A stretch of 64,000 nt of DNA from a virus (lineage: Duplodnaviria > Heunggongvirae > Uroviricota > Caudoviricetes). Numbering within the stretch: position 1 is the stretch's first letter; every line of letters starts with the position of its first letter. The DNA is taken from the IMG/VR virus record IMGVR_UViG_2917461297_000001, positions 56,643 through 120,642 of that record. The stretch is one strand, 5' to 3'. Shown one piece after another: positions 1 through 64,000 of the stretch. Below the pieces are notes generated by a model, which was given only the letters and a program-made list of their open reading frames with translations, searched no databases and was not told the origin of the DNA. The translations under genes were made by a program, and so were the position numbers.

Positions 1-50
1 TAATTATGCCGATTAGGGCAGTTTAAAATAAAATAAAGGAGCAGACCAAA

Positions 51-323
51 ATGAATCAACAATTAAAATTAGTCGTTTACGAAATATTATCAGAAATGGG
101 ATACATTCAAAAAAATTTAATATATGTGCAAGACATTATAAAATATAATGATGTTGAAATTGAAAGAATGATAGACGCTTTTTTTAAACTTCACGATTTG
201 GAAGAAATCCGCCAGCTTGATGAAAAGGAAAAAATAAACGGCGGTAAATGGGCTTATATCGTTACACAAAAAACTGGTTACCAAAACTATTTACTTGCCG
301 ACATTTTAAGTGTCGAGGCTTAA
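51..323 (+). CDS. hypothetical protein
   Basis: 90-aa ORF with AAGGAG RBS upstream; no recognisable motif. Confidence 0.4.
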   Translation: MNQQLKLVVYEILSEMGYIQKNLIYVQDIIKYNDVEIERMIDAFFKLHDLEEIRQLDEKEKINGGKWAYIVTQKTGYQNYLLADILSVEA

Positions 324-436
324 AAATTAAAAGGTTAGAATTTTAAAGGTTAGGTTATTCCTTATGTGCTTATCAAATTTTAAAAGTAAGCGCATAAGGA
401 ATAATAAAAATTACTATGTGTTAGGAGTATCAAAAA

Positions 437-1006
437 ATGAAAAGAATGGAAAGGCACAATCTTGATTTGCTAGAACAAATAGAAACAGAAAACCGTTATT
501 TTTTGAAATGGGACTATTATACAGACAGTTTTAATAATAAAGACAGCCATACCGTCGAATTTGCTGAAATTGAAAAATTAAAAAATGGTACCTATAAATT
601 ATCAATAAAATGCAAAACTTTTTATAGTCCTTTAGAAATCAAGTATATTATGTATAATTATCTCGAAGCTGATACAGTAGTATTTAAAACAAAAGAATTT
701 GAAGATTTTTACAGTTTACGCTCATGGCTGAAAAATGAAAAACACATGCTAGAAATGGATTCACTCGACTATAAAAACAGTTTTTTGCATCTTTTTGATG
801 AATCAGAAAGAATAAGCAGAATATTAATTAATGTTGTCAGCGCTTTAAATGTTGGGTTACCTTATCCATTTTACTATTATAAGCATGAAAAGGACTTAAA
901 AGATAAATTGGTGTATGACGTAAAAAAACGATACGGCGATTTGTGCACGTACCGAATTGAAAAAGAAAATGTATATGATGAAGATTATTGTATAACATTT
1001 TATTAA
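437..1006 (+). CDS. hypothetical protein
   Basis: 189-aa ORF with RBS GGAG upstream; no recognisable motif. Confidence 0.4.
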   Translation: MKRMERHNLDLLEQIETENRYFLKWDYYTDSFNNKDSHTVEFAEIEKLKNGTYKLSIKCKTFYSPLEIKYIMYNYLEADTVVFKTKEFEDFYSLRSWLKNEKHMLEMDSLDYKNSFLHLFDESERISRILINVVSALNVGLPYPFYYYKHEKDLKDKLVYDVKKRYGDLCTYRIEKENVYDEDYCITFY

Positions 1007-1026
1007 TTTAAAAAGGTGAAATTAAA

Positions 1027-1578
1027 GTGGAAGATAAAAAATATATTAAAATTGAAAAAGATGAAAACAATAAATTTTATTATGAAGTGTCTTATTTAAC
1101 TGATTATTATGGAGAACTTGAAATCGCAAAAAGTAGTTTCTTTTTTAAAGATGTTTTAACTCCAACACGTTTAAACGAATTTGAAAATGAACTGAAAAAT
1201 GCTTATTTTGATACTGAGGAGGTAGACACAAACGAAACGTATACAACATATACGTTGTATGATTTAATTAAAAAAATGGGAATGTTTGAGGAAGAACCCA
1301 AAACATATTTTGACATGATGTTGAAATCAAATGAAATAATTAATAATGAGGTACGTCAGCACAGTGATGTTGACAAGTACGATGTACAATTTTTTGAAAG
1401 CGAAAGAGAATTTGAAGATGTTGAATGTTTTGAATCAGAATTCCCAAACGTCAATTATAGCAAACCAATTTTTGTTATTAGTTATATTGAAAATGGCGGA
1501 CTTATCAAAGTTTTAAACGCAAGTAAAGTAAAATCATATAAAGATTTAACAAATATTATTGAAGATGGAGGGTGCTAA
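1027..1578 (+). CDS. hypothetical acidic protein
   Basis: 183-aa ORF with GTG start after AAAGGTGA; highly acidic composition. Confidence 0.35.
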   Translation: MEDKKYIKIEKDENNKFYYEVSYLTDYYGELEIAKSSFFFKDVLTPTRLNEFENELKNAYFDTEEVDTNETYTTYTLYDLIKKMGMFEEEPKTYFDMMLKSNEIINNEVRQHSDVDKYDVQFFESEREFEDVECFESEFPNVNYSKPIFVISYIENGGLIKVLNASKVKSYKDLTNIIEDGGC

Positions 1579-1856
1579 GAATGAAAAATAATAATAAATC
1601 TTATGTAATCGAAATGTATCAAACAAATGAAAGTGTTAATATTGTGACGCAAGAGGGTAATATGTTTTTTAGTTATGACATTCCGAATGAATATTTACAA
1701 AATGAAAGTGATGTTGATAATTTAATGCTGTATGTTCGTGATAAAGAGTTAAATTTCAAATTTTTAGGAGAGGAGGAGCAGACATCAGACAACATCGAAT
1801 ATTATACATTTAATGATGTTGAGGATACTTTGAAATATTATTTAAAAAATAAGTGA
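1572..1856 (+). CDS. hypothetical protein
   Basis: 94-aa ORF overlapping the upstream stop, suggesting translational coupling. Confidence 0.35.
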   Translation: MLRMKNNNKSYVIEMYQTNESVNIVTQEGNMFFSYDIPNEYLQNESDVDNLMLYVRDKELNFKFLGEEEQTSDNIEYYTFNDVEDTLKYYLKNK

Positions 1857-1895
1857 ATTTAATAATTGGATAAATTAGAATTAAAAGGCGGTCAA

Positions 1896-2267
1896 TTACG
1901 ACCGTCTTTTTTTATATTCTTGAAACAGTTCGAGCATCACACCATCACGCTGAAATATGTCTTGATACAATTTTTCATATACGTTCAACATTCTTCTGTC
2001 TGTTTCGACTTCTTCAGACGTCCCCAGAACGTCATAAATGCTTGCTATATCTTCATGAAAATATTTTTGAGCAATTTTGGCAAATTCATTTAATGCTTGT
2101 TTATCGGCTTGCTGATACGCTTTATTAACATCAGTAATATTAAATTTTATCAACTCATTAATAATATGGTCAATTGTTGTATTATCTTGCTTTGTGAGTT
2201 GATTCAAGTAACTGAAATTATCATCATCGATGTTTATTATTACTTTCATGTTGCACCTCCTTTTCAA
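1896..2267 (-). CDS. hypothetical protein
   Basis: 123-aa ORF on the minus strand with RBS GGAGGTG (reverse complement of 2270-2280); diverges from the recombinase gene. Confidence 0.4.
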   Translation of the reverse strand: MKRRCNMKVIINIDDDNFSYLNQLTKQDNTTIDHIINELIKFNITDVNKAYQQADKQALNEFAKIAQKYFHEDIASIYDVLGTSEEVETDRRMLNVYEKLYQDIFQRDGVMLELFQEYKKRRS

Positions 2268-2889
2268 ACAGAAATATGACTAATCATGATTATACATCAT
2301 TGTGTGAGCAGCTACACGACAGAATGATATTGTGAATTGATTTTGTTTTAAAAAATTGGGATTAAATTACTGAAAATGTGGCAATATTGTGGCAAAATTT
2401 AACGATAAAATACTGATTTTATTGCAATTATGACCCCTTATAAAGCCCGTCATAGCGCCGTTTACAGTGGGTAGTACCTACCCACACGAAATAGAAAGAG
2501 CGTTGAAAGGCGTCGTATAGGCGTCGTGTGTGCATTTTTTATTTTATCCGAAACTTTTAACCTTTTTGGTTGATAGATGACAACCACATACACCAGCCAC
2601 AACAAACAACAATTTCACAACATGGGAGGTATGACAAAAAAATATAAAGACAAACACTTTGGGGGTTAGTATGGTTGAATAAAAAACGCTATATAACAGG
2701 CGACTTTAAAATCTACAGGGAGTTTTCATTCTCGAATTTTTCGACAAAAATTTACTATATAACAGGGTGTAAAACTTCTGCATGGAATTTATCAAAAAAG
2801 ACTTGTTATCTTTAAAGAAATAAATTATAATAAAGTTAAGATAAATAAAACGAACGAACACAAAAAAACAAAGGAATGGAGAGGAAAAG

Positions 2890-3942
2890 ATGACAGCGAG
2901 TGTTATAAGATTAGAAAATCATATTATGAGTAGTAAAAGTGTAACTAATAGTGTCATGAGTTTAGTTAATGAATTTGCTAATGAAGCGGGAGCTAATTCA
3001 CAAAGCACTAAGTTAGCTTACTTAAATGATTTAAAACAATATCTTAGCAAAGTCTTTGGAAGCGAGAATATTAAAGTAGACTTAGTCGTTTACACTATGA
3101 GCAGAAAACAGTTAATTCAGTATAGAAGTGTTTTAATTGATAATAAATTAAAGCCAAGTACTATTAATCGTAAAATGTCGGCTATAATCGAATTCGCAAA
3201 ATTCCTATACAACAGCGGGTATGAAATTGACCTCGTGGGTATTAACAACATTGCAAAATTAAAAACATCTAAAAATTCATATGAAGTATTGAGCTATGAT
3301 GAAGCGCTTGAGTTTATCAATTGGTTTAAAGAGAATGAGAAAGAGAAAGCAATTGAGAAATACTATTACACTGCTTTAGCGTTTGACACTGGAGTACGTG
3401 CCGAAGCATTAAACAATATCACTCCTCAATCATTTATCTGGAAGAAAGAAGAAGTTGTATTAAAAGGCGTAGATAAAGGAAAGAAACAATTTATTAAAAG
3501 TTTATCATTAGAATTCGCATCGGCGATGTTTAGCGATTTGCATTTAGATAAGGAATCTACTGAGTCAATCTTCAATTTTTCTAGTGAAGTCAGATATAAA
3601 ATGATGAAGCGGGCTAAAAAGGCTCTAGGATATGAAAATAGAAATATTACTTTTCACAGTTTCAAAAAAGGGGCAGTAAACTACGCCTATGAAGCTACAA
3701 AAGATATTCAAGTAGCTAGACAAGTGGGCAATCATGCGAATATCAACACTACTCAAATTTATCTTGAAGACAATAAGCAAGTGTTTCAAGGTGCTATATC
3801 AAATAAACAGAAAATTGATACGGCTGACATTAGATTTTCTGATTACAGTAAAACTGAGTTAATTGAGGCATTAGGTAATTTACCAGAAGCAACACAATCT
3901 ATGTTGAAAAAAGAATTAGCTTCATTAACGCAAATAAAATAA
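2890..3942 (+). CDS. tyrosine recombinase-like protein (phage integrase family)
   Basis: N-terminal SAM-like core-binding region. Catalytic-domain motifs TGVRAEAL (box I Arg), HSFKKGAVNYA (HxxK in place of HxxR) and GNHANINTTQIYLE (His, then Tyr nucleophile). Confidence 0.6.
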   Translation: MTASVIRLENHIMSSKSVTNSVMSLVNEFANEAGANSQSTKLAYLNDLKQYLSKVFGSENIKVDLVVYTMSRKQLIQYRSVLIDNKLKPSTINRKMSAIIEFAKFLYNSGYEIDLVGINNIAKLKTSKNSYEVLSYDEALEFINWFKENEKEKAIEKYYYTALAFDTGVRAEALNNITPQSFIWKKEEVVLKGVDKGKKQFIKSLSLEFASAMFSDLHLDKESTESIFNFSSEVRYKMMKRAKKALGYENRNITFHSFKKGAVNYAYEATKDIQVARQVGNHANINTTQIYLEDNKQVFQGAISNKQKIDTADIRFSDYSKTELIEALGNLPEATQSMLKKELASLTQIK

Positions 3943-4172
3943 ATTATACGAAAAATTGCATAGACAATAATTGTATTTTGTGGTTAAATGTAAGTAGTGA
4001 GTTAAAATATGCTCAGCTTGACTTTTAATTTGAATTCACTATCAACTGTTGAAACTACGATTTAAATCGATAGGTTTCAACTAATAGATGCTTGTGTTTT
4101 TAAAAATCGAAAAAACAAATTAAACAAAACAGAGAAACCAAAAAATAAAAATCGATAAATCAAAAAGTAAAA

Positions 4173-5486
4173 ATGACAAAAAGGAGGGAAAGCATGAATA
4201 ATAAATTCAAGGCTTTTAAAGAGGTTATTACACTTCTGAAAAATCAAGACACTAGTAAATCAATTAATAAAATTGCCAGTGAAATGGAAAGAAAGTATAG
4301 AGTCCCTAGTGGTATCACACATTCTTTCTTGAATCGTGAATTAGACGATAACTTTTTCGATACTACTGACATTCGACTAATTTCATTATTCATTTTAGAA
4401 AGTTTTAAAATATTGGGGCATGAAGATAGTATACAGGAGTATCTAACAGCCGGAGAAATTAATGAAGCAAAACAGTTTGATTTTCATGCATTCTTAGAGC
4501 AAGACAAAATTACTTTCCCGTATGATTTTCAACCGGTTGTTAAGGTAAACAATGTGTATAGCACAAAAATAAGTGTTAAGCAAATTGCAGAATTTGTTGA
4601 TTCTAAAGTAATCAATTATAACTTTGACATTCAACGAGAATCAAAATTGGAAAAACGAATTGGAAAAATTATTAGAAAGCCAATGTTAAACCAAAAGAAC
4701 ATTAGTGAGATGGAAAAGTTGCTTTTAGAAGATGGATTAAAAGAAAGTACACTTTTCTTTAATGCCGCTCCTATGACAAGTGTGAGTGGTGATGAATTAA
4801 TTTATGACCCAGAAAGTTATACATTAACGATTACTGAGGGAACTAGACTAGATGTTATCGATGGTTTCCACCGAGTTTTAGCAGCACAAAATGCTTATCG
4901 TGAGAACCCGACTATCAATTTTGAATTCAATGTGGTGTTTAGTAACTTTACTACAGCTGAAGCTATCAAATGGCAAGCGCAACACAGTAAGGCGACTCCG
5001 TGGTCAAAGAACAGAGTAGCTGAGTTACAACAAGAATCTGGAGGCGCCAAAGTTGTTAAGGCAATAAAAGATAAAGATGTTGTGTTTGAAGGTGTTATTA
5101 AAACTACAAGTAGCACAACAGGTGGTGGTTCAATAGCTTTTTCTGAACTAAGCAAGTATATTGATGAATTATTTACTGTAGAAACTAGGAGAGACCAAGT
5201 AAGTACAGCTCAAGAAGTTTCAGAAGTGATTTTGGCATACTTAGACTTGCGAGAAATCAATAAAACCTTTAATACTCGTGCCTACATTTACGCTTTCCTT
5301 AAAAACTATGTCGAAAGCGGTTTAACAATTAAAGAATTTTTAAATGAAACTCACAAGGTGGCTAATTATCTAAAAGATAACGAGGTCAATTTCAGAATCG
5401 AAGTGGCAAACCAAAGTGTTAAGAAAGTGCAAATTGAAGCAACCAACAATATAAAAACCTTGTTTGAGAAAGCGAGAGTGGAATAA
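4173..5486 (+). CDS. DGQHR-motif protein (DndB-like / ParB-like nuclease superfamily)
   Basis: VIDGFHRVLAAQNA resembles the invariant DGQHR motif of the DndB/DGQHR family; 437 aa; its stop overlaps the next start (TAATG). Confidence 0.4.
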   Translation: MTKRRESMNNKFKAFKEVITLLKNQDTSKSINKIASEMERKYRVPSGITHSFLNRELDDNFFDTTDIRLISLFILESFKILGHEDSIQEYLTAGEINEAKQFDFHAFLEQDKITFPYDFQPVVKVNNVYSTKISVKQIAEFVDSKVINYNFDIQRESKLEKRIGKIIRKPMLNQKNISEMEKLLLEDGLKESTLFFNAAPMTSVSGDELIYDPESYTLTITEGTRLDVIDGFHRVLAAQNAYRENPTINFEFNVVFSNFTTAEAIKWQAQHSKATPWSKNRVAELQQESGGAKVVKAIKDKDVVFEGVIKTTSSTTGGGSIAFSELSKYIDELFTVETRRDQVSTAQEVSEVILAYLDLREINKTFNTRAYIYAFLKNYVESGLTIKEFLNETHKVANYLKDNEVNFRIEVANQSVKKVQIEATNNIKTLFEKARVE

Positions 5487-6499
5487 TGTTTTACAATAGT
5501 TTGTATAAGAGACAGTTTTTACAATCTTTAGAGCGTGAAAACGAAATAAGAGTGTATACTGCATTATTCAATAACAGCAGTAAAGTAGAGCAACAATTCG
5601 ATACTGATTTGTATAACTTTACAACTTCTGAAATAGAAATTTTGCTTTATAATATCTATTCCTCCAGTAAAAACACTTTACTAACTTATTTAACATTTGC
5701 TAAAAAGTATACTGATTACGCTATCGAGAGAGGAGATAGATTATCTAACATTAATTTGTTCAGAATGTTTACGTACGATAAGATTGATAAGTTTGTATAT
5801 AAACATAAACAAAAGTTTTTCACGTACGAGAAATTCCTACTACATGTTAGTAGCTTCTATAATGCTAGCGATAGAGCATTAGTTTCAGCAATCTTTCATG
5901 GCATTTCTGGGGCGGCTTATAGCGAACTAATCAATCTAACCATCGATGATATTAAAGAAGCTAGAAGTAATCCAACACATGTCGCTGGTGATGAACAATA
6001 TTATAAATTGAGGCTTTTAAACGATAAGAAAGGTGAAACAATTGAGCGCTATATTGAAGTGCCAGAGGTTTTGTTAGATGATATGGAAAAATCATATAGA
6101 GCTACAATCTATTACACCAAGAACGGTGACCCTAGTTCTAGAAGACCTGCAAAAGACATAATAGGCGGAAATCATATTTTTAGAAATGTCGAGTTTACTG
6201 ACACCACAACAGAACAAATTGATAAGCAAGTAGTATATAGACGAATGAAAGTCCTACAAGACTTAACTAACAATTACATTTCAAGTGTTACTAACGTAAT
6301 TGATTCTGGTATATTGCACTATATGTATTTACTATCAGAAAACGGAAAATTAGATTACATGAAAATAGAAAAAGTGATGAGAAGATATAGTAAACACATT
6401 TATGAAAAGTCACTACCATATACAATCGCTAGGTTTATCAAACAATATCAAGATGCTTTACAAGATTTATATGGAGTAGTAATAGTGAATAAGCCCTAA
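5486..6499 (+). CDS. recombinase-like protein, catalytically degenerate
   Basis: N-terminal integrase SAM-like pattern. The box I-like stretch GISGAAYSELINLTIDDI lacks the catalytic Arg, and no HxxR/Y pair is evident. Confidence 0.3.
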   Translation: MFYNSLYKRQFLQSLERENEIRVYTALFNNSSKVEQQFDTDLYNFTTSEIEILLYNIYSSSKNTLLTYLTFAKKYTDYAIERGDRLSNINLFRMFTYDKIDKFVYKHKQKFFTYEKFLLHVSSFYNASDRALVSAIFHGISGAAYSELINLTIDDIKEARSNPTHVAGDEQYYKLRLLNDKKGETIERYIEVPEVLLDDMEKSYRATIYYTKNGDPSSRRPAKDIIGGNHIFRNVEFTDTTTEQIDKQVVYRRMKVLQDLTNNYISSVTNVIDSGILHYMYLLSENGKLDYMKIEKVMRRYSKHIYEKSLPYTIARFIKQYQDALQDLYGVVIVNKP

Positions 6500-6543
6500 A
6501 AAATTATTAGGGCAAATCAAAGGAAATAAATTAATAAAAAGTG

Positions 6544-6572
6544 TTGACGTAATTCCAATTTGATAGTATAAT
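6544..6572 (+). promoter_or_regulatory. sigma-A type promoter (TTGACG, 17 nt, TATAAT)
   Basis: TTGACG at 6544-6549, 17-nt spacer, TATAAT at 6567-6572; the AAATAAATTAAT motif lies 8 nt upstream of the -35. Confidence 0.6.
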
Positions 6573-6646
6573 CATATTTGTGGTTGTATTATGAAATTGT
6601 AATTACTCAGATTACAAGAAATAAATTAATCGAAAGGGGAAATGTT

Positions 6647-6889
6647 TTGGCTCATTACAGTGTTAGAATTACACGAGACAAATCTTTTAAGAAATTGAAA
6701 GATAAAGAGCTCGAAGCAATTAAGAAAGAAGCAATAGAAAGTGTGTACGAGTTGATTAAGAAACACATTATCGCTCACAATTTGAGTAAAGATGGAGGAA
6801 ATTCAACCGTTATCGAGTTTGATATTGATGTTAATACTCCTCCAGTTACACGTGACAAAGAGTATACAACTATTATTGAATTACTTTGA
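6647..6889 (+). CDS. small hypothetical protein
   Basis: The track ORF 6578-6889 begins inside the promoter; the likely start is TTG 6647 after AAAGGGG. Confidence 0.35.
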   Translation: MAHYSVRITRDKSFKKLKDKELEAIKKEAIESVYELIKKHIIAHNLSKDGGNSTVIEFDIDVNTPPVTRDKEYTTIIELL

Positions 6890-6916
6890 TTCTATTATGA
6901 TGAAAGGAAAAAGAAT

Positions 6917-7390
6917 ATGGATTTAAAGACATTGAACGTTTTTGTAGAAAGTGACGCTTTTGATTTTGCTGGTGACGCTTTTAACTTCTTGCTAGAGATG
7001 CGAGAAAAAGCATTAAACGAGCTAAAGTTACTACTTGAGAAAGAATTAGCGATTGAAAATGTTAAAGATTCTGAGGAATTGTATCTCTTAGAAGACGACA
7101 TTTACGACATTGTCGGTGAAGATGAGATAGAAACTGGTTTGATTGGCAGTGATGTTGAGGAAATTGCCGATGTTGAAGAAGTTGTTGATGTACCTAACCA
7201 CACACGTTATGACACAACTCTTTCTTCTAAGATTGAGAAGTTTAAAGATTTTGTTGCGTATGCTGATTCTGTCATTAGCAAGAATGGTGTACATAACTTT
7301 ACGACTAACGACCCAGTAAACGAAATTATTAGTGAGTTTAAAAAGATAACAGCTGTTGATTATGGTAATTTTACTGTGCTGAAGAAATAA
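6917..7390 (+). CDS. hypothetical acidic protein
   Basis: 157-aa ORF with RBS GAAAGGAAAAAG; acidic, rich in D/E and V. Confidence 0.4.
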   Translation: MDLKTLNVFVESDAFDFAGDAFNFLLEMREKALNELKLLLEKELAIENVKDSEELYLLEDDIYDIVGEDEIETGLIGSDVEEIADVEEVVDVPNHTRYDTTLSSKIEKFKDFVAYADSVISKNGVHNFTTNDPVNEIISEFKKITAVDYGNFTVLKK

Positions 7391-7403
7391 GGAGAGGGTA
7401 GAG

Positions 7404-8039
7404 TTGAATTATTTAATTATTAAGCCTAAGCAATCAAACAGATTTATTGAAGTTTCAGTTAAATCAGTTAGTAATCCTGATACTTTTATTCAACAAGAAA
7501 TTGGAGCGCCGGCGTTAGCAAGACAAGTTGGTGACTATACTGTTTGGATTGCAGACCCACAAGAAGTTGTGCTAGATGAAGAGGGGTTAGCGTTTAAGGG
7601 TACGAGATTATCTAACGTTACACCTAACATGCTAATCAACGAGTTTGAAGTTGCTTATGGTAACGTTGTTGTTACATCTAATTACAAAGTGACTTCTAAC
7701 AAATATTCTGGTTTAAATGAACAGGATATTGCTAATGTGATGAACGCACTATTAAACTCGAATTCAACTCTAGTTGATTTCAAAGGTTCACAAGTCACAA
7801 TTGATTGTTTGAATGATGCTTTCTTAGCACCTAACGGAATCACAATTGACTATTATGATGAGCCAGTTATCGATAGTTTAGGGTATGAAAAAGAAAAAGC
7901 ATTGTCTGATTCATTTGAACATAAAGAACGTTATAGCGATGAATTATTTGAGCAAAAGTTTGTTCCAACGAATACAAACGAATACTTGAAGAATTCTTTA
8001 AATAATGAGAAGTTACAAGAGAAATTGAAGAAGTTATAA
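7404..8039 (+). CDS. hypothetical protein
   Basis: 211-aa ORF with TTG start after AAGGAGAGGG. Confidence 0.4.
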   Translation: MNYLIIKPKQSNRFIEVSVKSVSNPDTFIQQEIGAPALARQVGDYTVWIADPQEVVLDEEGLAFKGTRLSNVTPNMLINEFEVAYGNVVVTSNYKVTSNKYSGLNEQDIANVMNALLNSNSTLVDFKGSQVTIDCLNDAFLAPNGITIDYYDEPVIDSLGYEKEKALSDSFEHKERYSDELFEQKFVPTNTNEYLKNSLNNEKLQEKLKKL

Positions 8040-8085
8040 TCTTAAAATCAATAAAAATAAATTAAAATACATAGGAGAGAATAAT

Positions 8086-9036
8086 ATGGCTGAAAACAAA
8101 CGATATGAGAACAAAGTAACGGTAGTAGGAGAACTTAAAGAGTTAGAGGTACGAGAAATCACAACTAAAAAAGGTGTCCCAATGAAAATGGCAAACATCT
8201 CTGTACAAGTTGGTAAAGGTGAAGTACATAAAGCTAGAATGTCAGCTATGGAATACTATGAAAACGATGGTAAAAAGGAAGAGAACAAGGCTTATAAAGC
8301 TATTGAGACTATGCAAGATGAATATGTAAGTCTTAAAGACATTGCTGAGAAAAACTTACAAGGCGTTAGTCCAACTGTTATTGGTATTAATGGACATATT
8401 GAAAACAATGTGTATCAAGGACGTGACGGTAAATTAGTGGAGATGCCAACAATTCAAGCTAATTTTGTATCTCGACGTAATGTTGAAAAAGAAGATTATG
8501 GTGCTGAATTTATCTTCCAAACATTTGCTTTATCAAGTGCCACTCGAGTTACTAATAAAGAGGGGGACGAAACAGATAGCGTACGTTTCAAAGTAGCAGC
8601 TATTCATCGTGGCATGGCTCAACCGTTTGAAGTTCAAGCGACTGATGAATATGGTGTTGCTGAATGGTTAGAAGATAATCTTGAAAAAGGTATGACATTA
8701 ACTATTAATGGTCAATGGATTAATAAATATATTCTAAAACAAGTAGAACGTCCTAATCCAGCCGGCATCGGTAAACCAATCGTAGATACTAAACGTGAAA
8801 TTGAAAACCGTATTTTAGTTGAAGGTGTCACTCCGGTAGAAGATGAAGAATCAGTTGATTACATTACTACTGATGAAATGAAAGACGCTATGAAGAAATA
8901 TGAAGACTATAAAGTAGAGCGTCAATCAGCTTCACAAGAGAAGAAAAAGCAAGAGGTTAAAAAAGGAGTTAATATTGTTAAGAAATCTACGGCGGCAAGT
9001 ACTCCGGCTTTAACAGATGAAGATTTACCTTTTTAA
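8086..9036 (+). CDS. putative ssDNA-binding protein (SSB-like acidic tail)
   Basis: C-terminus ...ALTDEDLPF matches the SSB C-terminal tip (D-D-D-[IL]-P-F); sits at the head of the replication module; the rest of the protein is not a canonical SSB. Confidence 0.4.
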   Translation: MAENKRYENKVTVVGELKELEVREITTKKGVPMKMANISVQVGKGEVHKARMSAMEYYENDGKKEENKAYKAIETMQDEYVSLKDIAEKNLQGVSPTVIGINGHIENNVYQGRDGKLVEMPTIQANFVSRRNVEKEDYGAEFIFQTFALSSATRVTNKEGDETDSVRFKVAAIHRGMAQPFEVQATDEYGVAEWLEDNLEKGMTLTINGQWINKYILKQVERPNPAGIGKPIVDTKREIENRILVEGVTPVEDEESVDYITTDEMKDAMKKYEDYKVERQSASQEKKKQEVKKGVNIVKKSTAASTPALTDEDLPF

Positions 9037-9127
9037 TATCAAGAAATAAATTAATTGATGTTATGTGTAGATTGTAGCAAGGTGAGATAATTCTTGCCTT
9101 GCTGATATTAAAGGAGACAGAGGAGAA

Positions 9128-10228
9128 TTGGTATCAGAAATACAATTAAAGATAAATAAGTTGAAAGAGAAGCGTATTCAAGACGACTTAGAAGAATATG
9201 GAAAAAAATTCTTTGTATTAAAGAAAAAGGGAAATGGTTACTTTGCTAGTGATAAACAAAAAGAATTTATCATCAACACTTATTCAAAGAAGTATGAAAA
9301 CGCAAAATCAATTAGCAAAAGATTTGGTATAAGCTCTAGTTGGATTAATGCAAGATTAAGACAATGGGGAATATCTATTAAATCCTCAAAAGAGTTACTT
9401 CAATTACATAGTTATAATGAGGATTATTTTGAGATGATTGATTCAGAAGAGAAGGCTTATTGGTTAGGAATGTTATATGCCGATGGAACACTTACTTATA
9501 ACAAGATAGGTAAAGATGGTAAGGTCAAGAATAGATTAAAACTAGCTTTACAAGGTGCCGATAGAGAACATTTAAAATTATTTGCTAAACACATAGAGCT
9601 TGAACATTATAATCCCAAGACATATTACACGACAGTGGGCGAGAAAGAATATTCTTATTGTGAATTGGTGGTTTCTTCTACAAAAATGATAGAAGATTTG
9701 ATTGATAAAGGAATGATTCCTACAAACAATAATATTGGCAAAGAAAAGAAGGAATTGATACGTTTTCCTGACGAAACTCAAGTCCCTAAACATTTGTTAC
9801 ATCATTTTGTAAGAGGATATTTTGATGGTGACGGTTCGTTGACTAGGATTAGAAACAAAGGAAAATATGTGGATTCTCAACATTACACTTTCAAATTTGT
9901 TTCTAACAAGACTTTTTGTGAACAACTTAAAGAGTTTTTTAAACTTGATGAGTTGAACGGATACAATAGGAATGTTTCTAACATATACAAAGCAAAAAAT
10001 AAGAAATATATACATACTTTTGAATGCGGTGGTAATCATAGAGTGTTTCATATATATAATTTGATGTACCAAAACGCAACAATTTATTTACATAGAAAGA
10101 ATAAGAGAATTAAAGAGTTTTTAAGTTATTATCAAGAAAATAATTTAATTGACAAATTAGATACATATCGACCAAAGCATTGGAGTAAACGAATTAATAA
10201 CAAAACAAATAAAATAATTTTTAACTAG
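9128..10228 (+). CDS. LAGLIDADG homing endonuclease (free-standing)
   Basis: Two LAGLIDADG motifs, YWLGMLYADGTL and FVRGYFDGDGSL; N-terminal HTH-like region. Confidence 0.75.
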   Translation: MVSEIQLKINKLKEKRIQDDLEEYGKKFFVLKKKGNGYFASDKQKEFIINTYSKKYENAKSISKRFGISSSWINARLRQWGISIKSSKELLQLHSYNEDYFEMIDSEEKAYWLGMLYADGTLTYNKIGKDGKVKNRLKLALQGADREHLKLFAKHIELEHYNPKTYYTTVGEKEYSYCELVVSSTKMIEDLIDKGMIPTNNNIGKEKKELIRFPDETQVPKHLLHHFVRGYFDGDGSLTRIRNKGKYVDSQHYTFKFVSNKTFCEQLKEFFKLDELNGYNRNVSNIYKAKNKKYIHTFECGGNHRVFHIYNLMYQNATIYLHRKNKRIKEFLSYYQENNLIDKLDTYRPKHWSKRINNKTNKIIFN

Positions 10229-10241
10229 GAGAGATTTATAC

Positions 10242-11216
10242 ATGTCATTAGATATTTTTAACCCAACTATTTCAGTAATTCCGAAAGGTTTAGAAGGTAA
10301 GTCGTTTTTATTATACGGTCAAAACTCATCAGGTAAAACTAAACAAGCAGCCGCAATGAGTAAACCATTCTATTTAGGTTTCGAGAAAGGGTTGAATGCT
10401 ATTTCTGGTATTCCTTTTCACTATGTAACTAAGTGGTCAGATTTCAAAAAGATTAATAAGCAATTAACTGGCAAAGATGTTAAAAAAGCTCGTGAAGCAT
10501 ACAGTACAATCATTTTTGATACAGTTGACATTGCCGCTATTTATTGCCAAAGATATGTGGCTAATCAACACGGTGCGGCTGATGTGGCAAGCGGCAACGG
10601 AGGTTATGGATTGTGGCAACAATACAAGGAAGAATTTTGGGGAGAAATTGATAAATTAACTTCAGTTGGATACACGGTCGTATTTATCGGACATGAAAAA
10701 GTGGACGAAAATGGCAAAATCATTCCAGCAGGTGATATTCGTTCAATGGGTACTGTACGTGATTTAGCTGATATTGTTGTGTACTTAAAAACAAACGGAG
10801 TAGATGACGAGGGTAATGTTATCTTGTCTACTGGATATGTACGTGAGACTGACGAATACTTTGCACGCTCCCGCTTTGACTTAATGCCTAATATGATTGA
10901 ACCATTTACAGCTGAAAACCTTGAAGAAGCGGTACGTATTGGTGTAGAACGTGCCGAACAAGCAGGTGGTAAAGCAGTTACATATGAGGAATTTGTTGAA
11001 AATACAAGTTCTGAAGAATTAAACTTCGGTGAGTTACAAGAAAAATTAATTGGTTTAGGAAAAGCGTATATGGAAGCTGGGCGTTTAGAAGAATTTACTG
11101 AGTTAATGGACGATACTTTTGGTGAGGGTACTAGGGTACATGAACTGAAAGAAAAACAAACAGAAGCAATGGCTGTTATTGTTGATGACTTAACAGACAA
11201 ATTAAAGTCTGAATAA
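10242..11216 (+). CDS. RecA-like / Sak4-like AAA ATPase
   Basis: Walker A GQNSSGKT near the N-terminus; a Walker B-like hhhhD stretch (IIFDTVD); same position as SPbeta yorG. Confidence 0.45.
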   Translation: MSLDIFNPTISVIPKGLEGKSFLLYGQNSSGKTKQAAAMSKPFYLGFEKGLNAISGIPFHYVTKWSDFKKINKQLTGKDVKKAREAYSTIIFDTVDIAAIYCQRYVANQHGAADVASGNGGYGLWQQYKEEFWGEIDKLTSVGYTVVFIGHEKVDENGKIIPAGDIRSMGTVRDLADIVVYLKTNGVDDEGNVILSTGYVRETDEYFARSRFDLMPNMIEPFTAENLEEAVRIGVERAEQAGGKAVTYEEFVENTSSEELNFGELQEKLIGLGKAYMEAGRLEEFTELMDDTFGEGTRVHELKEKQTEAMAVIVDDLTDKLKSE

Positions 11217-11286
11217 ACATTCTTAAAGTCTCAGTGGTATCGCTACGCTGCTGAGACTTACTCCTAAATGTAAGTTGGTGAACTAA

Positions 11287-11781
11287 ATGGCTAACGTTAA
11301 ATGCCCATACTGTGAACAACAAGATAGCAAAGAAAACATGATTAAAGTTGGTAGAAGATACTGGCATGAAACTTGTAGAGAACAATTTATTAACGAGCAG
11401 AACGAAGAAGAAAAACGCAAATTACAAGACAAAGAAGAATATAAAGAGTTAATTGAGTATGTGTGTGCTTTATTTAATACCGATAAACCATCTGGATTTG
11501 TATTAAAACAAATTCAAACATATCATAATAAACCTTACGGATACAGATACAAAGCAATTAAGATGGCTCTAGAATATTTCTTTGATATAAAAAACAATTC
11601 TACTAGAAACTCTAAAGGTATCGGTATTCTTCCGTATATTTATGATGAAGCGGCAGACTTTTATCGTAATCTAGTGAGAATACAAAACACAGAAGTAAAA
11701 AACAAAGAAGAAGTTAAAGAAGTTGTCGTTAAAAAAGTGAAAAAGAATAAAAAGAGAAAGTTTGATTTGAATGAATTGTAG
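11287..11781 (+). CDS. zinc-ribbon containing hypothetical protein
   Basis: N-terminal CPYC...HETC; lysine-rich C-terminus. Confidence 0.35.
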   Translation: MANVKCPYCEQQDSKENMIKVGRRYWHETCREQFINEQNEEEKRKLQDKEEYKELIEYVCALFNTDKPSGFVLKQIQTYHNKPYGYRYKAIKMALEYFFDIKNNSTRNSKGIGILPYIYDEAADFYRNLVRIQNTEVKNKEEVKEVVVKKVKKNKKRKFDLNEL

Positions 11782-11794
11782 AGGAAGTGGATAG

Positions 11795-13354
11795 ATGGAC
11801 TTGTTTCCTAACTCAAACGTATGTAGCGCTTTAGCTTGCTTGATGAAAAAGCCTACGTTGATTGAGGAGAGCAAAATAAAATTAGAAAAAAATGATTTTA
11901 TAGCTAAGGGTGAGAGTAAGTTTTACTATATTATTTACTCAGCAATAGCTAATTTGTTCATGGACGGTATGAGAGAGGAAGTTACTCCCGCAGCAGTTGA
12001 TGAATTTTTAAGTCATTATGACGAACCATATAAGATATTCACACAAAACGACGGTGTTGAATTTTTATATAATGTTATTTCAACATTAGGAAGCCCAGAT
12101 TCTTATCATCGACATGCAACACGAATTCGTAAGTTTACTATTTTAAGAGAAGCAGTAAATTTAGGGTTTGGTCTTGAAGATGTTTATGAAACGTCAGATG
12201 ATGATGAAGAGAACACAGCGTTACAAAATAGATTTGAACATTTAAGTGTCGATGACATTATAGAGCATTATGAAAGAATTGTGAATGAGTTTGCTAGTAA
12301 GTTTAAAATCGGTTATGAGACTGAAGGAGGAGTTGCTGGTGAAAATGGTTTACAGTTGTTCAATAGCTTTAAAGAAGAGCCACAATACGGGGTTTCAACT
12401 TGTGGGAAACTGCAAAACAAGATATTCAGAGGACAATTATTAGGTGCTTCAATGTTACGCTCAGCTTCCACCAATACCTTTAAATCACGTACATCTTTAG
12501 GAGAAGCCACTGATTTAGCAATCACAAAATGGTACAACTGGAAAACAGGTGAGTGGGAAAGTAAAGGCACATCTGAGAAAGTGTTATACATAACTACCGA
12601 GATGGAGCAAGAGGAATTAGAGCCGACAATTTGGGCTTATATTAGTGGTGTACCAGAAGAACGTATTAAGGATTATAACTTATCACCAGAAGAAGTGAGA
12701 GTTATTGAAGAATCAATTCAAGAGTTAAACGACTGTAAATCATTTTACATCGAGTACATTCCACAATTTGAGCCAACAACAATCAACGCAATCATTAAGA
12801 AGTACGTAACTCAATATAATGTTGAATATGTATTTTTTGATTACATTCACTTAAATTTCCAAGTAATGATGGAAATGGCGAGCAAAACTCGTGGCATGAC
12901 TACCCGTGAAGATATGATTTTAGGTATCTTTGCAGCCGGATTAGCCGAAATTGCAAAAGAACATAACGTGCACCTTTCAACTTCTACACAGGTTAATGGC
13001 GAAGCGGTGCATAGCAAGAAATTAGACCAAAACGTATTACGTGGTGCCAAGAATATGGCAGACAAATTTACAAAAGGTATTGTTATGACTAGACCGACGA
13101 GCGAAGATGACAAGATTATAGAAGCAATTATGGGTAAGTTAAAAGGTGTAAACAAGAAGCCTAATATGATTTGGCACATCTATAAGAATCGTCACTCAAA
13201 ATATAAAGGTAAACTATATCTTTACGTTGACTTCGATACTATGCGAATGGAAGATTTGTTTATGACTGATGATAGAGATGAGTTTATGGAAGTTACACCA
13301 CTTGAATTATTGGTTCAAGAGGAAGAAAAAGAAGAAGAAACACTACCATTTTAA
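11795..13354 (+). CDS. DnaB-like replicative helicase family protein
   Basis: VLYITTEMEQEELEPTIWAY resembles the DnaB SLEMS region; has an N-terminal DnaB-like helical domain; the Walker A lysine is not evident; C-terminus EEETLPF. Confidence 0.5.
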   Translation: MDLFPNSNVCSALACLMKKPTLIEESKIKLEKNDFIAKGESKFYYIIYSAIANLFMDGMREEVTPAAVDEFLSHYDEPYKIFTQNDGVEFLYNVISTLGSPDSYHRHATRIRKFTILREAVNLGFGLEDVYETSDDDEENTALQNRFEHLSVDDIIEHYERIVNEFASKFKIGYETEGGVAGENGLQLFNSFKEEPQYGVSTCGKLQNKIFRGQLLGASMLRSASTNTFKSRTSLGEATDLAITKWYNWKTGEWESKGTSEKVLYITTEMEQEELEPTIWAYISGVPEERIKDYNLSPEEVRVIEESIQELNDCKSFYIEYIPQFEPTTINAIIKKYVTQYNVEYVFFDYIHLNFQVMMEMASKTRGMTTREDMILGIFAAGLAEIAKEHNVHLSTSTQVNGEAVHSKKLDQNVLRGAKNMADKFTKGIVMTRPTSEDDKIIEAIMGKLKGVNKKPNMIWHIYKNRHSKYKGKLYLYVDFDTMRMEDLFMTDDRDEFMEVTPLELLVQEEEKEEETLPF

Positions 13355-13368
13355 AGTGGTGACATAAA

Positions 13369-14484
13369 ATGTTCGATAAAGATAAATTCAAAGAAACATT
13401 AAGCATAGAAGAAATTCAGAAAGTACTTACATATTATGGGGCTAGTCACCACGTTAATACGAAAGGTGAAATAGTTTCCGAGACAATTTGCCACAATAGA
13501 GCTGGTGGTTCACATAAGCTATATTATTATCCAGACACACATACTTTTTATTGTTACACACATTGTGGTGCATTTGATATATACGATTTAATTATTAAAG
13601 TCAATAAAACTCGAGGAAGTAAAATTGACTTTAATCAAGCGATAAAAATTTTAGGAGAGATATTAGGAAGAAAGATTGACTTTAGTAGAAAAGTTAAAGG
13701 TGTTCAACTTGAGGTCAAACTTATCGATGATTGGGCTTGGCTGAATAGACTCAAGCCTAAAACTCAATTTATTCCTGATTTAAACATAATTAACAAAAGT
13801 ATAATGAAGTATTTTGACGAAATGTATCCGAGCGCTTGGGTAGAAGAGGGCATAAGCCTTGAAACTATGGAAAAATACGGGATTAGGTTTTACCCTGAAA
13901 TGAACCAAACTATTATCCCTCACCTCGATGGTGAGGGAAATCTGATTGGCATACGTAGTCGAAACTGGCGTAAAGACTTAATAAAGAAAGCTAAGTATAT
14001 TCCCACCTACATTGGTGAGAGAGGTTTCAATCACCCGTTAGGTTATGCATTGTACGGTTTGTTTCAAAACAAGGAGGCTATTAAAAAGAAAAAGAAAGTC
14101 ATGATTGTTGAGGGAGAAAAATCATGCTTATTTTCTGACACTTTTTATGGTGATAACAATTTTGTGGTAGCAATTTGTGGCTCAAATATGAGTAGGTACC
14201 AAGCTAATTTGTTACTAGATTTACAAGTTGAGGAAGTAATCATAGCAATGGATAAAGAATACATGATTGTTGATTCTCCTGACTATGATGAATATATGAA
14301 GAAGATAAGAAAGATAGCGAAATTATTCGCTCCTTACTGTACAACGTATCATTTAACTGATACTAAAAATAGATTGTGGCTTAAAGAGAGTCCATTAGAT
14401 TTAAATAAAGAAGAATTAGAGTTAATGATGAAAGAAGATAAACATTTAATAACACTGAAAGACTTAGAGGAGACACAAACATGA
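13369..14484 (+). CDS. DNA primase (CHC2 zinc finger + TOPRIM)
   Basis: CHNRAGGSHKLYYYPDTHTFYCYTHCG zinc finger; TOPRIM residues VMIVEGEKS and IAMDKE. Confidence 0.7.
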   Translation: MFDKDKFKETLSIEEIQKVLTYYGASHHVNTKGEIVSETICHNRAGGSHKLYYYPDTHTFYCYTHCGAFDIYDLIIKVNKTRGSKIDFNQAIKILGEILGRKIDFSRKVKGVQLEVKLIDDWAWLNRLKPKTQFIPDLNIINKSIMKYFDEMYPSAWVEEGISLETMEKYGIRFYPEMNQTIIPHLDGEGNLIGIRSRNWRKDLIKKAKYIPTYIGERGFNHPLGYALYGLFQNKEAIKKKKKVMIVEGEKSCLFSDTFYGDNNFVVAICGSNMSRYQANLLLDLQVEEVIIAMDKEYMIVDSPDYDEYMKKIRKIAKLFAPYCTTYHLTDTKNRLWLKESPLDLNKEELELMMKEDKHLITLKDLEETQT

Positions 14485-16235
14485 AAGTAAAATTAAAAAA
14501 TGATGTTAGTGTTGACAATAATATCGAACAGGTGTTAATGAACAGGGGGATTAAGAGTAACTTAATAAAGAGTTATCTTAGCCCCCAAAGTCATTTAATG
14601 CCAGATTACAGCAAACTAAAAAATATTGAAGCGGCTATCGAGCTATTGAATAAACACGTTAAAAATAAAAGTAAAATTGCATTAACTGTAGACGTTGACA
14701 TGGACGGCTTAACAAGTGCTGGGATTATTTATAAATATTTAGTGAATTACATTGAATATGATAAAGAGTTAATTAAATTAATCATGCCTAAAGGAAAAAT
14801 ACATGGAATTCTCGTTGACAGAGTTTTAAATGAGATTGAGTCTGGTGACTTATTAATTGTAACAGACGCTGGTTCAAGCGACTTTAAAGAACATAGACAG
14901 TTATACGAGCAAGGAATTAATTGTGTTGTGGTTGACCACCATCTAGCATCAGAAGAAGAAACGCCAGCCATAATCGTAAACAATCAGTTATCACCTGAGT
15001 TTGAAAACAAAGGGCTAACTGGCTCAGCTATGACGTATCTTTTTTGCACTGCATATAGCGATAAATATGAATTAAAAGAACCAAAAGAATTACTAGATTT
15101 AGCAGCTATTGGTTTGGTTGCTGATAGAGCTGACTTTTCTGTTGACTTAGGCGCTTACTATATAATGAGAAGTGGGCTAAAGAAACAAAATATTCATAGC
15201 AAATTATTGAAAAAGGTTATTGAAAAGAACGGAAATATGGAAGAAGATGCTGATTTGAACGCTACTGATATTAGTTTTAACGTTGCACCAATTTTTAACT
15301 CAGTGTTTCGTATGGGCAAGCCTGAGGAAGTAGAGCAGGTTATTCATGGAATGTGTGAGTTTGATTACGAGATATATAACTCAAGAAAGAAGATAAATCA
15401 AAGCATTATTGAAGAAGCATATCTTAGAGCCATGTCAGTAAAACGTCGTCAAAAGAAACAAGAAGACGAAGTTATGGAAAAAATTAAGGAACGTATTAAT
15501 GAGAAAGGTTCTGACAAGTTCAAAATCTTAATTGTTAATGCTAATGGTATTATTGAAGATAATGGATTAACCGGCTTAGTAGCTATGAAATTAGTGAGAG
15601 AGTACAATAAACCAGTGTTATTGGTTAAACAAAAAGGAGAATTATTTAAAGGTTCGGCACGTAATTTATCCAACTCGCCAATAAAAGATTTAAATAAGTT
15701 TTTAACTGACACAGGGAAGTTTATTTGTAGAGGTCATGCAAATGCGTTTGGCGTCGAGTTTGAACTGAATGATGCATTAGAAATACAGACAATTATTGAG
15801 TCTGAGTTAATTGATGTTGATTTTGATGATGTAGAATACGAGGTTGATTTTATTTGGTCAAACTTTGTAGATATGAATGTTATTCTTGATTTAGCAGAGC
15901 AGAAAGATATGTGGTGCAATGGCATTGACGAGCCGCTTATCTATCTAAAGAATATTTACATGAAGAAAAGTGATTTCAATTTTATTGGTAAGACTGGTAG
16001 TACTCTAAAATTGCAAGTACAAGGCGTAGATTGTATCAAGTTTAGAATTTCGGAAGATGAAAAGAGTGAAATCGCACTTGCTGATGACACTGTGTTTATC
16101 GATATGGTATGCACAGCTAGTGTAAACAGCTATAAAGGCAGAAATACACCACAGTTGATGATTGAAGATTTTACAATTAAGTCGGCACAAGAACAAGTAG
16201 GTAGTGCATTATGCTTAGATGATTTACCATTTTAA
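14481..16235 (+). CDS. RecJ-like DHH-family ssDNA exonuclease
   Basis: DHH motifs VDVDMDG and VVVDHHL; DHHA1 GH in CRGHANAFG; C-terminus LDDLPF; synteny with SPbeta yorK. Confidence 0.7.
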   Translation: MKVKLKNDVSVDNNIEQVLMNRGIKSNLIKSYLSPQSHLMPDYSKLKNIEAAIELLNKHVKNKSKIALTVDVDMDGLTSAGIIYKYLVNYIEYDKELIKLIMPKGKIHGILVDRVLNEIESGDLLIVTDAGSSDFKEHRQLYEQGINCVVVDHHLASEEETPAIIVNNQLSPEFENKGLTGSAMTYLFCTAYSDKYELKEPKELLDLAAIGLVADRADFSVDLGAYYIMRSGLKKQNIHSKLLKKVIEKNGNMEEDADLNATDISFNVAPIFNSVFRMGKPEEVEQVIHGMCEFDYEIYNSRKKINQSIIEEAYLRAMSVKRRQKKQEDEVMEKIKERINEKGSDKFKILIVNANGIIEDNGLTGLVAMKLVREYNKPVLLVKQKGELFKGSARNLSNSPIKDLNKFLTDTGKFICRGHANAFGVEFELNDALEIQTIIESELIDVDFDDVEYEVDFIWSNFVDMNVILDLAEQKDMWCNGIDEPLIYLKNIYMKKSDFNFIGKTGSTLKLQVQGVDCIKFRISEDEKSEIALADDTVFIDMVCTASVNSYKGRNTPQLMIEDFTIKSAQEQVGSALCLDDLPF

Positions 16236-16254
16236 AAATAAATTAATAAAAACG

Positions 16255-16283
16255 TTGACAAAGAAAAAATGTTGATATATAAT
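16255..16283 (+). promoter_or_regulatory. strong sigma-A promoter (TTGACA, 17 nt, TATAAT)
   Basis: TTGACA at 16255-16260, 17-nt spacer, TATAAT at 16278-16283; the AAATAAATTAAT motif lies 7 nt upstream. Confidence 0.65.
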
Positions 16284-16582
16284 TTAGTCATAAGGTAAAA
16301 ACAGGAGATAAACAATGAGTAATCATTGGTTTGTGTTGATAATCTCACCTTATCAATATTCTCGAATGATTAGTCTTTAATAATTAAATTTAGTCTAATA
16401 GGGATTAACTCCCTATACGCTCATGCACATAGTTTGTGGTATTATTGATACACAGGTGCAATTCCTGTATGTGAGCCCCAAAACACATAGTAAATGTAAT
16501 CAGGCGTTTAGTATTTCTAACCTTATACTAGACGCCAACTTTTAAAAGAATAGAAATAAATTAATATATAAGAGGTATAAAA

Positions 16583-16996
16583 ATGGATAAGGATACAAAA
16601 TTCTATAAAACGCATAATTCATTTAATTTAAGAAACGAGCATTTTGAAAGATTGGTGCGGTTGAGTAAATTACATAACCAGAACAGAAAAGCGTTTGCAC
16701 CAGAATTAAGAGATTCCGTTACTTTCAAAGAAGCGGAGATTATCTTCAAACTCCCGCCCAATACCATAACTAGAGATTTCAGTCGAGGTTTAGTGAATCA
16801 AAATAGAATTAGAAAAAGTGCGGGAGTCTGGTTAATTTCACTCAGAGAAGCAAAAAAACTTTACGAGAACTACTGGAGTAGACGAGCACGTGTGAATAAT
16901 AGTCATCTATACTCTTCGTTAGACGGTGTTAAAATGAGTGAGACAGAATATTACATTAAGCAAGGAACTGAAAGGGAGGAAGAAAATGAATATTAA
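16583..16996 (+). CDS. hypothetical protein
   Basis: 137-aa ORF with RBS AAGAGGTATAAAAATG. Confidence 0.4.
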   Translation: MDKDTKFYKTHNSFNLRNEHFERLVRLSKLHNQNRKAFAPELRDSVTFKEAEIIFKLPPNTITRDFSRGLVNQNRIRKSAGVWLISLREAKKLYENYWSRRARVNNSHLYSSLDGVKMSETEYYIKQGTEREEENEY

Positions 16997-17399
16997 CATT
17001 AATAAGAAAGTAAGGCTATCAGAGTTATTGGAGATTGCTTGGGAAGAAGATTTTAGCGAACGTACATTTGTAGGAAACGAGAAAACAAAGGTTTATTTTG
17101 ATTCGGACGGCTATGTTACCGTAAGTCAAAAGTTTACGTCTGAGGAAGAGTTTGATGTAACAACAAGCAAATCAGTTGATAAAGATACAATTCTTAATCG
17201 AGTCGATATTGTGATTAATAATAGCGGCGTAGGAAATAAAGCAGAATCATTAGGAAAATTAATTACAATCACACAAAGCAATGTGTCTATTAACGGTGTG
17301 TTGAATAATAATCCTAATGTGACTTCGATTATTTATACTGATGACAGAGGGATTGCTACAACAATCTGGAGTTTTGAAGAAGAAAAAGAAATAAATTAA
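16986..17399 (+). CDS. hypothetical protein, paralog family MxIxxKK
   Basis: Start moved to ATG 16986 (RBS GGGAGGAAG); the N-terminus MNININKKVRLSELLEIAWEED is paralogous to ORFs 19611 and 19972. Confidence 0.45.
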   Translation: MNININKKVRLSELLEIAWEEDFSERTFVGNEKTKVYFDSDGYVTVSQKFTSEEEFDVTTSKSVDKDTILNRVDIVINNSGVGNKAESLGKLITITQSNVSINGVLNNNPNVTSIIYTDDRGIATTIWSFEEEKEIN

Positions 17400-17454
17400 T
17401 TTATATTGACAAGTAGAGTGGATAATAGAAAACAAAATTGGGAGTTGATTAGAA

Positions 17455-17781
17455 ATGGAAGTACTAATTGAACATTATGTGACGTTCGGGAAGTGGGATT
17501 CTGAAACTTTGGTTGAGGAGTATGTAACAGATGATTCCGAAGAAACTCGTAAAGAGATTGTTGAAGATATAAACTACAGTTGGTGTTTTCAGAAAGACAA
17601 TTTTATTAATGGAGAAATTGATATGGTTGATTACGAAAGAGACGGAGGAGATTGGGACGAACCAACAGGTGGTTATATAAAAGTAACTTCATATCAAGAT
17701 AAGCTAGAAGAATTGCAAAATCAATTTGATAGAGACCTTGCAAGGTTGAAAGGACAATTTGGAGTTTTTGAAAAATCATGA
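17455..17781 (+). CDS. hypothetical acidic protein
   Basis: 108-aa ORF with RBS GGGAG. Confidence 0.4.
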   Translation: MEVLIEHYVTFGKWDSETLVEEYVTDDSEETRKEIVEDINYSWCFQKDNFINGEIDMVDYERDGGDWDEPTGGYIKVTSYQDKLEELQNQFDRDLARLKGQFGVFEKS

Positions 17782-17879
17782 AAAATAAATTAATTGATAA
17801 GGAGTGGTGGTATGAGTGAGAAAAGTCGTTATTGGGATAAGAAAGATATTTTAGAACGTGTAAAAGAGGCGTTAGGACG

Positions 17880-18107
17880 ATGAGTAAATCTTACAAGAAT
17901 ACAATTTTTATCACAACGTTAGATGACAAAAACGAAGAAATTATATCGGCAATCAGAGATGTGCAAAAAGTTGAATGGAATGATACTTTGCTTAGACTTT
18001 TTATTACATATAAAGATGGCGATACCCAATTATTCTTTTTAGACCACTTTAAAGAAAGTTTACTAAGTTTACAATTCGGCAGTGATATTAAGTTTAATGA
18101 GTATTAA
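17880..18107 (+). CDS. hypothetical protein
   Basis: 75-aa ORF. Confidence 0.3.
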   Translation: MSKSYKNTIFITTLDDKNEEIISAIRDVQKVEWNDTLLRLFITYKDGDTQLFFLDHFKESLLSLQFGSDIKFNEY

Positions 18108-18127
18108 GGAATACGAGGAGAATAATT

Positions 18128-18682
18128 ATGGTAAAGATTTATATTATCGAAGAACAAATAACTGAGTATGTTTTTAATGAATATGACGATTTTGATACAA
18201 CTTATTACAACAATGTTATTGGTTACACTGATTCTTTGAAAGAAGCAGAGTTTATTAGAGATAATTACGGTACTGATTATAAAATCGTTATAAACGAATA
18301 TCCTTATTTAAACAAAGAGATACTTATCGAAAAACAACGATACTATAAATACTGGTTTAATATTGAGTTGAAAAGAGTTGGTGGGCATTTTCGTATATAT
18401 GAAGTGGGTAAAGTTGAGAAAGAGAAAATTTTCAATAATGAAAAAAAAGATATTAAATTCAATGAATTAAATTTACAATGTTCTGACGATACTTATTTTA
18501 ATAAAAATAAAATTTCAGTTTATGCAAAACTATACTTACTGGGAGAAAATGAGGAAGCGTTTGTGCACCTGAAAAAAGACAGTTTAGTGCAAAAGATTCA
18601 ATTTCTCTTAAAGCATAGTATGAAAGCTGATATACAAAGTAAAAAAGAAATTATGAAAGCTATTGAAAAGTTAGGAGAGTAA
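18128..18682 (+). CDS. hypothetical protein
   Basis: 184-aa ORF with RBS GAGGAGAA. Confidence 0.4.
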   Translation: MVKIYIIEEQITEYVFNEYDDFDTTYYNNVIGYTDSLKEAEFIRDNYGTDYKIVINEYPYLNKEILIEKQRYYKYWFNIELKRVGGHFRIYEVGKVEKEKIFNNEKKDIKFNELNLQCSDDTYFNKNKISVYAKLYLLGENEEAFVHLKKDSLVQKIQFLLKHSMKADIQSKKEIMKAIEKLGE

Positions 18683-18687
18683 ATAAT

Positions 18688-19017
18688 ATGAAACAAGTTA
18701 TGACAGGACGTGGCACAGGTAAGACAGAACAAACAGTTTTGATGATGCAAGAGAATAAAAAGTTATATACAATTTTACCAACGTATCATTACAGATTACC
18801 TATTCGTCATACGTGTAAGAAGCTAGAACTGACAGAAGTAGAAACTAGAGAAATACTAGATAGAACGGTAACACTTGATGAACTACTGGAGCATGACTTC
18901 CCTGTAGATTCACAAATTCATATTGAGGAAGCAGACGCAGTGTTACGAAGTCTGTTAAGAATTCAGTTTAATACAATGACAACAAGCCATTGGTCTGTAC
19001 AAAAATTTGAGGAGTAA
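18688..19017 (+). CDS. hypothetical protein
   Basis: 109-aa ORF with RBS GGAGAG. Confidence 0.4.
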   Translation: MKQVMTGRGTGKTEQTVLMMQENKKLYTILPTYHYRLPIRHTCKKLELTEVETREILDRTVTLDELLEHDFPVDSQIHIEEADAVLRSLLRIQFNTMTTSHWSVQKFEE

Positions 19018-19233
19018 AGATAAATGCCAGATAGCGAAGAAACTTACTACGTAATTGAAATTGGTTTTGACATTTTTGGTAGAGAAAATAAGAGAGTATA
19101 TAATTCATATTCAAAGAAAGAAGTAGCAGAAGATGTTGCTGATAGATTAAACGCTAGTTGTTTTAACTGAGGCGAAAATTATTTCATAGTGATGAGCGCT
19201 AAGAATTATTTAAAAATTTAAGGAGTGTTTGAG

Positions 19234-19614
19234 ATGATACCAAAATTTAGGGCATGGGAAAAAACTGAAAATCTAATGTCAGATGTTCGTGAAATCAACA
19301 TTTTTGATAAATATGTCGAGCTAGAAAATGGTGCATTTAGAGGACTTGATGAGGTTGTTTTAATGCGGTCAACAGGACTACATGACAAGAATGGTATAGA
19401 GATTTTTGAGGGAGACATAGTGAAGTTCTCAGCAGAGCATGATGGATTAAGTAAGGTTCCACGCAATATAAAATACGAGATTGCTATTGAAGATTTAGTA
19501 GCTTTAATTAAAAATATGGAAAATAAATTGGTATTAAGAATGGTTAATCAAGAAATGGAAACCGTCGGCAACATACACGAACATAGGGAATTATTACAGG
19601 AGGAACGACGATGA
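19234..19614 (+). CDS. YopX-family protein
   Basis: C-terminal TVGNIHEHRELLQEE matches the YopX signature GNI[YH]xNPELL; start moved to ATG 19234 for RBS spacing. Confidence 0.55.
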   Translation: MIPKFRAWEKTENLMSDVREINIFDKYVELENGAFRGLDEVVLMRSTGLHDKNGIEIFEGDIVKFSAEHDGLSKVPRNIKYEIAIEDLVALIKNMENKLVLRMVNQEMETVGNIHEHRELLQEERR

Positions 19615-19982
19615 AGATAAAAGTAAAAAAGGAATTTAAACTATTAGAACTTTTTGAATACATTAAAAAAAATGAGGTAGCAGACAAAGTGTTTTTTGAT
19701 AATAAAGGCAAAGGAAAAGTGGTGGTTGGTGATGATAGATACCTTTATATGACTGACTTAAACCTAACTGACACCTTCACCGTCGAAGTAGAAGAAGAGC
19801 TGAATATGGAAACAGATATACCAGTATTAATTGAATTGAATCGTGGAGAATTTCACTTTCATTATGATTCTTTTTTAAGAGGGGAGAAAAACTGTAATTC
19901 AGATGCTTTTTATATATTAAACAATGATATGACTATGACTCTATTATGGACGAGAAACGGGGAATTAGTAAATGAAAATTAA
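19611..19982 (+). CDS. hypothetical protein, paralog family MKIKVKK
   Basis: N-terminus MKIKVKKEFKLLELFEYI; paralog of ORFs 19972 and 16986. Confidence 0.45.
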   Translation: MKIKVKKEFKLLELFEYIKKNEVADKVFFDNKGKGKVVVGDDRYLYMTDLNLTDTFTVEVEEELNMETDIPVLIELNRGEFHFHYDSFLRGEKNCNSDAFYILNNDMTMTLLWTRNGELVNEN

Positions 19983-20379
19983 AGTTAAAAAGAAAATGAA
20001 CCTACATGAATTAATTCAATGGGCTTGGGAGAACGATGTTAGAAATAAAACTTTTAGAAGTGATAAGGTTTTAGGTCAAATTGTTAGATTCGATGAAAAT
20101 GGATATTTGGATATTAGTAACAAGATTACTGCGAAGAATGAAACATTTACAGTAGAAATCGAAGAGACAATCACGGAGGAGTATAAACTCCCTGAAGGTT
20201 TAGCAATGTATAAGAGTGATAATGACGATTTACAAAATATTCAATTAAAAAATCTAAGTATTAATGATGCTAAAAAGTATGTCGACGAGTTAGATGGAAA
20301 ACTTGAAGCGTTTTATATGGTTAATAGTAGCACTGATTTAGTATTAATTTGGAAAGATGGGAGATGGTGGAATGAGTAA
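19972..20379 (+). CDS. hypothetical protein, paralog family MKIKVKK
   Basis: N-terminus MKIKVKKKMNLHELIQWAWENDV; tandem paralog. Confidence 0.45.
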   Translation: MKIKVKKKMNLHELIQWAWENDVRNKTFRSDKVLGQIVRFDENGYLDISNKITAKNETFTVEIEETITEEYKLPEGLAMYKSDNDDLQNIQLKNLSINDAKKYVDELDGKLEAFYMVNSSTDLVLIWKDGRWWNE

Positions 20380-20794
20380 AAGAAATAAAAGACAACTCAT
20401 GGATAGTTTTATTTACTATGTGAATCATGATAAAGAGTATTTGCTTAACAAGGAACAAAGAAAAGTTGTAAAACCTTATGTGTGGAGATATAAACTGGTA
20501 ACACCTTTAGCAAAAATTAAAATTGGTTTAATACCTATTAATGAATTTATTTTTGATGGGTTGAGCTTCCTTTTGGAAAAGGCAAATGATTTAGTAAGAG
20601 ATATAGAGTATCGTATTTTTAAATTTTTAAGTACAGACCCACTTTTTGTTAGAAATACTAGGAAGAAATTTGAAAATAAGTTAATAGAATTGGAAGATGA
20701 TACTGGTTTAGAGAGATTAGCTAGATTCAAAGAAGAAAAAAAGGAGAAGAATCTTGTGTATGTTCGACCTACAAAAAGTAATAAAAACAATTAA
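20357..20794 (+). CDS. hypothetical protein
   Basis: 145-aa ORF; an alternative start at ATG 20372 is possible. Confidence 0.35.
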   Translation: MGDGGMSKRNKRQLMDSFIYYVNHDKEYLLNKEQRKVVKPYVWRYKLVTPLAKIKIGLIPINEFIFDGLSFLLEKANDLVRDIEYRIFKFLSTDPLFVRNTRKKFENKLIELEDDTGLERLARFKEEKKEKNLVYVRPTKSNKNN

Positions 20795-20847
20795 AGGAGT
20801 TTTCAAACACAAACTGATTACCCAATCTAATTGAGGAGGACGAGCTA

Positions 20848-21225
20848 ATGAAAGGTTTTATAATTAATAGTTTAAACAATCAAATTCAACAATTAAAGGA
20901 AAAAAATATAATCAGTACAAAGGAAGTTTCAGACGGTTACCACACTTTTGGTCAACTCTATCATGACAGAGCAGTATTGTTCGCAGTAATTTTAAATACA
21001 TATAAAGAAAAAGCATGGAAATCTAAGCAACATCATGACGGTACAATGTTTGGTAAACCTAATGAAATGTTTATTGTGGGTGTCGATACGCCTGAAGGAC
21101 AGTATACATATCATTACCCTATGGTGTATTGGCACATGTACGATGTGAAAGAGTTAGATAAGGCGCCAGAATACGATGGGCATACTTTCTTGGATATTGA
21201 TAGACTATTTGGGTTAATCGACTAG
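20848..21225 (+). CDS. hypothetical protein
   Basis: 125-aa ORF with RBS GGAGGA. Confidence 0.4.
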   Translation: MKGFIINSLNNQIQQLKEKNIISTKEVSDGYHTFGQLYHDRAVLFAVILNTYKEKAWKSKQHHDGTMFGKPNEMFIVGVDTPEGQYTYHYPMVYWHMYDVKELDKAPEYDGHTFLDIDRLFGLID

Positions 21226-21247
21226 AACGATTTAAGGAGGAAAAGCA

Positions 21248-21655
21248 ATGAGTTTAGATTTTGAAGTAGTAGGAGTGACATTAAGCAAAAGGAAAGTGGA
21301 GCAAAAAGGTTTGCAGCATTTTGTCAACAATTTTAGATACAAAGATGTATTAAAGAAAAATAAATATGAAGAGTTTAATTTCGAGATTGATTTTAGAAGA
21401 CCCGATTATTTAATGGATTTATTATTAAGAGACGCTGAAGAATATCGTGATAGTATTAATGAGGAATACGAAGGAATATATGTTTTAACTAAAGATAAAA
21501 TAATTGATTTGTTTAATACAGAAATGAACGAACAAACTTTTAAAAATTCTAACGACAGAAGTTATTATCATAGCCTTATGTCCCACATCTGTGATTTAGT
21601 GGGGTACGATAGTAAGCACAACGATTTCTACATGTTTATGTTCATTAGCGGATAA
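21248..21655 (+). CDS. hypothetical protein
   Basis: 135-aa ORF with RBS AAGGAGGAA. Confidence 0.4.
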   Translation: MSLDFEVVGVTLSKRKVEQKGLQHFVNNFRYKDVLKKNKYEEFNFEIDFRRPDYLMDLLLRDAEEYRDSINEEYEGIYVLTKDKIIDLFNTEMNEQTFKNSNDRSYYHSLMSHICDLVGYDSKHNDFYMFMFISG

Positions 21656-21666
21656 GGGGTGTTACT

Positions 21667-22077
21667 ATGTGCGATTACAACAAGAAGTTAATTGAGCATA
21701 TTTTATACAGGTCTTACGTCAATGAGTCGCCAGTTAGTCATATACATTTAAACAAAGTATGGTATTTTTCCTTAGGTTATCTAATCTACCACGACTTAGA
21801 TTTAGCCTTAAAGGTATACAATCGTAGCAAAGTTAGAGAAGGGGTATGGGGAGCAGTATTGCCATACATTCAAGACAATTATTCTTTCTATAAAGTTACA
21901 CCGATATTTGAAGAAGGGGCAAAACATAAGTCATTTAACTTTATGAATTACATCATAGATAAACTCATTGCTATAAACACAATGGTGCTCGTTGATATAA
22001 GTCAAGAACACAAGGCAAAGAATGAGTATTACACGTTTAAAGAGATTAAAGAAGCATTTAAAAATATAAAATGGTAG
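21667..22077 (+). CDS. hypothetical protein
   Basis: 136-aa ORF with RBS AAGGGGTG. Confidence 0.4.
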   Translation: MCDYNKKLIEHILYRSYVNESPVSHIHLNKVWYFSLGYLIYHDLDLALKVYNRSKVREGVWGAVLPYIQDNYSFYKVTPIFEEGAKHKSFNFMNYIIDKLIAINTMVLVDISQEHKAKNEYYTFKEIKEAFKNIKW

Positions 22078-22089
22078 GAGTATATTATC

Positions 22090-22371
22090 ATGAGTGAAAT
22101 AAAATTAGACTTAGTGAAAAGTAAGCGTGATATTAAAGAAAATGATGATTGTATTTTTGATGAAATTAAAAAACTTGGTTCGTTTTTATTTGACGTTTTA
22201 CAGCGATGGAATGAGTATAGTATTGCTGGTATAGAAGAAGTAGCAGCAATGAAATTTATAAGTTATGAAGAAGCGAAAAAAGAATATGACAGCTTAATGT
22301 ATATTATGGACAAACTAGCTGAACACAATATTATTGAAAGGAAAGTAAGGAACTTGAAAAATGGGAACTAA
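22090..22371 (+). CDS. hypothetical protein
   Basis: 93-aa ORF with RBS GGAG. Confidence 0.35.
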   Translation: MSEIKLDLVKSKRDIKENDDCIFDEIKKLGSFLFDVLQRWNEYSIAGIEEVAAMKFISYEEAKKEYDSLMYIMDKLAEHNIIERKVRNLKNGN

Positions 22372-22756
22372 CGCAAGATTTAAAGGAAAACAACGCTTAG
22401 ACTTTTTAATAGCGCCAACAATTTATATTCTCAATTTAAAAGGATATAAAACTAAATTTAGTTGTTCTGGTCATATAAAGAATAAACAGTGGCGTCATAC
22501 TTATATACTCTTTGAGGATTACAACGAACCTAACTCTTTACCAAAATATTTTCGGAATAATGCGGGCTTACCAAGTGAAGTAATCAATCCAATTACACCT
22601 GAAGTCTTTACTGAGCCGAGGAAAAGAGCAACAATACATTTAACTCAAGAATTTATACACAGAAACAAAACTAATAAACTTTTAGCGATATTTAAAGCCA
22701 ATATTTCCCTTTTGATTTGGTCACTAAAATTAAAATCTAAAAATAAAACGGAATGA
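22361..22756 (+). CDS. hypothetical protein
   Basis: 131-aa ORF overlapping the upstream stop. Confidence 0.35.
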   Translation: MGTNARFKGKQRLDFLIAPTIYILNLKGYKTKFSCSGHIKNKQWRHTYILFEDYNEPNSLPKYFRNNAGLPSEVINPITPEVFTEPRKRATIHLTQEFIHRNKTNKLLAIFKANISLLIWSLKLKSKNKTE

Positions 22757-22767
22757 GGTTATGATGA

Positions 22768-25074
22768 ATGAAACAATTAGTATTACTTAGAGGCGCGCCA
22801 GCTAGTGGTAAGTCAACCTTTTTAAAAGAAAATGGCTTAGAACCGTTCGCATTATCACCTGATGTGTTAAGGTATTCGGCACCAGTAGTCAACGAAACAG
22901 GTCAACTGGTAATGTCTCAAGAAAACGATAATAAAGTATGGAAGTTGTTGTTCGAGATTCTTGAAGAGCGTATGAAAAATGGTGATTTTATTATTGTCGA
23001 TGCTACTCATTCAACAGCTAAACTAATTAACAAATATAAAAAATTAAGAGAAAGTTATGGTTACCGTACATATGTGGTTGATTTTGATATACCCTTAGAA
23101 GAATGTTTAAAGAGAAATAGCCGAAGAAAAGAGTATGAATTTGTTCCAGAAGAAGCTATTGAGAATATTCATGAACGATTAAAGTACGAGAATATTCCTA
23201 GTTTTGCTAAAGTGTTAAAACCAGAAGAATTGTTGGAAGAAATTGAATGGAAAGTGCAAGATTTTAATCAATTTAATAAAGTCAAAGTTATTGGTGATGT
23301 GCATGGTTGCTATACTGCATTAAATGAATTAGTTACATATGAAGAAATTGCTGATAATCAAGACACAGCTTATATTTTTGTAGGAGATTTGTTCGATAGA
23401 GGGTTAGAAAACGCAAAAGTATTTGAATTCATTGAATCTATTTATAACTTGTCTAACGTGTTTCTGATTGAAGGGAATCATGAAAGACATTTGAGAACAT
23501 ATATAAAAGTATATGACGAGTTAATTGATGAGCTTAATTATAGCTTAGGTGATACTGAAAAAGATAAGTACAATAAAATGTATAAATACATTAAGTCTCG
23601 TGGATTCATTCAAACGACACTAAAAGAATTTTTAGATAGTGGAATCACAAAAGACCGAGTAAAGCCAATCCTAAGAAAATTGCTACAATGCTTGTATTTT
23701 GAGTTAAATGGTTCTCAATATATTGTGACTCATGGTGGTATTTTACCGAACATGATTCCAAATTTAAACTTAGTTTCTACTAGCCAATTAATTAATGGAA
23801 TTGGTGGATATGAGTTTGAAATCGATGATGAATGGAGTGATGAAAACTTTTACATGATTCAAAACCGTATTATTCAAATACATGGTCACAGAAATCTTTA
23901 TCGTATTCCATTGGACGTAGATGCAAGCTCAATCAACTTAGAAGGAAGAGTTGAGAAAGGTGGGCATTTGAGAGCCATTACTATTATTAAAGGGAACCCT
24001 TTTGTTAAGAACAAAATTGAGACTCATGAAATTAAGAATGATGTGTTTGACTCAAAATGGTTAATTTCAGACGATTACACAGAAAAGTTAGATGTTGATT
24101 TAACAGTAGAACAATTTATTGATGCAGCAAAAAGTGATAGAAAGTATATCAAAGTTCAAAATCAATATGATAATGTGTGCTCTGTTAATTTCACATCAAA
24201 GCTGTTTAATAGTGGGAAATGGAATCAGTTAGCAGTGCATGCAAGAGGGTTATTTGTTAAAGACGATGGAGCGGATAGTGTAGTTAAAGGTCGAGCGTAT
24301 AACAAATTCTTCAACATTGATGAAAACAAAAAAAATAAATTAGATAAACTTATTGACAGACTGGAGTTTCCTGTAAAAGCATATCGAAAAGAAAATGGAT
24401 ATTTAGGAATCCTGTTTTACGATAGTGATATTGACGAACTTGTGTATGCTTCAAAGAGTAAAACTCACAAAGCAAAGTATGACAATCAATATGCGTTGTG
24501 GTTCAAGGATATAGTTGAGAATGCTTTAAGTGTTGATGAATTGGAGAGGCTAAAAAATGAGCTTAAAGAGTACAACGCATCAGCTGTGTTTGAAGTAATT
24601 GATGTTAAGAATGACCCACACATCGCTAAATATGATAGAAGTAAAATTATACTCTTAGATGTTGTAAAGAACCAACTACAATTTGAAAGAGTGAGTGAAG
24701 ATTACAGTCGAGAACTAGCTGCTATGATTGGACTAGAGCACAAGGAGTTAGAGTTTACTTTCAATAACTGGCAAGATTTCTATCAATGGTATAAGGTGCA
24801 AATTAAGAGCTTGGACGCAAAACATGAAGGTTGGGTACTTGAAGACAGCAAGGGCTATATGCTCAAGATAAAATCTAAATGGTACAAAGACTGGAAGTAT
24901 ATTAGAAAGTTCATTGGTAAGATTAACACTGGTTATTCACCAAAACAATTTATTTTACAAAGTAACCATGAAGTAAGAGATTTTTATTACTGGTATAAGA
25001 AAAATGGAAAGAAAACAGATAGAGATAGCGACTTAATTAGATTGAGAGATGAGTTCTACGAACAAGAGGGTTAA
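22768..25074 (+). CDS. Pnkp-like RNA repair enzyme (5'-kinase / 2',3'-phosphatase / ligase-type nucleotidyltransferase fusion)
   Basis: N-terminal P-loop LLRGAPASGKSTF. Central calcineurin-like motifs GDVHGCY, GDLFDRG, GNHE, THGG and GHRN. C-terminal nucleotidyltransferase motif I KxDG (FVKDDGAD). Same architecture as bacterial Pnkp. Confidence 0.6.
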   Translation: MKQLVLLRGAPASGKSTFLKENGLEPFALSPDVLRYSAPVVNETGQLVMSQENDNKVWKLLFEILEERMKNGDFIIVDATHSTAKLINKYKKLRESYGYRTYVVDFDIPLEECLKRNSRRKEYEFVPEEAIENIHERLKYENIPSFAKVLKPEELLEEIEWKVQDFNQFNKVKVIGDVHGCYTALNELVTYEEIADNQDTAYIFVGDLFDRGLENAKVFEFIESIYNLSNVFLIEGNHERHLRTYIKVYDELIDELNYSLGDTEKDKYNKMYKYIKSRGFIQTTLKEFLDSGITKDRVKPILRKLLQCLYFELNGSQYIVTHGGILPNMIPNLNLVSTSQLINGIGGYEFEIDDEWSDENFYMIQNRIIQIHGHRNLYRIPLDVDASSINLEGRVEKGGHLRAITIIKGNPFVKNKIETHEIKNDVFDSKWLISDDYTEKLDVDLTVEQFIDAAKSDRKYIKVQNQYDNVCSVNFTSKLFNSGKWNQLAVHARGLFVKDDGADSVVKGRAYNKFFNIDENKKNKLDKLIDRLEFPVKAYRKENGYLGILFYDSDIDELVYASKSKTHKAKYDNQYALWFKDIVENALSVDELERLKNELKEYNASAVFEVIDVKNDPHIAKYDRSKIILLDVVKNQLQFERVSEDYSRELAAMIGLEHKELEFTFNNWQDFYQWYKVQIKSLDAKHEGWVLEDSKGYMLKIKSKWYKDWKYIRKFIGKINTGYSPKQFILQSNHEVRDFYYWYKKNGKKTDRDSDLIRLRDEFYEQEG

Positions 25075-25075
25075 A

Positions 25076-25360
25076 ATGGTATATTTGCGCTATTTAAATA
25101 AGGCTAAAAAGAAACCAGTGGCGATTGATTTTATTCAATTCACTGGAATTGAGAGTGCAGAAGCAATTGAAGAGTGGACATATAACAATGTAGTATATAC
25201 AGTCACTAATCATAAACCTAAAATGAAGGTGAGAACGTTAGAAGGCATCATGACAGCTGAATTAGGTGATTATATTGTGAAAGGGATAAAAGGCGAGTTT
25301 TATCCAGTTAAGCCGGATATTTTTAAGAAAACTTACGAAATTTTGGAGGCGAGTGAATGA
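25076..25360 (+). CDS. hypothetical protein
   Basis: Start moved to ATG 25076 after GAGGG. Confidence 0.35.
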   Translation: MVYLRYLNKAKKKPVAIDFIQFTGIESAEAIEEWTYNNVVYTVTNHKPKMKVRTLEGIMTAELGDYIVKGIKGEFYPVKPDIFKKTYEILEASE

Positions 25361-25699
25361 CTGTTTTATATGTAGTATCACTTCTTTTAAGCGGAGCTGT
25401 TATTTCGGATTATGTAAGGTTACGTAAAAAAAATAAAAAGTTGGGATATAATGTCAGCGTCCTTTCGGAACAAGTTATGAAAGATTACGGAGAAAATTAC
25501 GTTAAAAGCATTATTAAATTTTAAAATAAGGAGGAAAAGTGAATGACTAATGAGGAACTATTTGAGGTGTTTCAAGAAGCAATGCGTGAATTAGAACATT
25601 CTATTCGGCAAATTGATAACGAAGCCGATAGATATATTATTAATAAAGCTATAAAATTAATTGATTCTGTGGCTTGGAAGTATGAGGAGGACGAGTGAG

Positions 25700-26257
25700 A
25701 TGAAAGCACCACATAAAGTATTGAAAGAAATAGAAAAAAGCATTTTTAAACCTGAATACACTTTCGAGCACATAAAAGACTTAGCGGGTGAAACACTAAC
25801 ACATGTTTTTCATTTAAAAACGAGAGTTGATACTTCCGGTAGGCTTCCTGCTATCATATTTGTCACTGAAACTAAAAAAGTATTTATTTATTCTTTAAGA
25901 ATCGACACAGAAATGCAAGAAGAGATGGACTTACTCGACATAGATGCTATTACAAAAGCATATATTAGTGAGCATCGACTTAAATATATGCTTTTAAACA
26001 AAGAGCTACAATTTGAGGGCTATCTTACTGAAGAAAAATTACCTTTTGTGAATCATGAAGCGATTAAAGAATACCGTGACTATGTAGAAAATAAATTAAA
26101 AGAGGAAAGGGAAAAGTACACAAAAGAACAGGAATACAGAACGTATTTAAAATTAAAAGAGAAGTTTGAGGGGGACACACCTGAAAAAGAAATTAAGAGC
26201 AAAAAAGAATTTATTCATACATTACATAATGGCGATGGTTTAACAAAAAACATCTAA
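25700..26257 (+). CDS. hypothetical protein
   Basis: Start ATG 25700 after GAGGAGG. Confidence 0.4.
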   Translation: MKAPHKVLKEIEKSIFKPEYTFEHIKDLAGETLTHVFHLKTRVDTSGRLPAIIFVTETKKVFIYSLRIDTEMQEEMDLLDIDAITKAYISEHRLKYMLLNKELQFEGYLTEEKLPFVNHEAIKEYRDYVENKLKEEREKYTKEQEYRTYLKLKEKFEGDTPEKEIKSKKEFIHTLHNGDGLTKNI

Positions 26258-26330
26258 CTGGCATTTAATTACATATTAGGTGATGAAATAAAAGTTTTAT
26301 CTTAAAAATAAAAGCATAGAGGAATGAGTT

Positions 26331-27011
26331 ATGAAAATCAGAAATATAGATTGCTTAATTGGAATGGAAGAAATACAAAAAGAAAGTATTGACGCTTTAA
26401 TTACAGACCCACCATATAATATTGCAAGAGATAATAATTTCAAATCAATGGGTAGAGCAGGGATTGACTTCGGTGAATGGGATAAGAATTTTGATATGAC
26501 AAGTTGGTTGCCAGTCGCTATTTCTAAAATAAAAAAAGGAGGAAATATTGTTATTTTCACTGATTGGAAAGCAATAACACCTATAATTAAAGAATTAGAA
26601 AGATTGGATTGCGACATTAAGGATATGTTGAGAATTGAAAAGTCTAATCCTATGCCACGCAACAGAGATAGACGGTTTATAACGGATTATGAAATTGCAA
26701 TTTGGGCAGTGAAAAAAGGCGAGAAATGGACTTTTAATAGATTATCTGAAACTTACGAAAGACCTTTAATAAAAACGAAAGTCACTCCTAAGTCCGAAAA
26801 AATAAATGGCGGACATCCTACCCAAAAGAATATCGAAACGATGGAGTGGATAATTCAAAGATTGACCAACGAGAGAGATGTCATTCTTGACCCGTTTATG
26901 GGGAGTGGAACAACAGGTGTAGCTTGCAAAAAATTGAATAGAAGATTCATAGGCTATGAATTAGAAGAAGGATATTTTGGAATTGCTAAAGAAAGATTAT
27001 TAATTATTTAG
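26331..27011 (+). CDS. DNA amino-methyltransferase (N6-adenine or N4-cytosine, beta class)
   Basis: Motif IV ALITDPPYN precedes motif I DPFMGSGTTGVA; no cognate restriction endonuclease is evident. Confidence 0.7.
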   Translation: MKIRNIDCLIGMEEIQKESIDALITDPPYNIARDNNFKSMGRAGIDFGEWDKNFDMTSWLPVAISKIKKGGNIVIFTDWKAITPIIKELERLDCDIKDMLRIEKSNPMPRNRDRRFITDYEIAIWAVKKGEKWTFNRLSETYERPLIKTKVTPKSEKINGGHPTQKNIETMEWIIQRLTNERDVILDPFMGSGTTGVACKKLNRRFIGYELEEGYFGIAKERLLII

Positions 27012-27333
27012 AATAAAAAAGTTTGAGGTGGGGAAAATATATGATGCCATATGTTTCAGAGAAATACTATTATACAGGTGTAAGTGATGAGTATTTTACT
27101 ACAGGAAAGCAATATACAGTAATTGAAACAGGGAGACACTGGTTTAAAGAGTGGGGTTGTGGTGCATAGATGACAACTGATGAATATCCTAAGACTAAAG
27201 ATATAGATTATGGTTGTTTTGTATCATATGAAAATTTTGGAAAAAACAAGAACTTTGAAAAATACTAGATGAAATAAAAGTTTACCAAGAGGATTAGAAT
27301 AACATATAAAACTAGAATTTTAAAAGGAGAATC

Positions 27334-27735
27334 ATGATGATTAATAAATACAGAATTTTTAATAAAGTTAAAAATAAATATGTGGAAGATGTTGTTGTAG
27401 ATGATTTTCATAAAACTTTATGCCAACCAGCAATTACACCAGATGGAAAATTAGTTGCTCTTTATTATGATGAAATTTATGATGTATTGCCTAATACTTA
27501 TTTAGTTGAATATTCAACTGGGTTGTTAGATACAAATAAAATAGAAATATTTGATGGAGACATCATAAAAAAAGAAAATATATATTACAAATATTATGAA
27601 AAAGTTTATTATGACAGAGAGTTAGCTTGTTGGTGTGCAGGTAAAAATGATACTTTATCTAATATCACAAATTTAGAAGTAGTAGGTAATATACATCAAA
27701 ATCCAGAATTATTAAACGAGGGTGCAGAATATTAA
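27334..27735 (+). CDS. YopX-family protein (second paralog)
   Basis: C-terminal VVGNIHQNPELLNEG; lower local GC than the surroundings; flanked by 16-bp direct repeats. Confidence 0.55.
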   Translation: MMINKYRIFNKVKNKYVEDVVVDDFHKTLCQPAITPDGKLVALYYDEIYDVLPNTYLVEYSTGLLDTNKIEIFDGDIIKKENIYYKYYEKVYYDRELACWCAGKNDTLSNITNLEVVGNIHQNPELLNEGAEY

Positions 27736-27795
27736 ATATAAGCAAGATTATTAATTATTTAGAATAAAATTAAATTTTTATAGGAGAAATTATTT

Positions 27796-28023
27796 ATGAC
27801 AAAAGGAATTAAATTAGAAACATTAAAACAAGTGATTGAAAGGAGTAAGTTTGACTTATCTACTGATGATGTTTTATCGGATATAGACCGAGATGAATTC
27901 GAGGAGATACTAAATTTTGCGGAAGAAAATTGGGAAGAGGTTAATTTCATTATCAATATGGCAATATCACACTCATTAAATAGGTTGGCAATTAGAAGCA
28001 GTTTTGCCGCAGATATTGAATAA
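27796..28023 (+). CDS. hypothetical protein
   Basis: 75-aa ORF with RBS GGAGAA. Confidence 0.35.
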   Translation: MTKGIKLETLKQVIERSKFDLSTDDVLSDIDRDEFEEILNFAEENWEEVNFIINMAISHSLNRLAIRSSFAADIE

Positions 28024-28168
28024 CAAGAAGATTGAACTAATGGCGAACAAGGCTTAGCAGTAATGTCACCGTTTGCAGTTTTGAATCTCATTATCGGATA
28101 TTCTTGATTGATTGGAGATAACCGAAGCATAGATATTACTGTTTTTCAAACAAGGAGGCGCTGAGGAA

Positions 28169-28357
28169 ATGACACAATACTTAATCACAACTTTCGTAGA
28201 TGTCTATGGTCAAACGTATACAGAAGCAACTAAAGCTAGAGGTAATCAAGCGTTTACTGTTGTAGAAGCAGAAAGTAAGGAAGAAGCAATTAAAAAATAC
28301 AACTTATATGCTAAAAATAGACAAGTTGGCGAACCTAAGACAAGTGTAAATCAGTGA
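28169..28357 (+). CDS. hypothetical protein
   Basis: 62-aa ORF with RBS AAGGAGG. Confidence 0.4.
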   Translation: MTQYLITTFVDVYGQTYTEATKARGNQAFTVVEAESKEEAIKKYNLYAKNRQVGEPKTSVNQ

Positions 28358-28367
28358 GGAGCACTAA

Positions 28368-28829
28368 ATGAAATCTAATGAGACGTTAGCAGCAGAAAAA
28401 TACTTGTATAACTTATTATTAAAAGATAGGTTAAGCATTTATGGGTGTCACGAAGTAACCATTGGAATAGAACCTTTAAGAAAAGGTCGAGAGATTGTAG
28501 ATTTTTTAACTTACGACAACAAAAATGTTTTTAGAGCTTATGAAATAAAAGTTACAAAACAGGACTTAAAAAGTAGTGCAAAATTATCGTTTGTTGGACA
28601 TTACAATTACTTAGTGATGACTGAAGACTTATACGAGGAAGTAAAGAATACTAATTTAATCCCGTTTAACATCGGAATTGTGATAGTAGGCAAAGGTGTT
28701 ATTAAGAAATCAGGAAGAAAGACTTTGAACATGAGCGATAACATTAAGTTGTTAGAAAGTTTGATGAGGTCGCTTGATAGAGAAAATAGAAAAGATAAAT
28801 TAAAGGATAAAGGTGATGAGATTGGCTAA
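28368..28829 (+). CDS. PD-(D/E)xK-like nuclease fold protein
   Basis: Spacing of the D...EIK triad (IVDFLTYD ... AYEIKVTKQD) fits a restriction-endonuclease-like fold. Confidence 0.35.
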   Translation: MKSNETLAAEKYLYNLLLKDRLSIYGCHEVTIGIEPLRKGREIVDFLTYDNKNVFRAYEIKVTKQDLKSSAKLSFVGHYNYLVMTEDLYEEVKNTNLIPFNIGIVIVGKGVIKKSGRKTLNMSDNIKLLESLMRSLDRENRKDKLKDKGDEIG

Positions 28830-29349
28830 TATACTAACAGTAGAGCAATTAGAAGAATTATTAACGATACAAAAGGAATTCGACGATAGAATACCGACAC
28901 TTAATCTACAAGATAGCCAAATCGCTTACGTAGTTGAGTTTTTCAAGTGGTTTAATACACTGGAAACGTTTAAAAACTGGAAAAAGAAGAAAGGCAAACC
29001 ATTAGAAACGCAATTGAATGAACTTGCTAACATGTTAACGTTTGGGTTGAGTATTGCAAATCAATGTCTTGACGGGACTGAAAAAGTTAATGATGAGTTC
29101 ACACAAAAAGAAATAATAGAGTTTATTGAAAAGGCAAATCGTAATTTAGGATATGCAAATGCCTTTACGCAATTTATGTATGATTTATATGGCTTATACG
29201 ATTATGATTACAAAACTAAAATGCTTCTACCTTTTGCTTTTGCGTATGAATACTACACTATCGACCAACTCGTTGCGGCATATAAAAAGAAAATGAAAAT
29301 CGAACTTATCAAACTGAATAAAGGTTTAGAACCTTTGGAAAGCGAGTGA
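28813..29349 (+). CDS. all-alpha NTP pyrophosphatase-like (dimeric dUTPase/MazG-like)
   Basis: Weak resemblance to phage dimeric dUTPase-like proteins; the call rests on pattern only. Confidence 0.25.
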   Translation: MMRLANILTVEQLEELLTIQKEFDDRIPTLNLQDSQIAYVVEFFKWFNTLETFKNWKKKKGKPLETQLNELANMLTFGLSIANQCLDGTEKVNDEFTQKEIIEFIEKANRNLGYANAFTQFMYDLYGLYDYDYKTKMLLPFAFAYEYYTIDQLVAAYKKKMKIELIKLNKGLEPLESE

Positions 29350-29792
29350 ATACAATGAGTGTACTAGGGTTTGTGTTGATTTCATTGACAACTTTATTTT
29401 TATTGATGATAGTTTTGTTTCCAGAGGATAGGCTCTACTTTAGAAAATATCCTAAAACAATCAATCTAGATGAATTAGAAATAATTGAGCACTATGATTT
29501 AATAAACCTGTATATGAGAGATGGTAAAAATTTTGTGCTTGATTTAGAAGACTACAAAAAGCAATATAATTCAGATAGCGATTTTATAACTTTAGATATT
29601 GGCTTAATAGCTAGAAAAGATAGTTTTGTATTATTCGATATGTACGGCGCAGGAACAGCGAAGTATAAAGAAAAAGAGTTGTCATATTTAAAAAATAGTA
29701 ATGGCGAGTTTACTTCTTTATATGCGAAGAATGAGAGAATGTTTAAGAAATTGGAGTATAAGATTCGTGATGGTAAAGCAAATAAATGTTGA
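29346..29792 (+). CDS. hypothetical membrane-anchored protein
   Basis: N-terminal hydrophobic segment VLGFVLISLTTLFLLMIVLF. Confidence 0.35.
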   Translation: MNTMSVLGFVLISLTTLFLLMIVLFPEDRLYFRKYPKTINLDELEIIEHYDLINLYMRDGKNFVLDLEDYKKQYNSDSDFITLDIGLIARKDSFVLFDMYGAGTAKYKEKELSYLKNSNGEFTSLYAKNERMFKKLEYKIRDGKANKC

Positions 29793-29804
29793 AAAGAGGA
29801 TTTT

Positions 29805-29993
29805 ATGGAAAGTGTAATTAATAAATCAATCAATTTTATATTATATTTAAATATTTTTATTTTTTGGCTATTTGGCACATGGGATTCTACTAATGAAAAC
29901 TTAGCAGGTGTTGTGTGGGACATTTTCATGATAATCATTTCGCTCGTAGCTTTACAGTTAATCAACGATAAATCGACAAGAGAGGGTGTTTAA
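29805..29993 (+). CDS. small membrane protein
   Basis: 62 aa with two hydrophobic segments. Confidence 0.3.
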   Translation: MESVINKSINFILYLNIFIFWLFGTWDSTNENLAGVVWDIFMIIISLVALQLINDKSTREGV

Positions 29994-29995
29994 AT

Positions 29996-30484
29996 ATGGA
30001 AGAATATTGGGTTGCAAAACTTCCGAAAGGATATTGGAACGAACACGCAGATGATTGGGTTAAACCTGTTCATGCAACAATGTTGAGTAGTATTGCGAAC
30101 ACTAAAGAACAAGCTGAAGATTGGTTTAAACAGCGCATTGATAAACCGTTTGTGGTAGTGTCGTTGAAAATAAATTACCATGTAGCAGATTATGCTCAGC
30201 ACGAAGAAAAAGATTTGACTGAAATTTCAAAAACTGATGCTAAAGACCTTAAAGAACTGACATTTGAAAGTATTGAAGAATACGTTTTTTCTACGGAAGA
30301 AAAGTTGTTATTGAGAGATTTATTACGTGCCGCTAGAGAGGACGCTATAAAAGGATTTGATAGAACACTCTATCGTATAAATAAATATGAATTTAGAAAT
30401 AGTGTTATAGAAAGTGCGCTGAAACTTAAAGGTTTTGAAGTAGAAATATACGAAGATGAACTATATTTGTCGTGGAGAGATTAA
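29996..30484 (+). CDS. hypothetical protein
   Basis: 162-aa ORF with RBS AGAGGGTG. Confidence 0.4.
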   Translation: MEEYWVAKLPKGYWNEHADDWVKPVHATMLSSIANTKEQAEDWFKQRIDKPFVVVSLKINYHVADYAQHEEKDLTEISKTDAKDLKELTFESIEEYVFSTEEKLLLRDLLRAAREDAIKGFDRTLYRINKYEFRNSVIESALKLKGFEVEIYEDELYLSWRD

Positions 30485-31035
30485 GACTTAGCGCTATGGA
30501 ACGAGCTAAAATGGGGGGGGTAAACAATGAACACAATAGAGGCTTCTTTACTCACAATTGCTTTTTTGGTGCATTAATCTTGCTTGTAAAACCAATTGTG
30601 GTAGACAGAAAGAGAATGAAGAAAGTTGTCGCAATTGTAAAAGGAATCGATGAAGAAGTATTTTTAAGAACACCTTTAGAAAAAAGAGTTAAATTAAAAC
30701 TTGCTAATAAAGAGGAACATGATGTAAGCTGTCACGATTTTAAACAACCAAATTTCATTAATATAAGTCAAAGTGAAAGAATACATAAAACAGCCATAGT
30801 TTCGGAGTACCACTATACAAAAGCAGTAATCGTACAAGGCGACTGGATAATTGAAATCTTAGGCGATGTAAATGGGAATCTAGAAGTTGCCCGTATATAT
30901 CATGTGAAAATAGAAAAACTCTATGTATACCAGATTAGCTGGTATTTTGAAGATAATAAGGTTAAAAATCTAACTGTAAAATCTAGACATTACTTTTACG
31001 ATGCCAGAAAGGACGAGATTAGCATAAGTATGTGA
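30472..31035 (+). CDS. hypothetical protein
   Basis: 187-aa ORF; start uncertain. Confidence 0.3.
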   Translation: MERLRLSAMERAKMGGVNNEHNRGFFTHNCFFGALILLVKPIVVDRKRMKKVVAIVKGIDEEVFLRTPLEKRVKLKLANKEEHDVSCHDFKQPNFINISQSERIHKTAIVSEYHYTKAVIVQGDWIIEILGDVNGNLEVARIYHVKIEKLYVYQISWYFEDNKVKNLTVKSRHYFYDARKDEISISM

Positions 31036-31058
31036 TATGAAAACAAAATAACAGGAAG

Positions 31059-31508
31059 GTGAATTATATGAAAAGAAATAGACGACTGATATATGGTGCT
31101 TTGGGAGAGTATATAGTTCATGGTAATGACAATTTTTTAAACTCAGAACAAATTAAAATAGCAAATGAATACAACAAAGAGCTGCAAAAATTATTAAAGG
31201 AATCTTTAAGAGAAAGACGTTTGAGAAAAATTACTACCTTTATTAGTAAAACTCCAAGTTATATATTGCAAGGGCTGAGCAACATCGTTAATGCTTTGAT
31301 TATACCGTTCGAGTGGATTGCTATGAAAATGGACGATATAGCCGTTACCCATGAAAACAAAATAAATCTAACAGTAAGTAAATTAGAAACAGCAGATAAT
31401 TTAAATACTTATGCTCATGATGTGGTCTTACCTTTGCTTGAAGATGCTGAAACAGACGATATGTTTGAATTACACCAAAAAGAGATTAAAAAACTAAAAA
31501 GAAACTAA
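31059..31508 (+). CDS. hypothetical protein
   Basis: 149-aa ORF with RBS AGGAAGGTG. Confidence 0.4.
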   Translation: MNYMKRNRRLIYGALGEYIVHGNDNFLNSEQIKIANEYNKELQKLLKESLRERRLRKITTFISKTPSYILQGLSNIVNALIIPFEWIAMKMDDIAVTHENKINLTVSKLETADNLNTYAHDVVLPLLEDAETDDMFELHQKEIKKLKRN

Positions 31509-31512
31509 ATTC

Positions 31513-31797
31513 ATGGAGGAAAAAGAAATGAAAGAACTAACAAAGAAAATTGCAGATATTATGAATTATGAAGTTTGGTATAAAAAGTTAATTTTATTGA
31601 TTGTATTGTCAGGATTATTGGTTGTAGGAGTATTGCTTGTAGATGCGTTGATTAATGTTATTCGTATCTTGTTTAACATTGAGTTATTTGTATTCTTATC
31701 GCCAGTGTTCGCTTTATTATTCTTATTTGGTTGTCAGATTAAATATCCCAAGGATAAGACACGAAATTATAGTGAGTATGCTAAGAATAGAATGTAG
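31513..31797 (+). CDS. small membrane protein
   Basis: 94 aa with two TM-like segments. Confidence 0.4.
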   Translation: MEEKEMKELTKKIADIMNYEVWYKKLILLIVLSGLLVVGVLLVDALINVIRILFNIELFVFLSPVFALLFLFGCQIKYPKDKTRNYSEYAKNRM

Positions 31798-31804
31798 AAA
31801 AGGA

Positions 31805-31836
31805 AGAGATAGTGTTGAGCTATCTCTTTTTATTTT
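31805..31836. terminator. bidirectional rho-independent terminator
   Basis: Stem AGAGATAG/CTATCTCT (8 bp) followed by a T-run, between convergent genes 31513-31797 (+) and 31830-32504 (-). Confidence 0.55.
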
Positions 31837-32504
31837 GATAATTTCTGGCAACCGATGCAAACAATCAAGCCAATAAGTATGTTTATGAAAATTAATGGCA
31901 TTTGCTCTACGAGACCGGTTGGGAGCGACCCGAATATTTTACTAAATAAATATTCATAAATCATTTGTTCGTAAAAATCACTAATAGATTTGCTGAAGTC
32001 GTTAATAACATAAGTCGTTTTTGGGTATTTTACTCTCCCAGTATTCAGAGTATCGAGTAGCTGGTCGAGGAGCTGAAAAGTGAAAAACGACTGTTGTAAA
32101 CTAAAATCTTGTTTTTCTATTTTCTCTATGTTTGAAACAGCTTCTTCAATTATTGAATCATCATTTTCAATTTCTCTTAATATCTTCTCACCAGTAGAAA
32201 TGTTTAAGACGGGAAGTTTAACTTGAGGAGGAACGCTAAGTATCTGTGGAGTTTGTATCTTAGAAAGTTGTGCTGCCAACTCTAATATCGGCTTATTTAA
32301 CTGAAAATAAAAATCTCTGTAAATTTTATTTAATTGTCGGCTAATTTCAAGCGTACTGTTGAGTTCAGGTAAAACTTCCTTGTTATACATTTGAGCCAAT
32401 CTAATTTGTGGTCTCAATGCATTTGTCCTTGAGACGGCTCTACTCATTCTTTGAAAAATTTCCATGTTCTTTCTAAATGGGTCGGGGAAAGTAAAATTAG
32501 ACAA
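31830..32504 (-). CDS. hypothetical protein with C-terminal TM segment
   Basis: 224-aa minus-strand ORF; C-terminal hydrophobic stretch LIFINILIGLIVCIGC. Confidence 0.4.
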   Translation of the reverse strand: MSNFTFPDPFRKNMEIFQRMSRAVSRTNALRPQIRLAQMYNKEVLPELNSTLEISRQLNKIYRDFYFQLNKPILELAAQLSKIQTPQILSVPPQVKLPVLNISTGEKILREIENDDSIIEEAVSNIEKIEKQDFSLQQSFFTFQLLDQLLDTLNTGRVKYPKTTYVINDFSKSISDFYEQMIYEYLFSKIFGSLPTGLVEQMPLIFINILIGLIVCIGCQKLSK

Positions 32505-32524
32505 TAAACAACATCTCCTATTAT

Positions 32525-32938
32525 TTAAATTTTTATATCATATAAACAATCAAACGGTAACCAAATAGAATCGGTAGAACGTTCATTGGTTAATTGAACC
32601 TTTTGATTTAGCTCATCAATAGTTTTAATGTAACCCTTAACTGAGTGCATATAACCATTCTTCCAGTATTCTACTGTTATATAACTATTATTATACACAA
32701 CATATTGAAGTTTTTGGTTTACATCTTGTATTTGTTCTTCAGAAAGTAGTGGCATATCTATTTTGTTTTGATTTTCTTCATATTGCTTTATCATTTCATA
32801 TTGTTCAGGAATAGTTTTAAATGGTTGCCACTTCACAGAGCCACGTCCTTTGGGTATTCTTGGGTTAAGTAAATGTCGTGGTATTTTACGATAATCAGTT
32901 ATATGTTGATATTCTTCAGGTAAGTTTTTATCAATCAT
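32525..32938 (-). CDS. YolD-like protein
   Basis: KGRGSVKWQPFKTIPEQYEMIKQYEE resembles the YolD-family RGxIKW...LPEH core (named after SPbeta yolD). Confidence 0.45.
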   Translation of the reverse strand: MIDKNLPEEYQHITDYRKIPRHLLNPRIPKGRGSVKWQPFKTIPEQYEMIKQYEENQNKIDMPLLSEEQIQDVNQKLQYVVYNNSYITVEYWKNGYMHSVKGYIKTIDELNQKVQLTNERSTDSIWLPFDCLYDIKI

Positions 32939-33098
32939 TCTGTCACCTCACACACACATTGTAGAACATTTGTTCTTGTTGGGCAAGAGAATATGTTTTA
33001 TATATTAGTAAGATGTGTTTATTTTTTAAGCGCACCTTTTTATTTGGGCGGTGATTATACAGATTATGAAAAGATTAAAAATAAATTAATGAATATTG

Positions 33099-33127
33099 TT
33101 GACATATAGAAAATGAGGTTGTATAGT
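33099..33127 (+). promoter_or_regulatory. strong sigma-A promoter driving the TnpB-like gene
   Basis: TTGACA at 33099-33104, 17-nt spacer, TATAGT at 33122-33127; the AAATAAATTAAT motif lies 8 nt upstream. Confidence 0.6.
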
Positions 33128-33169
33128 ATTAAGTGTAACAAAGAAAAAAAATTAAATGAGGTGAAACGA

Positions 33170-34522
33170 ATGGAAAGTGAAAAAGAAAAATATGTCGTGC
33201 AATCGTACGGGATTAAGCTAATTAAACCAGTAGGTGTTGATGAAGGAGATTGGGATTTTGCTGGTAAAGTGTTAAGAGATTTAGACTACGCTTGCTTTAG
33301 AGTTAAAAATAAAGCAGCTACTAGAACTTACATGAACGTAATTGAGAAATTAGAATATGAAAACATTCATGGTAAAGGAACATATGATAAGTATTTTAAA
33401 ACGAGATATGGTAAGACATTTTCAGCCTATAACAGCGAATGCGCAAGAGAAGATAAAGAATTAAATAAAGGAGATTTATACAGAGAATATTTCAATTTAA
33501 TGGCTCGTGAGGGTGAAAAGGTTGTAAAATATAACATGAAAAAAATATTAAATGGGAACGCAAGCAACATTACTTTCAAAAGAAATCAACCAGTCCCTAT
33601 AACTTCAAGAATGATTTTTATCACAAAAGAAAGTGGGAAATATTATGCTGAGTTGACTTTGCTAAGTCCTGAAAAAGCGAAAGAGCTTGGCAGAAAAGGG
33701 AAGAATGGTACAAGAATCAAATTTTTACTTAGCTCTAAAGGACAGGAAAAAGTTATATTAGACAGATTAACAAGTGGTGAATATGATTTAAGAGATAGTC
33801 ATATTCACGTTAAAAAGAAAGGAAATAAATTAACTAACTATTTAATCATTGCTTATAGACATAAAGTAAAAGACGATAACGATTTGATTCCGAATAAAGT
33901 ATTAGGTGTTGACTTAGGAGTATCAAAAGCGGCATATATGGCTGTTAGTGAATCACCAGTGTCTGAATATATAAATGGTGGAGAAATTGAGCAGTTTAGA
34001 AATGGCGTTGAAGCTAGAAGGAACGGCATGAGAAATCAGTTGAAATATCACTCTAGCAACAGAAGCGGACATGGCAGAGCAACGAAACTAAAGCCGTTAG
34101 AAAAACTTAGAGAGAAAGTCAGCAATTTTAGAAAACTAACAAATCATCGTTATGCTAAATTTATTGTTGATACCGCATTGAAAAATAATTGCTCAATTAT
34201 TCAAATGGAAGAATTGAAAGGTATCTCGAAAAACGACACATTTCTGAAGCGTTGGAGTTATTTTGATTTACAAGAAAAAATTGAGAATAAAGCAATAGCA
34301 GTAGGTATTGAGGTGAAAAAAGTTTCTCCTAAATTTACCTCTCAAAGATGTAATAAATGCGGTTATATCGATAAAGAGAGCCGAAAAAGTCAAGAGAAGT
34401 TTGAATGTGTGAATTGTGGGCATAAAACTAACGCTGATTTAAATGCCGCAAGAAACCTTTCAATGCTCAATGTTGAAAAAGAAATAAAAGCGCAATGTAA
34501 GGCACAAAAAATTAAGTATTGA
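33170..34522 (+). CDS. TnpB/Cas12-like RNA-guided nuclease (RuvC + zinc finger)
   Basis: RuvC-I VLGVDLGVS, RuvC-II IIQMEELKG and RuvC-III NADLNAARNL, with the zinc finger CNKCGY...CVNCGH between II and III. Start moved to ATG 33170 (RBS GAGGTG) because 33113 lies inside the promoter. Confidence 0.75.
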   Translation: MESEKEKYVVQSYGIKLIKPVGVDEGDWDFAGKVLRDLDYACFRVKNKAATRTYMNVIEKLEYENIHGKGTYDKYFKTRYGKTFSAYNSECAREDKELNKGDLYREYFNLMAREGEKVVKYNMKKILNGNASNITFKRNQPVPITSRMIFITKESGKYYAELTLLSPEKAKELGRKGKNGTRIKFLLSSKGQEKVILDRLTSGEYDLRDSHIHVKKKGNKLTNYLIIAYRHKVKDDNDLIPNKVLGVDLGVSKAAYMAVSESPVSEYINGGEIEQFRNGVEARRNGMRNQLKYHSSNRSGHGRATKLKPLEKLREKVSNFRKLTNHRYAKFIVDTALKNNCSIIQMEELKGISKNDTFLKRWSYFDLQEKIENKAIAVGIEVKKVSPKFTSQRCNKCGYIDKESRKSQEKFECVNCGHKTNADLNAARNLSMLNVEKEIKAQCKAQKIKY

Positions 34523-34749
34523 AAATAAATTAATAAATTAAATATCGCAAGGTGCTAAACGTCATAGCATCGTGGCAGTATCATGTCACAAAATCGAGAA
34601 AGTGTCGTTTTAACAAGGTAAATACATAATTTTTAACGATATATAAAACGAAATACACTCGAAAGGTAAACTGAATAATCAGTTTGAAATCTAGCTCACA
34701 AATACCGAGTTAGACTACTCGCCAATGTTTGACGTTAGATTGGTTAGAG

Positions 34750-34903
34750 GTAACAGTACCAAGTTATTTAACAGAGTAGTGATACTATAAATTCGGTACA
34801 TGTAGTAATCTTCTAGTAACAGTACCAAGTTATTTAACAGAGTAGTGATACTATGATGGTATAGTCTTTTACCCACAGCATGTAACAGTACCAAGTTATT
34901 TAA
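34750..34903 (+). CRISPR. CRISPR-like mini-array (2 full + 1 degenerate 39-bp repeat, two 27-bp spacers)
   Basis: GTAACAGTACCAAGTTATTTAACAGAGTAGTGATACTAT at 34750-34788 and 34816-34854; spacers 34789-34815 and 34855-34881; third copy 34882-34903 matches the first 22 nt and then diverges. Confidence 0.6.
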
Positions 34904-35037
34904 AAAGATAAATTAAATATATAACATGAATAGAAAATTTATAATAGATTAGTTTGCAAACAGAGAAATGGTAAAATGTAAAAAATAGTTATAAAATTTA
35001 AGCGATATTAAAAATAAATGAAAAAGGAGACTTAAAA

Positions 35038-35418
35038 ATGAGTCTGTGTGTGGTAAATTATTATGACACTAGAAACAAGTATTTATCTTCTGTACTTTTC
35101 GATTCAGACGTTGACGCTATGGAGGAACTCGAGAGTAATAATTATTATATGAAAAAGTGGGGTAATTATTATAATGACGAAACACAAAAATATGCAGTAA
35201 TAGAAAAATGCATTAGAAATATAAGATATTCAGCAAATAACTCAAATGATGAGCTAAAGTGTTTTGTACTATTTTCTAGAGAAAGATATAAGGAAGAATA
35301 TTCAAAAGATTTTGTCAGTGCTTATATTTCAGATGAAGCAGGAGTGAAGAAACTGATTAATGAGCTATATAGTGTTGACGATTTTAATAATTTAATATAT
35401 AGTTATGAAGTGATATGA
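35038..35418 (+). CDS. hypothetical protein
   Basis: 126-aa ORF with RBS AAAGGAGA. Confidence 0.4.
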   Translation: MSLCVVNYYDTRNKYLSSVLFDSDVDAMEELESNNYYMKKWGNYYNDETQKYAVIEKCIRNIRYSANNSNDELKCFVLFSRERYKEEYSKDFVSAYISDEAGVKKLINELYSVDDFNNLIYSYEVI

Positions 35419-35445
35419 TAACCAAAATCAAAAGGAGAGAATATT

Positions 35446-35661
35446 ATGCGAGTTTATATTGTAGAATATAGAATTTACGACTGGGGCGGTGAGAAAGATA
35501 ATATGACAGATGGTTCATTTTTTCGTAGTTTCGACGAAGCAGAGTACTACTTGTTAAAAGAAGGATTTAAACATTACGAAGATGACCAGTACATTATTGG
35601 TGACGATGTAGATAAGATAGTAGCCACAATTAAAATGTTGACACCTTATGTTGAGATTTAG
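35446..35661 (+). CDS. hypothetical protein
   Basis: 71-aa ORF with RBS AAGGAGAG. Confidence 0.4.
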   Translation: MRVYIVEYRIYDWGGEKDNMTDGSFFRSFDEAEYYLLKEGFKHYEDDQYIIGDDVDKIVATIKMLTPYVEI

Positions 35662-35672
35662 TTGGTGGAAAT

Positions 35673-35972
35673 ATGGATATAATTACTGATGTATATTTAA
35701 AATTTATAAACAATAAAAATAAAATAATTTATATTGACAACAAAGAAGTTGAAGTAAAAATTTCTAATAGTTTTGCAACCGATGATGGAAGCGTTTTTGT
35801 ATTGGCTTTGAGATATAAAGACACATTCGAGATTTTTGAAATATCTCAAATGTATTTTAGCGATTATGTGACTATAAAAACTAAATATGAAAGAGTTGGC
35901 GTAAAGAATGAAGAAGAGTTTGATTTTGCTATAGAAAGATTGATAACGAGATATTTATTAGATAAGAATTGA
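35673..35972 (+). CDS. hypothetical protein
   Basis: 99-aa ORF. Confidence 0.35.
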   Translation: MDIITDVYLKFINNKNKIIYIDNKEVEVKISNSFATDDGSVFVLALRYKDTFEIFEISQMYFSDYVTIKTKYERVGVKNEEEFDFAIERLITRYLLDKN

Positions 35973-36259
35973 ATGTTTTGAAATAATACGTGCGGAGGAT
36001 AATTTTTATGGAAGTTTCGCAAAACGGTCGAAATTATAATATCGACTTGACCGATAGTATGTACGTCTGTGGGAAATAATGGGGTACAACGGTGATAGTA
36101 ACATGATTGGAATTTATGATGTTAAAGAAGAAGCAATGAGTAAAGTTGAAGAAGTAAATAAGAAAACTGGTAATCCCGCATATTTCTTAGAGTATGTGCT
36201 TATTGAAAGATTGTAAAAAGTAAAGTGCAAACGTAGAACTATTAAAGGAGATGTTTTAA

Positions 36260-36571
36260 ATGAAAGTATATCAACCATGTTATTACAATGGGGAATATTA
36301 TGAAGACCATATTGAATTGGAGAGTAATTATGTGTATACAAACATAGCTAAAGCGATTAAAGAAATTGAAAGCTACAAAGCGTTCAATATGGGAGGTAGA
36401 GAATATAAATATAATAGATTATTTGATGATTTCAAGATGTATAAAAATTTAGTGTTTCCTGCCACAAGTAATCATTCTATTAAGTTACGGGAAGATTTCA
36501 GTCTCGATATTCAAAAAGATGGATATGCTTTCATCAAGGTGTATGAGCTAAATACGGAAGTGCTAATGTGA
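36260..36571 (+). CDS. hypothetical protein
   Basis: 103-aa ORF with RBS AAGGAGA. Confidence 0.4.
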   Translation: MKVYQPCYYNGEYYEDHIELESNYVYTNIAKAIKEIESYKAFNMGGREYKYNRLFDDFKMYKNLVFPATSNHSIKLREDFSLDIQKDGYAFIKVYELNTEVLM

Positions 36572-36645
36572 AAAACAAAGAAGAGTTTAATTTTGCTGTA
36601 GAGTGATTGATAACAAGATATATGTAGAAAAGGAGTTAAATTAAT

Positions 36646-36861
36646 ATGACATTTTGTGTGCGGTCGCAAGAAAAGCAAGCTAGAGAATTTTTGTTAAATC
36701 AAGGAGAAGTTGAAGCATCAGAATTAGCGGTAATGACTACAGAAGAAGTTATAAGTAAAATAGAAACATGGGCGGAAAGTAATGATTATATGATTATTTT
36801 AGCAGACGAAGATATTGGGTTGATTCCAAAAAGTGCAAAACAGTATTGGTTTTCGAGATAA
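36646..36861 (+). CDS. hypothetical protein
   Basis: 71-aa ORF with RBS AAGGAG. Confidence 0.35.
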   Translation: MTFCVRSQEKQAREFLLNQGEVEASELAVMTTEEVISKIETWAESNDYMIILADEDIGLIPKSAKQYWFSR

Positions 36862-36890
36862 ATTAATTTATAACAAAGGAGAGGTATTGA

Positions 36891-37100
36891 ATGGAAAAAT
36901 TATATTTTTTACGCACAGAAATGGTGGAAGCGGGGGACGAATATGTTGCTTTACGAGATACCAACGGCAAAGTGATTCTTGAAGGAGATACTTATCACGA
37001 TAAAATCGAAGAAAAAATTGATGGTTTTATGTCAGGGCTTGCATATTTAGGATACAAAGCAGATATAGTGAAATTAGGCGTAGGAGTTGAATTCCAGTAA
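36891..37100 (+). CDS. hypothetical protein
   Basis: 69-aa ORF with RBS AAGGAGAGG. Confidence 0.4.
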   Translation: MEKLYFLRTEMVEAGDEYVALRDTNGKVILEGDTYHDKIEEKIDGFMSGLAYLGYKADIVKLGVGVEFQ

Positions 37101-37161
37101 GAGGAAGAGTCGAGACTTCCTGAACACAAGCATTCAAAATAATAATCGAGTGGTGAAAAAT

Positions 37162-37359
37162 ATGTTTATAATTGAATATACGAGTTATTTTCCAAATAAT
37201 GAAAGTTATTCTTTAGACGACTATTACTTTGTCGAGAAAGAAGAAGCAATTGAATATTTAAAAAATGATGGGTTTAAAATGGAGCGGCATGATATTTATA
37301 AAAAAGGCGAAATGTTCGGAACTAGGGCAAATATAACTCAATTAGCTAAGTTTAAATAA
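37162..37359 (+). CDS. hypothetical protein
   Basis: Start moved to ATG 37162 after GGTGAAAAAT. Confidence 0.35.
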   Translation: MFIIEYTSYFPNNESYSLDDYYFVEKEEAIEYLKNDGFKMERHDIYKKGEMFGTRANITQLAKFK

Positions 37360-37542
37360 TTTAATTATGAAAGGAGAGGCAATAATGAAATATGAAAAAA
37401 TGTGGGAACAGCTACTCAACGAAGTGAAAGAACGCATGGATAAATACGCTTTAACAGATAGATATAGGTATCAATTTTTCAGAATGTTGCATGACAGAAT
37501 GAAAATGATTGAAAAAGAAGATAAGACACGGGAGGACTATGA

Positions 37543-37770
37543 ATGAATGAACTATTCAGAGCTGTGGCACTGGACGATGATTACTATGGGACTGGTACTA
37601 CATTAAAAGGCTTTGGAGTATTTACTATCAAATTTTCAGACGATTATTTCGCTAAGACTGGTAAACGAAAAGAAACGTATTTGTATACAGATTATCATGG
37701 AAAAGTTAAAGTTGATGAGAATTCTATTGAACAGCTTGAGACTAAATTTAAAAAGGTGAAAAGTCTTTGA
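37543..37770 (+). CDS. hypothetical protein
   Basis: 75-aa ORF. Confidence 0.35.
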   Translation: MNELFRAVALDDDYYGTGTTLKGFGVFTIKFSDDYFAKTGKRKETYLYTDYHGKVKVDENSIEQLETKFKKVKSL

Positions 37771-38015
37771 TTAAAGGAGAAATATCAGATGGAAAACAGG
37801 AAAGCAAAATTATGGTTGGGAGTTGTTCTTTTATACTTATCACTCTCCGTAACAGTTAATGTGATAACTACATCGTTTATGGGCTTTGTTATTACTGGCA
37901 TGCTTCTCATGTCAGTGTTCGGTTTAAATTTAATTATAGAAAACTTAGACGTGTGATAAATTCTAGGTTTTAAAGATAAAATAATTGCAAAAATTATAAG
38001 GAGAAAGTTAGATAA

Positions 38016-38816
38016 ATGAATATTTCATATATTAGTGATTTACATATTGATAATTGGGTTAAACACAATAACAACCAAATCAAACACGAAAAACAAGTTA
38101 AAGAGTTTATTAATAATTTAATTGAAAGAAGTAATTTAAAAGTCAAGGAAGTGTTAGTTATTGCTGGAGATATTTCACATTACAATAGAATCACAATGTG
38201 GGTGCTAGAGGAGTTCTCTAAGCAATTTGATAAAGTATTCTTTGTGAGTGGTAATCATGACTATTATTTAGTATCTCAACAACAAACGAAAAAATATAAA
38301 AATGAAAGTAAATTGCGGGCTAAAGAATTATCAGAGTTAGTTAAACAATTAGGCAATGTGACTTTCTTTAATAGTATGTATAGTGATAATTCCGAAGTGT
38401 ATAAAGGGGTTACATTTGCTGGTGCTACTATGACTAGCCTACCAACAACAGAAGAGGAAGTTAGATTCTATCGTGAATTCATGAATGATAGCAAGTACAT
38501 TACAGAAGAGCCCAAGTTGTACAACACTTATGACAAAGTAATTTATGAGAACATTTTAAGTGAGAAAGTAAAGCCAGATGTATTTCTCTCACATTATCCG
38601 TTAATCACAACATCATCTCATAGAAAGAATCTAAGTGATGGTTCAATCGGTTCATATAAATGTGAGGTTAGTGAATTGATTGCGCCGATTAACTTTTTCG
38701 GGCACGTACATGAACATCAAGTAATGTATAAGGTTGCTGACACGAAGCATTATTGTAATGCATTGGGTTATCCGAATGAGAATACAAATACTATTATTAG
38801 ACAAATTGAAATTTAA
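38016..38816 (+). CDS. calcineurin-like metallophosphoesterase
   Basis: Motifs SDLHID, GDISHY, GNHDYY and GHVHEH. Confidence 0.65.
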   Translation: MNISYISDLHIDNWVKHNNNQIKHEKQVKEFINNLIERSNLKVKEVLVIAGDISHYNRITMWVLEEFSKQFDKVFFVSGNHDYYLVSQQQTKKYKNESKLRAKELSELVKQLGNVTFFNSMYSDNSEVYKGVTFAGATMTSLPTTEEEVRFYREFMNDSKYITEEPKLYNTYDKVIYENILSEKVKPDVFLSHYPLITTSSHRKNLSDGSIGSYKCEVSELIAPINFFGHVHEHQVMYKVADTKHYCNALGYPNENTNTIIRQIEI

Positions 38817-38834
38817 TTCAAAGGAGAAGATAAC

Positions 38835-39299
38835 ATGAAAAGGTTACTATTGGAACACGCTGATAAAATAATTGAATTTGAAGAGATAATTAGAGAGAAG
38901 TATAAAGTAGAAGATATTGAGCTAAAGGTAAAATCTTACACGTCATATTTTGGAGAAGAGTTACGTGTGGAGTGTGAGCAAGGAGACTATCTCTTTATGT
39001 TTTATGATGAAGATGGTGAGTTAGAGGTTAAATACCACTATGCGCCAATGAAAAATGATAAGGAATTTTCTATCACTGTTGATGAAACGGCTACTTATCG
39101 TGAGAGTTGGGATTTAGAAATTATAAAGCTAGAAAATGGTGATTTTACTTATAAAAACTGGCGTGATTATGTTTCTACTCATAGTTTTACTGATATTGAT
39201 TCATTAGTGGAACACGTAATTGAGCACGACACATTGTCTAAGCAAGTTACTTACAGCAACAATGAGGTAGAATTCGATTATACAATTTTGGAGGATTAA
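38835..39299 (+). CDS. hypothetical protein (tandem paralog A)
   Basis: 154 aa; paralogous to ORF 39302 (shared KYADKVVEFEE, GEELRVE.EQGDYL, YDYKILE). Confidence 0.45.
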   Translation: MKRLLLEHADKIIEFEEIIREKYKVEDIELKVKSYTSYFGEELRVECEQGDYLFMFYDEDGELEVKYHYAPMKNDKEFSITVDETATYRESWDLEIIKLENGDFTYKNWRDYVSTHSFTDIDSLVEHVIEHDTLSKQVTYSNNEVEFDYTILED

Positions 39300-39301
39300 T
39301 T

Positions 39302-39766
39302 ATGGAAAGATTGCTTGTTAAATATGCAGATAAAGTAGTTGAGTTTGAAGAAAAATTAAGAAATAAATACAAATCAGATAGCATTAAGTTAGAGGTAAGG
39401 TCATCTGTATCGTGGCTTGGAGAAGAGCTTCGAGTAGAATCAGAACAAGGAGACTATCTTACGTTATTTGATGATGAAAATGGTGAGTTGAGTATTGATT
39501 ATTATTTTGTACCAACTGAAGAAGCCGAATCATTTACAATCGAGGTTAAAGGTACCTACGTGTTTCGTGAGGAATGGAAATTAGACATTATTAAATCATC
39601 TGAAGGTAAATATACTTACAAAAAATGGTACAGAAAAGTACCTGCATTTGATACAATCGATTCGCTAATAAAGCATGTTGATGAAGACGACCCAACTTCT
39701 AGAGTGCATATTTCAGACGGCAAAGAAAGCAGAGAATATGACTATAAAATCTTGGAGGAGAGATGA
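39302..39766 (+). CDS. hypothetical protein (tandem paralog B)
   Basis: 154 aa; tandem duplicate of ORF 38835. Confidence 0.45.
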   Translation: MERLLVKYADKVVEFEEKLRNKYKSDSIKLEVRSSVSWLGEELRVESEQGDYLTLFDDENGELSIDYYFVPTEEAESFTIEVKGTYVFREEWKLDIIKSSEGKYTYKKWYRKVPAFDTIDSLIKHVDEDDPTSRVHISDGKESREYDYKILEER

Positions 39767-39858
39767 TGATGAAATCAGAAGAAAAGAAGCTAAACAGGGC
39801 TCGAAAAGCTAAATATTACAGAACAAAAAGAAATAAAATAAATTTCTAAGGTGATAAA

Positions 39859-41262
39859 ATGGCAGAAAGAAACGAATATGTACTACACCATAACCATTCA
39901 TATTACTCTAACTTGCGTTTAACAGATGCGATTACTTCACCAAGACAATTAATCGAGACAGCCAAACAATATGGTTATAAAGGTATGAGTATTACTGAAC
40001 ATGAATCACTTTCTAGCGCTGTCGATATGATTAAAACAGTGAAAGAGATGAAAGCTAGTGGAGAATTACGAGAAGATTTTAGAATGCTGTTGGGCAATGA
40101 AATCTATCTCGTTGATAGCTTGGAAGAGGTTAGAGACAACTATGAAAGCGGAAAAACAAAATTCCCACATTTTTGTTTAATTGCAAAGAATAGAAAAGGT
40201 TTTGAAGCATTAAGTAAATTAAGCTCACAAGCGTGGAAGAATTCGTTTTTTAGTAGTTCTATTATGGAACGTGTTCCAACTGAAAAAGCATATTTAAGAG
40301 AAGTAGCGCAGTCAGATGAGTATAAAGGAACATTGATGGCAAGCAGCGCATGTCTTGGAAGCCCAATCTGCTTATATTTACAAGAAAAAATGCTTATGGA
40401 ACAAACTTTTGATAAAGAAAAGATTCAAGAAGCACACAACAAAGCTAAAAATGAAGTTCAATGGTGTGTTGATACATTTGGTAAAGACGATTTTTACATT
40501 GAATTACAGCCAGCGGATACACCCGTGCAACGTTATGTTAATGAAAACTTATTAGAGTTTGTTAAAGAATTTGATTTAAAATATATAGTTGCTTGTGACA
40601 CACATTACGCCAACAAGTCTCATGCTACAATTCATGCTGCATTTCTCAACTCTAAAAATGAAGAGCGTGAGGTAGAAGAGTTCTATAAGTATACATATAT
40701 GCATAGTGTAGACGATATTTATAAACAAATGGCTTACTATTTAGGTGAAGACGTGGTCAAACAAGCGCTAGAAACTACAACGGAATTATACGATAAATCA
40801 GAGGATTATGACTTAGCCCATTCACCAATTATTCCACGAGCCGAGATTCCTGAATTTGAGTTAAAGCACTTGTTTCAGCCCGCTTATGACAAATATAAGA
40901 GTCTTGAAAGATTAGCGTATTCTGATAAGAAAGACGAAAGATATATGCTTCATTTGTTAGAGGAAGGTTATCTGAGGGAGCTACACAAAGAAGATATAAC
41001 TAAAGAAGAGTTTCATCAAATATTAGCAAGGCTAGATGTTGAAATGGAAGAGATTTTAGGTGTAGGAGATAAGATTAATCAAACAGTAAGCTCATACTAT
41101 ATTACTGTGCGTGATATAATCAACACAATTTGGGAAGAAGATACTTGTAACGGATATTCTGGTTCATTAGTTGGCAGTGGACGTGGGTCATCTGGTGGTT
41201 TCTTATCATTGTTCTTACTTGGAATTACTCAAGTTAATCCATTAGAACATAAAAATATGCCA
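39859..41262 (+). CDS. dnaE: DNA polymerase III alpha (DnaE-family), exon 1 (PHP domain and start of catalytic core)
   Basis: PHP signature YVLHHNHSYYSNLRLTDA. Homology runs to ...NPLEHKNMP; the annotated ORF then reads into non-homologous sequence and stops at 41349. Confidence 0.55.
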
Positions 41263-41656
41263 CATTTCAGACATTTGCATAAAAGTCGTCAAGATTTCCC
41301 TAAATTATTGGGGATTAAATGTGAACGCAAGACAAAGCGGTGTGCTTAGAATTATTCTAAGTGCTAACAGTATCAGTTGAATAAGACTACCATTCAAGCC
41401 TTACAAGGAGATAATGGAAATAAATTAAAAGACGAAGCAGCTGACTAAGAGAGCCTAAGGTCTATTAATAAAAATAGATAGCTGGTAATACTGTGCGAAG
41501 CCTTTAGTTCAAAGGAACGTGCAACGACTATCCTGTAAAGGAGTACGCCTGATTTTGTCACAGGTGGAAGCGCATTTACATACATATGTATGGTGATATA
41601 GTCTATTCCGACTGTTAATTCAGTGTTAAAGTATTAGGAAACTAACGGTGTATAAG
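41263..41656 (+). ncRNA. putative ORF-less group I intron interrupting dnaE
   Basis: About 394 nt with no ORF, inserted inside the conserved NPERxSMP-DIDIDF region; the 3' end is ...UAUAAG (terminal G); exon 2 resumes in frame with DVDVDIE. Confidence 0.4.
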
Positions 41657-44143
41657 GACGTAGATGTAGACATAGAAAGTAAACGAAGACAAGAAGTTAT
41701 TCGAGCATTAAAGAATAAATATGGTGAAGATAAGGTTCTAAATGTTGCTACTTTTACAACAGCTGGTACTAAATCTTGTATTAAAATAGCAGCAAGAGGA
41801 TTGGGAATCGAGGATACAGAAGCCCAATATATTGCTAGTTTGATTCCAACTGAGCGTGGACAACAGTATACACTCAGTGACTGTTTATATGGCAATGAAG
41901 AAAAAGGTAGAAAGAAACAACAACAATTTATTAATGAGATGGAAAAGTATCCAGAATTATTGAAAACAGCTTTAGGTTTAGAAAGTATTGTCGTTGCTAA
42001 ATCACAACATGCTGGTGGAGTAATCATCTTTAATGATGAGATTCATAAACACAGTGCAATGATGAAAGCGGCAAAAGGAGAAGCAAGTATTACTCAATGG
42101 TCGCTTAAAGATAGTGAGTACATGGGTTTAGTAAAGTTTGACTTATTATCGATTGATAACTTGGATAGGATTAGAAGCACCTTAGAATTGATGGAAAAAG
42201 ACGGTGTGATTGAATCAAAAGGAAGTCTAAAAGATACATTTAACGAGTATCTACACCCACGTGTACTTAATCATGAGGATAAACGTTACTATGAATTAGC
42301 TTCAAGAGGGATAGTAAACGATACATTCCAATTCAACACTAATATTGGTATTGAAACATTAAAGAGAATCAAGCCTGAAAACTTTGAACAATTCAGTGCT
42401 GCTAACTCATTAATGCGATTGCAGTCACAAGAAGGTAAAGAACCACCAATGGACATTTTCATTAAGCATAAAGAAAACATTCAAACTTGGTATGATGAAA
42501 TGAATGAGTGGGGATTAACAGATAGCGAAATTAAGGTTATGGAAGAGCATATTGGACATACGTTAGGAGTCTCTCCTGTGCAAGAACAAGCTATGGGACT
42601 ATCTGGAGACCCTAGAATCGCAAACTTCACTGTAGAAGAGCAGAATAAGCTCAGAAAGGCTATTGCAAAGCCAAAAGGAGCGGCTTTAGATGAAATAAAA
42701 TTGCTGTTTTATCGTAAAGGTAAGAAACAAGGAACAAGCAAAAACTTACTTGATTATGTATGGGAAACTCAATTCACACCAATGTTCAGTTATGCATTCA
42801 GTTCCATTCACTCTAATCTGTACTCAATCATCGGTATTCAGAATTTACATCTCAACTTGTTCTACAATCCAATCTATTGGCAAACAGCGTGTTTAAACGT
42901 TGACAGTGGCGCTACATCAGAAGATAGTGAATTTCTCGTAGACCATGAAAAGATTGCTAATGGTATTGGTAAGATTAAAGAGTTCGGTGTAGAAGTTAAG
43001 TTACCTGATGTTAACAAGTCTGATTTTGCGTTTACACCTGACGCTGAACACAATGTAATCATTTATGGACTTAAGCCTGTTAAGTCATTAAACTCAAAGA
43101 CAACGCACCATATTATCGAAAACAGACCATACAACTCTATCGAAGATGTACTTACTAAGCTATATGACAATAAACTGGTTACAAACACACAATTAATTAA
43201 TATGGTTAAGTCTGGCATGTTAGATAACATTTGCGAGTCACGTAAAGTAGCGATGATGGAAGTTATCAAACATATAACTAAAGTCCCTGAAACTTTGACT
43301 ATGCAAAATATTAAGACATTAATTGAGTCCGGTATTCTTGAAGGTAGACCAGAAGAAGAAATGGTGCTATTTAGAGAATCATTTAAGAACAAAGTGGTCA
43401 GAAAAGAGAAGCAAGGTAAATATAATGTTAAGATATTTAAAGTTGAAGATATGGAATTGTACGACAAATTGTTTGGTAACACAGGTGTCGTAAATGTTAC
43501 AAGTAACTATTATGAAGTTGATGAGAAGCAGTTCAAGAAAGTGTTCGATAAGAAGATTAAAGACCTTAAAGAATGGTTAAAGTCTGATGAGCAACTTAAG
43601 AAAGTACAGAGTTATGAATTGAATAAGCAGTGGATTAAATATGCTTTAGGTAGTTATTCAAAATGGGAAATGGAAACATTGTCGTTCTACTACCATGAAC
43701 ACGAGCTATCTCAAGTAGACAGTAAAATGTACAACCTAAGCAGATACAATGAATTGCCTGAAGAACCCCAAATAGTTGATACATTTATGTTTAAAGGAAG
43801 AGAGTTCCCTAAGTACAAAATCGATTCAATTGCCGGTGTTGTGATTTCTAAGAACGCTACAAAGAATATGGTCACAATTATTGCTACCGATGGTTCAGTA
43901 GTACCAATTAAGTATCAAGGAAATTTCTCTTACTACAACAAGGCAGTAAAAAGAAATGGCAAGATAGTTGAGGATAGTTGGTTTGGTAAAGGGAATTTAT
44001 TAATTGTTAGTGGATTTAGAAGAGGTAATCAATTTGTCGCTAAGAGATATGCTGATTCAAACACTTCCACGACAACAAAGCTAATTGATTATGTAGGAAA
44101 GAACGGCGAAGTCACTTTTAAACTAGAAAGAGAATATATTTAA
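41657..44143 (+). CDS. dnaE: DNA polymerase III alpha (DnaE-family), exon 2
   Basis: DVDVDIESKRRQEVIRALKNKYGEDKVLNVATFTTAGTKSCIKIAARGLGI aligns with DnaE PDIDIDF...RREEVI..KYG...TFGT..AK..IRDVGRVLG. Confidence 0.6.
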   Translation, partial: DVDVDIESKRRQEVIRALKNKYGEDKVLNVATFTTAGTKSCIKIAARGLGIEDTEAQYIASLIPTERGQQYTLSDCLYGNEEKGRKKQQQFINEMEKYPELLKTALGLESIVVAKSQHAGGVIIFNDEIHKHSAMMKAAKGEASITQWSLKDSEYMGLVKFDLLSIDNLDRIRSTLELMEKDGVIESKGSLKDTFNEYLHPRVLNHEDKRYYELASRGIVNDTFQFNTNIGIETLKRIKPENFEQFSAANSLMRLQSQEGKEPPMDIFIKHKENIQTWYDEMNEWGLTDSEIKVMEEHIGHTLGVSPVQEQAMGLSGDPRIANFTVEEQNKLRKAIAKPKGAALDEIKLLFYRKGKKQGTSKNLLDYVWETQFTPMFSYAFSSIHSNLYSIIGIQNLHLNLFYNPIYWQTACLNVDSGATSEDSEFLVDHEKIANGIGKIKEFGVEVKLPDVNKSDFAFTPDAEHNVIIYGLKPVKSLNSKTTHHIIENRPYNSIEDVLTKLYDNKLVTNTQLINMVKSGMLDNICESRKVAMMEVIKHITKVPETLTMQNIKTLIESGILEGRPEEEMVLFRESFKNKVVRKEKQGKYNVKIFKVEDMELYDKLFGNTGVVNVTSNYYEVDEKQFKKVFDKKIKDLKEWLKSDEQLKKVQSYELNKQWIKYALGSYSKWEMETLSFYYHEHELSQVDSKMYNLSRYNELPEEPQIVDTFMFKGREFPKYKIDSIAGVVISKNATKNMVTIIATDGSVVPIKYQGNFSYYNKAVKRNGKIVEDSWFGKGNLLIVSGFRRGNQFVAKRYADSNTSTTTKLIDYVGKNGEVTFKLEREYI

Positions 44144-44223
44144 AATATTCTCTTGACTTGTTGTAAATTAGAGCATATAATGATTAAAGAAATAAATTAT
44201 TTGAAATAGAGAGGAGGATAAAA

Positions 44224-44643
44224 GTGAGAGGGACGATTATTGTGAACAACACACAGCAGTATTTGGAGGAATTAGAAAGTGAAATTACATATGCTAGACA
44301 AATGATTAATGAGTCAGCTGCAAAAGTTAATGAATTGTACCATGATATTGAGACAAGAAATTTTAATGCATATGAGGCTTGGGTGCTATGCAAAGAATTA
44401 CAAAATGTCTTACAAGAAAGACGAGCATGGAAGCAAAGATGCTTTGAAGCAAAAGAATCGTTTAACGATTTAGGTGGAAAGAAGAAATTAAACCAATTGA
44501 AAAAACGGCAAAAGAATCGAGTTAATAAGTTTATGAAATTAAACTCTTGGTTTGACCATTTTTCTGAGGAAGCGAAAGAAATTATGGCTGGTAACACGGC
44601 AATCAAAGTTAAGCGCAATGATACTTTAGTTAATCAAAAATAA
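44224..44643 (+). CDS. hypothetical coiled-coil protein
   Basis: 139-aa ORF with RBS GAGAGGAGGA and GTG start. Confidence 0.4.
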   Translation: MRGTIIVNNTQQYLEELESEITYARQMINESAAKVNELYHDIETRNFNAYEAWVLCKELQNVLQERRAWKQRCFEAKESFNDLGGKKKLNQLKKRQKNRVNKFMKLNSWFDHFSEEAKEIMAGNTAIKVKRNDTLVNQK

Positions 44644-44724
44644 AATATTTTATTGGTTATCCTTATGGTTATGTGGTATAATATAAATATAAACAAACAC
44701 ATAAGACAAAGAGGAGAGCAACAT

Positions 44725-45072
44725 ATGAGTAAATTACATAATGAAGTGAAAGAAACACAATCATTGGTAGATGATATTGAAAAGTTAGGATATAAGGCTT
44801 TAGATGAGGGAGATTTAGAATTAATCAACAAGTTTATCGAAGCATTAGAGCCATACTTACAAACGGTTGATTCAACTATTAATGCTTTAGAGAATAAATT
44901 AAATGATAAAAAATGTAAAGAAACAAAGAAACAATTGTCATTTTATAATTACAAATCACGTGAGCTTCATCGCCTTATTCCTGAATTAAAAAAACATGCC
45001 GTAAATACAAAAGCGTGCTTAGTAGCACAAGGAGGTTATCATGGAGATTCAGAAATTGTACGAAGTGCTTGA
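44725..45072 (+). CDS. hypothetical coiled-coil protein
   Basis: Start ATG 44725 after AGAGGAGAG; extended -10 TGgTATAAT at 44674-44682 upstream. Confidence 0.4.
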   Translation: MSKLHNEVKETQSLVDDIEKLGYKALDEGDLELINKFIEALEPYLQTVDSTINALENKLNDKKCKETKKQLSFYNYKSRELHRLIPELKKHAVNTKACLVAQGGYHGDSEIVRSA

Positions 45073-46366
45073 AAGTTTGAAGAAAACTTCTAGTAGAATC
45101 GTGAAAGAAAATATTTTACGAAATAACAAGAATGATGAATTACTACAAAATGTTTTAAAATTCTTATACGACGACTTAATCACAACTGGGCTGTCCACAA
45201 AAAAGATTGCCAAACCAGTTAATCCAGTAGAGGTCGATATTCCAAATTTGCAAGTATTAACGGACTACTTGAAGAGAAACAACTCTGGTAAGGACAAAGA
45301 CATTGCGTTAGCAAAAGGGTATATCCAAGCATTTAAAAAAGAATATGGAGAAGATGTTGCTAATTTTGTTAAAAGCATCATTATTAAAGATTATCCTGCT
45401 GGTGTAAGTAAGATTACTTTGAATAAAGTGTTTGGTAAAAACTTTATTTTTAAATTTGACGTGCGCAAAGGAAGTAAATTTGAAGGAGAGTTAAAACCAA
45501 ACGTAATTTATTCTCAAAGTGTAAAGATTGATGGGCATCGTTGCGTAGCCTTGGTAGATGAAGAAGGAGTGAAATTATTCGCACGAAGCGGTAAAGAGTA
45601 TAAGGGCTTGATTACTTTTGAGAAAGCTCTAGAAGCGTTCTACGAGGAACATAAGCAACCAATGATGTTTGATGGTGAACTTTTAGCATTTAACGATAAT
45701 GATTTAAGTAGCGACAAACTATTCAAAGTTACTTCAAGTCGATTAAGAAAAGATGGTGTTAAGTCAGATATTCAATATATTATGTTTGATTGTATGCCAT
45801 TAGAAGAATTTAAAGACGGTAAGTCAAAACTTAAATACATTAAACGACGTGAGCAACTTGCTGAGCTTACAGGCTTACTTAATACATATACGAATGGAAA
45901 CAAACAAGGACGCAAGTATTTCACAAATGTTAAGTCCTTGTATCAAGGAAATGACCTAGCAGAGATTCAACGTGTTCAAAAGAAAATGGAAGAATTAGGA
46001 TATGAGGGGACTATGCTAGATGATATTAATGCTTTCTATACAACTACACGAACAAAGACGTTACTAAAATTTAAAACTTTTTATAACGCTGATTTGAAAG
46101 TGTCACGAGTAGTTGAACACACTCGTGGTGGTAAGTTAGGAAGTATCGTTGTTGAATATAAAGGGAATGAGTTACAAGTAGGTTCTGGGTTTACGGAAAA
46201 AGAAAGAATTAAGTATTGGCAAGAGCCTGAACTAATCGTCAATAAGATTGTTGAAGTTGGTTATTTTGAAGAGTCAAGTGATAAAGACGGGAAACTAAGT
46301 TTACGCTTTCCAACATTTAAACAAATTAGAGAAGACAAAGAAGTTACTGATGTGTCTTATCATTAG
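45041..46366 (+). CDS. ATP-dependent DNA ligase
   Basis: Motif I SVKIDGHRC (KxDGxR), motif III MMFDGELL, motif IV YEGTMLDD, motif V TLLKFK. Confidence 0.8.
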   Translation: MEIQKLYEVLESLKKTSSRIVKENILRNNKNDELLQNVLKFLYDDLITTGLSTKKIAKPVNPVEVDIPNLQVLTDYLKRNNSGKDKDIALAKGYIQAFKKEYGEDVANFVKSIIIKDYPAGVSKITLNKVFGKNFIFKFDVRKGSKFEGELKPNVIYSQSVKIDGHRCVALVDEEGVKLFARSGKEYKGLITFEKALEAFYEEHKQPMMFDGELLAFNDNDLSSDKLFKVTSSRLRKDGVKSDIQYIMFDCMPLEEFKDGKSKLKYIKRREQLAELTGLLNTYTNGNKQGRKYFTNVKSLYQGNDLAEIQRVQKKMEELGYEGTMLDDINAFYTTTRTKTLLKFKTFYNADLKVSRVVEHTRGGKLGSIVVEYKGNELQVGSGFTEKERIKYWQEPELIVNKIVEVGYFEESSDKDGKLSLRFPTFKQIREDKEVTDVSYH

Positions 46367-46395
46367 TAAATAAATTAATTGAAAAGGAAAATAAA

Positions 46396-46767
46396 ATGGA
46401 AGATAAATTGTATATATTCAAAGGAAAGTGCGTCAATGTAGTTGATGGAGATACCATCGACGTACAGTTAGATTACGGCTTCAAGACATACGCAGACAAA
46501 AGACTTCGCTTGTTAAATGTTGATACGCCTGAGCGTGGGCAGCCGCTATATGCAGAAGCCAAACAATTTGTTATCGAGAAAGTCTTTGAGATGGATATTT
46601 ATGTGCAAACTTATAAATCTGATAATTTTGGAAGATACTTAGCAAAAGTGTTTTTCTATGATGAAGGAGAACTTAAATGCTTGAACGAATTGCTACACGA
46701 AGAAAAACTACTGAAAGATAATTCAAAATGGAATAAGGAGACCGAAAATGAGCACGGAAAAGACTAA
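46396..46767 (+). CDS. thermonuclease (SNase-like) family protein
   Basis: VVDGDTIDV and RLLNVDTPE match SNase catalytic-core motifs. Confidence 0.6.
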   Translation: MEDKLYIFKGKCVNVVDGDTIDVQLDYGFKTYADKRLRLLNVDTPERGQPLYAEAKQFVIEKVFEMDIYVQTYKSDNFGRYLAKVFFYDEGELKCLNELLHEEKLLKDNSKWNKETENEHGKD

Positions 46768-46925
46768 GAATCTTTATTTATTGCACAGAGAGATTGCAAT
46801 GACTTTAACAGAATTCTTCGATAAATGCGAAGAAGCACTATTTAGTGGAGAAAACCTTGAAAGCACACTTGAACACATTGGTTTAAAATGTGATGAGTTA
46901 TTACAAAAGATGTAGGAGAGACGTT

Positions 46926-47177
46926 ATGATTGAAGAAATTGTGTATGACAAGAGTTATAAATGTGAAAGTGCCGACGGTAAGGTTACAGGCAGCTTCAGC
47001 TTTATCAAGAGTGATTTAGGTGACACGTGGATAACCTTTATCACCAATGGCGCTAAACAAATTAATGTGAAAAACATTTTGCTTACGACAGAGCCGGACG
47101 TTGATGAATTTGATATTGAAACAGTAAATATCATTCTGAAGGATTCTAATTTACAGTTTGCCGGTTATGCTGAATAA
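46926..47177 (+). CDS. hypothetical protein
   Basis: Start ATG 46926 after GTAGGAGAG. Confidence 0.35.
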   Translation: MIEEIVYDKSYKCESADGKVTGSFSFIKSDLGDTWITFITNGAKQINVKNILLTTEPDVDEFDIETVNIILKDSNLQFAGYAE

Positions 47178-47186
47178 ATTTAAAAG

Positions 47187-47519
47187 GTGGATATGCATAT
47201 GGAAAACAAAAATGATTACAAGATTACAATGCCAAGTTTTTATGTACTGTTGGAAAGAGATGAAGAAGAATACGTTATCAAAAATATTGTAATGAACAAA
47301 AACGGTAATAATTTATTGGAAAAATCATTGGACGCTGATGATACGAACATTATTCTTTTTGAATTAATTGAATCAAGGCTTGCGGCAGAAAAAGTGATTA
47401 GCGACACAGTAACTAAAAGTGAACAATTAAAAAACGAAAATGAATATTTGTTAGACAAGATTAACACGCTTGAGTCATCTTTAGATGAAATTAGAGATGG
47501 AGTGAAAGAAGTTGAGTAG
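47187..47519 (+). CDS. hypothetical protein
   Basis: 110-aa ORF with RBS AAAGGTGGA. Confidence 0.4.
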   Translation: MDMHMENKNDYKITMPSFYVLLERDEEEYVIKNIVMNKNGNNLLEKSLDADDTNIILFELIESRLAAEKVISDTVTKSEQLKNENEYLLDKINTLESSLDEIRDGVKEVE

Positions 47520-47826
47520 CCGTGTAATACCTTTTCATGAGTATTTAGATATTAAAGAGTTTATTATTGAGCTTAATAATACTAAGAAGCTGTTCGCCAG
47601 ACTGCCAGAAGATAAATGGAAATTACCAGAAAATGAGTTAAAAGGCTTAATGGCTAAGTTAGAAGTAATTAAACTCAGAGATATTAAAATTGAAAAGATG
47701 TATTATAGCGAGAAAAACGACGCAACCATCTTTGAAGTTTGTATTCATGACTTTTTAAGATATGGATTCATCAAGTTTAAGAATGGTGATATTAGTTATG
47801 AGCAGCTAAATTGGAAAGGTTATTAA
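47512..47826 (+). CDS. hypothetical protein
   Basis: 104-aa ORF overlapping the upstream stop. Confidence 0.35.
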   Translation: MSSRVIPFHEYLDIKEFIIELNNTKKLFARLPEDKWKLPENELKGLMAKLEVIKLRDIKIEKMYYSEKNDATIFEVCIHDFLRYGFIKFKNGDISYEQLNWKGY

Positions 47827-47854
47827 AAATAAATTATTTAAATAAGGTGAAAAT

Positions 47855-48049
47855 ATGACAAACTATACATACATTAGACCAAACAATTTAGAACAAGTAA
47901 TTGAAGAGTTATCAAAAATTATTGAGCATAAAAAACATGACAAGTTAAGCAATTTGTTGAGTGATTTAGAGTGGTTGCAAAAAGACGATTTTGAGTTATT
48001 TGATAAGAATGAAGTTTATGACTTAATGTTTGATAAAGGCTTGTTTTAG
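47855..48049 (+). CDS. hypothetical protein
   Basis: 64-aa ORF with RBS AAGGTGA. Confidence 0.4.
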   Translation: MTNYTYIRPNNLEQVIEELSKIIEHKKHDKLSNLLSDLEWLQKDDFELFDKNEVYDLMFDKGLF

Positions 48050-48059
48050 GGGGAGAAAA

Positions 48060-48680
48060 ATGGCAAATCATATTAAAGATAAAGTAGTTTATATGGGTGG
48101 ACATCTGTTAAACGAAGCTATGGTCGAGTATCGTGAGAAACAGCATAATATAGTAGAGGATATTGTAGGAGTGACACCTTATTCACCGCACAAGGATAAA
48201 TCAATTAACGACAAACAAAATGCAGTACAAGAAGGATTAGCTGAGCGTATTTTACGCAATGATTTTAAAGCTATGCAAGAATCAGATATTTTTGTATTTG
48301 ATATTCTTAATGAGGGATTAGGAACAATTGCAGAACTGGGTATTGTTTTGGGAATGAAGCATCAAGCTCAAAAAACTATTGAACGTTTAGAAGAGGAGTC
48401 AGAAATTGTAAGGTATGATACTGAGGGCTATGAGACTGATTCATATGAACATCTACAAGATGAAATTGAAGAACAAGAAAAGATTTTTAATAAACCAGTA
48501 CTCTGCTATTGTTCTGATATTCGTCAGGGACATGGCAAGCCTTACAACAACCCTGACAGAGCGGAGTTCAGTACGAACCAGTTTGTTTACGGTGCTGTAT
48601 TGGAGCTCACTAATGGTGTAGGGTTCATTTCTTGGGAGAAAGTGCTTGAAGAATTAGAGAAATTAGGTGTTTCGAAATGA
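48060..48680 (+). CDS. nucleoside 2-deoxyribosyltransferase-like protein
   Basis: VVYMGGHLL near the N-terminus and FDILNEGLGTIAELGIVLGM resemble the NDT-family Rossmann motif and DxGTxxExG catalytic motif; start ATG 48060 after GGGGGAG. Confidence 0.4.
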   Translation: MANHIKDKVVYMGGHLLNEAMVEYREKQHNIVEDIVGVTPYSPHKDKSINDKQNAVQEGLAERILRNDFKAMQESDIFVFDILNEGLGTIAELGIVLGMKHQAQKTIERLEEESEIVRYDTEGYETDSYEHLQDEIEEQEKIFNKPVLCYCSDIRQGHGKPYNNPDRAEFSTNQFVYGAVLELTNGVGFISWEKVLEELEKLGVSK

Positions 48681-49402
48681 TTGAACTTAACAAAATTTAT
48701 AACGAAGATTGTTTAGAAGGTATGAAAAGAATACCGGATAAATCAGTTGATATGATATTATGTGATTTGCCTTATGGAACCACTAGGAATAAATGGGATA
48801 TAGTTATTGATTTAGAAAAGTTGTGGGAACAGTATAAGCGGGTTATTAAAGATAATGGCGTTATCGCACTTACAGCAGCCCAACCTTTTGAATCACGACT
48901 TGTTAATAGCAATCCTAAAATGTTCAAATACGATTTAATTTGGAAGAAGAGTTTACCTACCGGATTCTTAAATGCAAAACGTATGCCTTTAAGAAGTCAT
49001 GAAAGTATTCTTATTTTCTACAAAAAACCTCCCGTATACAATCCTATTATGCGCAAAGGAAAGTTTAGAAATAAAGGGAATACAGGTAAAAAAGGTGGCA
49101 GATGTTATGGCGAAACTAAAAGGTATGAATCATGGAATGATGAGTACTATCCTACATCGGTAATCGAAGTTAGTAATGCTAGTCAGAAAGGGAAAATACA
49201 CCCTACTCAGAAACCAGTTGAGTTATTTCAGTGGTTGATTAAAACGTATACAAATGAGGGAGATACGGTACTGGATAACTGTGTCGGCAGTGGCACAACA
49301 GCAATTGCTTGTATGAATACAGGTAGAAACTATATTGGTTATGAGCTAGATAAAGAATATTACGATGTTGCAATTGGACGCATTGAGTCAGCTAAACAAT
49401 AA
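48677..49402 (+). CDS. DNA amino-methyltransferase (beta class)
   Basis: Motif IV-like MILCDLPYGTT precedes motif I VLDNCVGSGTTAIAC. Confidence 0.6.
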   Translation: MIELNKIYNEDCLEGMKRIPDKSVDMILCDLPYGTTRNKWDIVIDLEKLWEQYKRVIKDNGVIALTAAQPFESRLVNSNPKMFKYDLIWKKSLPTGFLNAKRMPLRSHESILIFYKKPPVYNPIMRKGKFRNKGNTGKKGGRCYGETKRYESWNDEYYPTSVIEVSNASQKGKIHPTQKPVELFQWLIKTYTNEGDTVLDNCVGSGTTAIACMNTGRNYIGYELDKEYYDVAIGRIESAKQ

Positions 49403-49434
49403 AAATAAATTATTTAAATAAGGTGATATTACCA

Positions 49435-49612
49435 TGTTTGATTTTGAAACATTTGATTATAGTAAATTAATGTGGCATTCAGACTGGAACGGTGATGAAG
49501 TAGGATACGACGATGTAGATGTTGTTGGTTATTATTCGTATCACGATTTAAATTTATACATAGACACGAGTACATTAAACATACTTGAAGCATGGTTTAA
49601 TGAAGAAGATTA
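49435..49612 (+). CDS. small hypothetical protein
   Basis: 59-aa ORF with RBS AAGGTGA. Confidence 0.3.
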
Positions 49613-49774
49613 AATTTTACTTTTATTTTCTTTATGAATTGCTTCATATGAGGTAGAAGCATACTTGTCTATCTCACAAAAATTTAAGAGCTCTAGGTCA
49701 TATCCTAAGTTTTTAATCGCTGTTTCTGGCGCTCCAATGCCAGAGAATAAGCTCAACATTCTAATCTTTTTCAT
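49611..49774 (-). pseudogene. C5-cytosine DNA methyltransferase 5' fragment (motifs I-II) on inverted segment
   Basis: Minus-strand translation MKKIRMLSLFSGIGAPETAIKNLGYDLELLNFCEIDKYASTSYEAIHKENKSKI* carries C5-methyltransferase motif I (FSGIGA) and motif II (EID); RBS AAGGAGAG upstream on the minus strand. Confidence 0.6.
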
Positions 49775-49831
49775 TATTTCTCTCCTTGGTATTATATAGT
49801 TTTAAGGTGAACGTGATAAAAGTAAAAATTT
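49611..49831. repeat. inverted repeats (about 17 bp, 12-bp perfect core ATAAAAGTAAAA) flanking a 187-bp invertible segment
   Basis: TTAAATTTTACTTTTAT at 49611-49627 versus ATAAAAGTAAAAATTTA at 49815-49831; the core is in the same codon phase in both methyltransferase fragments. Confidence 0.55.
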
Positions 49832-50690
49832 ATCCGACGTAAGATTAGTTAACGGTACAACAATTAAAGATGTTGATTTATTGTTCCACGGCTCACCTTG
49901 CCAATCGTTTAGTATAGCGGGTAAACAAGAAGGTGGAGATAAAAATAGTGGAACAAAATCATCTTTAATGTGGGAAACAGTTAGAATTGTATCAGAATGT
50001 AAGCCCAAGGTTGTTATCTGGGAGAATGTTAAATCTGTATTGAATAAGAATCATAAACATAACTTTGACGCTTATTTAAATGAGTTAGATAGCTTAGGAT
50101 ATACTTCTAGTTACAAAATTATAAGTCCAAGAGATATTGGTGAGGCTCAAAGCCGACCTCGTGTCTTTGTTGTAAGTATATTAGGGGGCAAATTCGAGTT
50201 TCCCGACATTCAAAAGCAAAAACAGCGTGTGATTGGCGATTATTTAGAGCCAAAAGCAAGTTAATCATACATACTTTCTAAGCAATCAGTTTTGGCTCTA
50301 GCAAACAACAATCCTAACTTTAAAGGTAGAATGACAGTGTTAAAACATAATGAATTAGCTTGTTGTTTAGTGGCTAAAGGTGGAAAGGCGGCTAGGACTA
50401 ATAATTTTGTGTTATACAACACAGAAGATTATTCTAAGCTGATTAACCCCAAAGATATTAACTATCTAGTGGATAATAACATACATATTAGAGGTTTAAC
50501 TCCTTTAGAATACTGGAGACTTCAAGGTTTTACAGACAAACAATTTTATGAAGCTCAAAAAGCATTAGCTGATACATATAAGAATGGTGAATTAATTAAA
50601 GCAGATGCTCAATTGTATAAACAAGCAGGAAATTCAATTAATGTAAAAGTATTGGAAAGTTTTATTGGTGAGGTTATTGAGAATTTATAA
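49805..50690 (+). pseudogene. C5-cytosine DNA methyltransferase body (motifs IV-X), no start codon, one in-frame TAA
   Basis: LFHGSPCQSFSIAGK (motif IV PCQ), ENVKSVL (motif VI) and QAGNSINVKVL (motif X); the frame opens at 49805 with no start; an in-frame TAA at 50262-50264 splits it into ORFs 49881-50264 and 50292-50690. Confidence 0.6.
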
Positions 50691-50718
50691 AAATAAATTA
50701 ATGGAAGGTGGAATTATA

Positions 50719-51231
50719 ATGAGTGATTTAGTTAAGTTTGAAGGTTTGATTTATTCAAGAGACGAGTTAAAAGGCGAGTTACAAGAAAAAAGAGAAAAAC
50801 AAAGAGAATTTACAAATGTTATTAAACAGTTTAATTACACTGTTACAGAAAGCAAAGACGCATTATTACAAAGAACACCAGTGTTTACAACATTTGAGGA
50901 ATTGGGTGAAGAAGAGTTAGGTGCATTCTATATGGCTGGATATAATGTACACCCATTCCGAAAATTTGAATCAGAAGGAAATACTTATGTTGTGTACGCA
51001 ATTCAATTAAAACTAGACGATTACAAAGATTTAGATGACTTAGAGGATTTGTCTAATGTGGTTGATAAGTTGCATGAACATTTAGAATGGCGTGAAATTA
51101 AGCCGTTAATCAGAGATTGTGCGATTTATAACTATTCAGGTGAAGATATTTTTCGAAAAAGTTTTATTGCTGTATTGCGTGATATTCTAAAAGACAAACC
51201 GGAATTAAAAGAGTTGTTGAAATTAAAATGA
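50719..51231 (+). CDS. hypothetical protein
   Basis: Start ATG 50719 after GGAAGGTGGAA. Confidence 0.4.
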   Translation: MSDLVKFEGLIYSRDELKGELQEKREKQREFTNVIKQFNYTVTESKDALLQRTPVFTTFEELGEEELGAFYMAGYNVHPFRKFESEGNTYVVYAIQLKLDDYKDLDDLEDLSNVVDKLHEHLEWREIKPLIRDCAIYNYSGEDIFRKSFIAVLRDILKDKPELKELLKLK

Positions 51232-51539
51232 AGCTATTTATCTTAGGAGCTATAATCATAATCATCATTGCTGTTGTTTTGTATTTATTACTTTCATATT
51301 TAATGAATGTGTTTAGTCATTTAGAGGAGAAACGTGAAATATTAAGCAAAGCAAAAGAGAGTAAAAGAAAGCAAAAGTTAATGGAAGCAGAGTTAAAGAC
51401 ACGACAACGTATTTTAGAAGAACAAATTAGAGCAAAAGTTGGTATGTTCTATCCTATGGGTGAAATACGTAGGCTTGAAAATGAACTAGAACAAGTAAAT
51501 CAAACACTTGATGAGATTAAAAATGGAGGGAATATTTAA
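51228..51539 (+). CDS. small membrane protein with coiled-coil tail
   Basis: N-terminal TM segment LFILGAIIIIIIAVVLYLLL; coiled-coil tail; overlapping stops/starts with its neighbours. Confidence 0.45.
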   Translation: MKLFILGAIIIIIIAVVLYLLLSYLMNVFSHLEEKREILSKAKESKRKQKLMEAELKTRQRILEEQIRAKVGMFYPMGEIRRLENELEQVNQTLDEIKNGGNI

Positions 51540-52321
51540 TGTCAAAAGGATTAGTTGCAACAATTGGAGCATTAACAGTAGCAGCATTGCTTTTATTAGC
51601 TGCTTGTATCGAGAAAGTACCACAAGGTAATGTAGCAGTAATGTATAGTACAGCGGGGGTAAAAGATAAGACACTCAACGCTGGTTGGCATTTAGTGTCA
51701 CCATTGACACGTACTACTGATTATCCTGTACGTACACAAACGAAAGAATACGATAAATTGAATGTAGCAACATCAGATGGTAAGAACTTAACAATGAGCA
51801 TCAGTGTGAACTATCATGTAGATGCTACTAAAGTTGTTCCTATCTTTAATAAATTTGGTAATGCTGATATTGAACAATTAGAGAATGGCTATTTACGTAC
51901 AAGAGTACAAGATGGCTTGCGTCAATCAGTATCAAAATACTCAGTTATCGAAACATTCGGTGTAAAAGCAGGAGAAATTAAAAAGGATACTATTGAAACA
52001 TTGCAAAAACGATTAGAAAAAGAAGGTTTTATTGTTGAAGATATTGCAGTATCGAGCCCAGAGGCAGACAAAGCAACACAAGCATCAATCGATGAACGAG
52101 TTAAGGCTAACCAAGAATTAGAAAGAGCAAAAACGGATAAACAAATCGCTAGCGCTAATGCTGAGAAGAAACGTATTGAAGCTGAAGGTGAGGCAAAAGC
52201 AAATAAGATTCTTAATGACTCTTTAACACCAGAGCTTATTGAAAAACAAAAGATTGATAAATGGAAAGGCGAGAATCCTTTAGAAATTAATTCTCAAGGC
52301 GTAATCGTTGGTGGAAAATAA
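51539..52321 (+). CDS. SPFH/band-7 (stomatin/prohibitin-like) domain protein
   Basis: N-terminal TM anchor followed by an SPFH-like pattern (EKVPQGNVAVMYSTAGV...), with a C-terminal coiled-coil. Confidence 0.55.
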   Translation: MSKGLVATIGALTVAALLLLAACIEKVPQGNVAVMYSTAGVKDKTLNAGWHLVSPLTRTTDYPVRTQTKEYDKLNVATSDGKNLTMSISVNYHVDATKVVPIFNKFGNADIEQLENGYLRTRVQDGLRQSVSKYSVIETFGVKAGEIKKDTIETLQKRLEKEGFIVEDIAVSSPEADKATQASIDERVKANQELERAKTDKQIASANAEKKRIEAEGEAKANKILNDSLTPELIEKQKIDKWKGENPLEINSQGVIVGGK

Positions 52322-52914
52322 TGGTAAACTTTTTACATATGTTAAACATCTTGGTTGTGGCAATCTTTATGGTTGGTTATTTACCACAAGTTTATACAAC
52401 TATTAAATACAAACAACACAAAGGCGTGTCAACTTCTTTTTGGTACTATGTTGCTGTGTCAACTTCAATTACGTTGCATAACATGATTATTACTGGTGAA
52501 GCTGAGTGGTACATGTATATGGGGCAAATCGTCAATGCCTTGTTTGCAGTCATTTTCTTTGTATATTTCAACCATATGCGTAATAAACATTACAAAGCAA
52601 GATATATCGCTTTTCTAGTAGCTTACCTGTTAGTAACGCCAATGGCTACTAACTTATTAGATGTAAGCCATTCACAAATCGTTGCTTCAGTCGCAATTGT
52701 AGCGGCATATGTGTCACAATTAAAACATTTTTATATTAATAAAACGTCAGAAGGCACTAATCCATTACTATATGGGCTATTTGCAACAGGTATTTTAGTC
52801 TTAATACTTATCTTATTGCTCACGGGAGCAAGCACACACGTTATTATCACAGAATCAATCAATGTTGGTCTATTGTTCGTTTGTTACGTAGCCGCTGTGA
52901 TTTATAAGAAATAA
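52321..52914 (+). CDS. polytopic membrane protein
   Basis: At least five hydrophobic segments; translationally coupled to the SPFH gene. Confidence 0.45.
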   Translation: MVNFLHMLNILVVAIFMVGYLPQVYTTIKYKQHKGVSTSFWYYVAVSTSITLHNMIITGEAEWYMYMGQIVNALFAVIFFVYFNHMRNKHYKARYIAFLVAYLLVTPMATNLLDVSHSQIVASVAIVAAYVSQLKHFYINKTSEGTNPLLYGLFATGILVLILILLLTGASTHVIITESINVGLLFVCYVAAVIYKK

Positions 52915-52928
52915 ATTATTGAAATAGG

Positions 52929-52957
52929 TTGACACACTATAAACAATCATTTAATAT
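52929..52957 (+). promoter_or_regulatory. sigma-A promoter (TTGACA, 17 nt, TAATAT)
   Basis: TTGACA at 52929-52934, 17-nt spacer, TAATAT at 52952-52957; the 12-nt motif (AAATAAATTATT variant) ends 8 nt upstream of the -35. Confidence 0.55.
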
Positions 52958-53006
52958 AGTAACAGTAATGATGAGTTGTGTGTCAACCATAAAAGGAGAG
53001 AGCCCT

Positions 53007-53519
53007 ATGGAAGACATGAAACTTTATGATTACACTGAATCTTATCATAACGTATTAAGACTTATTGATGAGAACGAGGATTTAACTTACGAAGATTTAA
53101 AAGATACTTTAGATGCTATCGCTGATGGTGCCGAGGAAAAAATTGCAAACACAGGCAAGGTTATCCAAAAGTTAGAAGACGATTTATTAGTTATTAAGAA
53201 TCGTAAAAGCGAGATTGATAACCTAAGAAAAAAGAAAGAGAAACAAATTATTAGACTCAAAGAATATTTGTTACATAACATGAAAGAGCTTAACAAAAAG
53301 AAAGTAGAAACGCCTACTATCAAAGTATCAACTAGGAATTCAAAAGTGTTACATATCTATGATGAGTCTAAAATGCCTAAAGAGTTTATTAAAGAAGAAC
53401 TTATCAGCAAACCAGATAAAGAAGGTTTCAAAAGGTATCTTAAAGGTTTGAGTGAGGAAGAAGTAGAAAAGATTGATTACGCCAAGTTGGTTACTAATCA
53501 AACACTTTCAATTAAATAG
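53007..53519 (+). CDS. hypothetical protein
   Basis: Start moved to ATG 53007 (RBS AAAGGAGAGAG) because the track ORF starts inside the promoter. Confidence 0.4.
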   Translation: MEDMKLYDYTESYHNVLRLIDENEDLTYEDLKDTLDAIADGAEEKIANTGKVIQKLEDDLLVIKNRKSEIDNLRKKKEKQIIRLKEYLLHNMKELNKKKVETPTIKVSTRNSKVLHIYDESKMPKEFIKEELISKPDKEGFKRYLKGLSEEEVEKIDYAKLVTNQTLSIK

Positions 53520-53531
53520 GAGGGAAACATT

Positions 53532-54221
53532 ATGCCATTATACACAGTAGATGGTTTAAGGTTCGAGAATGAAGAAGAAGCAATTAATTGGTTTCTTACA
53601 ACTCTATCTGATAAGAGCCCAGTTGGTTCGTTCTATGAATATCTTCATGAGCAAGATTGGGGAGATTATAGTATTCAAGCGTCAGGGATTAGTGAGCAAG
53701 AGTTTCATATTGCATTAGATGCAGCTAGTCACAAAGAAAAAGTTTATCGAGGTGTTGTTATCAACACTTACAATGAACCAGTTGAAATTACTAAAGAAGA
53801 GTTAGCCAAAACCTTAAAAGAAGTTTCAAAATCAGTTGATGTAGCGGCAATTGTTGCTAATGGTGAGATTAGCAAAGTTGAAGACAAGATTGAAACTGAT
53901 GAAACTTTAAACGACGATTTGGTTACTGATTTTAAAAACTTGGTTTTACGTGTAGTAGCAGAAGTTGATAAATATGGTGGTAGAATGATTTTTGCTATCA
54001 CAGACACTATTACAGGTAAACAACTACAGTCATACCTAGTAATTGAAGAAAACCGAATTGATGTTGATTTAATTAAAGAATTAATCGAAGGCATGTTCAA
54101 GAAAACTATTGAAGGTGAGTTCAATGGTGATGAGTTTAAAGTTGGTGAGACGAGTTTAAACCATATCTTTGATTATGCTTCAGAAAACAAAAAGAAAGTT
54201 AAGATTGAAATTATAGACTAA
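53532..54221 (+). CDS. hypothetical protein
   Basis: 229-aa ORF with RBS AGGAGGGAA. Confidence 0.4.
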   Translation: MPLYTVDGLRFENEEEAINWFLTTLSDKSPVGSFYEYLHEQDWGDYSIQASGISEQEFHIALDAASHKEKVYRGVVINTYNEPVEITKEELAKTLKEVSKSVDVAAIVANGEISKVEDKIETDETLNDDLVTDFKNLVLRVVAEVDKYGGRMIFAITDTITGKQLQSYLVIEENRIDVDLIKELIEGMFKKTIEGEFNGDEFKVGETSLNHIFDYASENKKKVKIEIID

Positions 54222-54359
54222 CAGACTAAAATTATTAAAGACGAGAGGTCATACAAATGAATACAGAGATTGCAGAAACAAGCCAAGGTTATGTTTACAT
54301 TGAGGGAACAGATAACACAGCTGATTTTACCGAGTCATTAGAGATATACGAGGATTTTC

Positions 54360-54809
54360 TTGTCAACTTACAATATGATTTTTATGAATAAAGATAAATT
54401 AATTGATAAAAGGAAGAAGGTAAGTCTTTTGGATAAAGATATTCTAGTTGTCTACTATACTTATACAGGAAAAACAGAAGTCTTTGCAAAAGAGTTAAGA
54501 GCTTATGGTATTAGAACGCTTAGCATTGACGAAAGCAGTGTTGTTAATGAACCATTTATCCTTGTTACACCAACATATAGTTTTGGAGAAGTGCCGAAAA
54601 CAGTTCTGGCATTTCTTGAAAACAACAGCGATAATCTTAAAGCAGTTATGTCCTCAGGTAACAGAAACTGGGGAGGTAACTTCGCTATAGCCGGTGACAT
54701 TGTATCAAAAACATACGGTGTTCAATTGATAGGCAAGTTTGAAATGAATGGAAACAAAAGTGATGTGGAAAAGTTGGTGTCATACATAAAAGGAGTGGAT
54801 AATCATTAA
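54360..54809 (+). CDS. nrdI: NrdI-like flavodoxin
   Basis: LVVYYTYTGKTEVFAKEL resembles the NrdI FMN-binding loop; directly upstream of nrdE; start uncertain. Confidence 0.45.
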   Translation: MSTYNMIFMNKDKLIDKRKKVSLLDKDILVVYYTYTGKTEVFAKELRAYGIRTLSIDESSVVNEPFILVTPTYSFGEVPKTVLAFLENNSDNLKAVMSSGNRNWGGNFAIAGDIVSKTYGVQLIGKFEMNGNKSDVEKLVSYIKGVDNH

Positions 54810-54822
54810 AATTCAAAAATTA

Positions 54823-55182
54823 GTGGATAATCAAATTGCCTTGATAAATGAATTACAAACAACTAGCGAGCAAGATTTTAAACTAATCTCTAAAGCCGTG
54901 AAATGTTTAAAAAAGTTAAAGGATATACAATTTGAGTTTGAAGAAGATACAGAGTTCAATATCATATCCGAGTTTAGCGGGATTGGAATAGAGCACTTTT
55001 TCATAGACGATATGAATGATAATTTCAATGAGTTTGATGAAGCGGCAATGGATAACTCATTAACTTGGTACAAAAAGATGAATGATGCTTTAACACAAAA
55101 AATTATCAAAGACATTGACTTCATCAGGAATGCTGACGACAAAGAAGTACAAGATTACAAAGATAAATTATTAAATCATTAA
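54823..55182 (+). CDS. hypothetical acidic protein
   Basis: 119-aa ORF. Confidence 0.35.
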   Translation: MDNQIALINELQTTSEQDFKLISKAVKCLKKLKDIQFEFEEDTEFNIISEFSGIGIEHFFIDDMNDNFNEFDEAAMDNSLTWYKKMNDALTQKIIKDIDFIRNADDKEVQDYKDKLLNH

Positions 55183-55195
55183 TGGAGGTTATTTA

Positions 55196-57304
55196 ATGAG
55201 CAAATGGATTGAAAAGAATAACGAAATGATGAGAAGAGATTCAGTGGGTCAATTAAGCCTTCATAAAGATAAAGAAGCTATTGAACTTTATCTCCAACAC
55301 GTTGATTCAAAAACAAAAAAGTTTACGAATGAGATTAATCGACTTCGCTACTTAGTTGAAGAAGGCTATTATATTGACGTATTTGAGCAATATAATGAAT
55401 CAGATTTAATTGAGCTTACTGAATATGCATACTCATTCAATTTCGAGTTCCAAAGTTTCATGGCGGCAAGTAAATTCTATGAAACATACGCATTGAAGAC
55501 ACGGGATAAGAAGCAATGGTTAGAAAACTTTGAACAACATAATGTAATTGTTTCATTGTATCTAGCTAATGGTGATGTAGAACAGGCTAAGAAGTACATC
55601 AAAACACATACTTTACAAACTGTTCAAACAGCTACACCTACATATTTAAATGCAGGGCGTAAACAACGTGGAGAATTAGCTTCATGTTACTTATTTACAA
55701 TGGACGATACATTGAATTCAATTAACTTTATTAGAGGTCAAGTATCACAAGCAAGTAAAATTGCGGGTGGTGTTGCAGTAAACTTAACTCGTTTGCGTGG
55801 ACGTGGCGCACCTATCAAAGGTATTAAGAATGCTGCTAAAGGTGTGTTCCCTGTGGCTAAGTTAATTGAAGGTGAGGTTGGTTATGCTGACCAAATGGGC
55901 TCAAGAGATGGTGCAGGAGCCGCTTATCTTAACATCTTCCATTCAGACGTTATTGAATTATTGAACAGTAAGAAGATTAATGCTGATGAAGGAGCTCGAT
56001 TAGCGACTCTATCCATTGGGTTAATTGTTCCCTCACTATTCTTTGATTTAGCTAAGGACAACAAAGACTTGTACATGTTTGAACCATACTCAATTGAAAA
56101 AGAATACGGCGTAATTCTTGATGATATTAATATCGCTGAATGGTATGACAAATTAGTTGAGAACGAGAATATTGTTAAGAAAAAGATGAACGCACGTGAC
56201 ATGCTGAATATGATTGCACAAACACAATTGCAATCTGGATACCCATATATCATGTATAAAGATAATGCTAATAAGAATCATGCTTTGAACGAACATGGCG
56301 AAGTGAAAATGTCTAACTTGTGTACAGAAATTTTCCAATACATGAACGTATCAGAAATCAACGACTACCATAAAGAAGATAACTTAGGACAAGATATTAT
56401 TTGTAATTTAGCTTCGTTAAATATGGTTAAGTCGATTGAAGAAAACGCAGTTGAGGAATCAATCAGAACAGGAATGAGAGCTTTAACATTTGTAGCAAAT
56501 AACTCACGTATTGAACATTTACCATCTGTTCATAAAGCAAACAAAAATATTCGTGCCGTTGGGCTTGGAGTAATGTCATTCCACTCAATGTGTGCCAAGA
56601 ATCAAATTAGATACGGCTCAGAAGAATCATTAGACCTAATTAATGTTTACTGTATGATGATGGATTATTATTCATTAGATGAATCAATGCGAATTGCAAA
56701 AGAACGCAACGATAAATTCTATGGTTTTGAAACATCTGATTATGCAATTAAAGATAAAGAATACGGTGAATATTTCTATAAAAACAATCGTGTAACAGAA
56801 GATGTTAAGCCTGTAACTGATAAAGTAAAAGAAATCTTTAAAGATATTTACATTCCAACAAAAGAAGACTGGCAACGTTTAGCAAAAGATGTTGGTAAAT
56901 ATGGTTTGTACAACGGATACAGGCTTTCGGTGGCACCAACCCAGTCTATCAGTTACATAACAAACTGTAGTTCAGCATTAACGCCTGTTGTCGATATTGT
57001 TGAACGACGCACATATGGTAATTCAGAAACATTCTACCCAATGCCATATTTATCACCACAAACAATGTGGTACTATTCACCAACAGCATTTGAAATTCCA
57101 AACGAACATATTATCAATGTAGCTGCTGTTGCACAGAAATGGATTGACCAAGGTGTTTCAACAATCTTATTTGTTAATAGCGAGATTGAAACTAACAAGC
57201 TAGCTAGATTGTACGCATATGCACATGATAGAGGATTAAAATCACTCTACTATACTCGTAATAAGTTGTTAAGCATTGCTGAGTGTACAAGTTGTGCTGT
57301 GTGA
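55196..57304 (+). CDS. nrdE: ribonucleotide reductase class Ib alpha subunit
   Basis: 702 aa; active-site MSNLCTEI; C-terminal CTSCAV redox pair; nrdI upstream and nrdF downstream. Confidence 0.8.
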   Translation: MSKWIEKNNEMMRRDSVGQLSLHKDKEAIELYLQHVDSKTKKFTNEINRLRYLVEEGYYIDVFEQYNESDLIELTEYAYSFNFEFQSFMAASKFYETYALKTRDKKQWLENFEQHNVIVSLYLANGDVEQAKKYIKTHTLQTVQTATPTYLNAGRKQRGELASCYLFTMDDTLNSINFIRGQVSQASKIAGGVAVNLTRLRGRGAPIKGIKNAAKGVFPVAKLIEGEVGYADQMGSRDGAGAAYLNIFHSDVIELLNSKKINADEGARLATLSIGLIVPSLFFDLAKDNKDLYMFEPYSIEKEYGVILDDINIAEWYDKLVENENIVKKKMNARDMLNMIAQTQLQSGYPYIMYKDNANKNHALNEHGEVKMSNLCTEIFQYMNVSEINDYHKEDNLGQDIICNLASLNMVKSIEENAVEESIRTGMRALTFVANNSRIEHLPSVHKANKNIRAVGLGVMSFHSMCAKNQIRYGSEESLDLINVYCMMMDYYSLDESMRIAKERNDKFYGFETSDYAIKDKEYGEYFYKNNRVTEDVKPVTDKVKEIFKDIYIPTKEDWQRLAKDVGKYGLYNGYRLSVAPTQSISYITNCSSALTPVVDIVERRTYGNSETFYPMPYLSPQTMWYYSPTAFEIPNEHIINVAAVAQKWIDQGVSTILFVNSEIETNKLARLYAYAHDRGLKSLYYTRNKLLSIAECTSCAV

Positions 57305-57341
57305 TATAAAAACATTAAAAGACAGAAAGGATAATACATAA

Positions 57342-58361
57342 ATGACAACAATTCAAGCTAAAGCTACTAACTGGGATAAAGAGCATATTGCATTAACATT
57401 CTGGAAACAAAACGTAGCACAAATGTGGACAGAAGATGAATTCAAGCCATCAAAAGATATTACATCATGGAAAAGTTTATCTAAAGATGAGCAAGAGGTT
57501 TATATTAAAGTGCTATCAGGTCTTGCGGGACTTGATACCACTCAAGCCGCAGAGGGCATGCCTTTAATTCAATTTCATTATCCTCACCCATTATGGTCAT
57601 CAGTATTCTCATTTATGGGTATGATGGAAAACATTCATCATAAGTCGTACACTCACATCTTTACGACTTTAATTGACCGTAAGGAAACAGAATACTACTT
57701 AGAAGAATGGGTGCCAGCCAATAAGTATTTAAATAAGAAAACAACACTTATTGCTAAATATTATCGTTCATTACTCAAAGAAAAAGTATCAGATGAAGAA
57801 TTATACATGGCAATGGTTGCGTCAGTATTCCTTGAGTCATTCTTATTTTACTCAGGTTTCTATTATCCATTGTTGCTTTCCGGACAAGGTAAGATGATTG
57901 CTTCAGGTGAAATCATTCGTAAGATTATTCTTGATGAAAGTATTCATGGTGTTGGTGTGGGTATTGCAGCACAAGATATTTACAGTACATTTGATGAAGA
58001 CACTAAGAAACGATTGAAGAAAGAAATGATGGAACTATTCGATGCACTTTATTTTAATGAGTGCGAGTACACAGCGTCGCTATACGATTCTATTGGTCTA
58101 ACCGAAGATGTAATTCGATACATTCAATATAACGGTAATAAAGCGCTAATGAACTTAGGACACGATGTTGTGTTTAACCCAGACCCATTTAATCCAATTG
58201 TAGAAAATGGTTTAAATACGGAAACTAAGAATCACGACTTTTTCTCAACAAAAGGCGACGGATATGTCTTGTCACTTAATAACAAGGACTTACGAGATAA
58301 AGATTTTGATTTCAATAATGTTGAATCATATGAAATCTCTAAGAAATTTTTAAATCATTAA
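57342..58361 (+). CDS. nrdF: ribonucleotide reductase class Ib beta subunit
   Basis: 339 aa; ferritin-like metal ligands (ESFLFYSGF, DESIHGVGV); follows nrdE. Confidence 0.75.
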   Translation: MTTIQAKATNWDKEHIALTFWKQNVAQMWTEDEFKPSKDITSWKSLSKDEQEVYIKVLSGLAGLDTTQAAEGMPLIQFHYPHPLWSSVFSFMGMMENIHHKSYTHIFTTLIDRKETEYYLEEWVPANKYLNKKTTLIAKYYRSLLKEKVSDEELYMAMVASVFLESFLFYSGFYYPLLLSGQGKMIASGEIIRKIILDESIHGVGVGIAAQDIYSTFDEDTKKRLKKEMMELFDALYFNECEYTASLYDSIGLTEDVIRYIQYNGNKALMNLGHDVVFNPDPFNPIVENGLNTETKNHDFFSTKGDGYVLSLNNKDLRDKDFDFNNVESYEISKKFLNH

Positions 58362-58374
58362 TGGAGTGAACAAT

Positions 58375-59025
58375 ATGGCTAAAACCCCAATTCCTACATT
58401 ATACAAACCAATTAACATTAAACAAATTAATATTGCCTTAACAGGAAAAATGCGTTCAGGTAAAGATTCAGTAGCCAGCGCTATCGTGAAATCTTTAAGT
58501 AATCCTCATAGAAACGTATATGTTAGAACATTTAGTTTTGGAGATTCGTTGAAACAAACAGCTAGACAATTGTATCCTCATGAATTTAACGAAGAGCAAA
58601 AGCCTAGACAACTTATTCAGTGGTTAGGTCAAACTTTAAGACAGAGAAATGAGAACATTTGGATTGATTTTGTTGCTAAAAAGATTAATGACAATCTAAG
58701 AAATATTGGGTTTGACTATGGTAGCTATACTATTGTCAACATCATTACTGATTTGCGACAACCAAACGAATATGAGTTTGCTAAACAGAATGATTTCATA
58801 ATCATTAAAGTTGAATGTGATGATGTTGTACGTCTTAAACGTATGCAAGAGTTGAATGATGACTTTGACGAAAAAGACTTACAACATGAAACAGAAACTT
58901 ATATCGACTCATTTGACTATGATTACTTAATTACAACCACACATATTAATAAGAATGAATTATATCATCGAGTCAAAGATTTGAGTGAATTAATACAAAA
59001 TAAAGATAAAGAGGTAAATAAATAA
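58375..59025 (+). CDS. deoxynucleoside monophosphate kinase-like P-loop protein
   Basis: P-loop ALTGKMRSGKDSVA; sits within the nucleotide-metabolism cluster. Confidence 0.45.
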   Translation: MAKTPIPTLYKPINIKQINIALTGKMRSGKDSVASAIVKSLSNPHRNVYVRTFSFGDSLKQTARQLYPHEFNEEQKPRQLIQWLGQTLRQRNENIWIDFVAKKINDNLRNIGFDYGSYTIVNIITDLRQPNEYEFAKQNDFIIIKVECDDVVRLKRMQELNDDFDEKDLQHETETYIDSFDYDYLITTTHINKNELYHRVKDLSELIQNKDKEVNK

Positions 59026-59261
59026 TGAAAGAAACTAAATTTATTTTATTCGGCTCACCAACGTGCAATCCATGCAAAGCAGTTAAGAATCATTTAGAGT
59101 CAATCAATTTTAAATATGAATATGTAGATGTAACGGAACGTCCAGACTTAGCAGGTGAATATGGCGTAATGTCAACTCCTACTATGGTTCATTTAATTGA
59201 CGACATTATAGTTAATAAAGAAGTCGGATTGAAGATTAACGCATTCGCAGAAGGGTTTTAA
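59025..59261 (+). CDS. nrdH: NrdH-like glutaredoxin
   Basis: 78 aa; CNPC redox motif near the N-terminus; thioredoxin-fold pattern. Confidence 0.6.
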   Translation: MKETKFILFGSPTCNPCKAVKNHLESINFKYEYVDVTERPDLAGEYGVMSTPTMVHLIDDIIVNKEVGLKINAFAEGF

Positions 59262-59281
59262 TTTTAAGAGGTGTGTAACGT

Positions 59282-59518
59282 ATGACAAGTAAAAGGAGAG
59301 AACTAGATAAAGTAGTTAAAGGGATTTACATGACATACGCACACTTATTAGATGAGCAAGAAATGGACAAGATGTCAGCTGTTATACTTGAATATCGGGT
59401 CTTTAAAGTTATTAGGGAGTTAAGAAAGCTCCCTTTTAGCTTATCTAATTTGTGGTATGTGATTGTGACTAGGCGTAAATTACAAAAATTAGTAATTGAA
59501 ATACAACAATACAAATAA
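59282..59518 (+). CDS. hypothetical protein
   Basis: 78-aa ORF. Confidence 0.3.
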   Translation: MTSKRRELDKVVKGIYMTYAHLLDEQEMDKMSAVILEYRVFKVIRELRKLPFSLSNLWYVIVTRRKLQKLVIEIQQYK

Positions 59519-59532
59519 GGGAGAAAAAGAAT

Positions 59533-60255
59533 ATGTTTACAAAATTTAAGAACGGAAGTTTTGTCATTGATACAGAAACTAAGAAATCAGGTAAAGTGAT
59601 TGGTCAAGAAGGTGCTTACGTATTAGTAGAAGTTATTCTTGAACAAAATAAAGAAGAAGGAACACGTACAACACAACTAATCAAAGTACCACATGTGAAC
59701 CTTAAACCATATAATCCAAAGCAGAACAACAAAGTATACAAGCCATATTTTGACGTTATGGAGTTTCATAAAGCATTTGGACACCCAGTAGCAATTCAAC
59801 CAACTCCAATTACACCAAAAAGAGCTCAACAGCGTGCCGACTATTTAGTAGAAGAGTTGGTTGAATTCTTATGGGCTTCAGTGTCAGGTGATGAGCAACA
59901 AACAGAAAATTTAGTAAATGATTTAATTCATTCAGTACATAAGGCTAAGAATAAATGTTTTGCTAAAGGTACATTCCCTAATGATGAAGTCTTATTACAC
60001 CAAACTGACGCTCTCAATGATATTAATTACATTAACTATGGTTCAATCGTTGAGACTGGTGTGAATCCTAAACCAGTATTTGAAATTATTCACCAAGCTA
60101 ATATGAAGAAGCTAGACGAAAACGGCAAGCCTATTATTGATGCTGTAACTAACAAAATTATGAAGCCAGATGGTTGGGAAGAAAAGTATAAACCAGAACC
60201 TCTAATTAAGAAAGAAATCGAATCTCAATTAAATAAATCAAAGAGAGGACAATAA
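59533..60255 (+). CDS. MazG-like nucleotide pyrophosphohydrolase domain protein
   Basis: Central MEFHKAFGHPV...RADYLVEELVEF resembles the MazG EExxE helix. Confidence 0.35.
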   Translation: MFTKFKNGSFVIDTETKKSGKVIGQEGAYVLVEVILEQNKEEGTRTTQLIKVPHVNLKPYNPKQNNKVYKPYFDVMEFHKAFGHPVAIQPTPITPKRAQQRADYLVEELVEFLWASVSGDEQQTENLVNDLIHSVHKAKNKCFAKGTFPNDEVLLHQTDALNDINYINYGSIVETGVNPKPVFEIIHQANMKKLDENGKPIIDAVTNKIMKPDGWEEKYKPEPLIKKEIESQLNKSKRGQ

Positions 60256-60257
60256 GA

Positions 60258-60683
60258 ATGGGCAAATTAACGTTAAAAGAAGCGCAAGAAAAAGAAGAAA
60301 ATTTAGTTACCCAGTTACACGGGTGTTTAAACGAAATTGAAGAGTTGGCTTTATGTGATGATAACCTTATCATTGATTCAGTAGAGTTTAACAACAGTAA
60401 AAATTATTACAACTCATTCAACACGAACAACCATGATATTACTATGCAACTAATGATTACAATCAAACATGCTAATTCATTTGTGGACGAAGATGAAGCA
60501 GATAATGGTCAACGGCTTCAAGACAGAGCAGAACAAATATTAAAAGACTACAAAGAATATTGCGACATGTTGTACAAGGAACGAGAGTTTAAACCAAGTG
60601 ATACTGATAAAGCTAGCACGCTTCATAAATATTTTAATAATAGCATGAAAAAAATATTTGTTAGTGATGGATTGGTGAAATAA
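60258..60683 (+). CDS. hypothetical protein
   Basis: 141-aa ORF. Confidence 0.35.
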   Translation: MGKLTLKEAQEKEENLVTQLHGCLNEIEELALCDDNLIIDSVEFNNSKNYYNSFNTNNHDITMQLMITIKHANSFVDEDEADNGQRLQDRAEQILKDYKEYCDMLYKEREFKPSDTDKASTLHKYFNNSMKKIFVSDGLVK

Positions 60684-60687
60684 TTTT

Positions 60688-61275
60688 ATGACAAATAAAA
60701 CATGTAAGCTATCTTTACCGCTACCTACATCATTAAACAAATTATACATACAACAATTCTCTGGGGGCAGACCAACGGGCAAGAAGATTTTATCCAAAGC
60801 TGGCAAAGAGAACAGAATGGATATTATGATTAATGTTGAGAGACAAATGTCCTTGCCAATAAATGTTGATTGGGATATTGAATATACACGTGATAATTAC
60901 ATATTTATGGATATTGACGCATATGTAACAAGAGTGAACGTTGACTTGGATAATACTTTGAAGTCACTTAATGATTCAATTGAGGAATCGGGATTAGTTT
61001 TTATTAATGATAAAAAAGTAGTTCCAAGATTTAACAGAGTATATATCGATTCAGCTAACCCTCGTTTAGAATTAACATTTACTCAAACAGGTTGGCATGG
61101 CATTTTTAACAACCAGTACGAAAGAGATAAGTTTGAAAGCAAGTGTAAATTATGCACAAGGTATAGAAACGGTGTTTGTTCAATCTTGAAGAAAACATTA
61201 GAAAATAAATTAATTGATGAAGTCATTGAAGAAGACAATCAATACGTTTGTTCTAAGTTTAAGGAGAAGAAGTAA
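60688..61275 (+). CDS. hypothetical protein
   Basis: 195 aa; cysteine pairs near the C-terminus (CKLCTRYRNGVC). Confidence 0.35.
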   Translation: MTNKTCKLSLPLPTSLNKLYIQQFSGGRPTGKKILSKAGKENRMDIMINVERQMSLPINVDWDIEYTRDNYIFMDIDAYVTRVNVDLDNTLKSLNDSIEESGLVFINDKKVVPRFNRVYIDSANPRLELTFTQTGWHGIFNNQYERDKFESKCKLCTRYRNGVCSILKKTLENKLIDEVIEEDNQYVCSKFKEKK

Positions 61276-61501
61276 GATGAAAATTGTTATGGATAGATGT
61301 GTTTTAGAAGAGTTTGCAACTAAGTGGAGAATTAAAATCAGAAGAGAAAGAATTACTGATATGGCGAAAGTTATAAGTCAATATTGTTAATACATATTTG
61401 CATTCCTCACATGAAAAATTGTGGGGAATTTTTATAGACAAATAAATGCACAGAGTATATAATGATTATAAGGAAATAAATTAATAGATAAAGGTGATAA
61501 A

Positions 61502-62056
61502 ATGAAAAGGTGGACGAAGGAAGAGGTTGAGCTACTTATCGACTTAAAAGAAAATAAGAAACTTAAATATAAGGACATTGCTAATATTTTAAACAAAACA
61601 CCTCAGCAATGTGCTAGTAAATATCAACGTCACCACAAATATGATTACACGATAAATGGCTCTTTTAGGACAAATAGAAAATGGACGCATGAAGAAGACA
61701 ACCTTTTAAAAAAATATAAAGACAACACATACAAAGAATTGATGAAATTATTTCCTGACAGAACCATTAACGGCATTACCAACAGAATGCAAAAATTAGG
61801 GGTTAAAAGAGTAGCAAATAATACTATTAATTATGAACAAGAACAGTTTATAAAAGAAAATTATTTAAAGATGACTAATATTCAACTGGCTAGAGCTTTG
61901 AATGTAGACAGGCAAGTCATAGCCAGAGTTAAAAGAAGAGAAGGACTAGAAACAGACAAAGTGTGGAGACTAAAAAAGATTGAATTTGATGAGGAAGATG
62001 TAATGTCTATAAACGCAGAATTTGAACTTAGTTTAGAAAAGAAAGAAGGAAGCTAA
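61502..62056 (+). CDS. Myb/SANT-like DNA-binding protein (candidate recombination accessory/regulator)
   Basis: Repeated W/helix pattern (RWTKEEVELL.., RKWTHEEDNLLKKY) typical of SANT/Myb repeats, plus a C-terminal HTH; its stop overlaps the recombinase start (TAATG). Confidence 0.4.
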   Translation: MKRWTKEEVELLIDLKENKKLKYKDIANILNKTPQQCASKYQRHHKYDYTINGSFRTNRKWTHEEDNLLKKYKDNTYKELMKLFPDRTINGITNRMQKLGVKRVANNTINYEQEQFIKENYLKMTNIQLARALNVDRQVIARVKRREGLETDKVWRLKKIEFDEEDVMSINAEFELSLEKKEGS

Positions 62057-63615
62057 TGAATAATATTATGAGCGGCTACTATGACGAATTAGATAACCAA
62101 GAGAGCCAAATTCAAAATGTAGCTATATATGCAAGGAAATCACGTGCAGATGAGGGAGAAAAAGACTTAGCTAATCATTTACTTAGGCTAAAAGCTAGGT
62201 GTGATTTAAACGAATGGCGGTACGAAATATACAAAGAAATTGGTTCCGGAAGCACGATAGATGATAGACCAGAAATGATTAGATTATTAAATGACGTTCA
62301 GACTGGTGTATATGACGCTGTTGTGGTTGTTGATTTGGACAGGTTATCAAGAGGTAAGGGTGCTGATTTAGATAGGATATTAGGTATTTTTAGAAACAAT
62401 AATGTTAAGATAGTTCAAGAATCACCTTATGAAGTATATAACTTAGCAAATTCAGACCATGCTCAAATGTTAGAAATGAAAATGTTCTTCGGCAATATGG
62501 AATTAATGCAGTCAAAGAAAAGATTCAGAGAAGGTAGACGCTTAGCTAGGCATCTAGGAAAATGGGTAAGTGGTCAAGCTCCATTAGGATATGACATTGA
62601 CAGGAAGACAACTAAATTAGTTATCAATGAAAAAGAAAAAGAAATAATCGATTTAATGAAAGAATTATACCTTGTAGCAAATTATAATGGTGTAGAAATA
62701 GCAGAGGAGTTAAATTCAAAAGGCTATAAAACAAAAAGGGGAAAGTTATTTACTTCTAGCAGCGTATATAAGACATTAAAAAATGAAACATATACGGGTA
62801 CGACTGTATATAACAAATCAAGAGGAAATCATAGAAACTCTAAAGATTTATACTCATCAGGGTTGCCGTTTGAAAGGTTAGATGAGTCAGAATGGAAACG
62901 TAATTATAACACACACGAACCTATTATTTCTAAACAAGAATATCAACAAATAATCGAAAAAATTAACGAAAACAAATATGTTAGAGAAGATAAAGGGCGA
63001 CGCTCGGCATTATCGGGATTATGCTATACGCCCGAAGGTTTACTTTACACAAACGGTAATTATGATAGACACACAAAAATGCCTAAAAATATTACAGTTA
63101 AAAATAGGAAAGCGACAGAAGCAGAAAACTATATAGCTGTACCAATAATGCTCGTTGAGTCTGTGATTCTTGAGTCATTAAAAATTCTTGAAGAAGAAAT
63201 TATGGAAATGTTAGATAGTGACGACAATACAAAGTTAGTTGAACAACTAGAAAGTAGAGCAGAAAAGATAAGCAAAGAAGTAATTAAAATCGAAGATGAA
63301 ATCATGAGAATACAAGATGGATTTTTGTCTGGATTATTTGATGCTAAAGAAGCTAAAGAAATTAAAGAGAAAAAATTAAAAATCATCACAAAAAAGAAAA
63401 GTGAAATTGAGGGTATCAAAGGGGAAATCGACAAAGTATCTAAGAGTAAAAACATAACAAAACTAGAAAGGATAAATAACTTTTATAATAAAATTGAAAC
63501 CACAACAGATGTAAATGAGTTGAACCAAATCTATAAGCGATTAATTAATAAAATTATAGTAAGTAGAACGGTAAATAATCCAAACGTGGTAAATATTAAA
63601 GTGAACTTTAAATAA
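62056..63615 (+). CDS. large serine recombinase (prophage integrase)
   Basis: N-terminal resolvase catalytic domain with AIYARKSR (Ser nucleophile), [11 protein letters not shown] and DRLSRG; 519 aa with recombinase and coiled-coil C-terminal region; last phage gene before the host gene. Confidence 0.8.
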
Positions 63616-63664
63616 AAGTTGTTCTATTTATTGTTGTGTACCAAGCATAAAATGTTTCGTTAAT

Positions 63665-64000
63665 ATGGACGGAACAGCGATCATGCAAGGTGTCGCTACC
63701 ATTTTCATTGCACAATTATCTGGTGCCGATTTAACAGTACTACAACTCATTACCGTAGTCACTGTAGCCGTGATTGCATCTGTCGGAACAGCCGGCGTCC
63801 CTGGTGTAGGACTCATCATGTTAGCGATGGTATTGACTGCAGTCGGTTTAAATCCAGCCGCTATCGGTATTATCTTAGGGATTGACCGCTTGTTAGATAT
63901 GACGCGTACAGCTGTCAACATTACGGGTGATGCCGCATGTGCGTTGATTTTATCAGAACGTGAAGGTAAAAAACTAAAAGGTAATATGCATGTAGAATAA
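63665..64000 (+). CDS. host dicarboxylate/amino acid:cation symporter (DAACS) family gene, 3' portion (continues past window)
   Basis: [22 protein letters not shown] is the DAACS C-terminal signature; GC content is higher than in the phage genes; the frame is open from 63605 but upstream residues are not transporter-like. Confidence 0.55.

Follow-up and report, generated by a model that had tools for sequence, protein, structure and literature searches.

Many-box repressor systems of the SroF/MrpR type have recently been described in Bacillus phages (bioRxiv 10.1101/2025.11.27.690993; PMC10516654). In phage phi3T, SroF binds as a monomer to a crystallographically defined 26-bp box, CAGTAATTTTATTTTTATTCTTAATG, reads two consecutive A-tracts, has many genomic sites, and represses a box-bearing promoter (bioRxiv 10.1101/2025.11.27.690993). 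In SPbeta, the homologous repressor MrpR/YopR binds a different repeated and oriented early-region element, SPBRE, at 10 sites detected by ChAP-seq (PMC10516654). The window analyzed here, a 64,000-nt stretch of phage DNA, is the early/replication region of a staphylococcal-type SPbeta-like phage. It carries a repressor operon of yopP-like, yopQ-like, and SroF/MrpR-homologous genes, syntenic with yopP-yopQ-yopR. Its first two genes (2890..5486) encode Pfam Phage_integrase and DndB-like domains and gave tblastn matches to SPbeta yopP and yopQ. The best PDB match of the third product was 9rd5/9rgl (E 1.9e-28), whose entry name is silent but whose chain agrees residue for residue with phi3T_97 and is therefore taken here as phi3T SroF; the MrpR/YopR structures 8a0a and 8bj6 matched at E of about 1e-8. 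This integrase-fold protein is 31% identical to phi3T_97 (phi3T SroF; E 3e-36) and only 22% identical to SPbeta YopR. Among the seven alignable DNA-reading residues published for phi3T SroF, Y26, K233, and R238 are kept and T22, L25, F234, and H237 are changed, a pattern that fits a related but distinct specificity.

The original prediction described a 12-nt intergenic motif, AAATAAATTA(A/T)T, and offered three readings of it: a phage-specific promoter or UP-type element, an operator for a global regulator, or an RNA-level signal. The evidence favors the operator. We propose that the motif probably serves the SroF/MrpR/YopR homologue encoded at 5486-6499 as its operator box, making it the "repeated element" of this phage, and that it likely corresponds to the Phi3TRE of phi3T and the SPBRE of SPbeta. 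Its predicted over-representation and strand bias were borne out. AAATAAATTAWT has 17 exact matches in the window, all on the + strand, compared to 0.55 expected and a maximum of 4 in 100 dinucleotide-preserving shuffles; with one mismatch allowed, there were 50 matches versus 12.5 expected. The + strand holds 25 copies of the 10-nt core AAATAAATTA and the - strand none, and this core is the top over-represented 10-mer of the window (an order-3 Markov model expects 1.45 copies of it and 0.83 of its reverse complement). A weight matrix covering positions -2 to +15 found 36 matches on the + strand, 1 on the - strand, and 3.7 in shuffles. Intergenic DNA makes up 5,971 nt (9.3% of the window), yet it holds 19 of the 25 cores. 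The positions first listed were accurate within 1 nt, as was the remark that the motif contains TAA in two frames; exact AAATAAATTAWT copies at 6619 and 61203 had been missed, and those at 3937 and 41418 are exact for the 10-mer but one base off the 12-mer. The proposed length was too short: the full motif is RR-AAATAAATTA-WT-N-R-A, and 24 of the 25 copies carry A at position 15.

Comparison with a relative of ~86% DNA identity indicated what has been kept. In about 15 of 16 orthologous pairs the intergenic core was exact, with flanks 83 to 84% identical; the intragenic copies at 24333, 26089, and 33823 were not kept. At 44190 an exact core is surrounded by flanks only about 82% identical, with indels. 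The AAATAAATTA(A/T)T repeat is real and under selection. Highly diverged flanks around an exact core, as at 44190 and 52909, would also suit recombination "linkers" at gene-module boundaries, kept identical by promoting module shuffling between related phages, much as boundary sequences do in lambdoid phages and early-promoter stem-loops (PeSLs) do in T4. The copies do sit at gene junctions, and SPbeta has phi3T-type boxes in modules common to phi3T. We nevertheless regard linkers as very improbable: a core of 10 to 15 nt is very short for homologous recombination, and the fixed relation to -35/-10 elements and the link to repressor type would be left unexplained.

Placement relative to promoters and Shine-Dalgarno (SD) sequences is summarized in Table 1. 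Each strong sigma-A-type promoter of the window adjoins a motif copy. All four + strand promoters scoring 11 to 12 of 12 (6544, 16255, 33099, and 44153) do so, as do the promoters at 2803, 52929, 44653, and 61435. A TTGACA-type -35 was predicted 5 to 8 nt downstream of five copies; this stood for 6524, 16236, 33079, and 52909, and at 17389 the TTGACA is present with no usably spaced -10. An SD directly 3′ of the motif was confirmed; at ~12 copies the start codon is 28 to 35 nt from the motif start, and about half of the boxes adjoin an SD without a recognizable promoter. Downstream of sroF, box, promoter, box, and SD follow one another (6524-6647), a layout shared with phi3T yosX; the 6524-type box-promoter arrangement is orthologous in a Staphylococcus epidermidis SPbeta-like phage and in a further staphylococcal lineage, L018. 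The copy at 41418 does lie, as predicted, in the 298-nt gap interrupting dnaE. The group I intron match of this gap was full-length yet below threshold (23.5 bits, E 7e-4), and the gap is absent from the close relative.

Table 1. Motif copies (boxes) and repressor-operon features in the window.
Feature	Position	Strand	Context
Repressor-operon promoter TTGTTA-17-TATAAT	2803..2832	+	box variant AAATAAATTATAATA (2818-2832) forms its spacer and -10
sroD (yopP-like)	2890-3942	+	upstream gene in repressor operon
Box	3937..3951	+	overlaps stop codon of yopP-like gene; core kept in relative
sroE (yopQ-like)	4173-5486	+	upstream gene in repressor operon
sroF/mrpR (yopR) homologue	5486..6499	+	integrase-fold master repressor, proposed box reader; Pfam MrpR_N_CB, E 2.4e-16
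Box	6524..6538	+	just 3′ of sroF; 5-8 nt before -35 of strong promoter 6544-6572 (TTGACG-17-TATAAT)
Second box after sroF	6619..6633	+	5′ leader, 28 nt before TTG start 6647
Box	8055..8069	+	upstream of SD; start codon 8086
Box	9044..9058	+	after stop at 9036; then hairpin, then start 9128
Box	16236..16250	+	directly 3′ of recJ-like stop codon; upstream of perfect promoter 16255-16283 (12/12)
Box	16554..16568	+	upstream of SD; start codon 16583
Box	17389..17403	+	overlaps stop codon; then TTGACA without canonical -10
Box	17783..17797	+	upstream of SD of 23-codon ORF (17812), which overlaps start of next gene
Box	33079..33093	+	upstream of promoter 33099-33127; divergent region, no upstream + gene
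Degenerate box AAAAAAATTAAATGA	33145..33159	+	tnpB leader; relative has exact AAATAAATTA there (L007 2156)
Box	34523..34537	+	directly 3′ of tnpB stop codon
Variant box AAATAAAATAATTTA	35717..35731	+	then TTGACA; best phi3T-matrix match of the window, 20.9 bits
Box copy	41418..41432	+	inside putative group I intron of dnaE; significance uncertain
Box	44190..44204	+	right after dnaE, 8 nt 3′ of -10 of promoter 44153-44181; start 44224
Variant box AAATAAAATATTTTA	44638..44652	+	abuts -35 TTGGTT of extended -10 promoter (TGgTATAAT); promoter read from sequence
Box	46368..46382	+	upstream of SD; start codon 46396
Box	47827..47841	+	upstream of SD; start codon 47855
Box	49403..49417	+	upstream of SD; start codon 49434
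Box	50691..50705	+	upstream of SD; start codon 50719
Box	52909..52923	+	upstream of promoter 52929-52957; versus relative, flanks 69% identical, core exact
Variant box AGATAAATTAATTGA	54392..54406	+	after stop codon; core of relative exact
Variant box	55161..55175	+	upstream of nrdE SD; start codon 55196
Exact copy	61203..61217	+	within 3′ part of RusA-like gene; kept in relative; function uncertain
Box	61474..61488	+	10 nt 3′ of -10 of promoter TAGACA(61435)-17-TATAAT(61458-61463); start 61502; promoter read from sequence

Relative to strong promoters, the copies at 6524, 16236, 33079, and 52909 fall at about -55 to -44, and they are similar to the UP consensus with a proximal A-run. Sigma-A/sigma-70 promoters have UP elements that are AT-rich at just these positions, and for ~6 window copies the original prediction had this geometry right. 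A generic AT-rich enhancer read by the host is nonetheless quite unlikely to account for the motif; it would serve as an UP element (alpha-CTD) before a -35, and before an SD it would enhance translation or act as a standby site. Such host machinery accepts degenerate A/T sequence, but across 86%-identical relatives the 10-mer is exact; the distance from motif to -35 at the orthologous promoter ranges from 16 to 21 nt across lineages; and most window copies adjoin an SD and have no downstream promoter for an UP element to serve. Late genes lack the motif. In the SroF-bearing lineage L043, both contexts, ahead of a -35 and ahead of an SD, are occupied by a motif that contains G/C, AAACAAAAGTATTGCAA.

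Transcript geometry bears on whether the motif acts in DNA or RNA. Many copies follow an upstream stop codon and precede the next SD, and those at 44190 and 61474 begin almost exactly at expected sigma-A transcript starts, as a processing site or translational-repressor operator on polycistronic early transcripts might. The copies at 33079 and 2818, however, are at places without an expected + strand transcript, which favors a DNA-level role. These copies, like the one in the sigma-gene region of the S. epidermidis phage, lie in divergent regions upstream of or inside promoters, where the strand should be untranscribed, and copies upstream of a -35 are 60 to 80 nt from the next SD. These observations weaken the RNA-signal option, and we give it very little probability.

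Phi3TRE is a close likeness. The reverse complement of CAGTAATTTTATTTTTATTCTTAATG contains AGAATAAAAATAAAAT, and our map of phi3T contains 23 + 3 such boxes, all co-oriented with genes. Both elements are asymmetric A-tract boxes (AAAAATAAAAT in phi3T, AAATAAATT in the window), with about 25 to 30 copies each, all co-oriented with early genes, and the integrase-fold repressors of the two phages are 31% identical. The phi3T boxes occur 3 to 5 nt before an SD, 5 to 6 nt before a -35, in the yonP promoter spacer, and in the box-promoter-box-SD unit of yosX; window boxes occupy the same four contexts, with 5 to 8 nt before the -35. A phi3T-box matrix run over the window gave best + strand matches of 20.9, 15.5, and 13.3 bits and a best - strand match of 7.9 bits, aligning window AAATAAATT with box AAATAAAAT. 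The two differ in that the phi3T core is A5-T-A4-T followed by TAC, while that of the window is shorter, A3-T-A3-TT followed by AAT; the strongly conserved part spans 10 to 15 nt, compared to the 24 bp read by phi3T SroF. The hosts are Bacillus for phi3T and a staphylococcus-type bacterium here, and, unlike in phi3T, no arbitrium genes or Sar antirepressor were identified within the window. Because the motif is low in complexity and rich in A/T, likeness to the phi3T box alone carries limited weight.

The phi3T parallel also bears on the possibility, which we consider unlikely, that the motif is a phage-class-specific (middle) promoter, recognized either by a phage polymerase or by host RNA polymerase that a phage factor has redirected. 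In that case TAAAWT would be a -10-like element with transcription starting near the conserved A15, producing short SD-containing leaders or acting in tandem with host-type promoters. One rule would thereby cover all contexts: strict gene co-orientation, the 28 to 35 nt to start codons, A15, the early-region restriction, and the copy before the late regulator gene; about 25 to 30 copies is also a typical number for a promoter class. The late promoters of T4 (TATAAATA), like other phage promoters that lack a -35, are similarly short, AT-rich, oriented, multi-copy, and gene-class-specific, at 15 to 35 nt before starts. Unlike the T4 case, no phage sigma factor, co-activator, or RNA polymerase was found among the scanned window proteins, and the near-identical, homologous phi3T element is a repressor box. 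The predicted leaders would begin 0 to 5 nt before the SD and, in some copies, within it. The phage-specific promoter of the original prediction gained no positive support. The operator reading fits both the SroF/MrpR-type repressor encoded in the window and the resemblance to the phi3T box in sequence type, number, orientation, and placement.

SPBRE too is found at the repressor-operon promoter, after dnaE (a box follows the dnaE homologue yorL, upstream of yorM, comparable to window box 44190), and before the late-regulator gene, and some copies abut an SD (yopV, yopM). Unlike the window motif, SPBRE, with core TATGTATA within ACAAATACAAAWAATATGTATATAAT, usually makes up a whole promoter spacer and -10 by itself, and it has only about 10 to 13 copies; its core sequence is absent from the window. 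Between phi3T and SPbeta, the kind of box follows the kind of repressor: A-tract boxes number 26 in phi3T and 7 in SPbeta, and SPBRE-like sites number 1 and 13, respectively. The seven oriented phi3T-type boxes of SPbeta are not among the MrpR ChAP-seq peaks, suggesting that A-tract boxes may persist or act without a cognate repressor. In staphylococcal lineages, the box variant does not follow overall repressor identity; L020 (36 to 37% identity) has the same core, and L018 (43 to 44%) has a different variant. The S. epidermidis phage carries the variant AAATAAAATATAA 18 times in its early region and once in its late region, where the copy lies at the first late-cluster gene's promoter.

If the repressor works as phi3T SroF does, a single monomer would clamp around each asymmetric A-tract box (AAA-T-AAA-TT...), with about 25 to 30 boxes across the early region all pointing with the genes. 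A clamp abutting the -35, in the spacer, or after the -10 would block RNA polymerase at a host-type promoter, and early genes would be kept off in the lysogen. SD-adjacent boxes without a promoter are not required by a simple operator model; they may be roadblocks or auxiliary sites. If this model is correct, candidate AAATAAATTAAT boxes silence early genes via an integrase-shaped master repressor. The blocked promoters would include that of the repressor operon itself, where the box variant at 2818-2832 is likely an autoregulation site; in SPbeta, the gene that opens the repressor operon, yopM, likewise has an SPBRE box.

The window contains 17 copies of the 12-nt motif AAATAAATTAWT, all of them on the + strand, compared with 0.55 copies expected from shuffled sequences. 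The 10-nt core of the motif, AAATAAATTA, has 25 copies on the + strand and none on the − strand, against an order-3 Markov expectation of 1.45, and no other 10-mer in the window is as over-represented. These counts bear out the enrichment and exclusive + strand orientation claimed in the original prediction, whose coordinates were right to within 1 nt but overlooked exact copies at 6619 and 61203. Alignment of the copies lengthened the motif to RR-AAATAAATTA-WT-N-R-A, whose final base (position 15) is A in 24 of the 25. The motif is asymmetric (AAA-T-AAA-TT) and carries information over positions of about −5 to +15, although the strongly conserved part spans only 10 to 15 nt. A matrix built from the copies found 36 sites on the + strand and 1 on the − strand, against 3.7 in shuffles. 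Intergenic DNA makes up 9.3% of the window yet holds 19 of the 25 cores. Other enriched k-mers (GTGGATAAT, AGTTAATTGA, and AATCAGTTGA) were rejected as candidates, as they lie mostly within ORFs.

The motif is present in only ~20 of ~75 gaps of at least 12 nt and is thus not a default junction sequence. The contexts in which it is found are listed in the table, together with other features of the window. All four + strand promoters that scored 11 to 12 of 12 in a consensus scan abut a copy, and an adjacent or embedded box was found at the promoters at 2803, 6544, 16255, 33099, 44153, 44653, 52929, and 61435, with the same geometry as in phage phi3T.

Box contexts and other features of the window (window coordinates)
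Feature	Position	Strand	Description
Stop-box-SD	8055, 16554, 17783, 46368, 47827, 49403, 50691, 55161	+	Motif right after stop codon, 4 to 8 nt before Shine-Dalgarno (SD) sequence; motif start 28 to 35 nt before start codon
Box upstream of promoter	6524, 16236, 33079, 52909, variant 44638	+	Motif end 5 to 8 nt before −35
Box after promoter	44190, 61474; 6619 also in leader	+	Motif start 8 to 10 nt past −10
Box inside promoter	2818		Variant AAATAAATTATAAT forms spacer and −10 of TTGTTA-17-TATAAT, before repressor operon
SroF/MrpR (YopR) homologue	5486-6499		Proposed reader of boxes
Inverted repeat	6573-6618		TTGTAAT-N7-ATTACAA
80-aa ORF	6647-6889		First ORF after sroF
23-codon ORF	17812-17883		Directly after box 17783
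RNA ligase fusion	22768-25074		768 aa
YolD-like gene	32525-32938	−	
LexA (Cheo) box	32964-32975		GAACATTTGTTC, perfect match
tnpB	33113-34522		Cas12f-like TNB and OrfB_IS605 domains
Gap splitting dnaE	41350-41647		RF00028 match spans 41319-41623; box copy at 41418
MtbP-like ORF pair	49881-50690		127 and 132 aa
Myb-like gene	61502-62056		
Large serine recombinase gene	62056-63615		

Promoter-proximal placement might suggest an UP-type element, one of the functions originally proposed. A site at −60 to −40, at a fixed distance from a functional sigma-A promoter, fits only ~6 of ~30 copies. At the orthologous promoter that follows the repressor gene, the motif and the −35 are 16 to 21 nt apart depending on the lineage, a spread that speaks against an UP element or activator site with strict phasing. 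An RNA-level signal, also proposed originally, would have all of its functional copies transcribed from the + strand. The copies at 33079 and 2818, however, lie in divergent regions with no + strand gene upstream, where they stand upstream of or inside promoters, making a purely RNA-level role unlikely; the copy at the sigma-gene promoter of a Staphylococcus epidermidis SPbeta-like phage likewise lies in a divergent region.

Pfam matches and synteny identify the window as the early/replication region of an SPbeta-like phage. Nearly every gene is on the + strand, and the genes include yopP-like, yopQ-like, and yopR/mrpR-like genes and those for Sak4, DnaB, RecJ, a gap-split DnaE, DNA ligase, NrdIEF, MazG, RusA, and a large serine recombinase. 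Its DnaE is ~60% identical to those of Mammaliicoccus and Staphylococcus SPbeta-like phages, the nearest phages in the database, and 41% identical to those of SPbeta and phi3T. In a DNA search against phage records the only match was 97 nt long, and at this level the window is thus distinct from known phages; one IMG/VR contig (IMGVR_UViG_2718218201_000002) is ~86% identical to it in DNA. The motif could also mark a phage-specific class of promoters, read by a phage sigma factor or RNA polymerase and with transcript starts at a fixed distance from it. Against this, Pfam scans of 50 window proteins revealed neither a sigma factor nor an RNA polymerase, and no RNA-binding regulator either. A tRNA scan and an Rfam search at gathering thresholds were likewise negative for the window. 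Below threshold, the gap splitting dnaE, which lacks an ORF, gave a full-length match to a group I intron (RF00028; 23.5 bits; E value, 7e-4). As dnaE is uninterrupted in the 86%-identical relative, this putative intron was recently gained or lost.

The same relative was used to compare orthologous junctions. The 10-nt core was exact in ~15 of 16 intergenic pairs, while the 30-nt flanks were 83 to 84% identical, and at 44190 and 52909 an exact core stands amid heavily rearranged flanks. The intragenic copies at 24333, 26089, and 33823 lack conservation and are thus chance occurrences. This pattern of conservation indicates that the motif is under selection. In three partly overlapping stretches fetched from the relative (L007, L008, and L009) there are 12, 9, and 4 copies, all on the gene strand. 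The S. epidermidis phage carries AAGAAATAAAATATAAWAA in the same contexts, with 18 early copies and 1 late copy. The late copy is at the promoter that serves the late cluster's first gene (TTTACA-AAAGAAATAAAATATAG-TAAAAT), and another copy is found upstream. The early-to-late split in SPbeta is 14:1; the window itself excludes the late region. Other lineages have variants of their own: AAGATAAAATATAAC in loci L010 and L018, AAATAAATTATA in L015 and L020, and, in a more distant locus with a repressor homologue (L043), AAACAAAAGTATTGCAA, found before SD sites and within promoters. Enrichment of ATACATAT in the S. epidermidis phage, considered as a second element, is explained by codon usage and a low-complexity tract, namely ~600 nt of (ACATAT/ACACAT)-type repeats in an unannotated early stretch (NC_029119, ~20150 to 20800).

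The window encodes a candidate reader for these boxes. The predicted product of 5486-6499 has the MrpR N-terminal core-binding domain (Pfam MrpR_N_CB; E value, 2.4e-16), and its gene is the last of a yopP-yopQ-yopR-type operon syntenic with SPbeta yopP, yopQ, and yopR. Its best PDB match is 9rd5/9rgl (E value, 1.9e-28), a chain that we take to be phi3T SroF from its agreement with phi3T_97 in alignments; MrpR/YopR structures (8a0a) gave E values of about 1e-8. Identity is 31% to phi3T SroF and 22% to SPbeta YopR. Among the published base-reading residues that could be aligned, Y26, K233, and R238 of phi3T are kept (as Y24, K247, and R252 of the window protein), while T22, L25, F234, and H237 are changed. 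Such partial change fits a related but distinct box.

The element of phi3T SroF, Phi3TRE, was reportedly first defined by Brady et al. in 2023 (Cell Host Microbe). SroF of phi3T is a monomer whose CB and CAT domains clamp a 26-bp asymmetric box, CAGTAATTTTATTTTTATTCTTAATG, in which it reads two consecutive A-tracts (AAAAATAAAA); it has multiple genomic sites, a box-bearing promoter is repressed, and the SroF proteins of phi3T and SPbeta differ in the motif they recognize and are phage-specific (10.1101/2025.11.27.690993). We took an asymmetric ~24-bp box with two consecutive A-tracts as the definition of the phi3T type. The reverse complement of the phi3T box contains AGAATAAAAATAAAAT, which mapped to 23 positions on the + strand of phi3T and 3 on the − strand. 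The latter precede the − strand genes yonP/yonO, so that all 26 are co-oriented with genes. These boxes lie 3 to 5 nt before SD sites and 5 to 6 nt before −35 hexamers; one lies within the spacer of the yonP promoter (TTTACA-AGAATAAAAATAAAATA-TATAAT), and yosX has a box-promoter-box-SD unit. Thus, phi3T and the window share one site grammar, which extends to the pair at 6524 and 6619, resembling the yosX unit. A phi3T-box matrix run over the window gave best + strand matches of 20.9, 15.5, and 13.3 bits and a best − strand match of 7.9 bits, pairing window AAATAAATT with box AAATAAAAT.

The master repressor of SPbeta, MrpR (YopR, also SroF), has a tyrosine-recombinase fold. We rederived the consensus of its element, SPBRE, from ten MrpR ChAP-seq targets of SPbeta (PMC10516654) and obtained ACAAATACAAAWAATATGTATATAAT. 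Strict SPBRE has the core AATATGTATA within a ACAAATACAAA...TATAAT element, unlike the window motif; the two are therefore not the same element, and no SPBRE-like motif is enriched in the window. Positions nonetheless correspond at three places. The repressor-operon promoter has an SPBRE at yopM in SPbeta and the box at 2818 in the window, the junction after DnaE has an SPBRE at yorM and the box at 44190, and the promoter of the first late-cluster gene has an SPBRE at yonP in SPbeta and boxes in the S. epidermidis phage. Some SPBRE copies also abut an SD, and ChAP-seq peaks were seen at yopV and yopM, where SPbeta has its counterparts of the promoter-less boxes beside SD sites. By our tallies, A-tract boxes number 26 in phi3T and 7 in SPbeta, and SPBRE-like sites number 1 and 13, respectively; the type that prevails thus follows the repressor type. 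The seven SPbeta boxes are oriented phi3T-type copies of AGAATAAAAATAAAAT (NC_001884, loci L001 to L003; e.g., 90643, 113689, 129186, and 132772), located upstream of yoqN, mtbP, yotJ, and others, with one beside the yosX SPBRE promoter. Those before yoqN, mtbP, and yotJ are outside the ten genes with MrpR ChAP-seq peaks, while the yosX copy is next to an SPBRE with a peak. Module exchange with phi3T-like phages may have left them behind as relics, or they may serve some other function.

From sequence comparison, the SroF-type master repressor of the phage most likely has the motif as its operator box, which corresponds to the global-regulator operator among the functions first proposed. By homology, repressor monomers on boxes beside or within promoters would block host RNA polymerase, and the early region would be silenced in the lysogen by the bound monomers. 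The box in the promoter of the repressor operon itself suggests autoregulation. SPBRE and Phi3TRE already represent systems of this kind. For a staphylococcal-type SPbeta-like phage, the presence of such a system, its sequence, and its map appear to be new to the searchable literature. The SroF/MrpR system, in which a monomeric master repressor of the integrase fold has numerous asymmetric boxes scattered over the genome, was recently described for Bacillus arbitrium phages. The present assignment would extend it to large SPbeta-like prophages in staphylococci and related bacteria, and it provides a map of ~25 to 30 predicted repressor sites and the promoters they would guard. Known examples of these prophages carry resistance and virulence genes. 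The staphylococcal lineages differ in box variant (AAATAAATTAAT, AAATAAAATATAA, and AGATAAAATATAAC), which suggests immunity groups. Across 43 loci, repressor identity and box variant co-varied cleanly only for phi3T versus SPbeta, with no correlation among the staphylococcal lineages.

In every lineage, including phi3T, about half of the boxes lie between a stop codon and the next SD with no promoter nearby. These promoter-less boxes, together with the SPbeta A-tract boxes free of MrpR peaks and the missing correlation between repressor and variant, leave modest room for a second function. The boxes may form a roadblock array, with ~30 monomeric repressor clamps genome-wide insulating each early gene block in the lysogen, or they may be bifunctional switch elements read by a second factor in lytic growth, with a role such as that of a promoter or RNA leader. 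We regard it as improbable that they are more than classical operators in either way. Promoter-less boxes at ribosome-binding sites are nevertheless a feature common to the window and phi3T and are worth experiment.

Arrangements of a different kind were seen in more distant loci. One phage with a SroF homologue (L033, 8533 to 8800) has 8 copies of GCCTATCAC(C) in ~250 bp, ~1.2 kb upstream of the gene, forming an iteron-like or operator array, while the boxes of other phages are dispersed. Loci L036, L037, L040, and L041 (25% GC, with partial SroF-like matches) have 10 to 20 copies of ATAGATAACAAGATTTGTTT, all on one strand.

Several loci next to boxes have features of their own. The inverted repeat after the repressor gene is flanked by the strong promoter that follows this gene and by the second box, and the 80-aa ORF is downstream of it. 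In phi3T and SPbeta, the Sar antirepressor gene occupies roughly the place of this ORF. The ORF product, considered as a Sar-type antirepressor, gave no family match, and a single-sequence AlphaFold model of it was too poor for use (pLDDT 48). A LexA box was considered as a marker for a Sar candidate and rejected; the only perfect Cheo box in the window lies in the divergent region upstream of the YolD-like gene and probably reflects SOS control of that gene rather than of an antirepressor. The 23-codon ORF has a good SD and a stop codon overlapping the start of the next gene (ATGA), and it may be a leader peptide or translational coupling device. The tnpB gene, embedded among the early genes and also present in the relative, is accompanied by boxes at three points: ahead of the promoter, within the leader, and immediately past the stop codon.

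Other genes of the window also deserve mention. In the 768-aa protein, a P-loop kinase and a metallophosphatase are fused with a T4 Rnl1-type RNA ligase; the protein resembles an RNA repair enzyme contained in one polypeptide and possibly counters anticodon nucleases. The two adjacent MtbP-like ORFs correspond to different portions of the SPbeta C5-methyltransferase MtbP (443 aa) and follow a gap of 267 nt that contains small − strand ORFs; they look like a split or decayed methyltransferase gene. The gene for the Myb-like DNA-binding protein follows a terminator, a promoter, and a box and is immediately upstream of the large serine recombinase gene; its product may be the recombination directionality factor.

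Follow-up and report, generated by a model that had tools for sequence, protein, structure and literature searches.

Three proteins in the replication module of a staphylococcal prophage, the single-strand DNA-binding protein (SSB), the DnaB-type helicase, and a RecJ-like nuclease, end in the same SSB-type tip. The stretch of DNA analyzed here, a window of 64,000 nucleotides, covers the replication region of a prophage related to SPbeta from Staphylococcus delphini/pseudintermedius. Each of the three C termini is a short linear motif, predicted to serve in docking, at the end of a flexible tail, and the chemistry of the tip varies between phage lineages and is matched within a phage. That SSB tips and T7-style acidic tails organize replisomes is textbook knowledge. 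In known bacterial cases SSB has the tip and the enzymes have the pockets, whereas here enzymes bear the tip too, and tips are matched within each genome.

The three genes lie on the + strand at 8086-9036, 11795-13354, and 14481-16235, as reported in the initial annotation, and end DEDLPF, EETLPF, and DDLPF. With both strands counted, the window has 204 open reading frames (ORFs) that are 50 aa or longer, and these are the only three with a PF C terminus. Based on the amino acid composition of the window itself, 0.008 LPF ends would be expected by chance among 95 genes, and the probability of at least three is about 9e-8. Any C-terminal tripeptide common to at least three genes appeared in 280 of 20,000 shuffles. 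The consensus first offered for the tails, D-[LE]-x-L-P-F, is a loose one: taken to the letter, it describes the SSB and neither the helicase nor the RecJ-like protein, and the element common to all three is [DET]-L-P-F after acidic residues. The identities first given to the proteins (SSB-like, DnaB-like helicase, and RecJ-like DHH nuclease) are borne out.

The SSB (8086..9036, + strand, 316 aa) is a tandem-OB protein of the YorF family. It matches phrog_2367, a precomputed Pfam match to PF27337 (YorF) is available for the identical protein P0121 and for homologues, and a profile built for this analysis recovers SPBc2 YorF at 6e-101. The AlphaFold model has a pLDDT of 94. Foldseek ranks the two-OB SSBs of Thermus and Deinococcus first (E about 1e-10), followed by Staphylococcus and Bacillus SsbA. 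As modeled, YorF is an OB-fold SSB that is predicted to bind ssDNA. The chain ends PALTDEDLPF, with a flexible tail at residues 290-316 (8953..9033, + strand; pLDDT 67-69 vs >95 in the fold) and the tip DEDLPF, read from the sequence, at 9016-9033 (+ strand). This tip closely resembles the DDDLPF tip of Staphylococcus SsbA, which in S. aureus ends DISDDDLPF (PMC5531588).

The helicase (11795..13354, + strand, 519 aa) is a YorI-like replicative helicase of the DnaB family (PF03796 DnaB_C, E 1e-10; phrog_19, E 2e-55) and is 72% identical to the helicase of KT429160. Its tail is an acidic, poly-Glu stretch, LLVQEEEKEEETLPF (13307..13351, + strand), which ends EEEKEEETLPF. Some helicase homologues end in LPY.

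The nuclease (14481..16235, + strand, 584 aa) is a YorK-like, RecJ-type DHH protein predicted to act as a 5'-3' ssDNA exonuclease (phrog_2484, E 1e-161; TIGR00644). It matches PF01368 (DHH) and, at residues 477-563, PF17768 (RecJ_OB), and its catalytic residues D71/D73/D75, D129, and D152-H153-H154 are invariant across 82 homologues. The closest structures to its model (pLDDT 92) are S. aureus RecJ 8y30 and D. radiodurans RecJ 5f56 (RecJ match E 4e-32). Like cellular RecJ, exemplified by the D. radiodurans enzyme whose C-terminal domain binds the SSB C-terminal peptide (SSB-Ct; PDB 5F56), it has the DHH/DHHA1 core, the OB domain, and intact catalytic motifs. Unlike cellular RecJ, it is without the C-terminal region of roughly 150-200 residues that holds the SSB-Ct pocket, and it ends in the ligand sequence instead. 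Residues 16-568 align to residues 32-561 of the 757-aa S. aureus RecJ, an alignment in which the C-terminal SSB-tip-binding domain is absent from the phage protein. The chain stops 16 residues past the OB domain, the point where cellular RecJ starts the C-terminal domain that binds SSB-Ct EDDLPF, and the pocket residues 553-629 of the D. radiodurans enzyme fall outside the aligned part. The RecJ-like protein bears an SSB-type tip in place of a tip-binding domain. The flexible 16-residue tail, of the SAQEQVGSALCLDDLPF type with the tip DDLPF (16185..16232, + strand), has a pLDDT of 55-61 over residues 570-584, and the protein ends SALCLDDLPF.

A check proposed in the initial annotation, whether homologues keep the tails, was carried out, and they do. 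Within the Staphylococcus/Mammaliicoccus clade all 35 RecJ-like proteins (39-94% identity) end [LF]PF, with the preceding 12 residues free to vary, and all 21 helicases have an acidic run and then, as the last residue, F (19/21) or Y (2/21). LPF is kept in 35 of 37 distinct close YorF tails. By position, close-clade RecJ-like tips have L in 97%, P in 100%, and F in 100%, with D at -5 in 72% and a hydrophobic residue at -8 in at least 97%; helicase tails of the close clade have Glu at -5 in 90%, and YorF tails have I, L, or V at -8, as in host SsbA. The tip is far better conserved than the linker preceding it, and both modeled tails (SSB and RecJ-like) have a pLDDT of 55-69, while the folds exceed 90. 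Being conserved and placed on flexible extensions, the tails qualify as selected short linear motifs. In the wider families a terminal aromatic residue is found in 124 of 144 YorF homologues, 78 of 119 helicase homologues, and 110 of 120 RecJ-like homologues, compared with 7% of background ORFs. The earlier suggestion that the two enzymes acquired the SSB tip stands in part: what sets the Staphylococcus clade apart is its convergence on precisely LPF, but an aromatic C terminus is widespread in the YorK and YorI families and is probably old in both.

The tips differ from one lineage to the next in a coordinated way. For the three proteins, the window and KT429160 have LPF/LPF/LPF, phage SEP9 has ELDF/DIDF/GIDF, and VPE25 has PAF/PVF/LVF. 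A clade of IMG/VR genomes of about 150 kb uses EAW(D) and DDDW, L170 has LAW/DWF/FWF, and L168 has MNW/FDW. A permutation test across 14 lineages never reached the observed within-phage matching (0/20,000), and with eight major clades the values were p=0.001 for SSB-nuclease, 0.008 for SSB-helicase, and 0.003 for helicase-nuclease, p-values that are optimistic because related lineages are taken as independent. Where a nonhomologous PD-(D/E)XK nuclease takes the place of RecJ at the same position, it has an aromatic tip as well. There are exceptions to the matching. A large clade has the tips FNF, SAF, and YYF, with only the terminal F in common, and in phi36 the helicase ends EYDF and the other two proteins end LPF. 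The helicase tip is lacking in SPBc2 and in the W-type clade. Kirov and LW81 have the tip on the SSB alone, and the helicase and nuclease tips are therefore dispensable in some lineages.

Because the tips are matched within a phage and differ between lineages, a shared partner coevolving with the phage is favored over simple hijacking of host proteins, and we think it probable that the SSB, helicase, and nuclease tips all dock on one such partner. The common hub envisaged in the initial annotation thus gains real support from tips that are lineage specific but matched within a phage and from the tip on the substitute PD-(D/E)XK nuclease. In SSB-Ct complexes with RecJ, RNase HI, RecO, and Pol III chi, the terminal Phe sits in a hydrophobic pocket of the partner and the acidic residues lie on an adjoining basic patch. 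By analogy with these solved complexes, each tip here would insert its Phe into a hydrophobic pocket and lay its acidic residues on a basic patch. Since all three proteins of a phage show the same tip type, they may compete for the same partner pocket or hand over on it.

The T7 replisome, invoked from the start as an analogy, is an apt one; here, too, SSB and helicase each end in an acidic tail whose last residue is aromatic. The tail of T7 gp2.5 binds the helicase as well as gp5, and PDB 6P7E shows DTDF, a peptide from the gp4 tail, on gp5 (PMC4124056, PMC12339929). In both cases the SSB and replicative helicase of one phage have flexible acidic tails with a terminal aromatic residue, which is essential in T7, where the tails dock on the same partner, gp5 (PMC4124056, PMC12339929). 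The proteins have no homology to gp2.5, gp4, or gp5: the SSB here, YorF, is a tandem-OB protein whose OB fold is of the bacterial type, the DnaB-type helicase and the primase are separate proteins, and the polymerase is DnaE-type and not family A. The RecJ-like nuclease here adds a third tail; in T7 it is the tail of gp2.5 that stimulates the exonuclease, gp6. The bacterial SSB-Ct hub (DDDIPF/DDDLPF) has an identical or near-identical tip with a terminal Phe on a disordered linker after the OB folds (PMC5531588, PMC4846377). However, bacteria have the tip on SSB only and the pockets on enzymes, while here two enzymes are tipped, and each chain of the phage SSB contains two OB folds, as in the SSBs of Thermus and Deinococcus.

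Candidates for the partner are found within the module itself, which comprises the YorF SSB, Sak4/YorG, YorH, the YorI helicase, the YorJ primase, the YorK RecJ-like nuclease, and the YorL DnaE-type polymerase and is conserved in many Firmicutes phages. The likeliest receptors are conserved members that never bear a tip, namely the Sak4-type annealase and the DnaE-type polymerase. The polymerase lies in two ORFs (39859-41349 and 41648-44143; together 39859..44143, + strand) that match SPBc2 YorL with phmmer (9e-145 and 1e-218) and the NCBIfam Pol III alpha models. Like its family, in which 0 of 71 members have an aromatic end, the polymerase bears no tip. It is a candidate because of the T7 analogy and a DnaE-SSB precedent in B. 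subtilis, and its presence does not separate tip-bearing from tip-less phages (LW81 has one too). The Sak4/YorG-type protein (10242..11216, + strand), a RecA-like annealase-ATPase (AAA_24; PF13479, E 8e-39; phrog_124, Sak4-like), likewise has no tip, with an aromatic end in 0 of 51 family members. It is a candidate because a published Sak4 needs the tip of its cognate SSB: HK620 Sak4 depends on the last six residues of that protein (PMC5928155). As in HK620, the ssb and sak4 genes form a pair; unlike the protein here, the HK620 SSB is a conventional single-OB protein, and a matching tip on a helicase or nuclease has not been described there. The YorJ-like Toprim primase (13369..14484, + strand; phrog_47 DNA primase; NF006382, E 4e-144), also without a tip and with an aromatic end in 1 of 93 relatives, is a further candidate receptor. 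The YorH-like protein (11287..11781, + strand, 164 aa; phrog_4680), a conserved module member that is syntenic in L001-L004, has no tip, and an aromatic end is found in 0 of 54 family members. A free-standing homing endonuclease of the LAGLIDADG type (9128..10228, + strand; phrog_4645 endonuclease, weak LAGLIDADG_3 match) lies between the SSB and Sak4 genes, outside the tail system, and is missing at the same position in KT429160 and phi36.

The tips could instead be aimed at the host, with those of the phage helicase, nuclease, and SSB docking on proteins that read the host SsbA tip (PriA, RecQ, RecG, RecO, the C-terminal domain of host RecJ, DnaE, and Ung), and host factors would then be recruited to phage DNA or titrated off host SSB. 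The window tip is indeed the Staphylococcus/Gram-positive SsbA tip, the hydrophobic residue at -8 is kept in YorF and RecJ-like tails, and 46 of 144 YorF-family members have LPF or IPF tips. Yet SEP9 infects S. epidermidis, and its SSB, helicase, and RecJ end [LI]DF, where S. aureus SsbA has DDDLPF. Other clades, metagenomic ones among them, have W or FNF/SAF/YYF tips. The helicase and nuclease tips therefore track the phage's own SSB rather than the host consensus, and hijacking of the host SSB interactome, the other function first suggested for the tails, becomes the less likely general explanation; we consider it unlikely. Within the LPF clade it is compatible with a shared partner, and the identity with the host SsbA tip could permit cross-talk with host SSB partners there too.

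It is more doubtful still that the tails are self-regulatory and not peptides for docking on a hub. Each acidic tail would then fold back, like those of gp2.5 and E. coli SSB, onto the basic surface with which its own protein or oligomer binds DNA, and would inhibit it by mimicking DNA. An SSB tail can weakly bind its own OB fold, and ssDNA binding may release it (discussed in PMC5928155); the helicase tail is also strongly acidic. However, it is the hydrophobic LPF tip, rather than the charge, that is invariant, acidity is weak in the RecJ-like tail, and AlphaFold docked neither modeled tail on its own fold (pLDDT 55-69 for SSB and RecJ-like). Nor does self-regulation predict tips that match within a phage over three unrelated folds.

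A role for LPF as a ClpXP tag, by which a host protease would degrade the three proteins coordinately, is very improbable. The C-terminal tripeptide of SsbA, LPF, is enough for GFP to be degraded by ClpXP in S. mutans UA159, and LPY is tolerated (PMC5143411); some helicase homologues end in LPY. This degron sequence is present in the window. In related phages the tails persist but their tips are LDF, IDF, PLF, YDF, or W, so that the element conserved across the family is not LPF as such. Recognition is strain dependent, being absent in E. coli and other streptococci, and the LDF and DPF variants go unrecognized (PMC5143411), yet LDF is among the tips in use in related phages. A degron would also leave the within-phage matching of non-LPF tips unexplained. 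Clamp-binding peptides are likewise short, C-terminal hydrophobic motifs ending in F (consensus QL[SD]LF; the C-terminal tail of T4 polymerase), some YorF-family tails end LFG or GLF, and KT429160 annotates an upstream "Pol III beta" gene, but binding to a host or phage beta clamp is the least credible reading, given that the tips lack the Q/L consensus positions, that W and acidic tips do not fit, that the KT429160 "beta subunit" is without Pfam support or a homologue in the fetched ORF set including the window, where no clamp gene was detected, and that SSB, helicase, and RecJ are, to our knowledge, not clamp clients.

Docking on a shared, coevolving partner can be extended, tentatively and with less confidence than the docking itself, to a private "tip code". 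The SSB, the replicative helicase, and the nuclease that carries out resection (RecJ-like or PD-(D/E)XK) would bear interchangeable tips that fit one phage-encoded pocket, and tip and pocket would drift together, giving the LPF, IDF, and W types and insulating the replisome-recombination machine of the phage from the host SSB interactome and from coinfecting phages. In the RecJ lineage the tip would have replaced the receptor domain, and the nuclease would load the Sak4 annealase (or the polymerase) on the freshly exposed strand, as SSB does. A similar logic is found in lambda Red, where the C-terminal domain of Redbeta binds both lambda Exo and host SSB-Ct (PMC6393309), so that one annealase surface serves the resecting exonuclease and the SSB tip. 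Lambda Exo, however, binds via a folded interface and not an SSB-like tail, and the proteins are unrelated.

If confirmed, these tips would offer a sequence handle to predict binding pairs in uncharacterized phage replisomes and would explain how a RecJ-like nuclease is recruited without an SSB-binding domain. They would also provide natural orthogonal peptide-pocket pairs and suggest how to move an SSB, annealase, and nuclease of a phage as a set for recombineering in Gram-positive hosts. The family of Firmicute phage replication modules with tips on enzymes is large and has received little study; it is represented in SPbeta-like prophages, Sextaecvirus, Andrewesvirinae, and numerous phages of gut and rumen.

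Three proteins of the replication module share a C-terminal end. The SSB (8086-9036) finishes in ...TDEDLPF, the DnaB-type helicase (11795-13354) in ...EEETLPF, where a poly-Glu stretch leads into TLPF, and the RecJ-like nuclease (14481-16235) in ...LDDLPF. These are the only PF-ending ORFs among the 204 ORFs of at least 50 aa in the window. The amino-acid composition of the window predicts 0.008 genes with LPF ends, and the probability of three or more is ~9e-8. The initial annotation had described three replication proteins with an SSB-type tip, and the ends read as it stated.

The three genes belong to a block of co-directional genes at 5.5-16.3 kb. It begins with an MrpR-like protein (5486-6499) with the SPbeta-repressor-family core-binding domain. 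Two small proteins follow, then the 316-aa YorF-family SSB, a LAGLIDADG-type endonuclease (9128-10228), a Sak4/AAA_24 ATPase (10242-11216), a 164-aa protein (11287-11781), the helicase, a Toprim primase (13369-14484) and the RecJ-like DHH nuclease. A DnaE-type polymerase is encoded downstream in two ORFs (39859-41349 and 41648-44143). The gene order is that of yorF-yorG-yorH-yorI-yorJ-yorK(-yorL) in Bacillus phage SPBc2, and the same block is present in Staphylococcus phage SPbeta-like (KT429160) and Mammaliicoccus phages. Megablast with the 8-kb region as query found no match among 50,697 phage records, and relatives were reached at the protein level only. Because the SSB has a 100% identical counterpart in Staphylococcus delphini and S. 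pseudintermedius proteins are 93-98% identical to all three tailed proteins, the window is assigned to an SPbeta-like prophage of that host group.

The 316-aa protein has no match in the Pfam copy used, in NCBIfam or in a sequence search of the PDB, so its identity comes from structure prediction and fold search; precomputed annotations place it in Pfam PF27337 ('YorF'). An AlphaFold model built with an alignment of 122 remote homologues (pLDDT 94) has an all-beta fold, then a long helix, then a low-confidence tail at residues 290-316. In Foldseek its nearest matches are the two-OB SSBs of Thermus and Deinococcus (E ~1e-10), followed by Staphylococcus/Bacillus SsbA. The protein is, as modeled, a tandem-OB SSB with a flexible tail. 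S. aureus SsbA ends in DISDDDLPF (PMC5531588), and the phage tip matches this Gram-positive SsbA tip.

The RecJ-like nuclease retains all of its DHH catalytic residues, which are invariant across 82 homologues. Its model has a pLDDT of 92 overall, falling to 55-61 at residues 570-584. The structures it matches best are S. aureus RecJ (8y30) and a complex of D. radiodurans RecJ with DNA and the bacterial SSB C-terminal tip, SSB-Ct (5f56). In D. radiodurans RecJ, the SSB-Ct peptide EDDLPF sits in a pocket that the domain following the OB fold forms with residues 553-629 (PMC4846377). S. aureus RecJ has 757 residues, and its residues 32-561 align in sequence with residues 16-568 of the phage enzyme. 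Since the alignment stops short of the region corresponding to the D. radiodurans pocket, the phage enzyme lacks the receptor domain. Where cellular RecJ has a tip-binding domain, the phage enzyme instead has a flexible tail of 16 residues whose end is the ligand sequence. Two S. pseudintermedius homologues (P0001 and P0002) are named 'single-stranded DNA-binding protein' by NCBI, which looks like a misannotation of RecJ-like DHH nucleases.

The tails are retained among close homologues, as had been proposed for checking the initial annotation. An [LF]PF end is found in 35 of 35 RecJ-like proteins of the close clade (39-94% identity), an acidic run followed by F or Y in all 21 close helicases, and an LPF end in 35 of 37 distinct YorF tails. 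Among all homologues collected, F, W or Y ends 110 of 120 RecJ-like proteins, and an aromatic residue ends 78 of 119 helicases; the same is true of 124 of 144 remote YorF representatives (108 F, 10 W, 6 Y). Conservation in the close clades of YorF and the RecJ-like protein is 92-100% at the three final positions and 20-40% in the linker. Tails of both families share a hydrophobic residue at -8, also found in host SsbA. Across 170 fetched phage loci, a C-terminal aromatic residue is specific to these three families: it occurs in 99% of YorF proteins (counted within the last three residues), 96% of RecJ-like proteins and 44% of helicases, versus 0/51 for Sak4, 0/54 for YorH, 1/93 for the primase, 0/71 for the polymerase and 7% for other ORFs.

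Proteins of unrelated fold have at least four independent tip types in common. Given in the order SSB, helicase and nuclease, the tips are DLPF, TLPF and DLPF in this window; DLPF, ALPF and ELPF in KT429160; ELDF, DIDF and GIDF in SEP9, a phage of S. epidermidis; and TPAF, VPVF and SLVF in VPE25. A ~150-kb IMG/VR clade has DEAW(D) on the SSB, none on the helicase and DDDW on the nuclease. In a large gut/rumen clade (GFNF, SSAF and KYYF) the terminal F alone is common to all three. Two lineages with a PD-(D/E)XK nuclease have DLAW, LDWF and DFWF (L170) and DMNW, VFDW and KLIF (L168). Exceptions to the matching are SPBc2 (LPF on the SSB, no helicase tip, ELVF on the nuclease), Mammaliicoccus phage phi36 (a helicase ending in EYDF), and Kirov and LW81, with DDLPF on the SSB only. 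When tips were shuffled among phages 20000 times, the within-phage similarity observed for 14 lineages with helicases <60% identical was never reached. When each of eight major clades was reduced to one representative, the p-values were 0.001 for SSB-nuclease, 0.008 for SSB-helicase and 0.003 for helicase-nuclease; all of these permutation values are optimistic because the lineages tested are related.

L168 (12792-13736 and 17650-19902) and L170 (12895-13890) are metagenomic lineages in which the PD-(D/E)XK nuclease replaces RecJ. Its gene lies between those of the primase and polymerase, and the proteins end in RKLIF and IDFWF, respectively. A RecD2-like helicase in L168 ends in PQLIF, like its nuclease and unlike its SSB (MNW) and DnaB (FDW) tips, which may point to two classes of tip in a single phage. 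In the ~150-kb W-tip clade with the tip-less helicase, a 226-241-aa protein ending in ...LVDDIFG is encoded between the post-SSB ATPase and the helicase (L021, 6666-7391; L008, 6693-7382; L085, 6726-7406). We take this end to resemble the clamp-binding tail of T4-type polymerases.

The tips are conserved, flexible, family-specific and matched within a phage. Acidic tails that end in an aromatic residue are known docking peptides, and T7 gp2.5 and gp4 share a site. A literature search on YorF, YorK, SSB-Ct mimicry and RecJ-like phage proteins with tails turned up no earlier description, with absence elsewhere unproven. Within the literature searched, no description was found of the tail principle in a DnaB/DnaE-type phage replisome, of a tail on a third protein, the nuclease, of a receptor-to-ligand swap in RecJ or of within-genome matching of tip types.

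The initial annotation suggested either assembly on a common hub or a hijack of the host sites that interact with SSB. The hijack is plausible in the LPF clade, where phage and host tips are equal, but it leaves the IDF and W lineages unexplained. An autoinhibitory fold-back of each tail on its own protein is improbable, as matched hydrophobic tips would not be expected from it and AlphaFold docked neither the SSB tail nor the nuclease tail on its own fold. LPF alone serves as a ClpXP tag in S. mutans, but recognition there varies with the strain and does not extend to LDF and DPF (PMC5143411), variants of a kind used by related phages, making a degron very unlikely. Clamp binding was rejected: the tips fall outside the clamp-binding consensus, and the KT429160 'Pol III beta' lacks a Pfam match as well as a homologue among the fetched ORFs, window included.

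We favor docking of the tips, terminal Phe first, in a pocket of a partner that would co-evolve with the phage, where SSB, helicase and nuclease may compete or hand over. T7 provides a precedent. Suppressors of a gp2.5 without its terminal Phe are known there in gene 5. Both gp5 and the helicase are contacted by the gp2.5 tail, and PDB 6P7E shows gp5 with a gp4-tail peptide (DTDF) on it (PMC4124056, PMC12339929). Sak4 and the DnaE-type polymerase stand out as candidate receptors among the tip-less module members. An interaction between DnaE and SSB is reported in B. subtilis, and by analogy with this and T7 the polymerase could be the receptor. For Sak4, the HK620 protein binds SSB-coated ssDNA only when SSB retains its last six residues (PMC5928155), and the ssb-sak4 gene pair is conserved here. 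In lambda Red, a single domain of the annealase can be used by the exonuclease as well as by the SSB tip (PMC6393309), so a nuclease with an SSB-like tip could load an annealase on the strand it exposes. Kirov and LW81, with tip-less helicase and RecJ, yet have a Sak4-like ATPase alongside the SSB tip, and LW81 at least has a DnaE-type polymerase. No component co-varies cleanly with the helicase/RecJ tips in phyletic patterns, which did not separate Sak4 from the polymerase.

Further features of the window were noted. The LAGLIDADG-type homing endonuclease (9128-10228) is free-standing between the SSB and Sak4 genes and has no counterpart at that site in Staphylococcus phage SPbeta-like or phi36; SEP9 has HNH endonuclease genes at comparable spots. 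The polymerase gene (39859-44143) is split by a 298-bp non-coding gap (41350-41647), which could be an intron, given that the annotation of SEP9 gives its polymerase as a two-piece join; no Rfam family was identified in the window, and no group I/II intron in the gap at the gathering threshold. A 437-aa protein with a weak DndB-like match (4173-5486) directly precedes the MrpR-like protein, and both are conserved upstream of the module in Staphylococcus and Mammaliicoccus relatives. A 768-aa protein (22768-25074) matches RNA ligase, polynucleotide kinase and phosphoesterase PHROGs and looks like a fused Pnkp/RNA-ligase type RNA repair enzyme. Nearly all long ORFs across 1-64000 are on the + strand, GC is ~32% and GC skew is positive in every 2-kb bin.

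Follow-up and report, generated by a model that had tools for sequence, protein, structure and literature searches.

The logic of RNA heal-and-seal repair is well known. In Clostridium thermocellum Pnkp (CthPnkp), a P-loop 5'-kinase and a binuclear metallophosphoesterase are followed by a ligase of the Rnl4 clade. The Capnocytophaga Pnkp1-Rnl-Hen1 system (4xrp) uses the same heal-and-seal logic. Fungal Trl1 (6n0t, 6n0v, 6n67, 8rbj, 9qw7) has the order ligase-kinase-CPD, and its 3' healing is performed by a 2H cyclic phosphodiesterase. The Trl1 ligase module (Trl1-LIG) represents the Rnl6 clade. The C-domain that defines this clade has been published as unique to Trl1-LIG, and in the literature searched such ligases were described from fungi, kinetoplastids and plants only. 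In phage T4, two proteins, Pnkp and Rnl1, repair tRNA-Lys cleaved by PrrC, and the phosphatase of T4 Pnkp is a HAD (DxDxT) enzyme. A viral single polypeptide, the baculovirus AcNPV ORF86 Pnkp-Rnl, is said to have been described by Martins and Shuman in 2004. It reportedly combines ligase, kinase and 3'-phosphatase in the order ligase-kinase-HAD phosphatase.

Here, we analyzed a gene in a window of 64,000 nucleotides (the whole stretch of Caudoviricetes DNA studied), which is part of a large, probably SPbeta-like, staphylococcal (pro)phage. The gene product unites healing modules of the Pnkp type with a sealing module of the Trl1 type (Table 1). Its ORF agreed exactly, in position, length and strand, with the one given in a first-pass annotation of this DNA. 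It sits in a dense co-directional block, with start and stop codons overlapping the neighboring ORFs. The downstream overlapping ORF (25049-25360) was rejected as a conserved neighbor: in phage Twort, the gene is followed by an ORF to which it shows no conservation. The 768-aa protein was matched end to end by PHROG 8238 'RNA ligase' (E = 9e-276), and its AlphaFold model had a pLDDT of 89.5 and a pTM of 0.78. The three joined domains that had been proposed were all recovered by Pfam, far beyond chance (for RNA_lig_T4_1, 120.4 bits against a cutoff of 28.3). All sequence strings quoted for them were found as well: GAPASGKST (aa 9-17), GDVHG (176-180), GDLFDRG (206-212), GNHE (236-239), HGH (372-374) and FVKDDG (496-501). 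We consider it likely that the gene product is an RNA heal-and-seal enzyme that acts autonomously as a single polypeptide, and from the comparisons below we infer its activities, its substrate and its role in the phage.

Table 1 Features of the kinase-phosphoesterase-ligase gene, with positions in the window and residue numbers (aa) in the encoded protein.
Feature	Position	Strand	Evidence
Complete ORF, kinase-phosphoesterase-ligase fusion	22768..25074	+	768 aa plus stop codon, ATG start; ORF list
Polynucleotide 5'-OH kinase domain, aa 1-160	22768..23247	+	Pfam AAA_33, aa 4-138, E = 3e-21
Binuclear metallophosphoesterase domain, aa 165-430	23260..24057	+	Pfam Metallophos, aa 171-378, E = 1.8e-14
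RNA ligase adenylyltransferase module, aa 446-703	24103..24876	+	Pfam RNA_lig_T4_1, aa 492-706, E = 1.3e-34
FVKDDG, not a catalytic motif	24253..24270	+	Translation; poor conservation of K498 and G501
Motif I K541-E-N-G, predicted AMP-lysine	24388..24399	+	Translation; aligns with Trl1 and T4 Rnl1
H618, counterpart of Chaetomium Trl1 His227 (sulfate / 2'-PO4 ligand)	24619..24621	+	Trl1 alignment; 268/268
All-helical C-domain, aa 704-768, common to Trl1-LIG	24877..25071	+	
W709-K710-Y-I-R713, counterpart of Trl1 Y333-R334-Q-W-R337 (RxxR 2'-PO4 site)	24892..24906	+	Translation, alignment

The P-loop of the kinase domain spans G9-T17, and its conserved residues are K15, D32, R35 and R120. K15 and D32 were found in every aligned homolog (219, plus 5 gaps), R35 in 217 of 224 and R120 in 223 of 224. 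A profile of 32 full-length homologs searched against the PDB matched the CthPnkp kinase (4gp7, E = 1.2e-11). T4 Pnk (1ltq) was also matched, and the kinase domain of the Capnocytophaga system is related too (E = 2.1e-8). In a Foldseek search with the AlphaFold model (TM scores normalized to the target), the best structural match to the kinase domain was again the CthPnkp kinase, with a TM of 0.71-0.73.

The phosphoesterase domain has the conserved metal and phosphate ligands D177, H179, D207, R211, N237, H238, H322, H372 and H374, the same set as in CthPnkp (GDxHG, GDxxDRG, GNHE, H, HGH). With the 32-homolog profile, the CthPnkp phosphatase (4j6o) was matched with an E value of 2.2e-13, spanning the domain. 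With a phosphatase-only profile, 4j6o aligned over 202 of 235 positions and was the sole solved structure covering nearly the whole domain; matches to lambda phosphatase (1g5b) and PPP phosphatases were restricted to the N-terminal part, about a third to half of it. The Foldseek TM was 0.61 for lambda phosphatase and 0.52 for the CthPnkp phosphatase. Pfam and profile scans of the protein gave no match to a HAD (DxDxT) phosphatase, the type present in T4 Pnkp. The healing half is thus homologous to bacterial Pnkp and not T4 Pnk-like, as the first-pass annotation had proposed. Both the healing chemistry and the domain order also differ from those reported for AcNPV ORF86.

The ligase half belongs to another clade than its Pnkp-like domain order would suggest. 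A ligase-only profile (aa 430-768) matched the Candida glabrata tRNA ligase (9qw7, E = 2e-29) and Chaetomium Trl1-LIG (6n0v, 6n67, E about 6e-19), and the alignments to Trl1-LIG extended from the N-subdomain through the extreme C-terminal IIKLRxxF motif. T4 Rnl1 was matched in the adenylyltransferase core only (E = 2.4e-9), and Pnkp-C was absent from this search even at E <= 10. Known ligases were also scored against the 339 residues of this half. Trl1-LIG (6n0t, 9qw7; Rnl6) came first, with scores of 28.4 and 27.4 over 311 and 313 residues. It was followed by T4 Rnl1 (Rnl1; 23.9 over 251), an archaeal ligase (5d1o, Rnl3; 17.5 over 259), Pnkp-C (4drf, Rnl4; 8.5 over 200) and the Rnl of the Pnkp1 system (4xrp; 6.3 over 180).

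Motif I, K541-E-N-G, aligns with K148-E-N-G of Chaetomium Trl1 and with K99-E-D-G of T4 Rnl1. K541 and G544 were present in all 268 homologs and N543 in 265 of them. The motif residues are R493, K513/F515, K541 (I), K563 (Ia), E609 (III), E687-G688 (IV) and K700/K702 (V). K513, K541, K563, E609, E687, G688, K700 and K702 were invariant (268/268), R493 was kept in 266 and F515 in 267 of the 268. In Trl1, R493, K513, F515, K541 and K563 correspond to R99, K120, F122, K148 and K169, while E609, E687-G688 and K700/K702 correspond to E218, E300-G301 and K323/K325. The C-terminal nucleotidyltransferase domain that had been predicted is therefore real, with motifs I, Ia, III, IV and V in place, but it is of the Trl1-LIG clade and not of the Pnkp type. 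Motif I had also been sought in the wrong place, at FVKDDG: K498 is a Lys in only 3 of 32 homologs (Asn in 20), and G501 falls into a gap in 27 of the 32. The FVKDDG segment merely comes after a conserved ARGLF element.

In the predicted structure, the C-terminal residues appear as the distinctive all-helical domain that defines the Trl1-LIG (Rnl6) clade. The sequence-only signal for this domain is weak, and its assignment rests on the full-domain alignment and the predicted structure. Neither a C-terminal Rnl4-type ligase domain nor the C-terminal tRNA-specificity domain of T4 Rnl1 was found in the window protein. Taken together, these results place the sealing half in the Trl1-LIG (Rnl6) clade. 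Compared with fungal Trl1, the module order is reversed (kinase-phosphoesterase-ligase), 3' healing is assigned to a metallophosphoesterase instead of a 2H enzyme, sequence identity is ~20%, and the protein is prokaryotic/viral, whereas Trl1 is eukaryal. Compared with T4, one protein takes the place of two.

In fungal LIG, a sulfate regarded as a mimic of the 2'-PO4 is held by His227, Arg334 and Arg337, with Asn150 as a further ligand. Mutations in the His-Arg-Arg triad, which imposes 2'-PO4 specificity, slow RNA adenylylation 60- to 420-fold (PMC11404444, PMC12440814, PMC6379707). By the ligase-profile alignment, Asn150 corresponds to N543, Arg334 to K710 and Arg337 to R713, and the structural residues Tyr333 and Arg389 correspond to W709 and R760. 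Two triad residues, H618 and R713, are thus identical to those of Trl1, and the third is a Lys (K710) instead of Arg334. Among the 268 relatives, W709 was invariant, K710 was Lys in 265 and Arg in 3, and R713 was kept in 266, so that the pocket residues (N543, H618, K710, R713) are conserved as strongly as the catalytic lysine. T4 Rnl1, which also has a different C-domain, lacks this Asn/His/(K/R)xxR pocket: its motif I reads KEDG, the His position falls into a gap, and (K/R)xxR is missing. Bacillus phage G (HD-Pnk-like gp264, ligase gp265, KptA gp280) was considered as a related system and rejected, because gp265 is T4 Rnl1-like. It reads KLDG, carries Asn in place of the His and has no WKxxR; gp265 thus lacks the pocket and serves only as a control. 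The near-invariance of a Trl1-like 2'-phosphate pocket fits awkwardly with removal of the 2'-phosphate before sealing.

In the mechanism that we favor, the N-terminal P-loop kinase would phosphorylate the 5'-OH, and the Mn-type binuclear phosphoesterase would open the 2',3'-cyclic phosphate. Since the protein has His179, like wild-type CthPnkp, the phosphoesterase would then most likely take off the phosphate as well, giving a 3'-OH end. The ligase would adenylylate itself on K541, pass the AMP to the 5'-phosphate and join the ends. In the literature searched, there was no measured activity for any member of the family. Unlike bacterial Pnkp, the enzyme should work without Hen1, since its ligase is not of the Rnl4 type. 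Its expected independence is in line with the gene neighborhoods. No conserved neighbor gene was present across seven contexts, which fits autonomy. Hen1, Tpt1/KptA, 2H and RtcB were all absent from the window, for ORFs of 150 aa or more, from the 10-kb surroundings of the relative with 91% identity, and from five other contexts. The earlier statement that no Hen1 is adjacent was thereby borne out, for the scanned window ORFs and within 10 kb in six related contexts.

For the end chemistry, we lean towards a clean 2'-OH junction and assign a smaller, though appreciable, chance to a 2'-phosphate junction. Points for the clean junction are the retention of H179 and the lack of Tpt1/KptA in the window, in the related loci and in the Staphylococcus phages listed. 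KptA matches were found in 98 phage records, mostly enterobacterial jumbo phages and Clostridioides phages; none of the KptA-matching records listed was a Staphylococcus phage, and in phiCD211 kptA was not adjacent to any ligase.

Within the same heal-and-seal mechanism, it is possible, if doubtful, that the family is a prokaryotic/viral branch of Trl1-LIG (Rnl6) working the yeast way. The phosphoesterase would then yield 3'-OH/2'-PO4 ends, the pocket (N543, H618, K710, R713) would grip the 2'-phosphate, and sealing would precede its removal, so that the repaired RNA would carry an internal 2'-phosphate at the junction. A host Tpt1/KptA, or the phosphoesterase of the enzyme itself, might later take this phosphate off; alternatively, the phosphate might persist and block re-cleavage. 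The near-invariant Trl1-type pocket of the 268 relatives, missing from T4 Rnl1 and phage G gp265, speaks for this route. The CthPnkp phosphoesterase, moreover, converts the cyclic phosphate to a 2'-phosphomonoester before removing it, and a single change, H189D, makes it halt at the 2'-phosphate and partner Trl1-LIG instead of T4 Rnl1 (PMC1920235). A Gln occupies the H179 position in 32 of 223 aligned family members (14%). However, this monoesterase His is kept in the window protein and in 85% of the aligned homologs, wild-type CthPnkp is a poor partner for Trl1-LIG (PMC1920235), and the six related contexts, like the window and the listed Staphylococcus phages, had no Tpt1/KptA. The pocket itself differs by the Lys at Arg334, and triad residues are imperfect predictors of 2'-PO4 specificity: the plant tRNA ligase has neither arginine although it requires the 2'-PO4, and for Chaetomium LIG the 2'-PO4 is preferred without being strictly required.

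If the yeast-type route were true, the family would supply the missing bacterial pathway making substrates for bacterial Tpt1/KptA. Tpt1 occurs in bacteria, yet no route by which they would form RNA with an internal 2'-phosphate is known (PMC6097658). The 2'-phosphate could also shield a repaired tRNA from re-cleavage, like the 2'-O-methyl mark in Pnkp/Hen1. The family allows a direct test of whether bacteria or phages make 2'-phosphate RNA junctions.

A role mainly outside RNA repair is improbable; the protein would then be, for example, a DNA-end processing or ligation factor in phage replication, or a protein phosphatase/kinase whose ligase-like domain serves some other adenylylation reaction. 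Pfam scans placed the gene in a replication and nucleotide-metabolism region, and the lambda-phosphatase-like fold acts on phosphoproteins too. The CthPnkp kinase also phosphorylates DNA ends (PMC1920235). Yet the window already encodes a dedicated ATP-dependent DNA ligase (45041-46366), the ligase domain falls into clades acting on single-stranded RNA ends, the three predicted activities exactly fit the chemistry of a 2',3'>p / 5'-OH RNA break, and 224 of the 269 relatives analyzed keep the fusion. It is extremely unlikely that the protein is a true member of the Pnkp/Hen1 system, the reading of the first-pass annotation; its ligase would then be of the Pnkp type and need Hen1 for sealing and 2'-O-methylation. 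The domain order is the same, and the kinase and phosphatase have their homologs in CthPnkp, so that this part of the claim stood (three Pfam domains), but family membership is refuted by the score with TIGR04075, the curated equivalog model of bacterial Pnkp (77.4 bits against a cutoff of 750, with aa 3-247 only matching model positions 9-270 of 851), by the non-Rnl4 ligase and by the lack of Hen1 in the contexts scanned.

By analogy with T4 Pnkp/Rnl1 against PrrC, a plausible function of the phage copy is to counteract host RNases whose cleavage produces cyclic-phosphate ends, which makes it a candidate counter-measure of staphylococcal phages to RNA-cleaving defenses. No nuclease target was identifiable in the window, which contained no tRNA genes and no Rfam matches; promoter and terminator scans gave matches no better than chance. 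Counter-defense would not be the sole role, since family members are also present at chromosomal loci outside phages. The Bacillales chromosomal copies argue for a general RNA repair function that was adopted by phages.

The classification of the protein is corrected from a Hen1-less Pnkp to a chimera of Pnkp-type healing and Trl1-type sealing modules, which would explain why Hen1 is unneeded. The family is already catalogued, if loosely annotated, and the gene does not represent a new type of system. In the literature searched, we found no paper on Rnl6/Trl1-LIG in phages or bacteria, or on this fusion, although an earlier computational mention is possible. With the same proviso, two things are new relative to that literature: the pairing of Pnkp-type healing domains and a ligase of the Rnl6/Trl1 type, and a large prokaryotic/viral Rnl6 branch with the putative 2'-phosphate pocket. 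The Rnl6 C-domain and the counterparts of the phosphate-binding residues occur in a family that spans Firmicute phages and chromosomes and comprises about 1,200 cluster representatives, and their presence there bears on the origin of the eukaryotic tRNA-splicing ligase. A single protein able to reseal RNA at 2',3'>p / 5'-OH breaks would also be useful as a reagent.

No close DNA relative emerged when the gene was compared by megablast with 50,697 phage records. The nearest proteins, 91% and 87% identical, both came from Staphylococcus pseudintermedius assemblies, and one of these relatives lies on a 161.5-kb contig with the same gene order as the window. A database search with the protein returned 2,089 matches and showed that the three-domain architecture is widespread. 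Matches with at least 80% query coverage were present in 113 phage records, including Staphylococcus Twort- and SEP1-like phages, an SPbeta relative, and Brochothrix, Fusobacterium and Lactobacillus phages. The family is not limited to phages: chromosomal homologs were found in Thermoactinomyces and Marininema, and in Bacillus haynesii the gene stands alone as an insertion in a core locus, flanked by lysA/ppiB and ypuD/rib. Database names for the family conflict (RNA ligase, polynucleotide kinase, phosphatase, AAA ATPase, tRNA ligase). When the ligase domain was searched exhaustively, 1,197 representatives were obtained at 50% clustering. The architecture and conservation analysis took in 269 sequences; besides the three-domain fusion, it found 31 stand-alone ligases, 13 phosphoesterase-ligase proteins and 1 kinase-ligase protein. 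Several of the 13 phosphoesterase-ligase members resemble truncated genes.

Only C-terminal pieces of the repair protein were present in Staphylococcus phages of the Silviavirus and Kayvirus types (records H27, H28, H35, H36, H45 and H46 of the phage-record search). These pieces spanned residues 277-763, 462-761, 538-763 or 653-763 of the repair protein, and one of them carried the annotation 2',3'-cyclic nucleotide phosphodiesterase. Their restriction to the C-terminal part suggests that the repair-gene copies of these lineages were split or have decayed. A three-domain homologue was found in the Bacillus haynesii chromosome, flanked by lysA/ppiB/rap on one side and ypuD/ribD on the other; no phage genes lay in its vicinity. 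Its sequence cluster had 228 members. Bacillus phage G showed another RNA repair arrangement, with gp264, gp265 and the KptA-like gp280.

In the metallophosphoesterase domain, the His of the GDxHG motif (H179) was replaced by Gln in 32 of the 223 aligned homologues. With the equivalent residue mutated (H189D), CthPnkp yields a 2'-PO4 product instead of dephosphorylating fully (PMC1920235). The window encoded a second, stand-alone calcineurin-like metallophosphoesterase; in phage Twort, a Ser/Thr phosphatase is likewise encoded apart from the repair-gene homologue, 1.3 kb upstream of it. Neither of the two DNA methyltransferases in the window was Hen1-like.

Coordinates of the features in the window, in the Bacillus haynesii chromosome stretch (L005) and in the Bacillus phage G stretch (L012).
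Feature	Sequence	Position	Remarks
Recombinase-type genes (3)	window	2890-3942, 5486-6499, 62056-63615	
Residue H179 of the repair protein	window	23302-23304	
DNA methyltransferases (2)	window	26331-27011, 48677-49402	one DPPY motif, one N6_N4 type
TnpB / Cas12f-like (OrfB_IS605) gene	window	33113-34522	inside phage early region
Calcineurin-like metallophosphoesterase	window	38016-38816	266 aa
DNA polymerase III alpha, two ORFs	window	39859-41349, 41648-44143	
Three-domain repair-gene homologue	L005	10001-12190	single-gene insertion in core locus
gp264-gp265 region	L012	7354-10020	gp264, kinase plus HD-domain protein; adjoining gp265, T4 Rnl1-like ligase
gp280, KptA-like	L012	19036-19596	within NAD-salvage cluster, 9 kb downstream

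The three recombinase-type genes code for a tyrosine recombinase, an MrpR-like core-binding protein and a large serine recombinase. YopX and YolD were present in the Staphylococcus pseudintermedius contig whose repair protein is 91% identical to that of the window. Together, the recombinase-type genes and the YopX and YolD of this relative suggest that the window belongs to an SPbeta-like temperate element. An OrfB_IS605-type gene was also found in the relative, at a position comparable to that in the window.

The DNA polymerase III alpha was encoded by two ORFs, separated by ~300 bp. The first ORF stopped at position 102 of the Pfam DNA_pol3_alpha profile and the second began at position 103. 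Rfam intron models gave zero matches to the window. The gene could be split, or interrupted by a mobile insertion or an unrecognised intron. The Rfam search as a whole gave no matches in the 64-kb window, and no tRNA genes were found across it. Nearly all ORFs of the window (1-64000) were carried by the + strand, and GC skew was positive in all its 2-kb bins.

Follow-up and report, generated by a model that had tools for sequence, protein, structure and literature searches.

A probable miniature type V-F1 CRISPR-Cas locus carried as accessory cargo by a Staphylococcus delphini SPbeta-like prophage

Main finding

We describe what is very probably a complete miniature type V-F1 CRISPR-Cas locus of the AsCas12f clade (formerly V-U3), which an SPbeta-like prophage of Staphylococcus delphini carries as accessory cargo. 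The locus consists of cas12f, a predicted tracrRNA, a two-spacer array and a 3'-degenerate terminal repeat, in this order (Table 1), and all elements described in the first-pass annotation were found where it had placed them. The assignment to type V-F1 follows from full-length homology to AsCas12f1, a covarying tracrRNA and arrays of ~66-nt period in related loci. It is a system of a known kind, not a new type, and not a TnpB transposon. The earlier proposal of an undescribed, phage-borne miniature system or a TnpB-to-Cas12 intermediate is not tenable, as the protein can be aligned over its whole length with the biochemically and structurally characterised AsCas12f1 and with the Cas12f and Cas12u3 profiles of PADLOC, the order gene-tracrRNA-array is that of the published AsCas12f locus (PMC8548392), and V-F and V-U systems that are encoded by phages, have compact arrays and lack adaptation genes have already been reported (PMC7162821).

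Genes for cas1, cas2 and cas4 were absent among the called neighbours of cas12f in the source genome and in relatives, and a tblastn search of the 64-kb stretch of DNA that was analysed (hereafter the window) for Cas1 and Cas2 homologs gave only matches with E > 0.7. For the Cas12f branch, an association with arrays is reported, but none with cas1, cas2 or cas4 (PMC10691335).

Table 1 Features of the predicted V-F1 locus in the window
Feature	Position	Strand	Basis or remark
Predicted sigma-A type promoter of cas12f, TTGACA-17 nt-TATAGT	33099..33127	+	consensus scan 11/12
Ribosome-binding site GAGGTG, 6 nt 5' of ATG at 33170	33158..33163	+	read from sequence
cas12f (type V-F1, AsCas12f-like), 450 aa	33170..34522	+	phmmer, PADLOC, NCBIfam, family alignment
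RuvC codon D248	33911-33913	+	within cas12f
RuvC codon E347	34208-34210	+	within cas12f
RuvC codon D423	34436-34438	+	within cas12f
CCCC zinc finger (C394/C397/C413/C416)	34349-34417	+	within cas12f
Predicted tracrRNA	34565..34749 (5' end approximate)	+	RNAalifold covariation, position as in AsCas12f
Predicted tracrRNA stems	34572-77/34584-89, 34594-611/34645-62, 34667-73/34680-86, 34691-97/34707-13, 34721-26/34739-44	+	
Anti-repeat ACTACTC in tracrRNA	34714..34720	+	pairs with GAGTAGT of the full repeats, 34774-34780 and 34840-34846
CRISPR repeat 1, 36 nt, GTAACAGTACCAAGTTATTTAACAGAGTAGTGATAC	34750..34785	+	adjoins tracrRNA 3' end (...TTAGAG)
Spacer 1, 30 nt, TATAAATTCGGTACATGTAGTAATCTTCTA	34786..34815	+	comparison with relatives
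CRISPR repeat 2, 36 nt, identical to repeat 1	34816..34851	+	
Spacer 2, 30 nt, TATGATGGTATAGTCTTTTACCCACAGCAT	34852..34881	+	comparison with relatives
Terminal degenerate repeat	34882..34917	+	intact 34882-34903 (22 nt); 3' half lost

Prophage context

The prophage resides in the S. delphini chromosome LR134263.1, and the locus lies in its early or replication region. Gene content (YolD, DnaB-like, RecJ-like, Pnkp-like, DnaE-like, RNR and large serine recombinase) and the identities of the DnaE-like protein (60% to that of a Staphylococcus phage SPbeta-like, 41% to SPBc2 YorL) agree with the SPbeta-like affiliation given in the first-pass annotation. A relative from Staphylococcus pseudintermedius is a 118-kb IMG/VR viral contig. 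In many strains, cas12f occupies a syntenic position, with YolD (or MazE-Fic) on one side and the same small genes downstream; this spot in the prophage holds variable cargo and lies beside a MazE-Fic pair in relatives. The absence of a nearby IS200-type TnpA also stands, with neither a HuH TnpA nor a serine recombinase called within ~3-6 kb of the gene in the source genome and relatives. A megablast search of positions 33000-35040 against phages gave zero matches, and sequenced SPbeta-like staphylococcal phages lack the locus, with only weak TnpB-like tblastn matches.

The Cas12f effector

Both hexamers of the predicted near-consensus promoter, as proposed earlier, are kept in five relatives, among them ones with 97%, 89%, 67% and 65% protein identity. 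The 450-aa start is favoured over the 469-aa start of the open reading frame (33113) because of the ribosome-binding site, and 33113 lies upstream of the -10 box.

The encoded protein is predicted to be a catalytically intact Cas12-type RuvC nuclease. Its 450 aa fall within the 400-700 aa expected of a type V-F1 effector, and it has one RuvC D-E-D site split by a CCCC zinc finger. The RuvC motifs GVDLG (D248), MEEL (E347) and NADLNAARN (D423) and the CxxC...CxxC zinc finger, from which catalytic competence had been suggested, were borne out by a 32-sequence family alignment, in which D248, E347, D423 and the cysteines C394, C397 and C413 do not vary and C416 is kept in at least 90% of the sequences. 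The best phmmer matches in the PDB were AsCas12f chains (8j3r, 8j12, 8dzj, 7wju; E 5e-81 to 2e-77) over residues 10-440 of 450, and the full-length PADLOC profiles Cas12f and Cas12u3 matched with E-values of 1e-120 and 3e-119. In the alignment to AsCas12f1, QMEEL corresponds to QMEDL, NADLNAARN to NADYNAARN and D248 to As D225, the residue mutated in dAsCas12f. Against the NCBIfam model of type V-F2 (Cas12f2, NF049972), the protein scored 97.4 bits, far below the cutoff of 450. A dN/dS of 0.11-0.13 indicates purifying selection on cas12f.

A predicted tracrRNA between gene and array

The 227-bp gap downstream of cas12f is predicted to encode a tracrRNA, placed as in AsCas12f (PMC8548392), in the form of a structured RNA of ~180 nt. 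RNAalifold analysis of five relatives yielded 55 pairs, 21 of them with compensatory changes. Paired cells amounted to 97%, compared with 29-41% when partners were slid, and the slid controls retained only 0-5 compensatory pairs; none of 500 shuffles reached the observed covariation. The single-sequence MFE fold agrees with this structure. The core of the RNA is better conserved than third codon positions (89% against 75% identity between the window and relative L004), which argues for purifying selection on the tracrRNA as well.

The suggestion that the gap could encode a tracrRNA is strengthened by these data, since the hairpin and the 7-nt complement to the repeat on which it had been based are both covarying elements. 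The hairpin is present, with its loop miscopied in the first-pass annotation; the true sequence is AAACTGA-ATAA-TCAGTTT. The 7-nt complement forms the 7-bp anti-repeat:repeat helix (helix 6), in which two pairs show compensatory changes, with further ones in the Macrococcus armenti locus. Rfam gave no match for the locus (E ≤ 1), the whole window or 15 related loci, the last scanned with CRISPR-DR families in view, and scanning found no consensus promoter or terminator for the tracrRNA or the array.

The array and its turnover in relatives

Judged by comparison with relatives, the repeats downstream of the tracrRNA form a genuine CRISPR array rather than the ends of an IS605 element, as had been argued from their geometry: spacers vary between relatives, so that the finding named beforehand as evidence against an array, identical spacers in all homologs, is not what was observed. 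The 66-nt period (TRF score 183) is far beyond chance. The geometry itself needs correction. Perfect 39-nt copies do exist (34750-34788 and 34816-34854), followed by a third from 34882 that is identical over 22 nt and then diverges. The relatives show repeats of 36 nt and spacers of 30 nt, and the previous reading of 39-bp repeats and 27-bp spacers arose because both window spacers begin with TAT. The lost 3' half of the terminal repeat is the one that would provide the crRNA handle and the repeat:anti-repeat duplex. In M. armenti and the S. pseudintermedius relatives, the array likewise ends in a repeat that is degenerate on its 3' side.

Arrays of ~66-nt period are carried by ~40 homologous loci, most of the 68 that were scanned (the window, genomes and IMG/VR viral contigs). 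They mostly lie 190-330 nt downstream of the gene and reach 22 repeats; chromosomal arrays are long, those on viral contigs short. In all relatives, the tracrRNA-array module accompanies cas12f, even where the gene order differs, as in M. armenti (tracrRNA-array-cas12f). Staphylococcal relatives hold 12 distinct spacers, with at most two per array in 15 of 15 loci. Eight distinct spacers were found among 11 S. pseudintermedius prophage loci with near-identical Cas12f; strain-unique spacers adjoin the tracrRNA and shared ones adjoin the trailer. This distribution indicates polarised spacer turnover in S. pseudintermedius, with neither cas1 nor cas2 nearby.

Spacer targets

The two window spacers had no blastn match in 50,697 phage and 72,556 plasmid records, no other match within the 64-kb window at up to three mismatches, no target in IMG/VR when searched as 22-mers, and none in JGI metagenomes. 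The use against competing mobile elements that had been thought plausible is therefore not borne out for the window, where both spacers lack a detectable target, and target and role are inferred from relatives. Seven further spacers from S. pseudintermedius likewise gave no significant match, with IMG/VR returning only the array itself; none of the nine tested spacers from the two species thus matched a phage or plasmid record at significant E. Elsewhere in the clade, spacer 5 of M. armenti is identical to the Macrococcoides canis plasmid pMiCAN82c (30/30, E 3e-5), and the single spacer of an S. pseudintermedius locus with 97% identity agrees at 27/28 positions with resolvase genes of plasmids (E 9e-3). 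On the 5' side, the perfect protospacer is flanked by GCCT (3' side CTGCAT) and two imperfect ones by GTTA and TCAA. As these three flanks disagree, we claim no PAM.

Proposed mechanism and alternative explanations

If the locus works like that of its homolog AsCas12f, cas12f would be driven by the promoter at 33099, and ACUACUC of the tracrRNA would pair with GAGUAGU of each repeat. The mature crRNA would consist of the spacer preceded by the 3' portion of the repeat (about AACAGAGUAGUGAUAC). A Cas12f dimer with one tracrRNA:crRNA would then seek a protospacer beside a 5' PAM, and a single RuvC site of the dimer would cut both DNA strands. The likely role is interference with competing mobile DNA such as plasmids, other phages and islands, from which both prophage and lysogen would benefit. 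New spacers would enter at the tracrRNA-proximal end, without a Cas1 or Cas2 encoded by the element.

The same parts could form a functional RNA-guided nuclease that serves purposes other than defence, with targets in the host chromosome or in relatives of the prophage (for instance for superinfection exclusion, lysogeny control or addiction), or a decaying relic whose spacers are too few to matter. We regard this as unlikely. It would fit the nine of nine tested staphylococcal spacers without a significant phage or plasmid match, the short arrays in all 15 loci and the position in a variable cargo spot with a MazE-Fic neighbour in relatives. Shortened cas12f alleles are also common, with protein versions of 119-141 aa on at least 36 S. 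pseudintermedius contigs, which suggests that the system has been lost in some lineages. However, both cas12f and the tracrRNA are under purifying selection, and turnover at the leader end speaks against a relic. A non-defensive role is further countered by the lack of a self-match within the 64-kb window and by the two spacers of the wider clade that match plasmids. Interference with mobile DNA by an AsCas12f-type system remains our preferred reading.

It is very improbable that the gene is a remnant of an IS200/IS605- or IS607-type TnpB, with an omega-RNA as its RNA and duplicated right-end or guide segments as its repeats. Public records do name the Cas12f protein TnpB or transposase, and the generic guided_TnpB model is the sole NCBIfam model that it passes (145.6 bits, cutoff 100), whereas the IS200_TnpB and IS607_TnpB models (NF038281, NF038280) remain far under their cutoffs, with 50.4 against 425 and 42.9 against 350 bits. 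The scaffold RNA adjoins the first repeat without a gap, as an omega-RNA scaffold adjoins its guide. Yet the 29-30-nt segments that follow vary between strains with the same protein, and one of them equals a plasmid sequence at 30 of 30 positions; the arrangement of a scaffold, then exchangeable spacers and a degenerate terminal repeat led us to reject an IS605 right end or single omega-RNA. No TnpA or serine recombinase is adjacent, the gene keeps its syntenic prophage position in many strains, and its best homologs are characterised CRISPR effectors in a family with arrays of up to 22 repeats.

Resemblance to host type II arrays

The prophage array has several type II-like traits, namely a 36-nt repeat, 30-nt spacers, a leader ending in GAG and similar repeat termini. 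With ^ marking the junction of leader and repeat, the host type II arrays (L190 and L189, the latter with the S. pseudintermedius cas9-cas1-cas2-gene4 operon) read ..TAGAG^GTTTTAGTACTCTG…GGTGATAC and the prophage arrays ..TT(T/A)GAG^GT(TTT/AAC)AGT…GTGATAC. Junction and repeat ends (..GAG^GTTTTAGT…GTGATAC), together with the 36+30 geometry, copy the host type II array, and within the family they do so in the staphylococcal clade only. GAG is a leader-anchoring motif of type II arrays (PMC7999890). The interior of the repeat has diverged, with identities to the host type II repeat of 24/36 for the S. pseudintermedius prophage and 21/36 for the window, so that the array is no member of the type II system.

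That the array is a type II-like orphan array serving the host Cas9, next to an unrelated TnpB-like gene, is extremely improbable and was rejected for its diverged repeat interior: repeat and spacer lengths, the first 8 nt and last 7 nt of the repeat and a flank ending in GAG like a type II leader (PMC7999890) do match a host SauCas9-type array, but of the first 24 repeat positions, with which a Cas9 tracrRNA must pair, only ~14 agree with the host repeat (hand count), GAGTAGT inside the repeat covaries with the Cas12f-type tracrRNA next to it, the tracrRNA-array module stays with cas12f in all relatives, and the degenerate terminal repeat drops the Cas12f handle and not the Cas9 part.

Within the V-F1 assignment, we tentatively raise the possibility that the staphylococcal array is a hybrid built for filling by the type II adaptation machinery of the host. 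The ends and lengths of the SauCas9-type array of Staphylococcaceae would have been copied, while the repeat interior would pair with the Cas12f tracrRNA instead. Host type II Cas1-Cas2 might then insert spacers beside the tracrRNA, which would act as leader. Such filling would explain strain-unique, leader-proximal spacers without local cas1 or cas2. The would-be donor, a type II system, turned up only in a small S. pseudintermedius Cas9 cluster of eight members. No support came from one Macrococcus pair, in which the type II repeat of M. capreoli ends in GATAC and the V-F repeat of M. armenti in GAAAC; a type II locus of M. armenti itself was not found. Adaptation in trans between co-resident CRISPR types occurs in Flavobacterium columnare, where type VI-B arrays are filled by type II-C Cas1-Cas2. 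Common to such cases and the present one are an effector and array without cas1 and cas2, a type II-like junction and signs of spacer gain at the leader end; here, the array is of type V-F and resides on a prophage, and trans-adaptation is a hypothesis. The 32-nt V-F repeats of clostridia, which end in ..ATTGAAG, may resemble type I-C repeats. If true, host filling would give a concrete answer to how V-F1 and V-U arrays without adaptation genes gain spacers, and would be a case of a phage exploiting host immunity to arm its own nuclease. The natural array series, with the same protein and differing leader-end spacers, and the type II-like junction offer a handle on spacer acquisition in V-F1 and V-U systems without Cas1-Cas2.

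Comparison with known systems

In public records, a whole clade of Cas12f systems from mobile elements of S. delphini, S. pseudintermedius and Macrococcus goes under the name of TnpB or transposase. It is therefore missed by CRISPR surveys, which list only types II and III-A for these veterinary and zoonotic pathogens (PMC10624692).

The closest characterised system is that of AsCas12f1 from Acidibacillus sulfuroxidans (PDB 7WJU, 8DZJ, 8J12, 8J1J, 8J3R), with likeness visibly greatest in the C-terminal RuvC/zinc-finger half. AsCas12f uses a 169-nt tracrRNA encoded between gene and array, a crRNA of part of the repeat plus spacer, a 2:1 protein:RNA stoichiometry and a YTTN or NTTR PAM (PMC8548392; bioRxiv 10.1101/2023.07.03.547593). 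Both proteins combine a RuvC D-E-D site with a CCCC zinc finger (450 aa here, 422 aa in AsCas12f1), and both loci share the order cas12f, long tracrRNA and array, lack cas1, cas2 and cas4, and have a tracrRNA of several stems whose short repeat:anti-repeat duplex lies beside the guide. The PAM-reading Tyr76 aligns with a tyrosine here, in a low-confidence part of the alignment. In contrast to the chromosome of a thermoacidophile, the present locus resides in a mesophilic staphylococcal prophage, and its mini-array of 1-2 spacers has a leader-repeat junction and repeat ends resembling host type II. The 36-nt repeats and 30-nt spacers of the window also differ from the ~32+34 of most of the family, and the tracrRNA sequence has no detectable similarity outside the Staphylococcus/Macrococcus clade. 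Published AsCas12f and SpCas12f1 have an optimum of 45-55 °C (PMC8548392). As an AsCas12f ortholog of 450 aa whose host lives at 37 °C, the present protein is a potential compact editor and, with its predicted tracrRNA and crRNA delineated, directly testable as such.

Un1Cas12f1/Cas14a1 (V-F1, uncultured archaeon; PDB 7C7L, 7L48) is likewise a miniature RuvC/zinc-finger effector and works as a dimer with a single long tracrRNA:crRNA. The C-terminal half aligns with E 1e-27 to 1e-28, but only over residues ~197-432. Cas14a carries an additional zinc finger at its N-terminus and sits beside cas1, cas2 and cas4; the protein described here falls in the AsCas12f branch.

With IS200/IS605 TnpB and its omega-RNA (ISDra2 TnpB), the protein shares the superfamily fold and the RuvC/zinc-finger core, in line with the passed guided_TnpB model, and in both cases a scaffold RNA lies directly downstream of the gene with the guide on its 3' side. 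The present locus differs in having no transposase, transposon ends or mobility, and in a guide split into a tracrRNA and an array of exchangeable spacers. TranC (LaTranC, PDB 9JFO/9JFQ), a class of TnpB-derived and CRISPR-array-linked effectors, is the sort of intermediate that the first-pass annotation had in view. Only residues 312-432 match it, and weakly so (E 5e-4). Since the present protein falls within the true Cas12f1 effectors, it is not a transposon-CRISPR intermediate.

Phage type V systems (Cas-phi/Cas12j, Cas-lambda and V-F/V-U of huge phages; PMC7162821) are also virus-borne, have compact arrays without adaptation genes, and are, like the present one, presumed to be used in conflicts between mobile elements. 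PDB matches to Cas-phi were marginal (E 2e-4, C-terminus only). Those systems derive from metagenomic huge phages, and Cas-phi needs no tracrRNA, whereas the locus described here is carried by a temperate SPbeta-like prophage of cultured, tractable staphylococci. A temperate and cultivable SPbeta-like family would thereby join the viruses equipped with a type V interference module of their own.

Predicted Cas12f1 of the AsCas12f clade

The 450-aa protein carries a Cas12f1-like TNB domain (Pfam, 8e-20) and matches the PADLOC profiles of Cas12f (1e-120) and Cas12u3 (3e-119) from end to end. The top five PDB chains in a phmmer search (8J3R, 8J1J, 8J12, 8DZJ and 7WJU; residues 10-440, E 5e-81 to 2e-77) have generic depositor names, and we take all of them to be AsCas12f. 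The residue numbering of 7WJU is consistent with the AsCas12f1 structure paper (bioRxiv 10.1101/2023.07.03.547593) for the residues named there. The only NCBIfam model passed was the generic guided_TnpB (145.6 bits, cutoff 100); the protein scored far under the cutoffs of the IS200-TnpB, IS607-TnpB and Cas12f2 models. In the alignment with AsCas12f, D248 falls on D225, which is mutated in nuclease-dead AsCas12f, QMEEL and NADLNAARN correspond to QMEDL and NADYNAARN, and the four zinc-finger cysteines are all matched. D248, E347, D423, C394, C397 and C413 never vary among 32 aligned family members, and at least 90% of these keep C416. Judged by these comparisons, of which the PDB search is decisive, the protein is assigned to Cas12f1 in the AsCas12f clade. 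A TnpB-CRISPR intermediate, as proposed in the first-pass annotation, was ruled out because LaTranC matches only the C-terminus, at E 5e-4.

The alternative longest ORF (469 aa, from 33113) would start upstream of the -10 box of the sole strong promoter-like site (see table), and GAGGTG precedes the ATG of the 450-aa ORF. Both predicted promoter hexamers are conserved in the relatives with 97%, 89%, 67% and 65% protein identity, and dN/dS between the window gene and its 89% and 97% relatives is 0.11-0.13. cas12f is an intact nuclease gene under selection. An identical protein is encoded by the chromosome of Staphylococcus delphini (LR134263.1), where the annotation reads "RNA-guided endonuclease InsQ/TnpB family protein". 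At least 36 S. pseudintermedius contigs have annotated truncated versions of 119-141 aa (P0125, P0129, P0133, P0134), so that in a sizeable group of strains of that species cas12f is a pseudogene or disrupted.

Features of the window and of related loci (window positions unless a locus is named)
Feature	Position	Strand	Basis or remark
cas12f ORF, 450 aa	33170-34522	+	ORF reading
Promoter-like site TTGACA-17-TATAGT	33099-33127	+	consensus scan, 11/12 matches
Anti-repeat ACTACTC	34714-34720		RNAalifold
59-aa ORF	34715-34894	-	spans array; rejected
768-aa Pnkp-like protein	22768-25074
DnaE-like ORFs	39859-41349; 41648-44143		~300 bp apart
MazE/Fic insertion region, S. pseudintermedius	L003/L004 5184-5823; L176-L185 ~686-1323		corresponding window site 32939-33169
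331-aa fourth gene of type II loci	L189 11396-12391; L190 4647-5642		csn2 position
Phage MMB025 mini-arrays	L002/L097, 2458-2948
IMG/VR contigs with 28-nt repeats	L109-L111, 5691-5901
Macrococcus armenti element	L170, CP083608.1, 1-11278

Array geometry and predicted tracrRNA

cas12f is followed by two perfect direct repeats and by a third copy of which only the first 22 nt remain (period 66, TRF score 183). The array noted in the first-pass annotation is present, but its geometry of 39-bp repeats and 27-bp spacers, which arose because both window spacers start with TAT, was corrected, after aligning the locus with its counterparts in close relatives, to a 36-nt repeat, GTAACAGTACCAAGTTATTTAACAGAGTAGTGATAC, and a 30-nt spacer. 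In the terminal repeat the 3' half, the portion forming the Cas12f handle, is degenerate. The minus-strand ORF across the array, with its repeated peptide SITTLLNNLVLL, was discarded as a repeat-translation artefact and is no gene.

The 227-bp gap before the array is nearly invariant among close relatives and still alignable in loci with 67%, 65% and 53% identical proteins. RNAalifold predicted five stems plus a 7-bp duplex of ACTACTC with GAGTAGT of the repeat, with compensatory double changes in 21 of the 55 predicted pairs. By explicit count 97% of the cells at these pairs were paired, versus 29-41% with partners slid by 1-3 columns, and the slid controls held 0-5 pairs with double changes; the observed covariation was reached by none of 500 shuffles. 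The minimum-energy fold of the window sequence alone has the same helices. Between the window and its 89% relative the RNA core is 89% identical and the third codon positions of cas12f 75%. Rfam gave no match for the locus or the whole window. The earlier suggestion that the gap could encode a tracrRNA is borne out by the covarying stems and the repeat:anti-repeat duplex, and we regard the gap as predicted tracrRNA-coding sequence; the hairpin noted at first sight, present although its loop had been miscopied, is stem 3, and the 7-nt repeat complement is the anti-repeat. In Macrococcus armenti, where the repeat:anti-repeat pairs covary, the module runs tracr-array-cas12f, with the tracrRNA still directly next to the first repeat; this fixes the strand and direction of the array.

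Spacer turnover and putative targets

Two S. delphini assemblies (window/L175 and L186) have the same two spacers, the S. pseudintermedius locus L003 (97% protein) has a single one differing from those of S. delphini, and 11 S. pseudintermedius loci with the P0002/P0124 protein hold eight distinct spacers in arrays of one or two. Since spacers vary between relatives, including among the S. pseudintermedius loci, the repeats are not the fixed structure, with the same spacers in all homologs, that the first-pass annotation had named as its counter-case. In the 11 loci the trailer-proximal spacer is common (TGAGGATT… in four strains, TATCATAACG… in six) and the tracrRNA-adjacent spacer is strain-unique in five strains, which reads as the pattern of leader-end acquisition. 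Loss alone would require an ancestral array with six spacers or more and, in each strain, two precise deletions; the array maximum is two spacers in any strain. Homologs of Cas1/Cas2 were found neither in the 64-kb window nor among the neighbours in relatives.

The two window spacers had no match in phages, plasmids, IMG/VR, JGI metagenomes or the window itself; seven S. pseudintermedius spacers had no significant match in phage and plasmid records and hit only the array itself in IMG/VR. Spacer 5 of M. armenti is identical over 30/30 nt (E 3e-5) to part of a gene on the Macrococcoides canis plasmid pMiCAN82c. For the L003 spacer the hits fall in serine-recombinase genes on plasmids of enterococcal and macrococcal origin (27/28 and 27/30, E 9e-3), a result that is only suggestive of a target. 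The protospacer flanks of the clade's spacer matches had no common PAM. As plasmid matches were confined to clade relatives, with none for the window spacers, we infer a putative role in defence or inter-element conflict from these relatives and the literature.

Type II-like format of the array

In most of the family, repeats of ~32 nt alternate with spacers of ~34 nt, and TTTGC[ACT] meets GTTGCAA at the junction; in the Staphylococcus/Macrococcus clade the lengths are 36 and 30 nt, and ..TT(T/A)GAG meets GT…. S. pseudintermedius has a SauCas9-like type II locus that comprises cas9, Cas1 (type II family TIGR03639, 2.9e-86), cas2 and a 331-aa fourth gene with no Pfam or NCBIfam match; its array has 25 repeats, with ..GCTAGAG followed by GTTTTAGTACTCTGTCAAATTAGGTATAAGTGATAC, and 30-nt spacers. 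In the Macrococcus capreoli type II array, ..TAGAG is followed by GTTTTAGTACTCTGCGTTTTTAGGTATAGGTGATAC. The S. pseudintermedius V-F repeat GTTTTAGTTCTATACGAATTAACATAGTGGTGATAC has the first 8 nt, last 7 nt, length and spacer length in common with the host type II array and agrees at 24/36 positions (reached by 0/100,000 shuffles); the window repeat shares the last 7 nt and the TAGAG-GT junction and agrees at 21/36 (p ~1.5e-4). Polarised integration in type II systems needs a leader-anchoring sequence, whose conserved core is the 3'-terminal GAG of the leader (PMC7999890). Together with leader-end turnover, this format suggests that host type II Cas1-Cas2 may fill the prophage array in trans, a side reading next to our main claim. 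Co-variation of repeat ends between M. capreoli type II and M. armenti V-F arrays, a single pair, gave no support for in-trans filling; a further caveat is that this Cas9 cluster counts only 8 members in S. pseudintermedius, and an old recombination event could equally explain the likeness.

Prophage setting

The window encodes YolD, DnaB-like, RecJ-like, Pnkp-like and split DnaE-like proteins, an ATP-dependent ligase, RNR and a large serine recombinase; the DnaE-like protein shares 60% identity with its counterpart in Staphylococcus phage SPbeta-like and 41% with SPBc2 YorL. The S. pseudintermedius relative comes from an IMG/VR viral contig of 118 kb. cas12f is missing from the sequenced SPbeta-like staphylococcal phages and is thus accessory cargo. 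S. pseudintermedius prophages carry a MazE-antitoxin/Fic pair between the YolD-like gene and cas12f, many of them with a phospholipase A2-like gene further upstream; the pair is absent from the S. delphini window, placing cas12f in a variable cargo hotspot.

The SPbeta-type DnaE-like polymerase is split into two ORFs. Its first part also has 496 aa in L003, S. pseudintermedius L004 and L005 have one 1309-aa product, and the annotation 'dnaE_1' in Staphylococcus phage SPbeta-like may point to a split of this kind; no intron was found by Rfam between the window ORFs. The Pnkp-like RNA-repair protein has a P-loop kinase, a metallophosphatase and a T4-type RNA ligase domain; in relatives (L167, L169) it is conserved beside the cas12f region, and it probably counters host tRNA/RNA nucleases. 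In M. armenti a 53%-identical system occupies a different integrated element, which adjoins an rRNA/tRNA cluster and is ordered integrase, HTH protein, tracr, 5-spacer array, cas12f and AAA/STAND-like gene, followed by IstB-like, DnaB-like and primase genes.

Classification and comparison with known systems

We retrieved 80 genomic and 80 IMG/VR loci; near-full-length homologs are encoded by ~20 viral contigs that measure 50-150 kb. When 68 loci from the window, relatives, genomes and viral contigs were scanned by script, most had an adjoining array of ~66-nt period, usually starting 190-330 nt past the stop codon, which leaves space for a tracrRNA; chromosomal arrays reach 22 repeats and those of viral contigs 2-6. 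Such arrays also occur in Bacillus phage Mgbh1 and Alicyclobacillus phage MMB025; in MMB025 an array is annotated CRISPR and the neighbouring effector "transposase".

MMB025 has two differing mini-arrays upstream of its Cas12f homolog (38-nt repeats, period 75; 40-nt repeats, period 74), of which one bears the CRISPR annotation. On three IMG/VR contigs a 31%-identical homolog has an array 419 nt downstream, whose 28-nt repeats, GTCTCCCCCGCGTGTGCGGGGATGGACC (period 61), look like the type I-E format; this may be another phage array formatted like a host array.

In the literature, members of the Cas12f branch are accompanied by arrays only, located downstream, and V-F arrays are short, with both phages and plasmids as targets (PMC10691335); V-F/V-U variants encoded by phages have compact arrays and no adaptation genes (PMC7162821). 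Given the family-wide arrays and these published systems, we assign the locus to the known type V-F1, AsCas12f-like, and not to an undescribed system; the initial structural reading was right and the finding is real. It is a new, mis-annotated V-F1 member in a tractable host and phage, and its leader-end spacer turnover without adaptation genes and type II-like leader-repeat format are worth experiment. Its design of gene, tracrRNA and array is that published for AsCas12f, where a 169-nt tracrRNA lies between gene and array and the crRNAs consist of the 3' part of the repeat and the spacer (PMC8548392).
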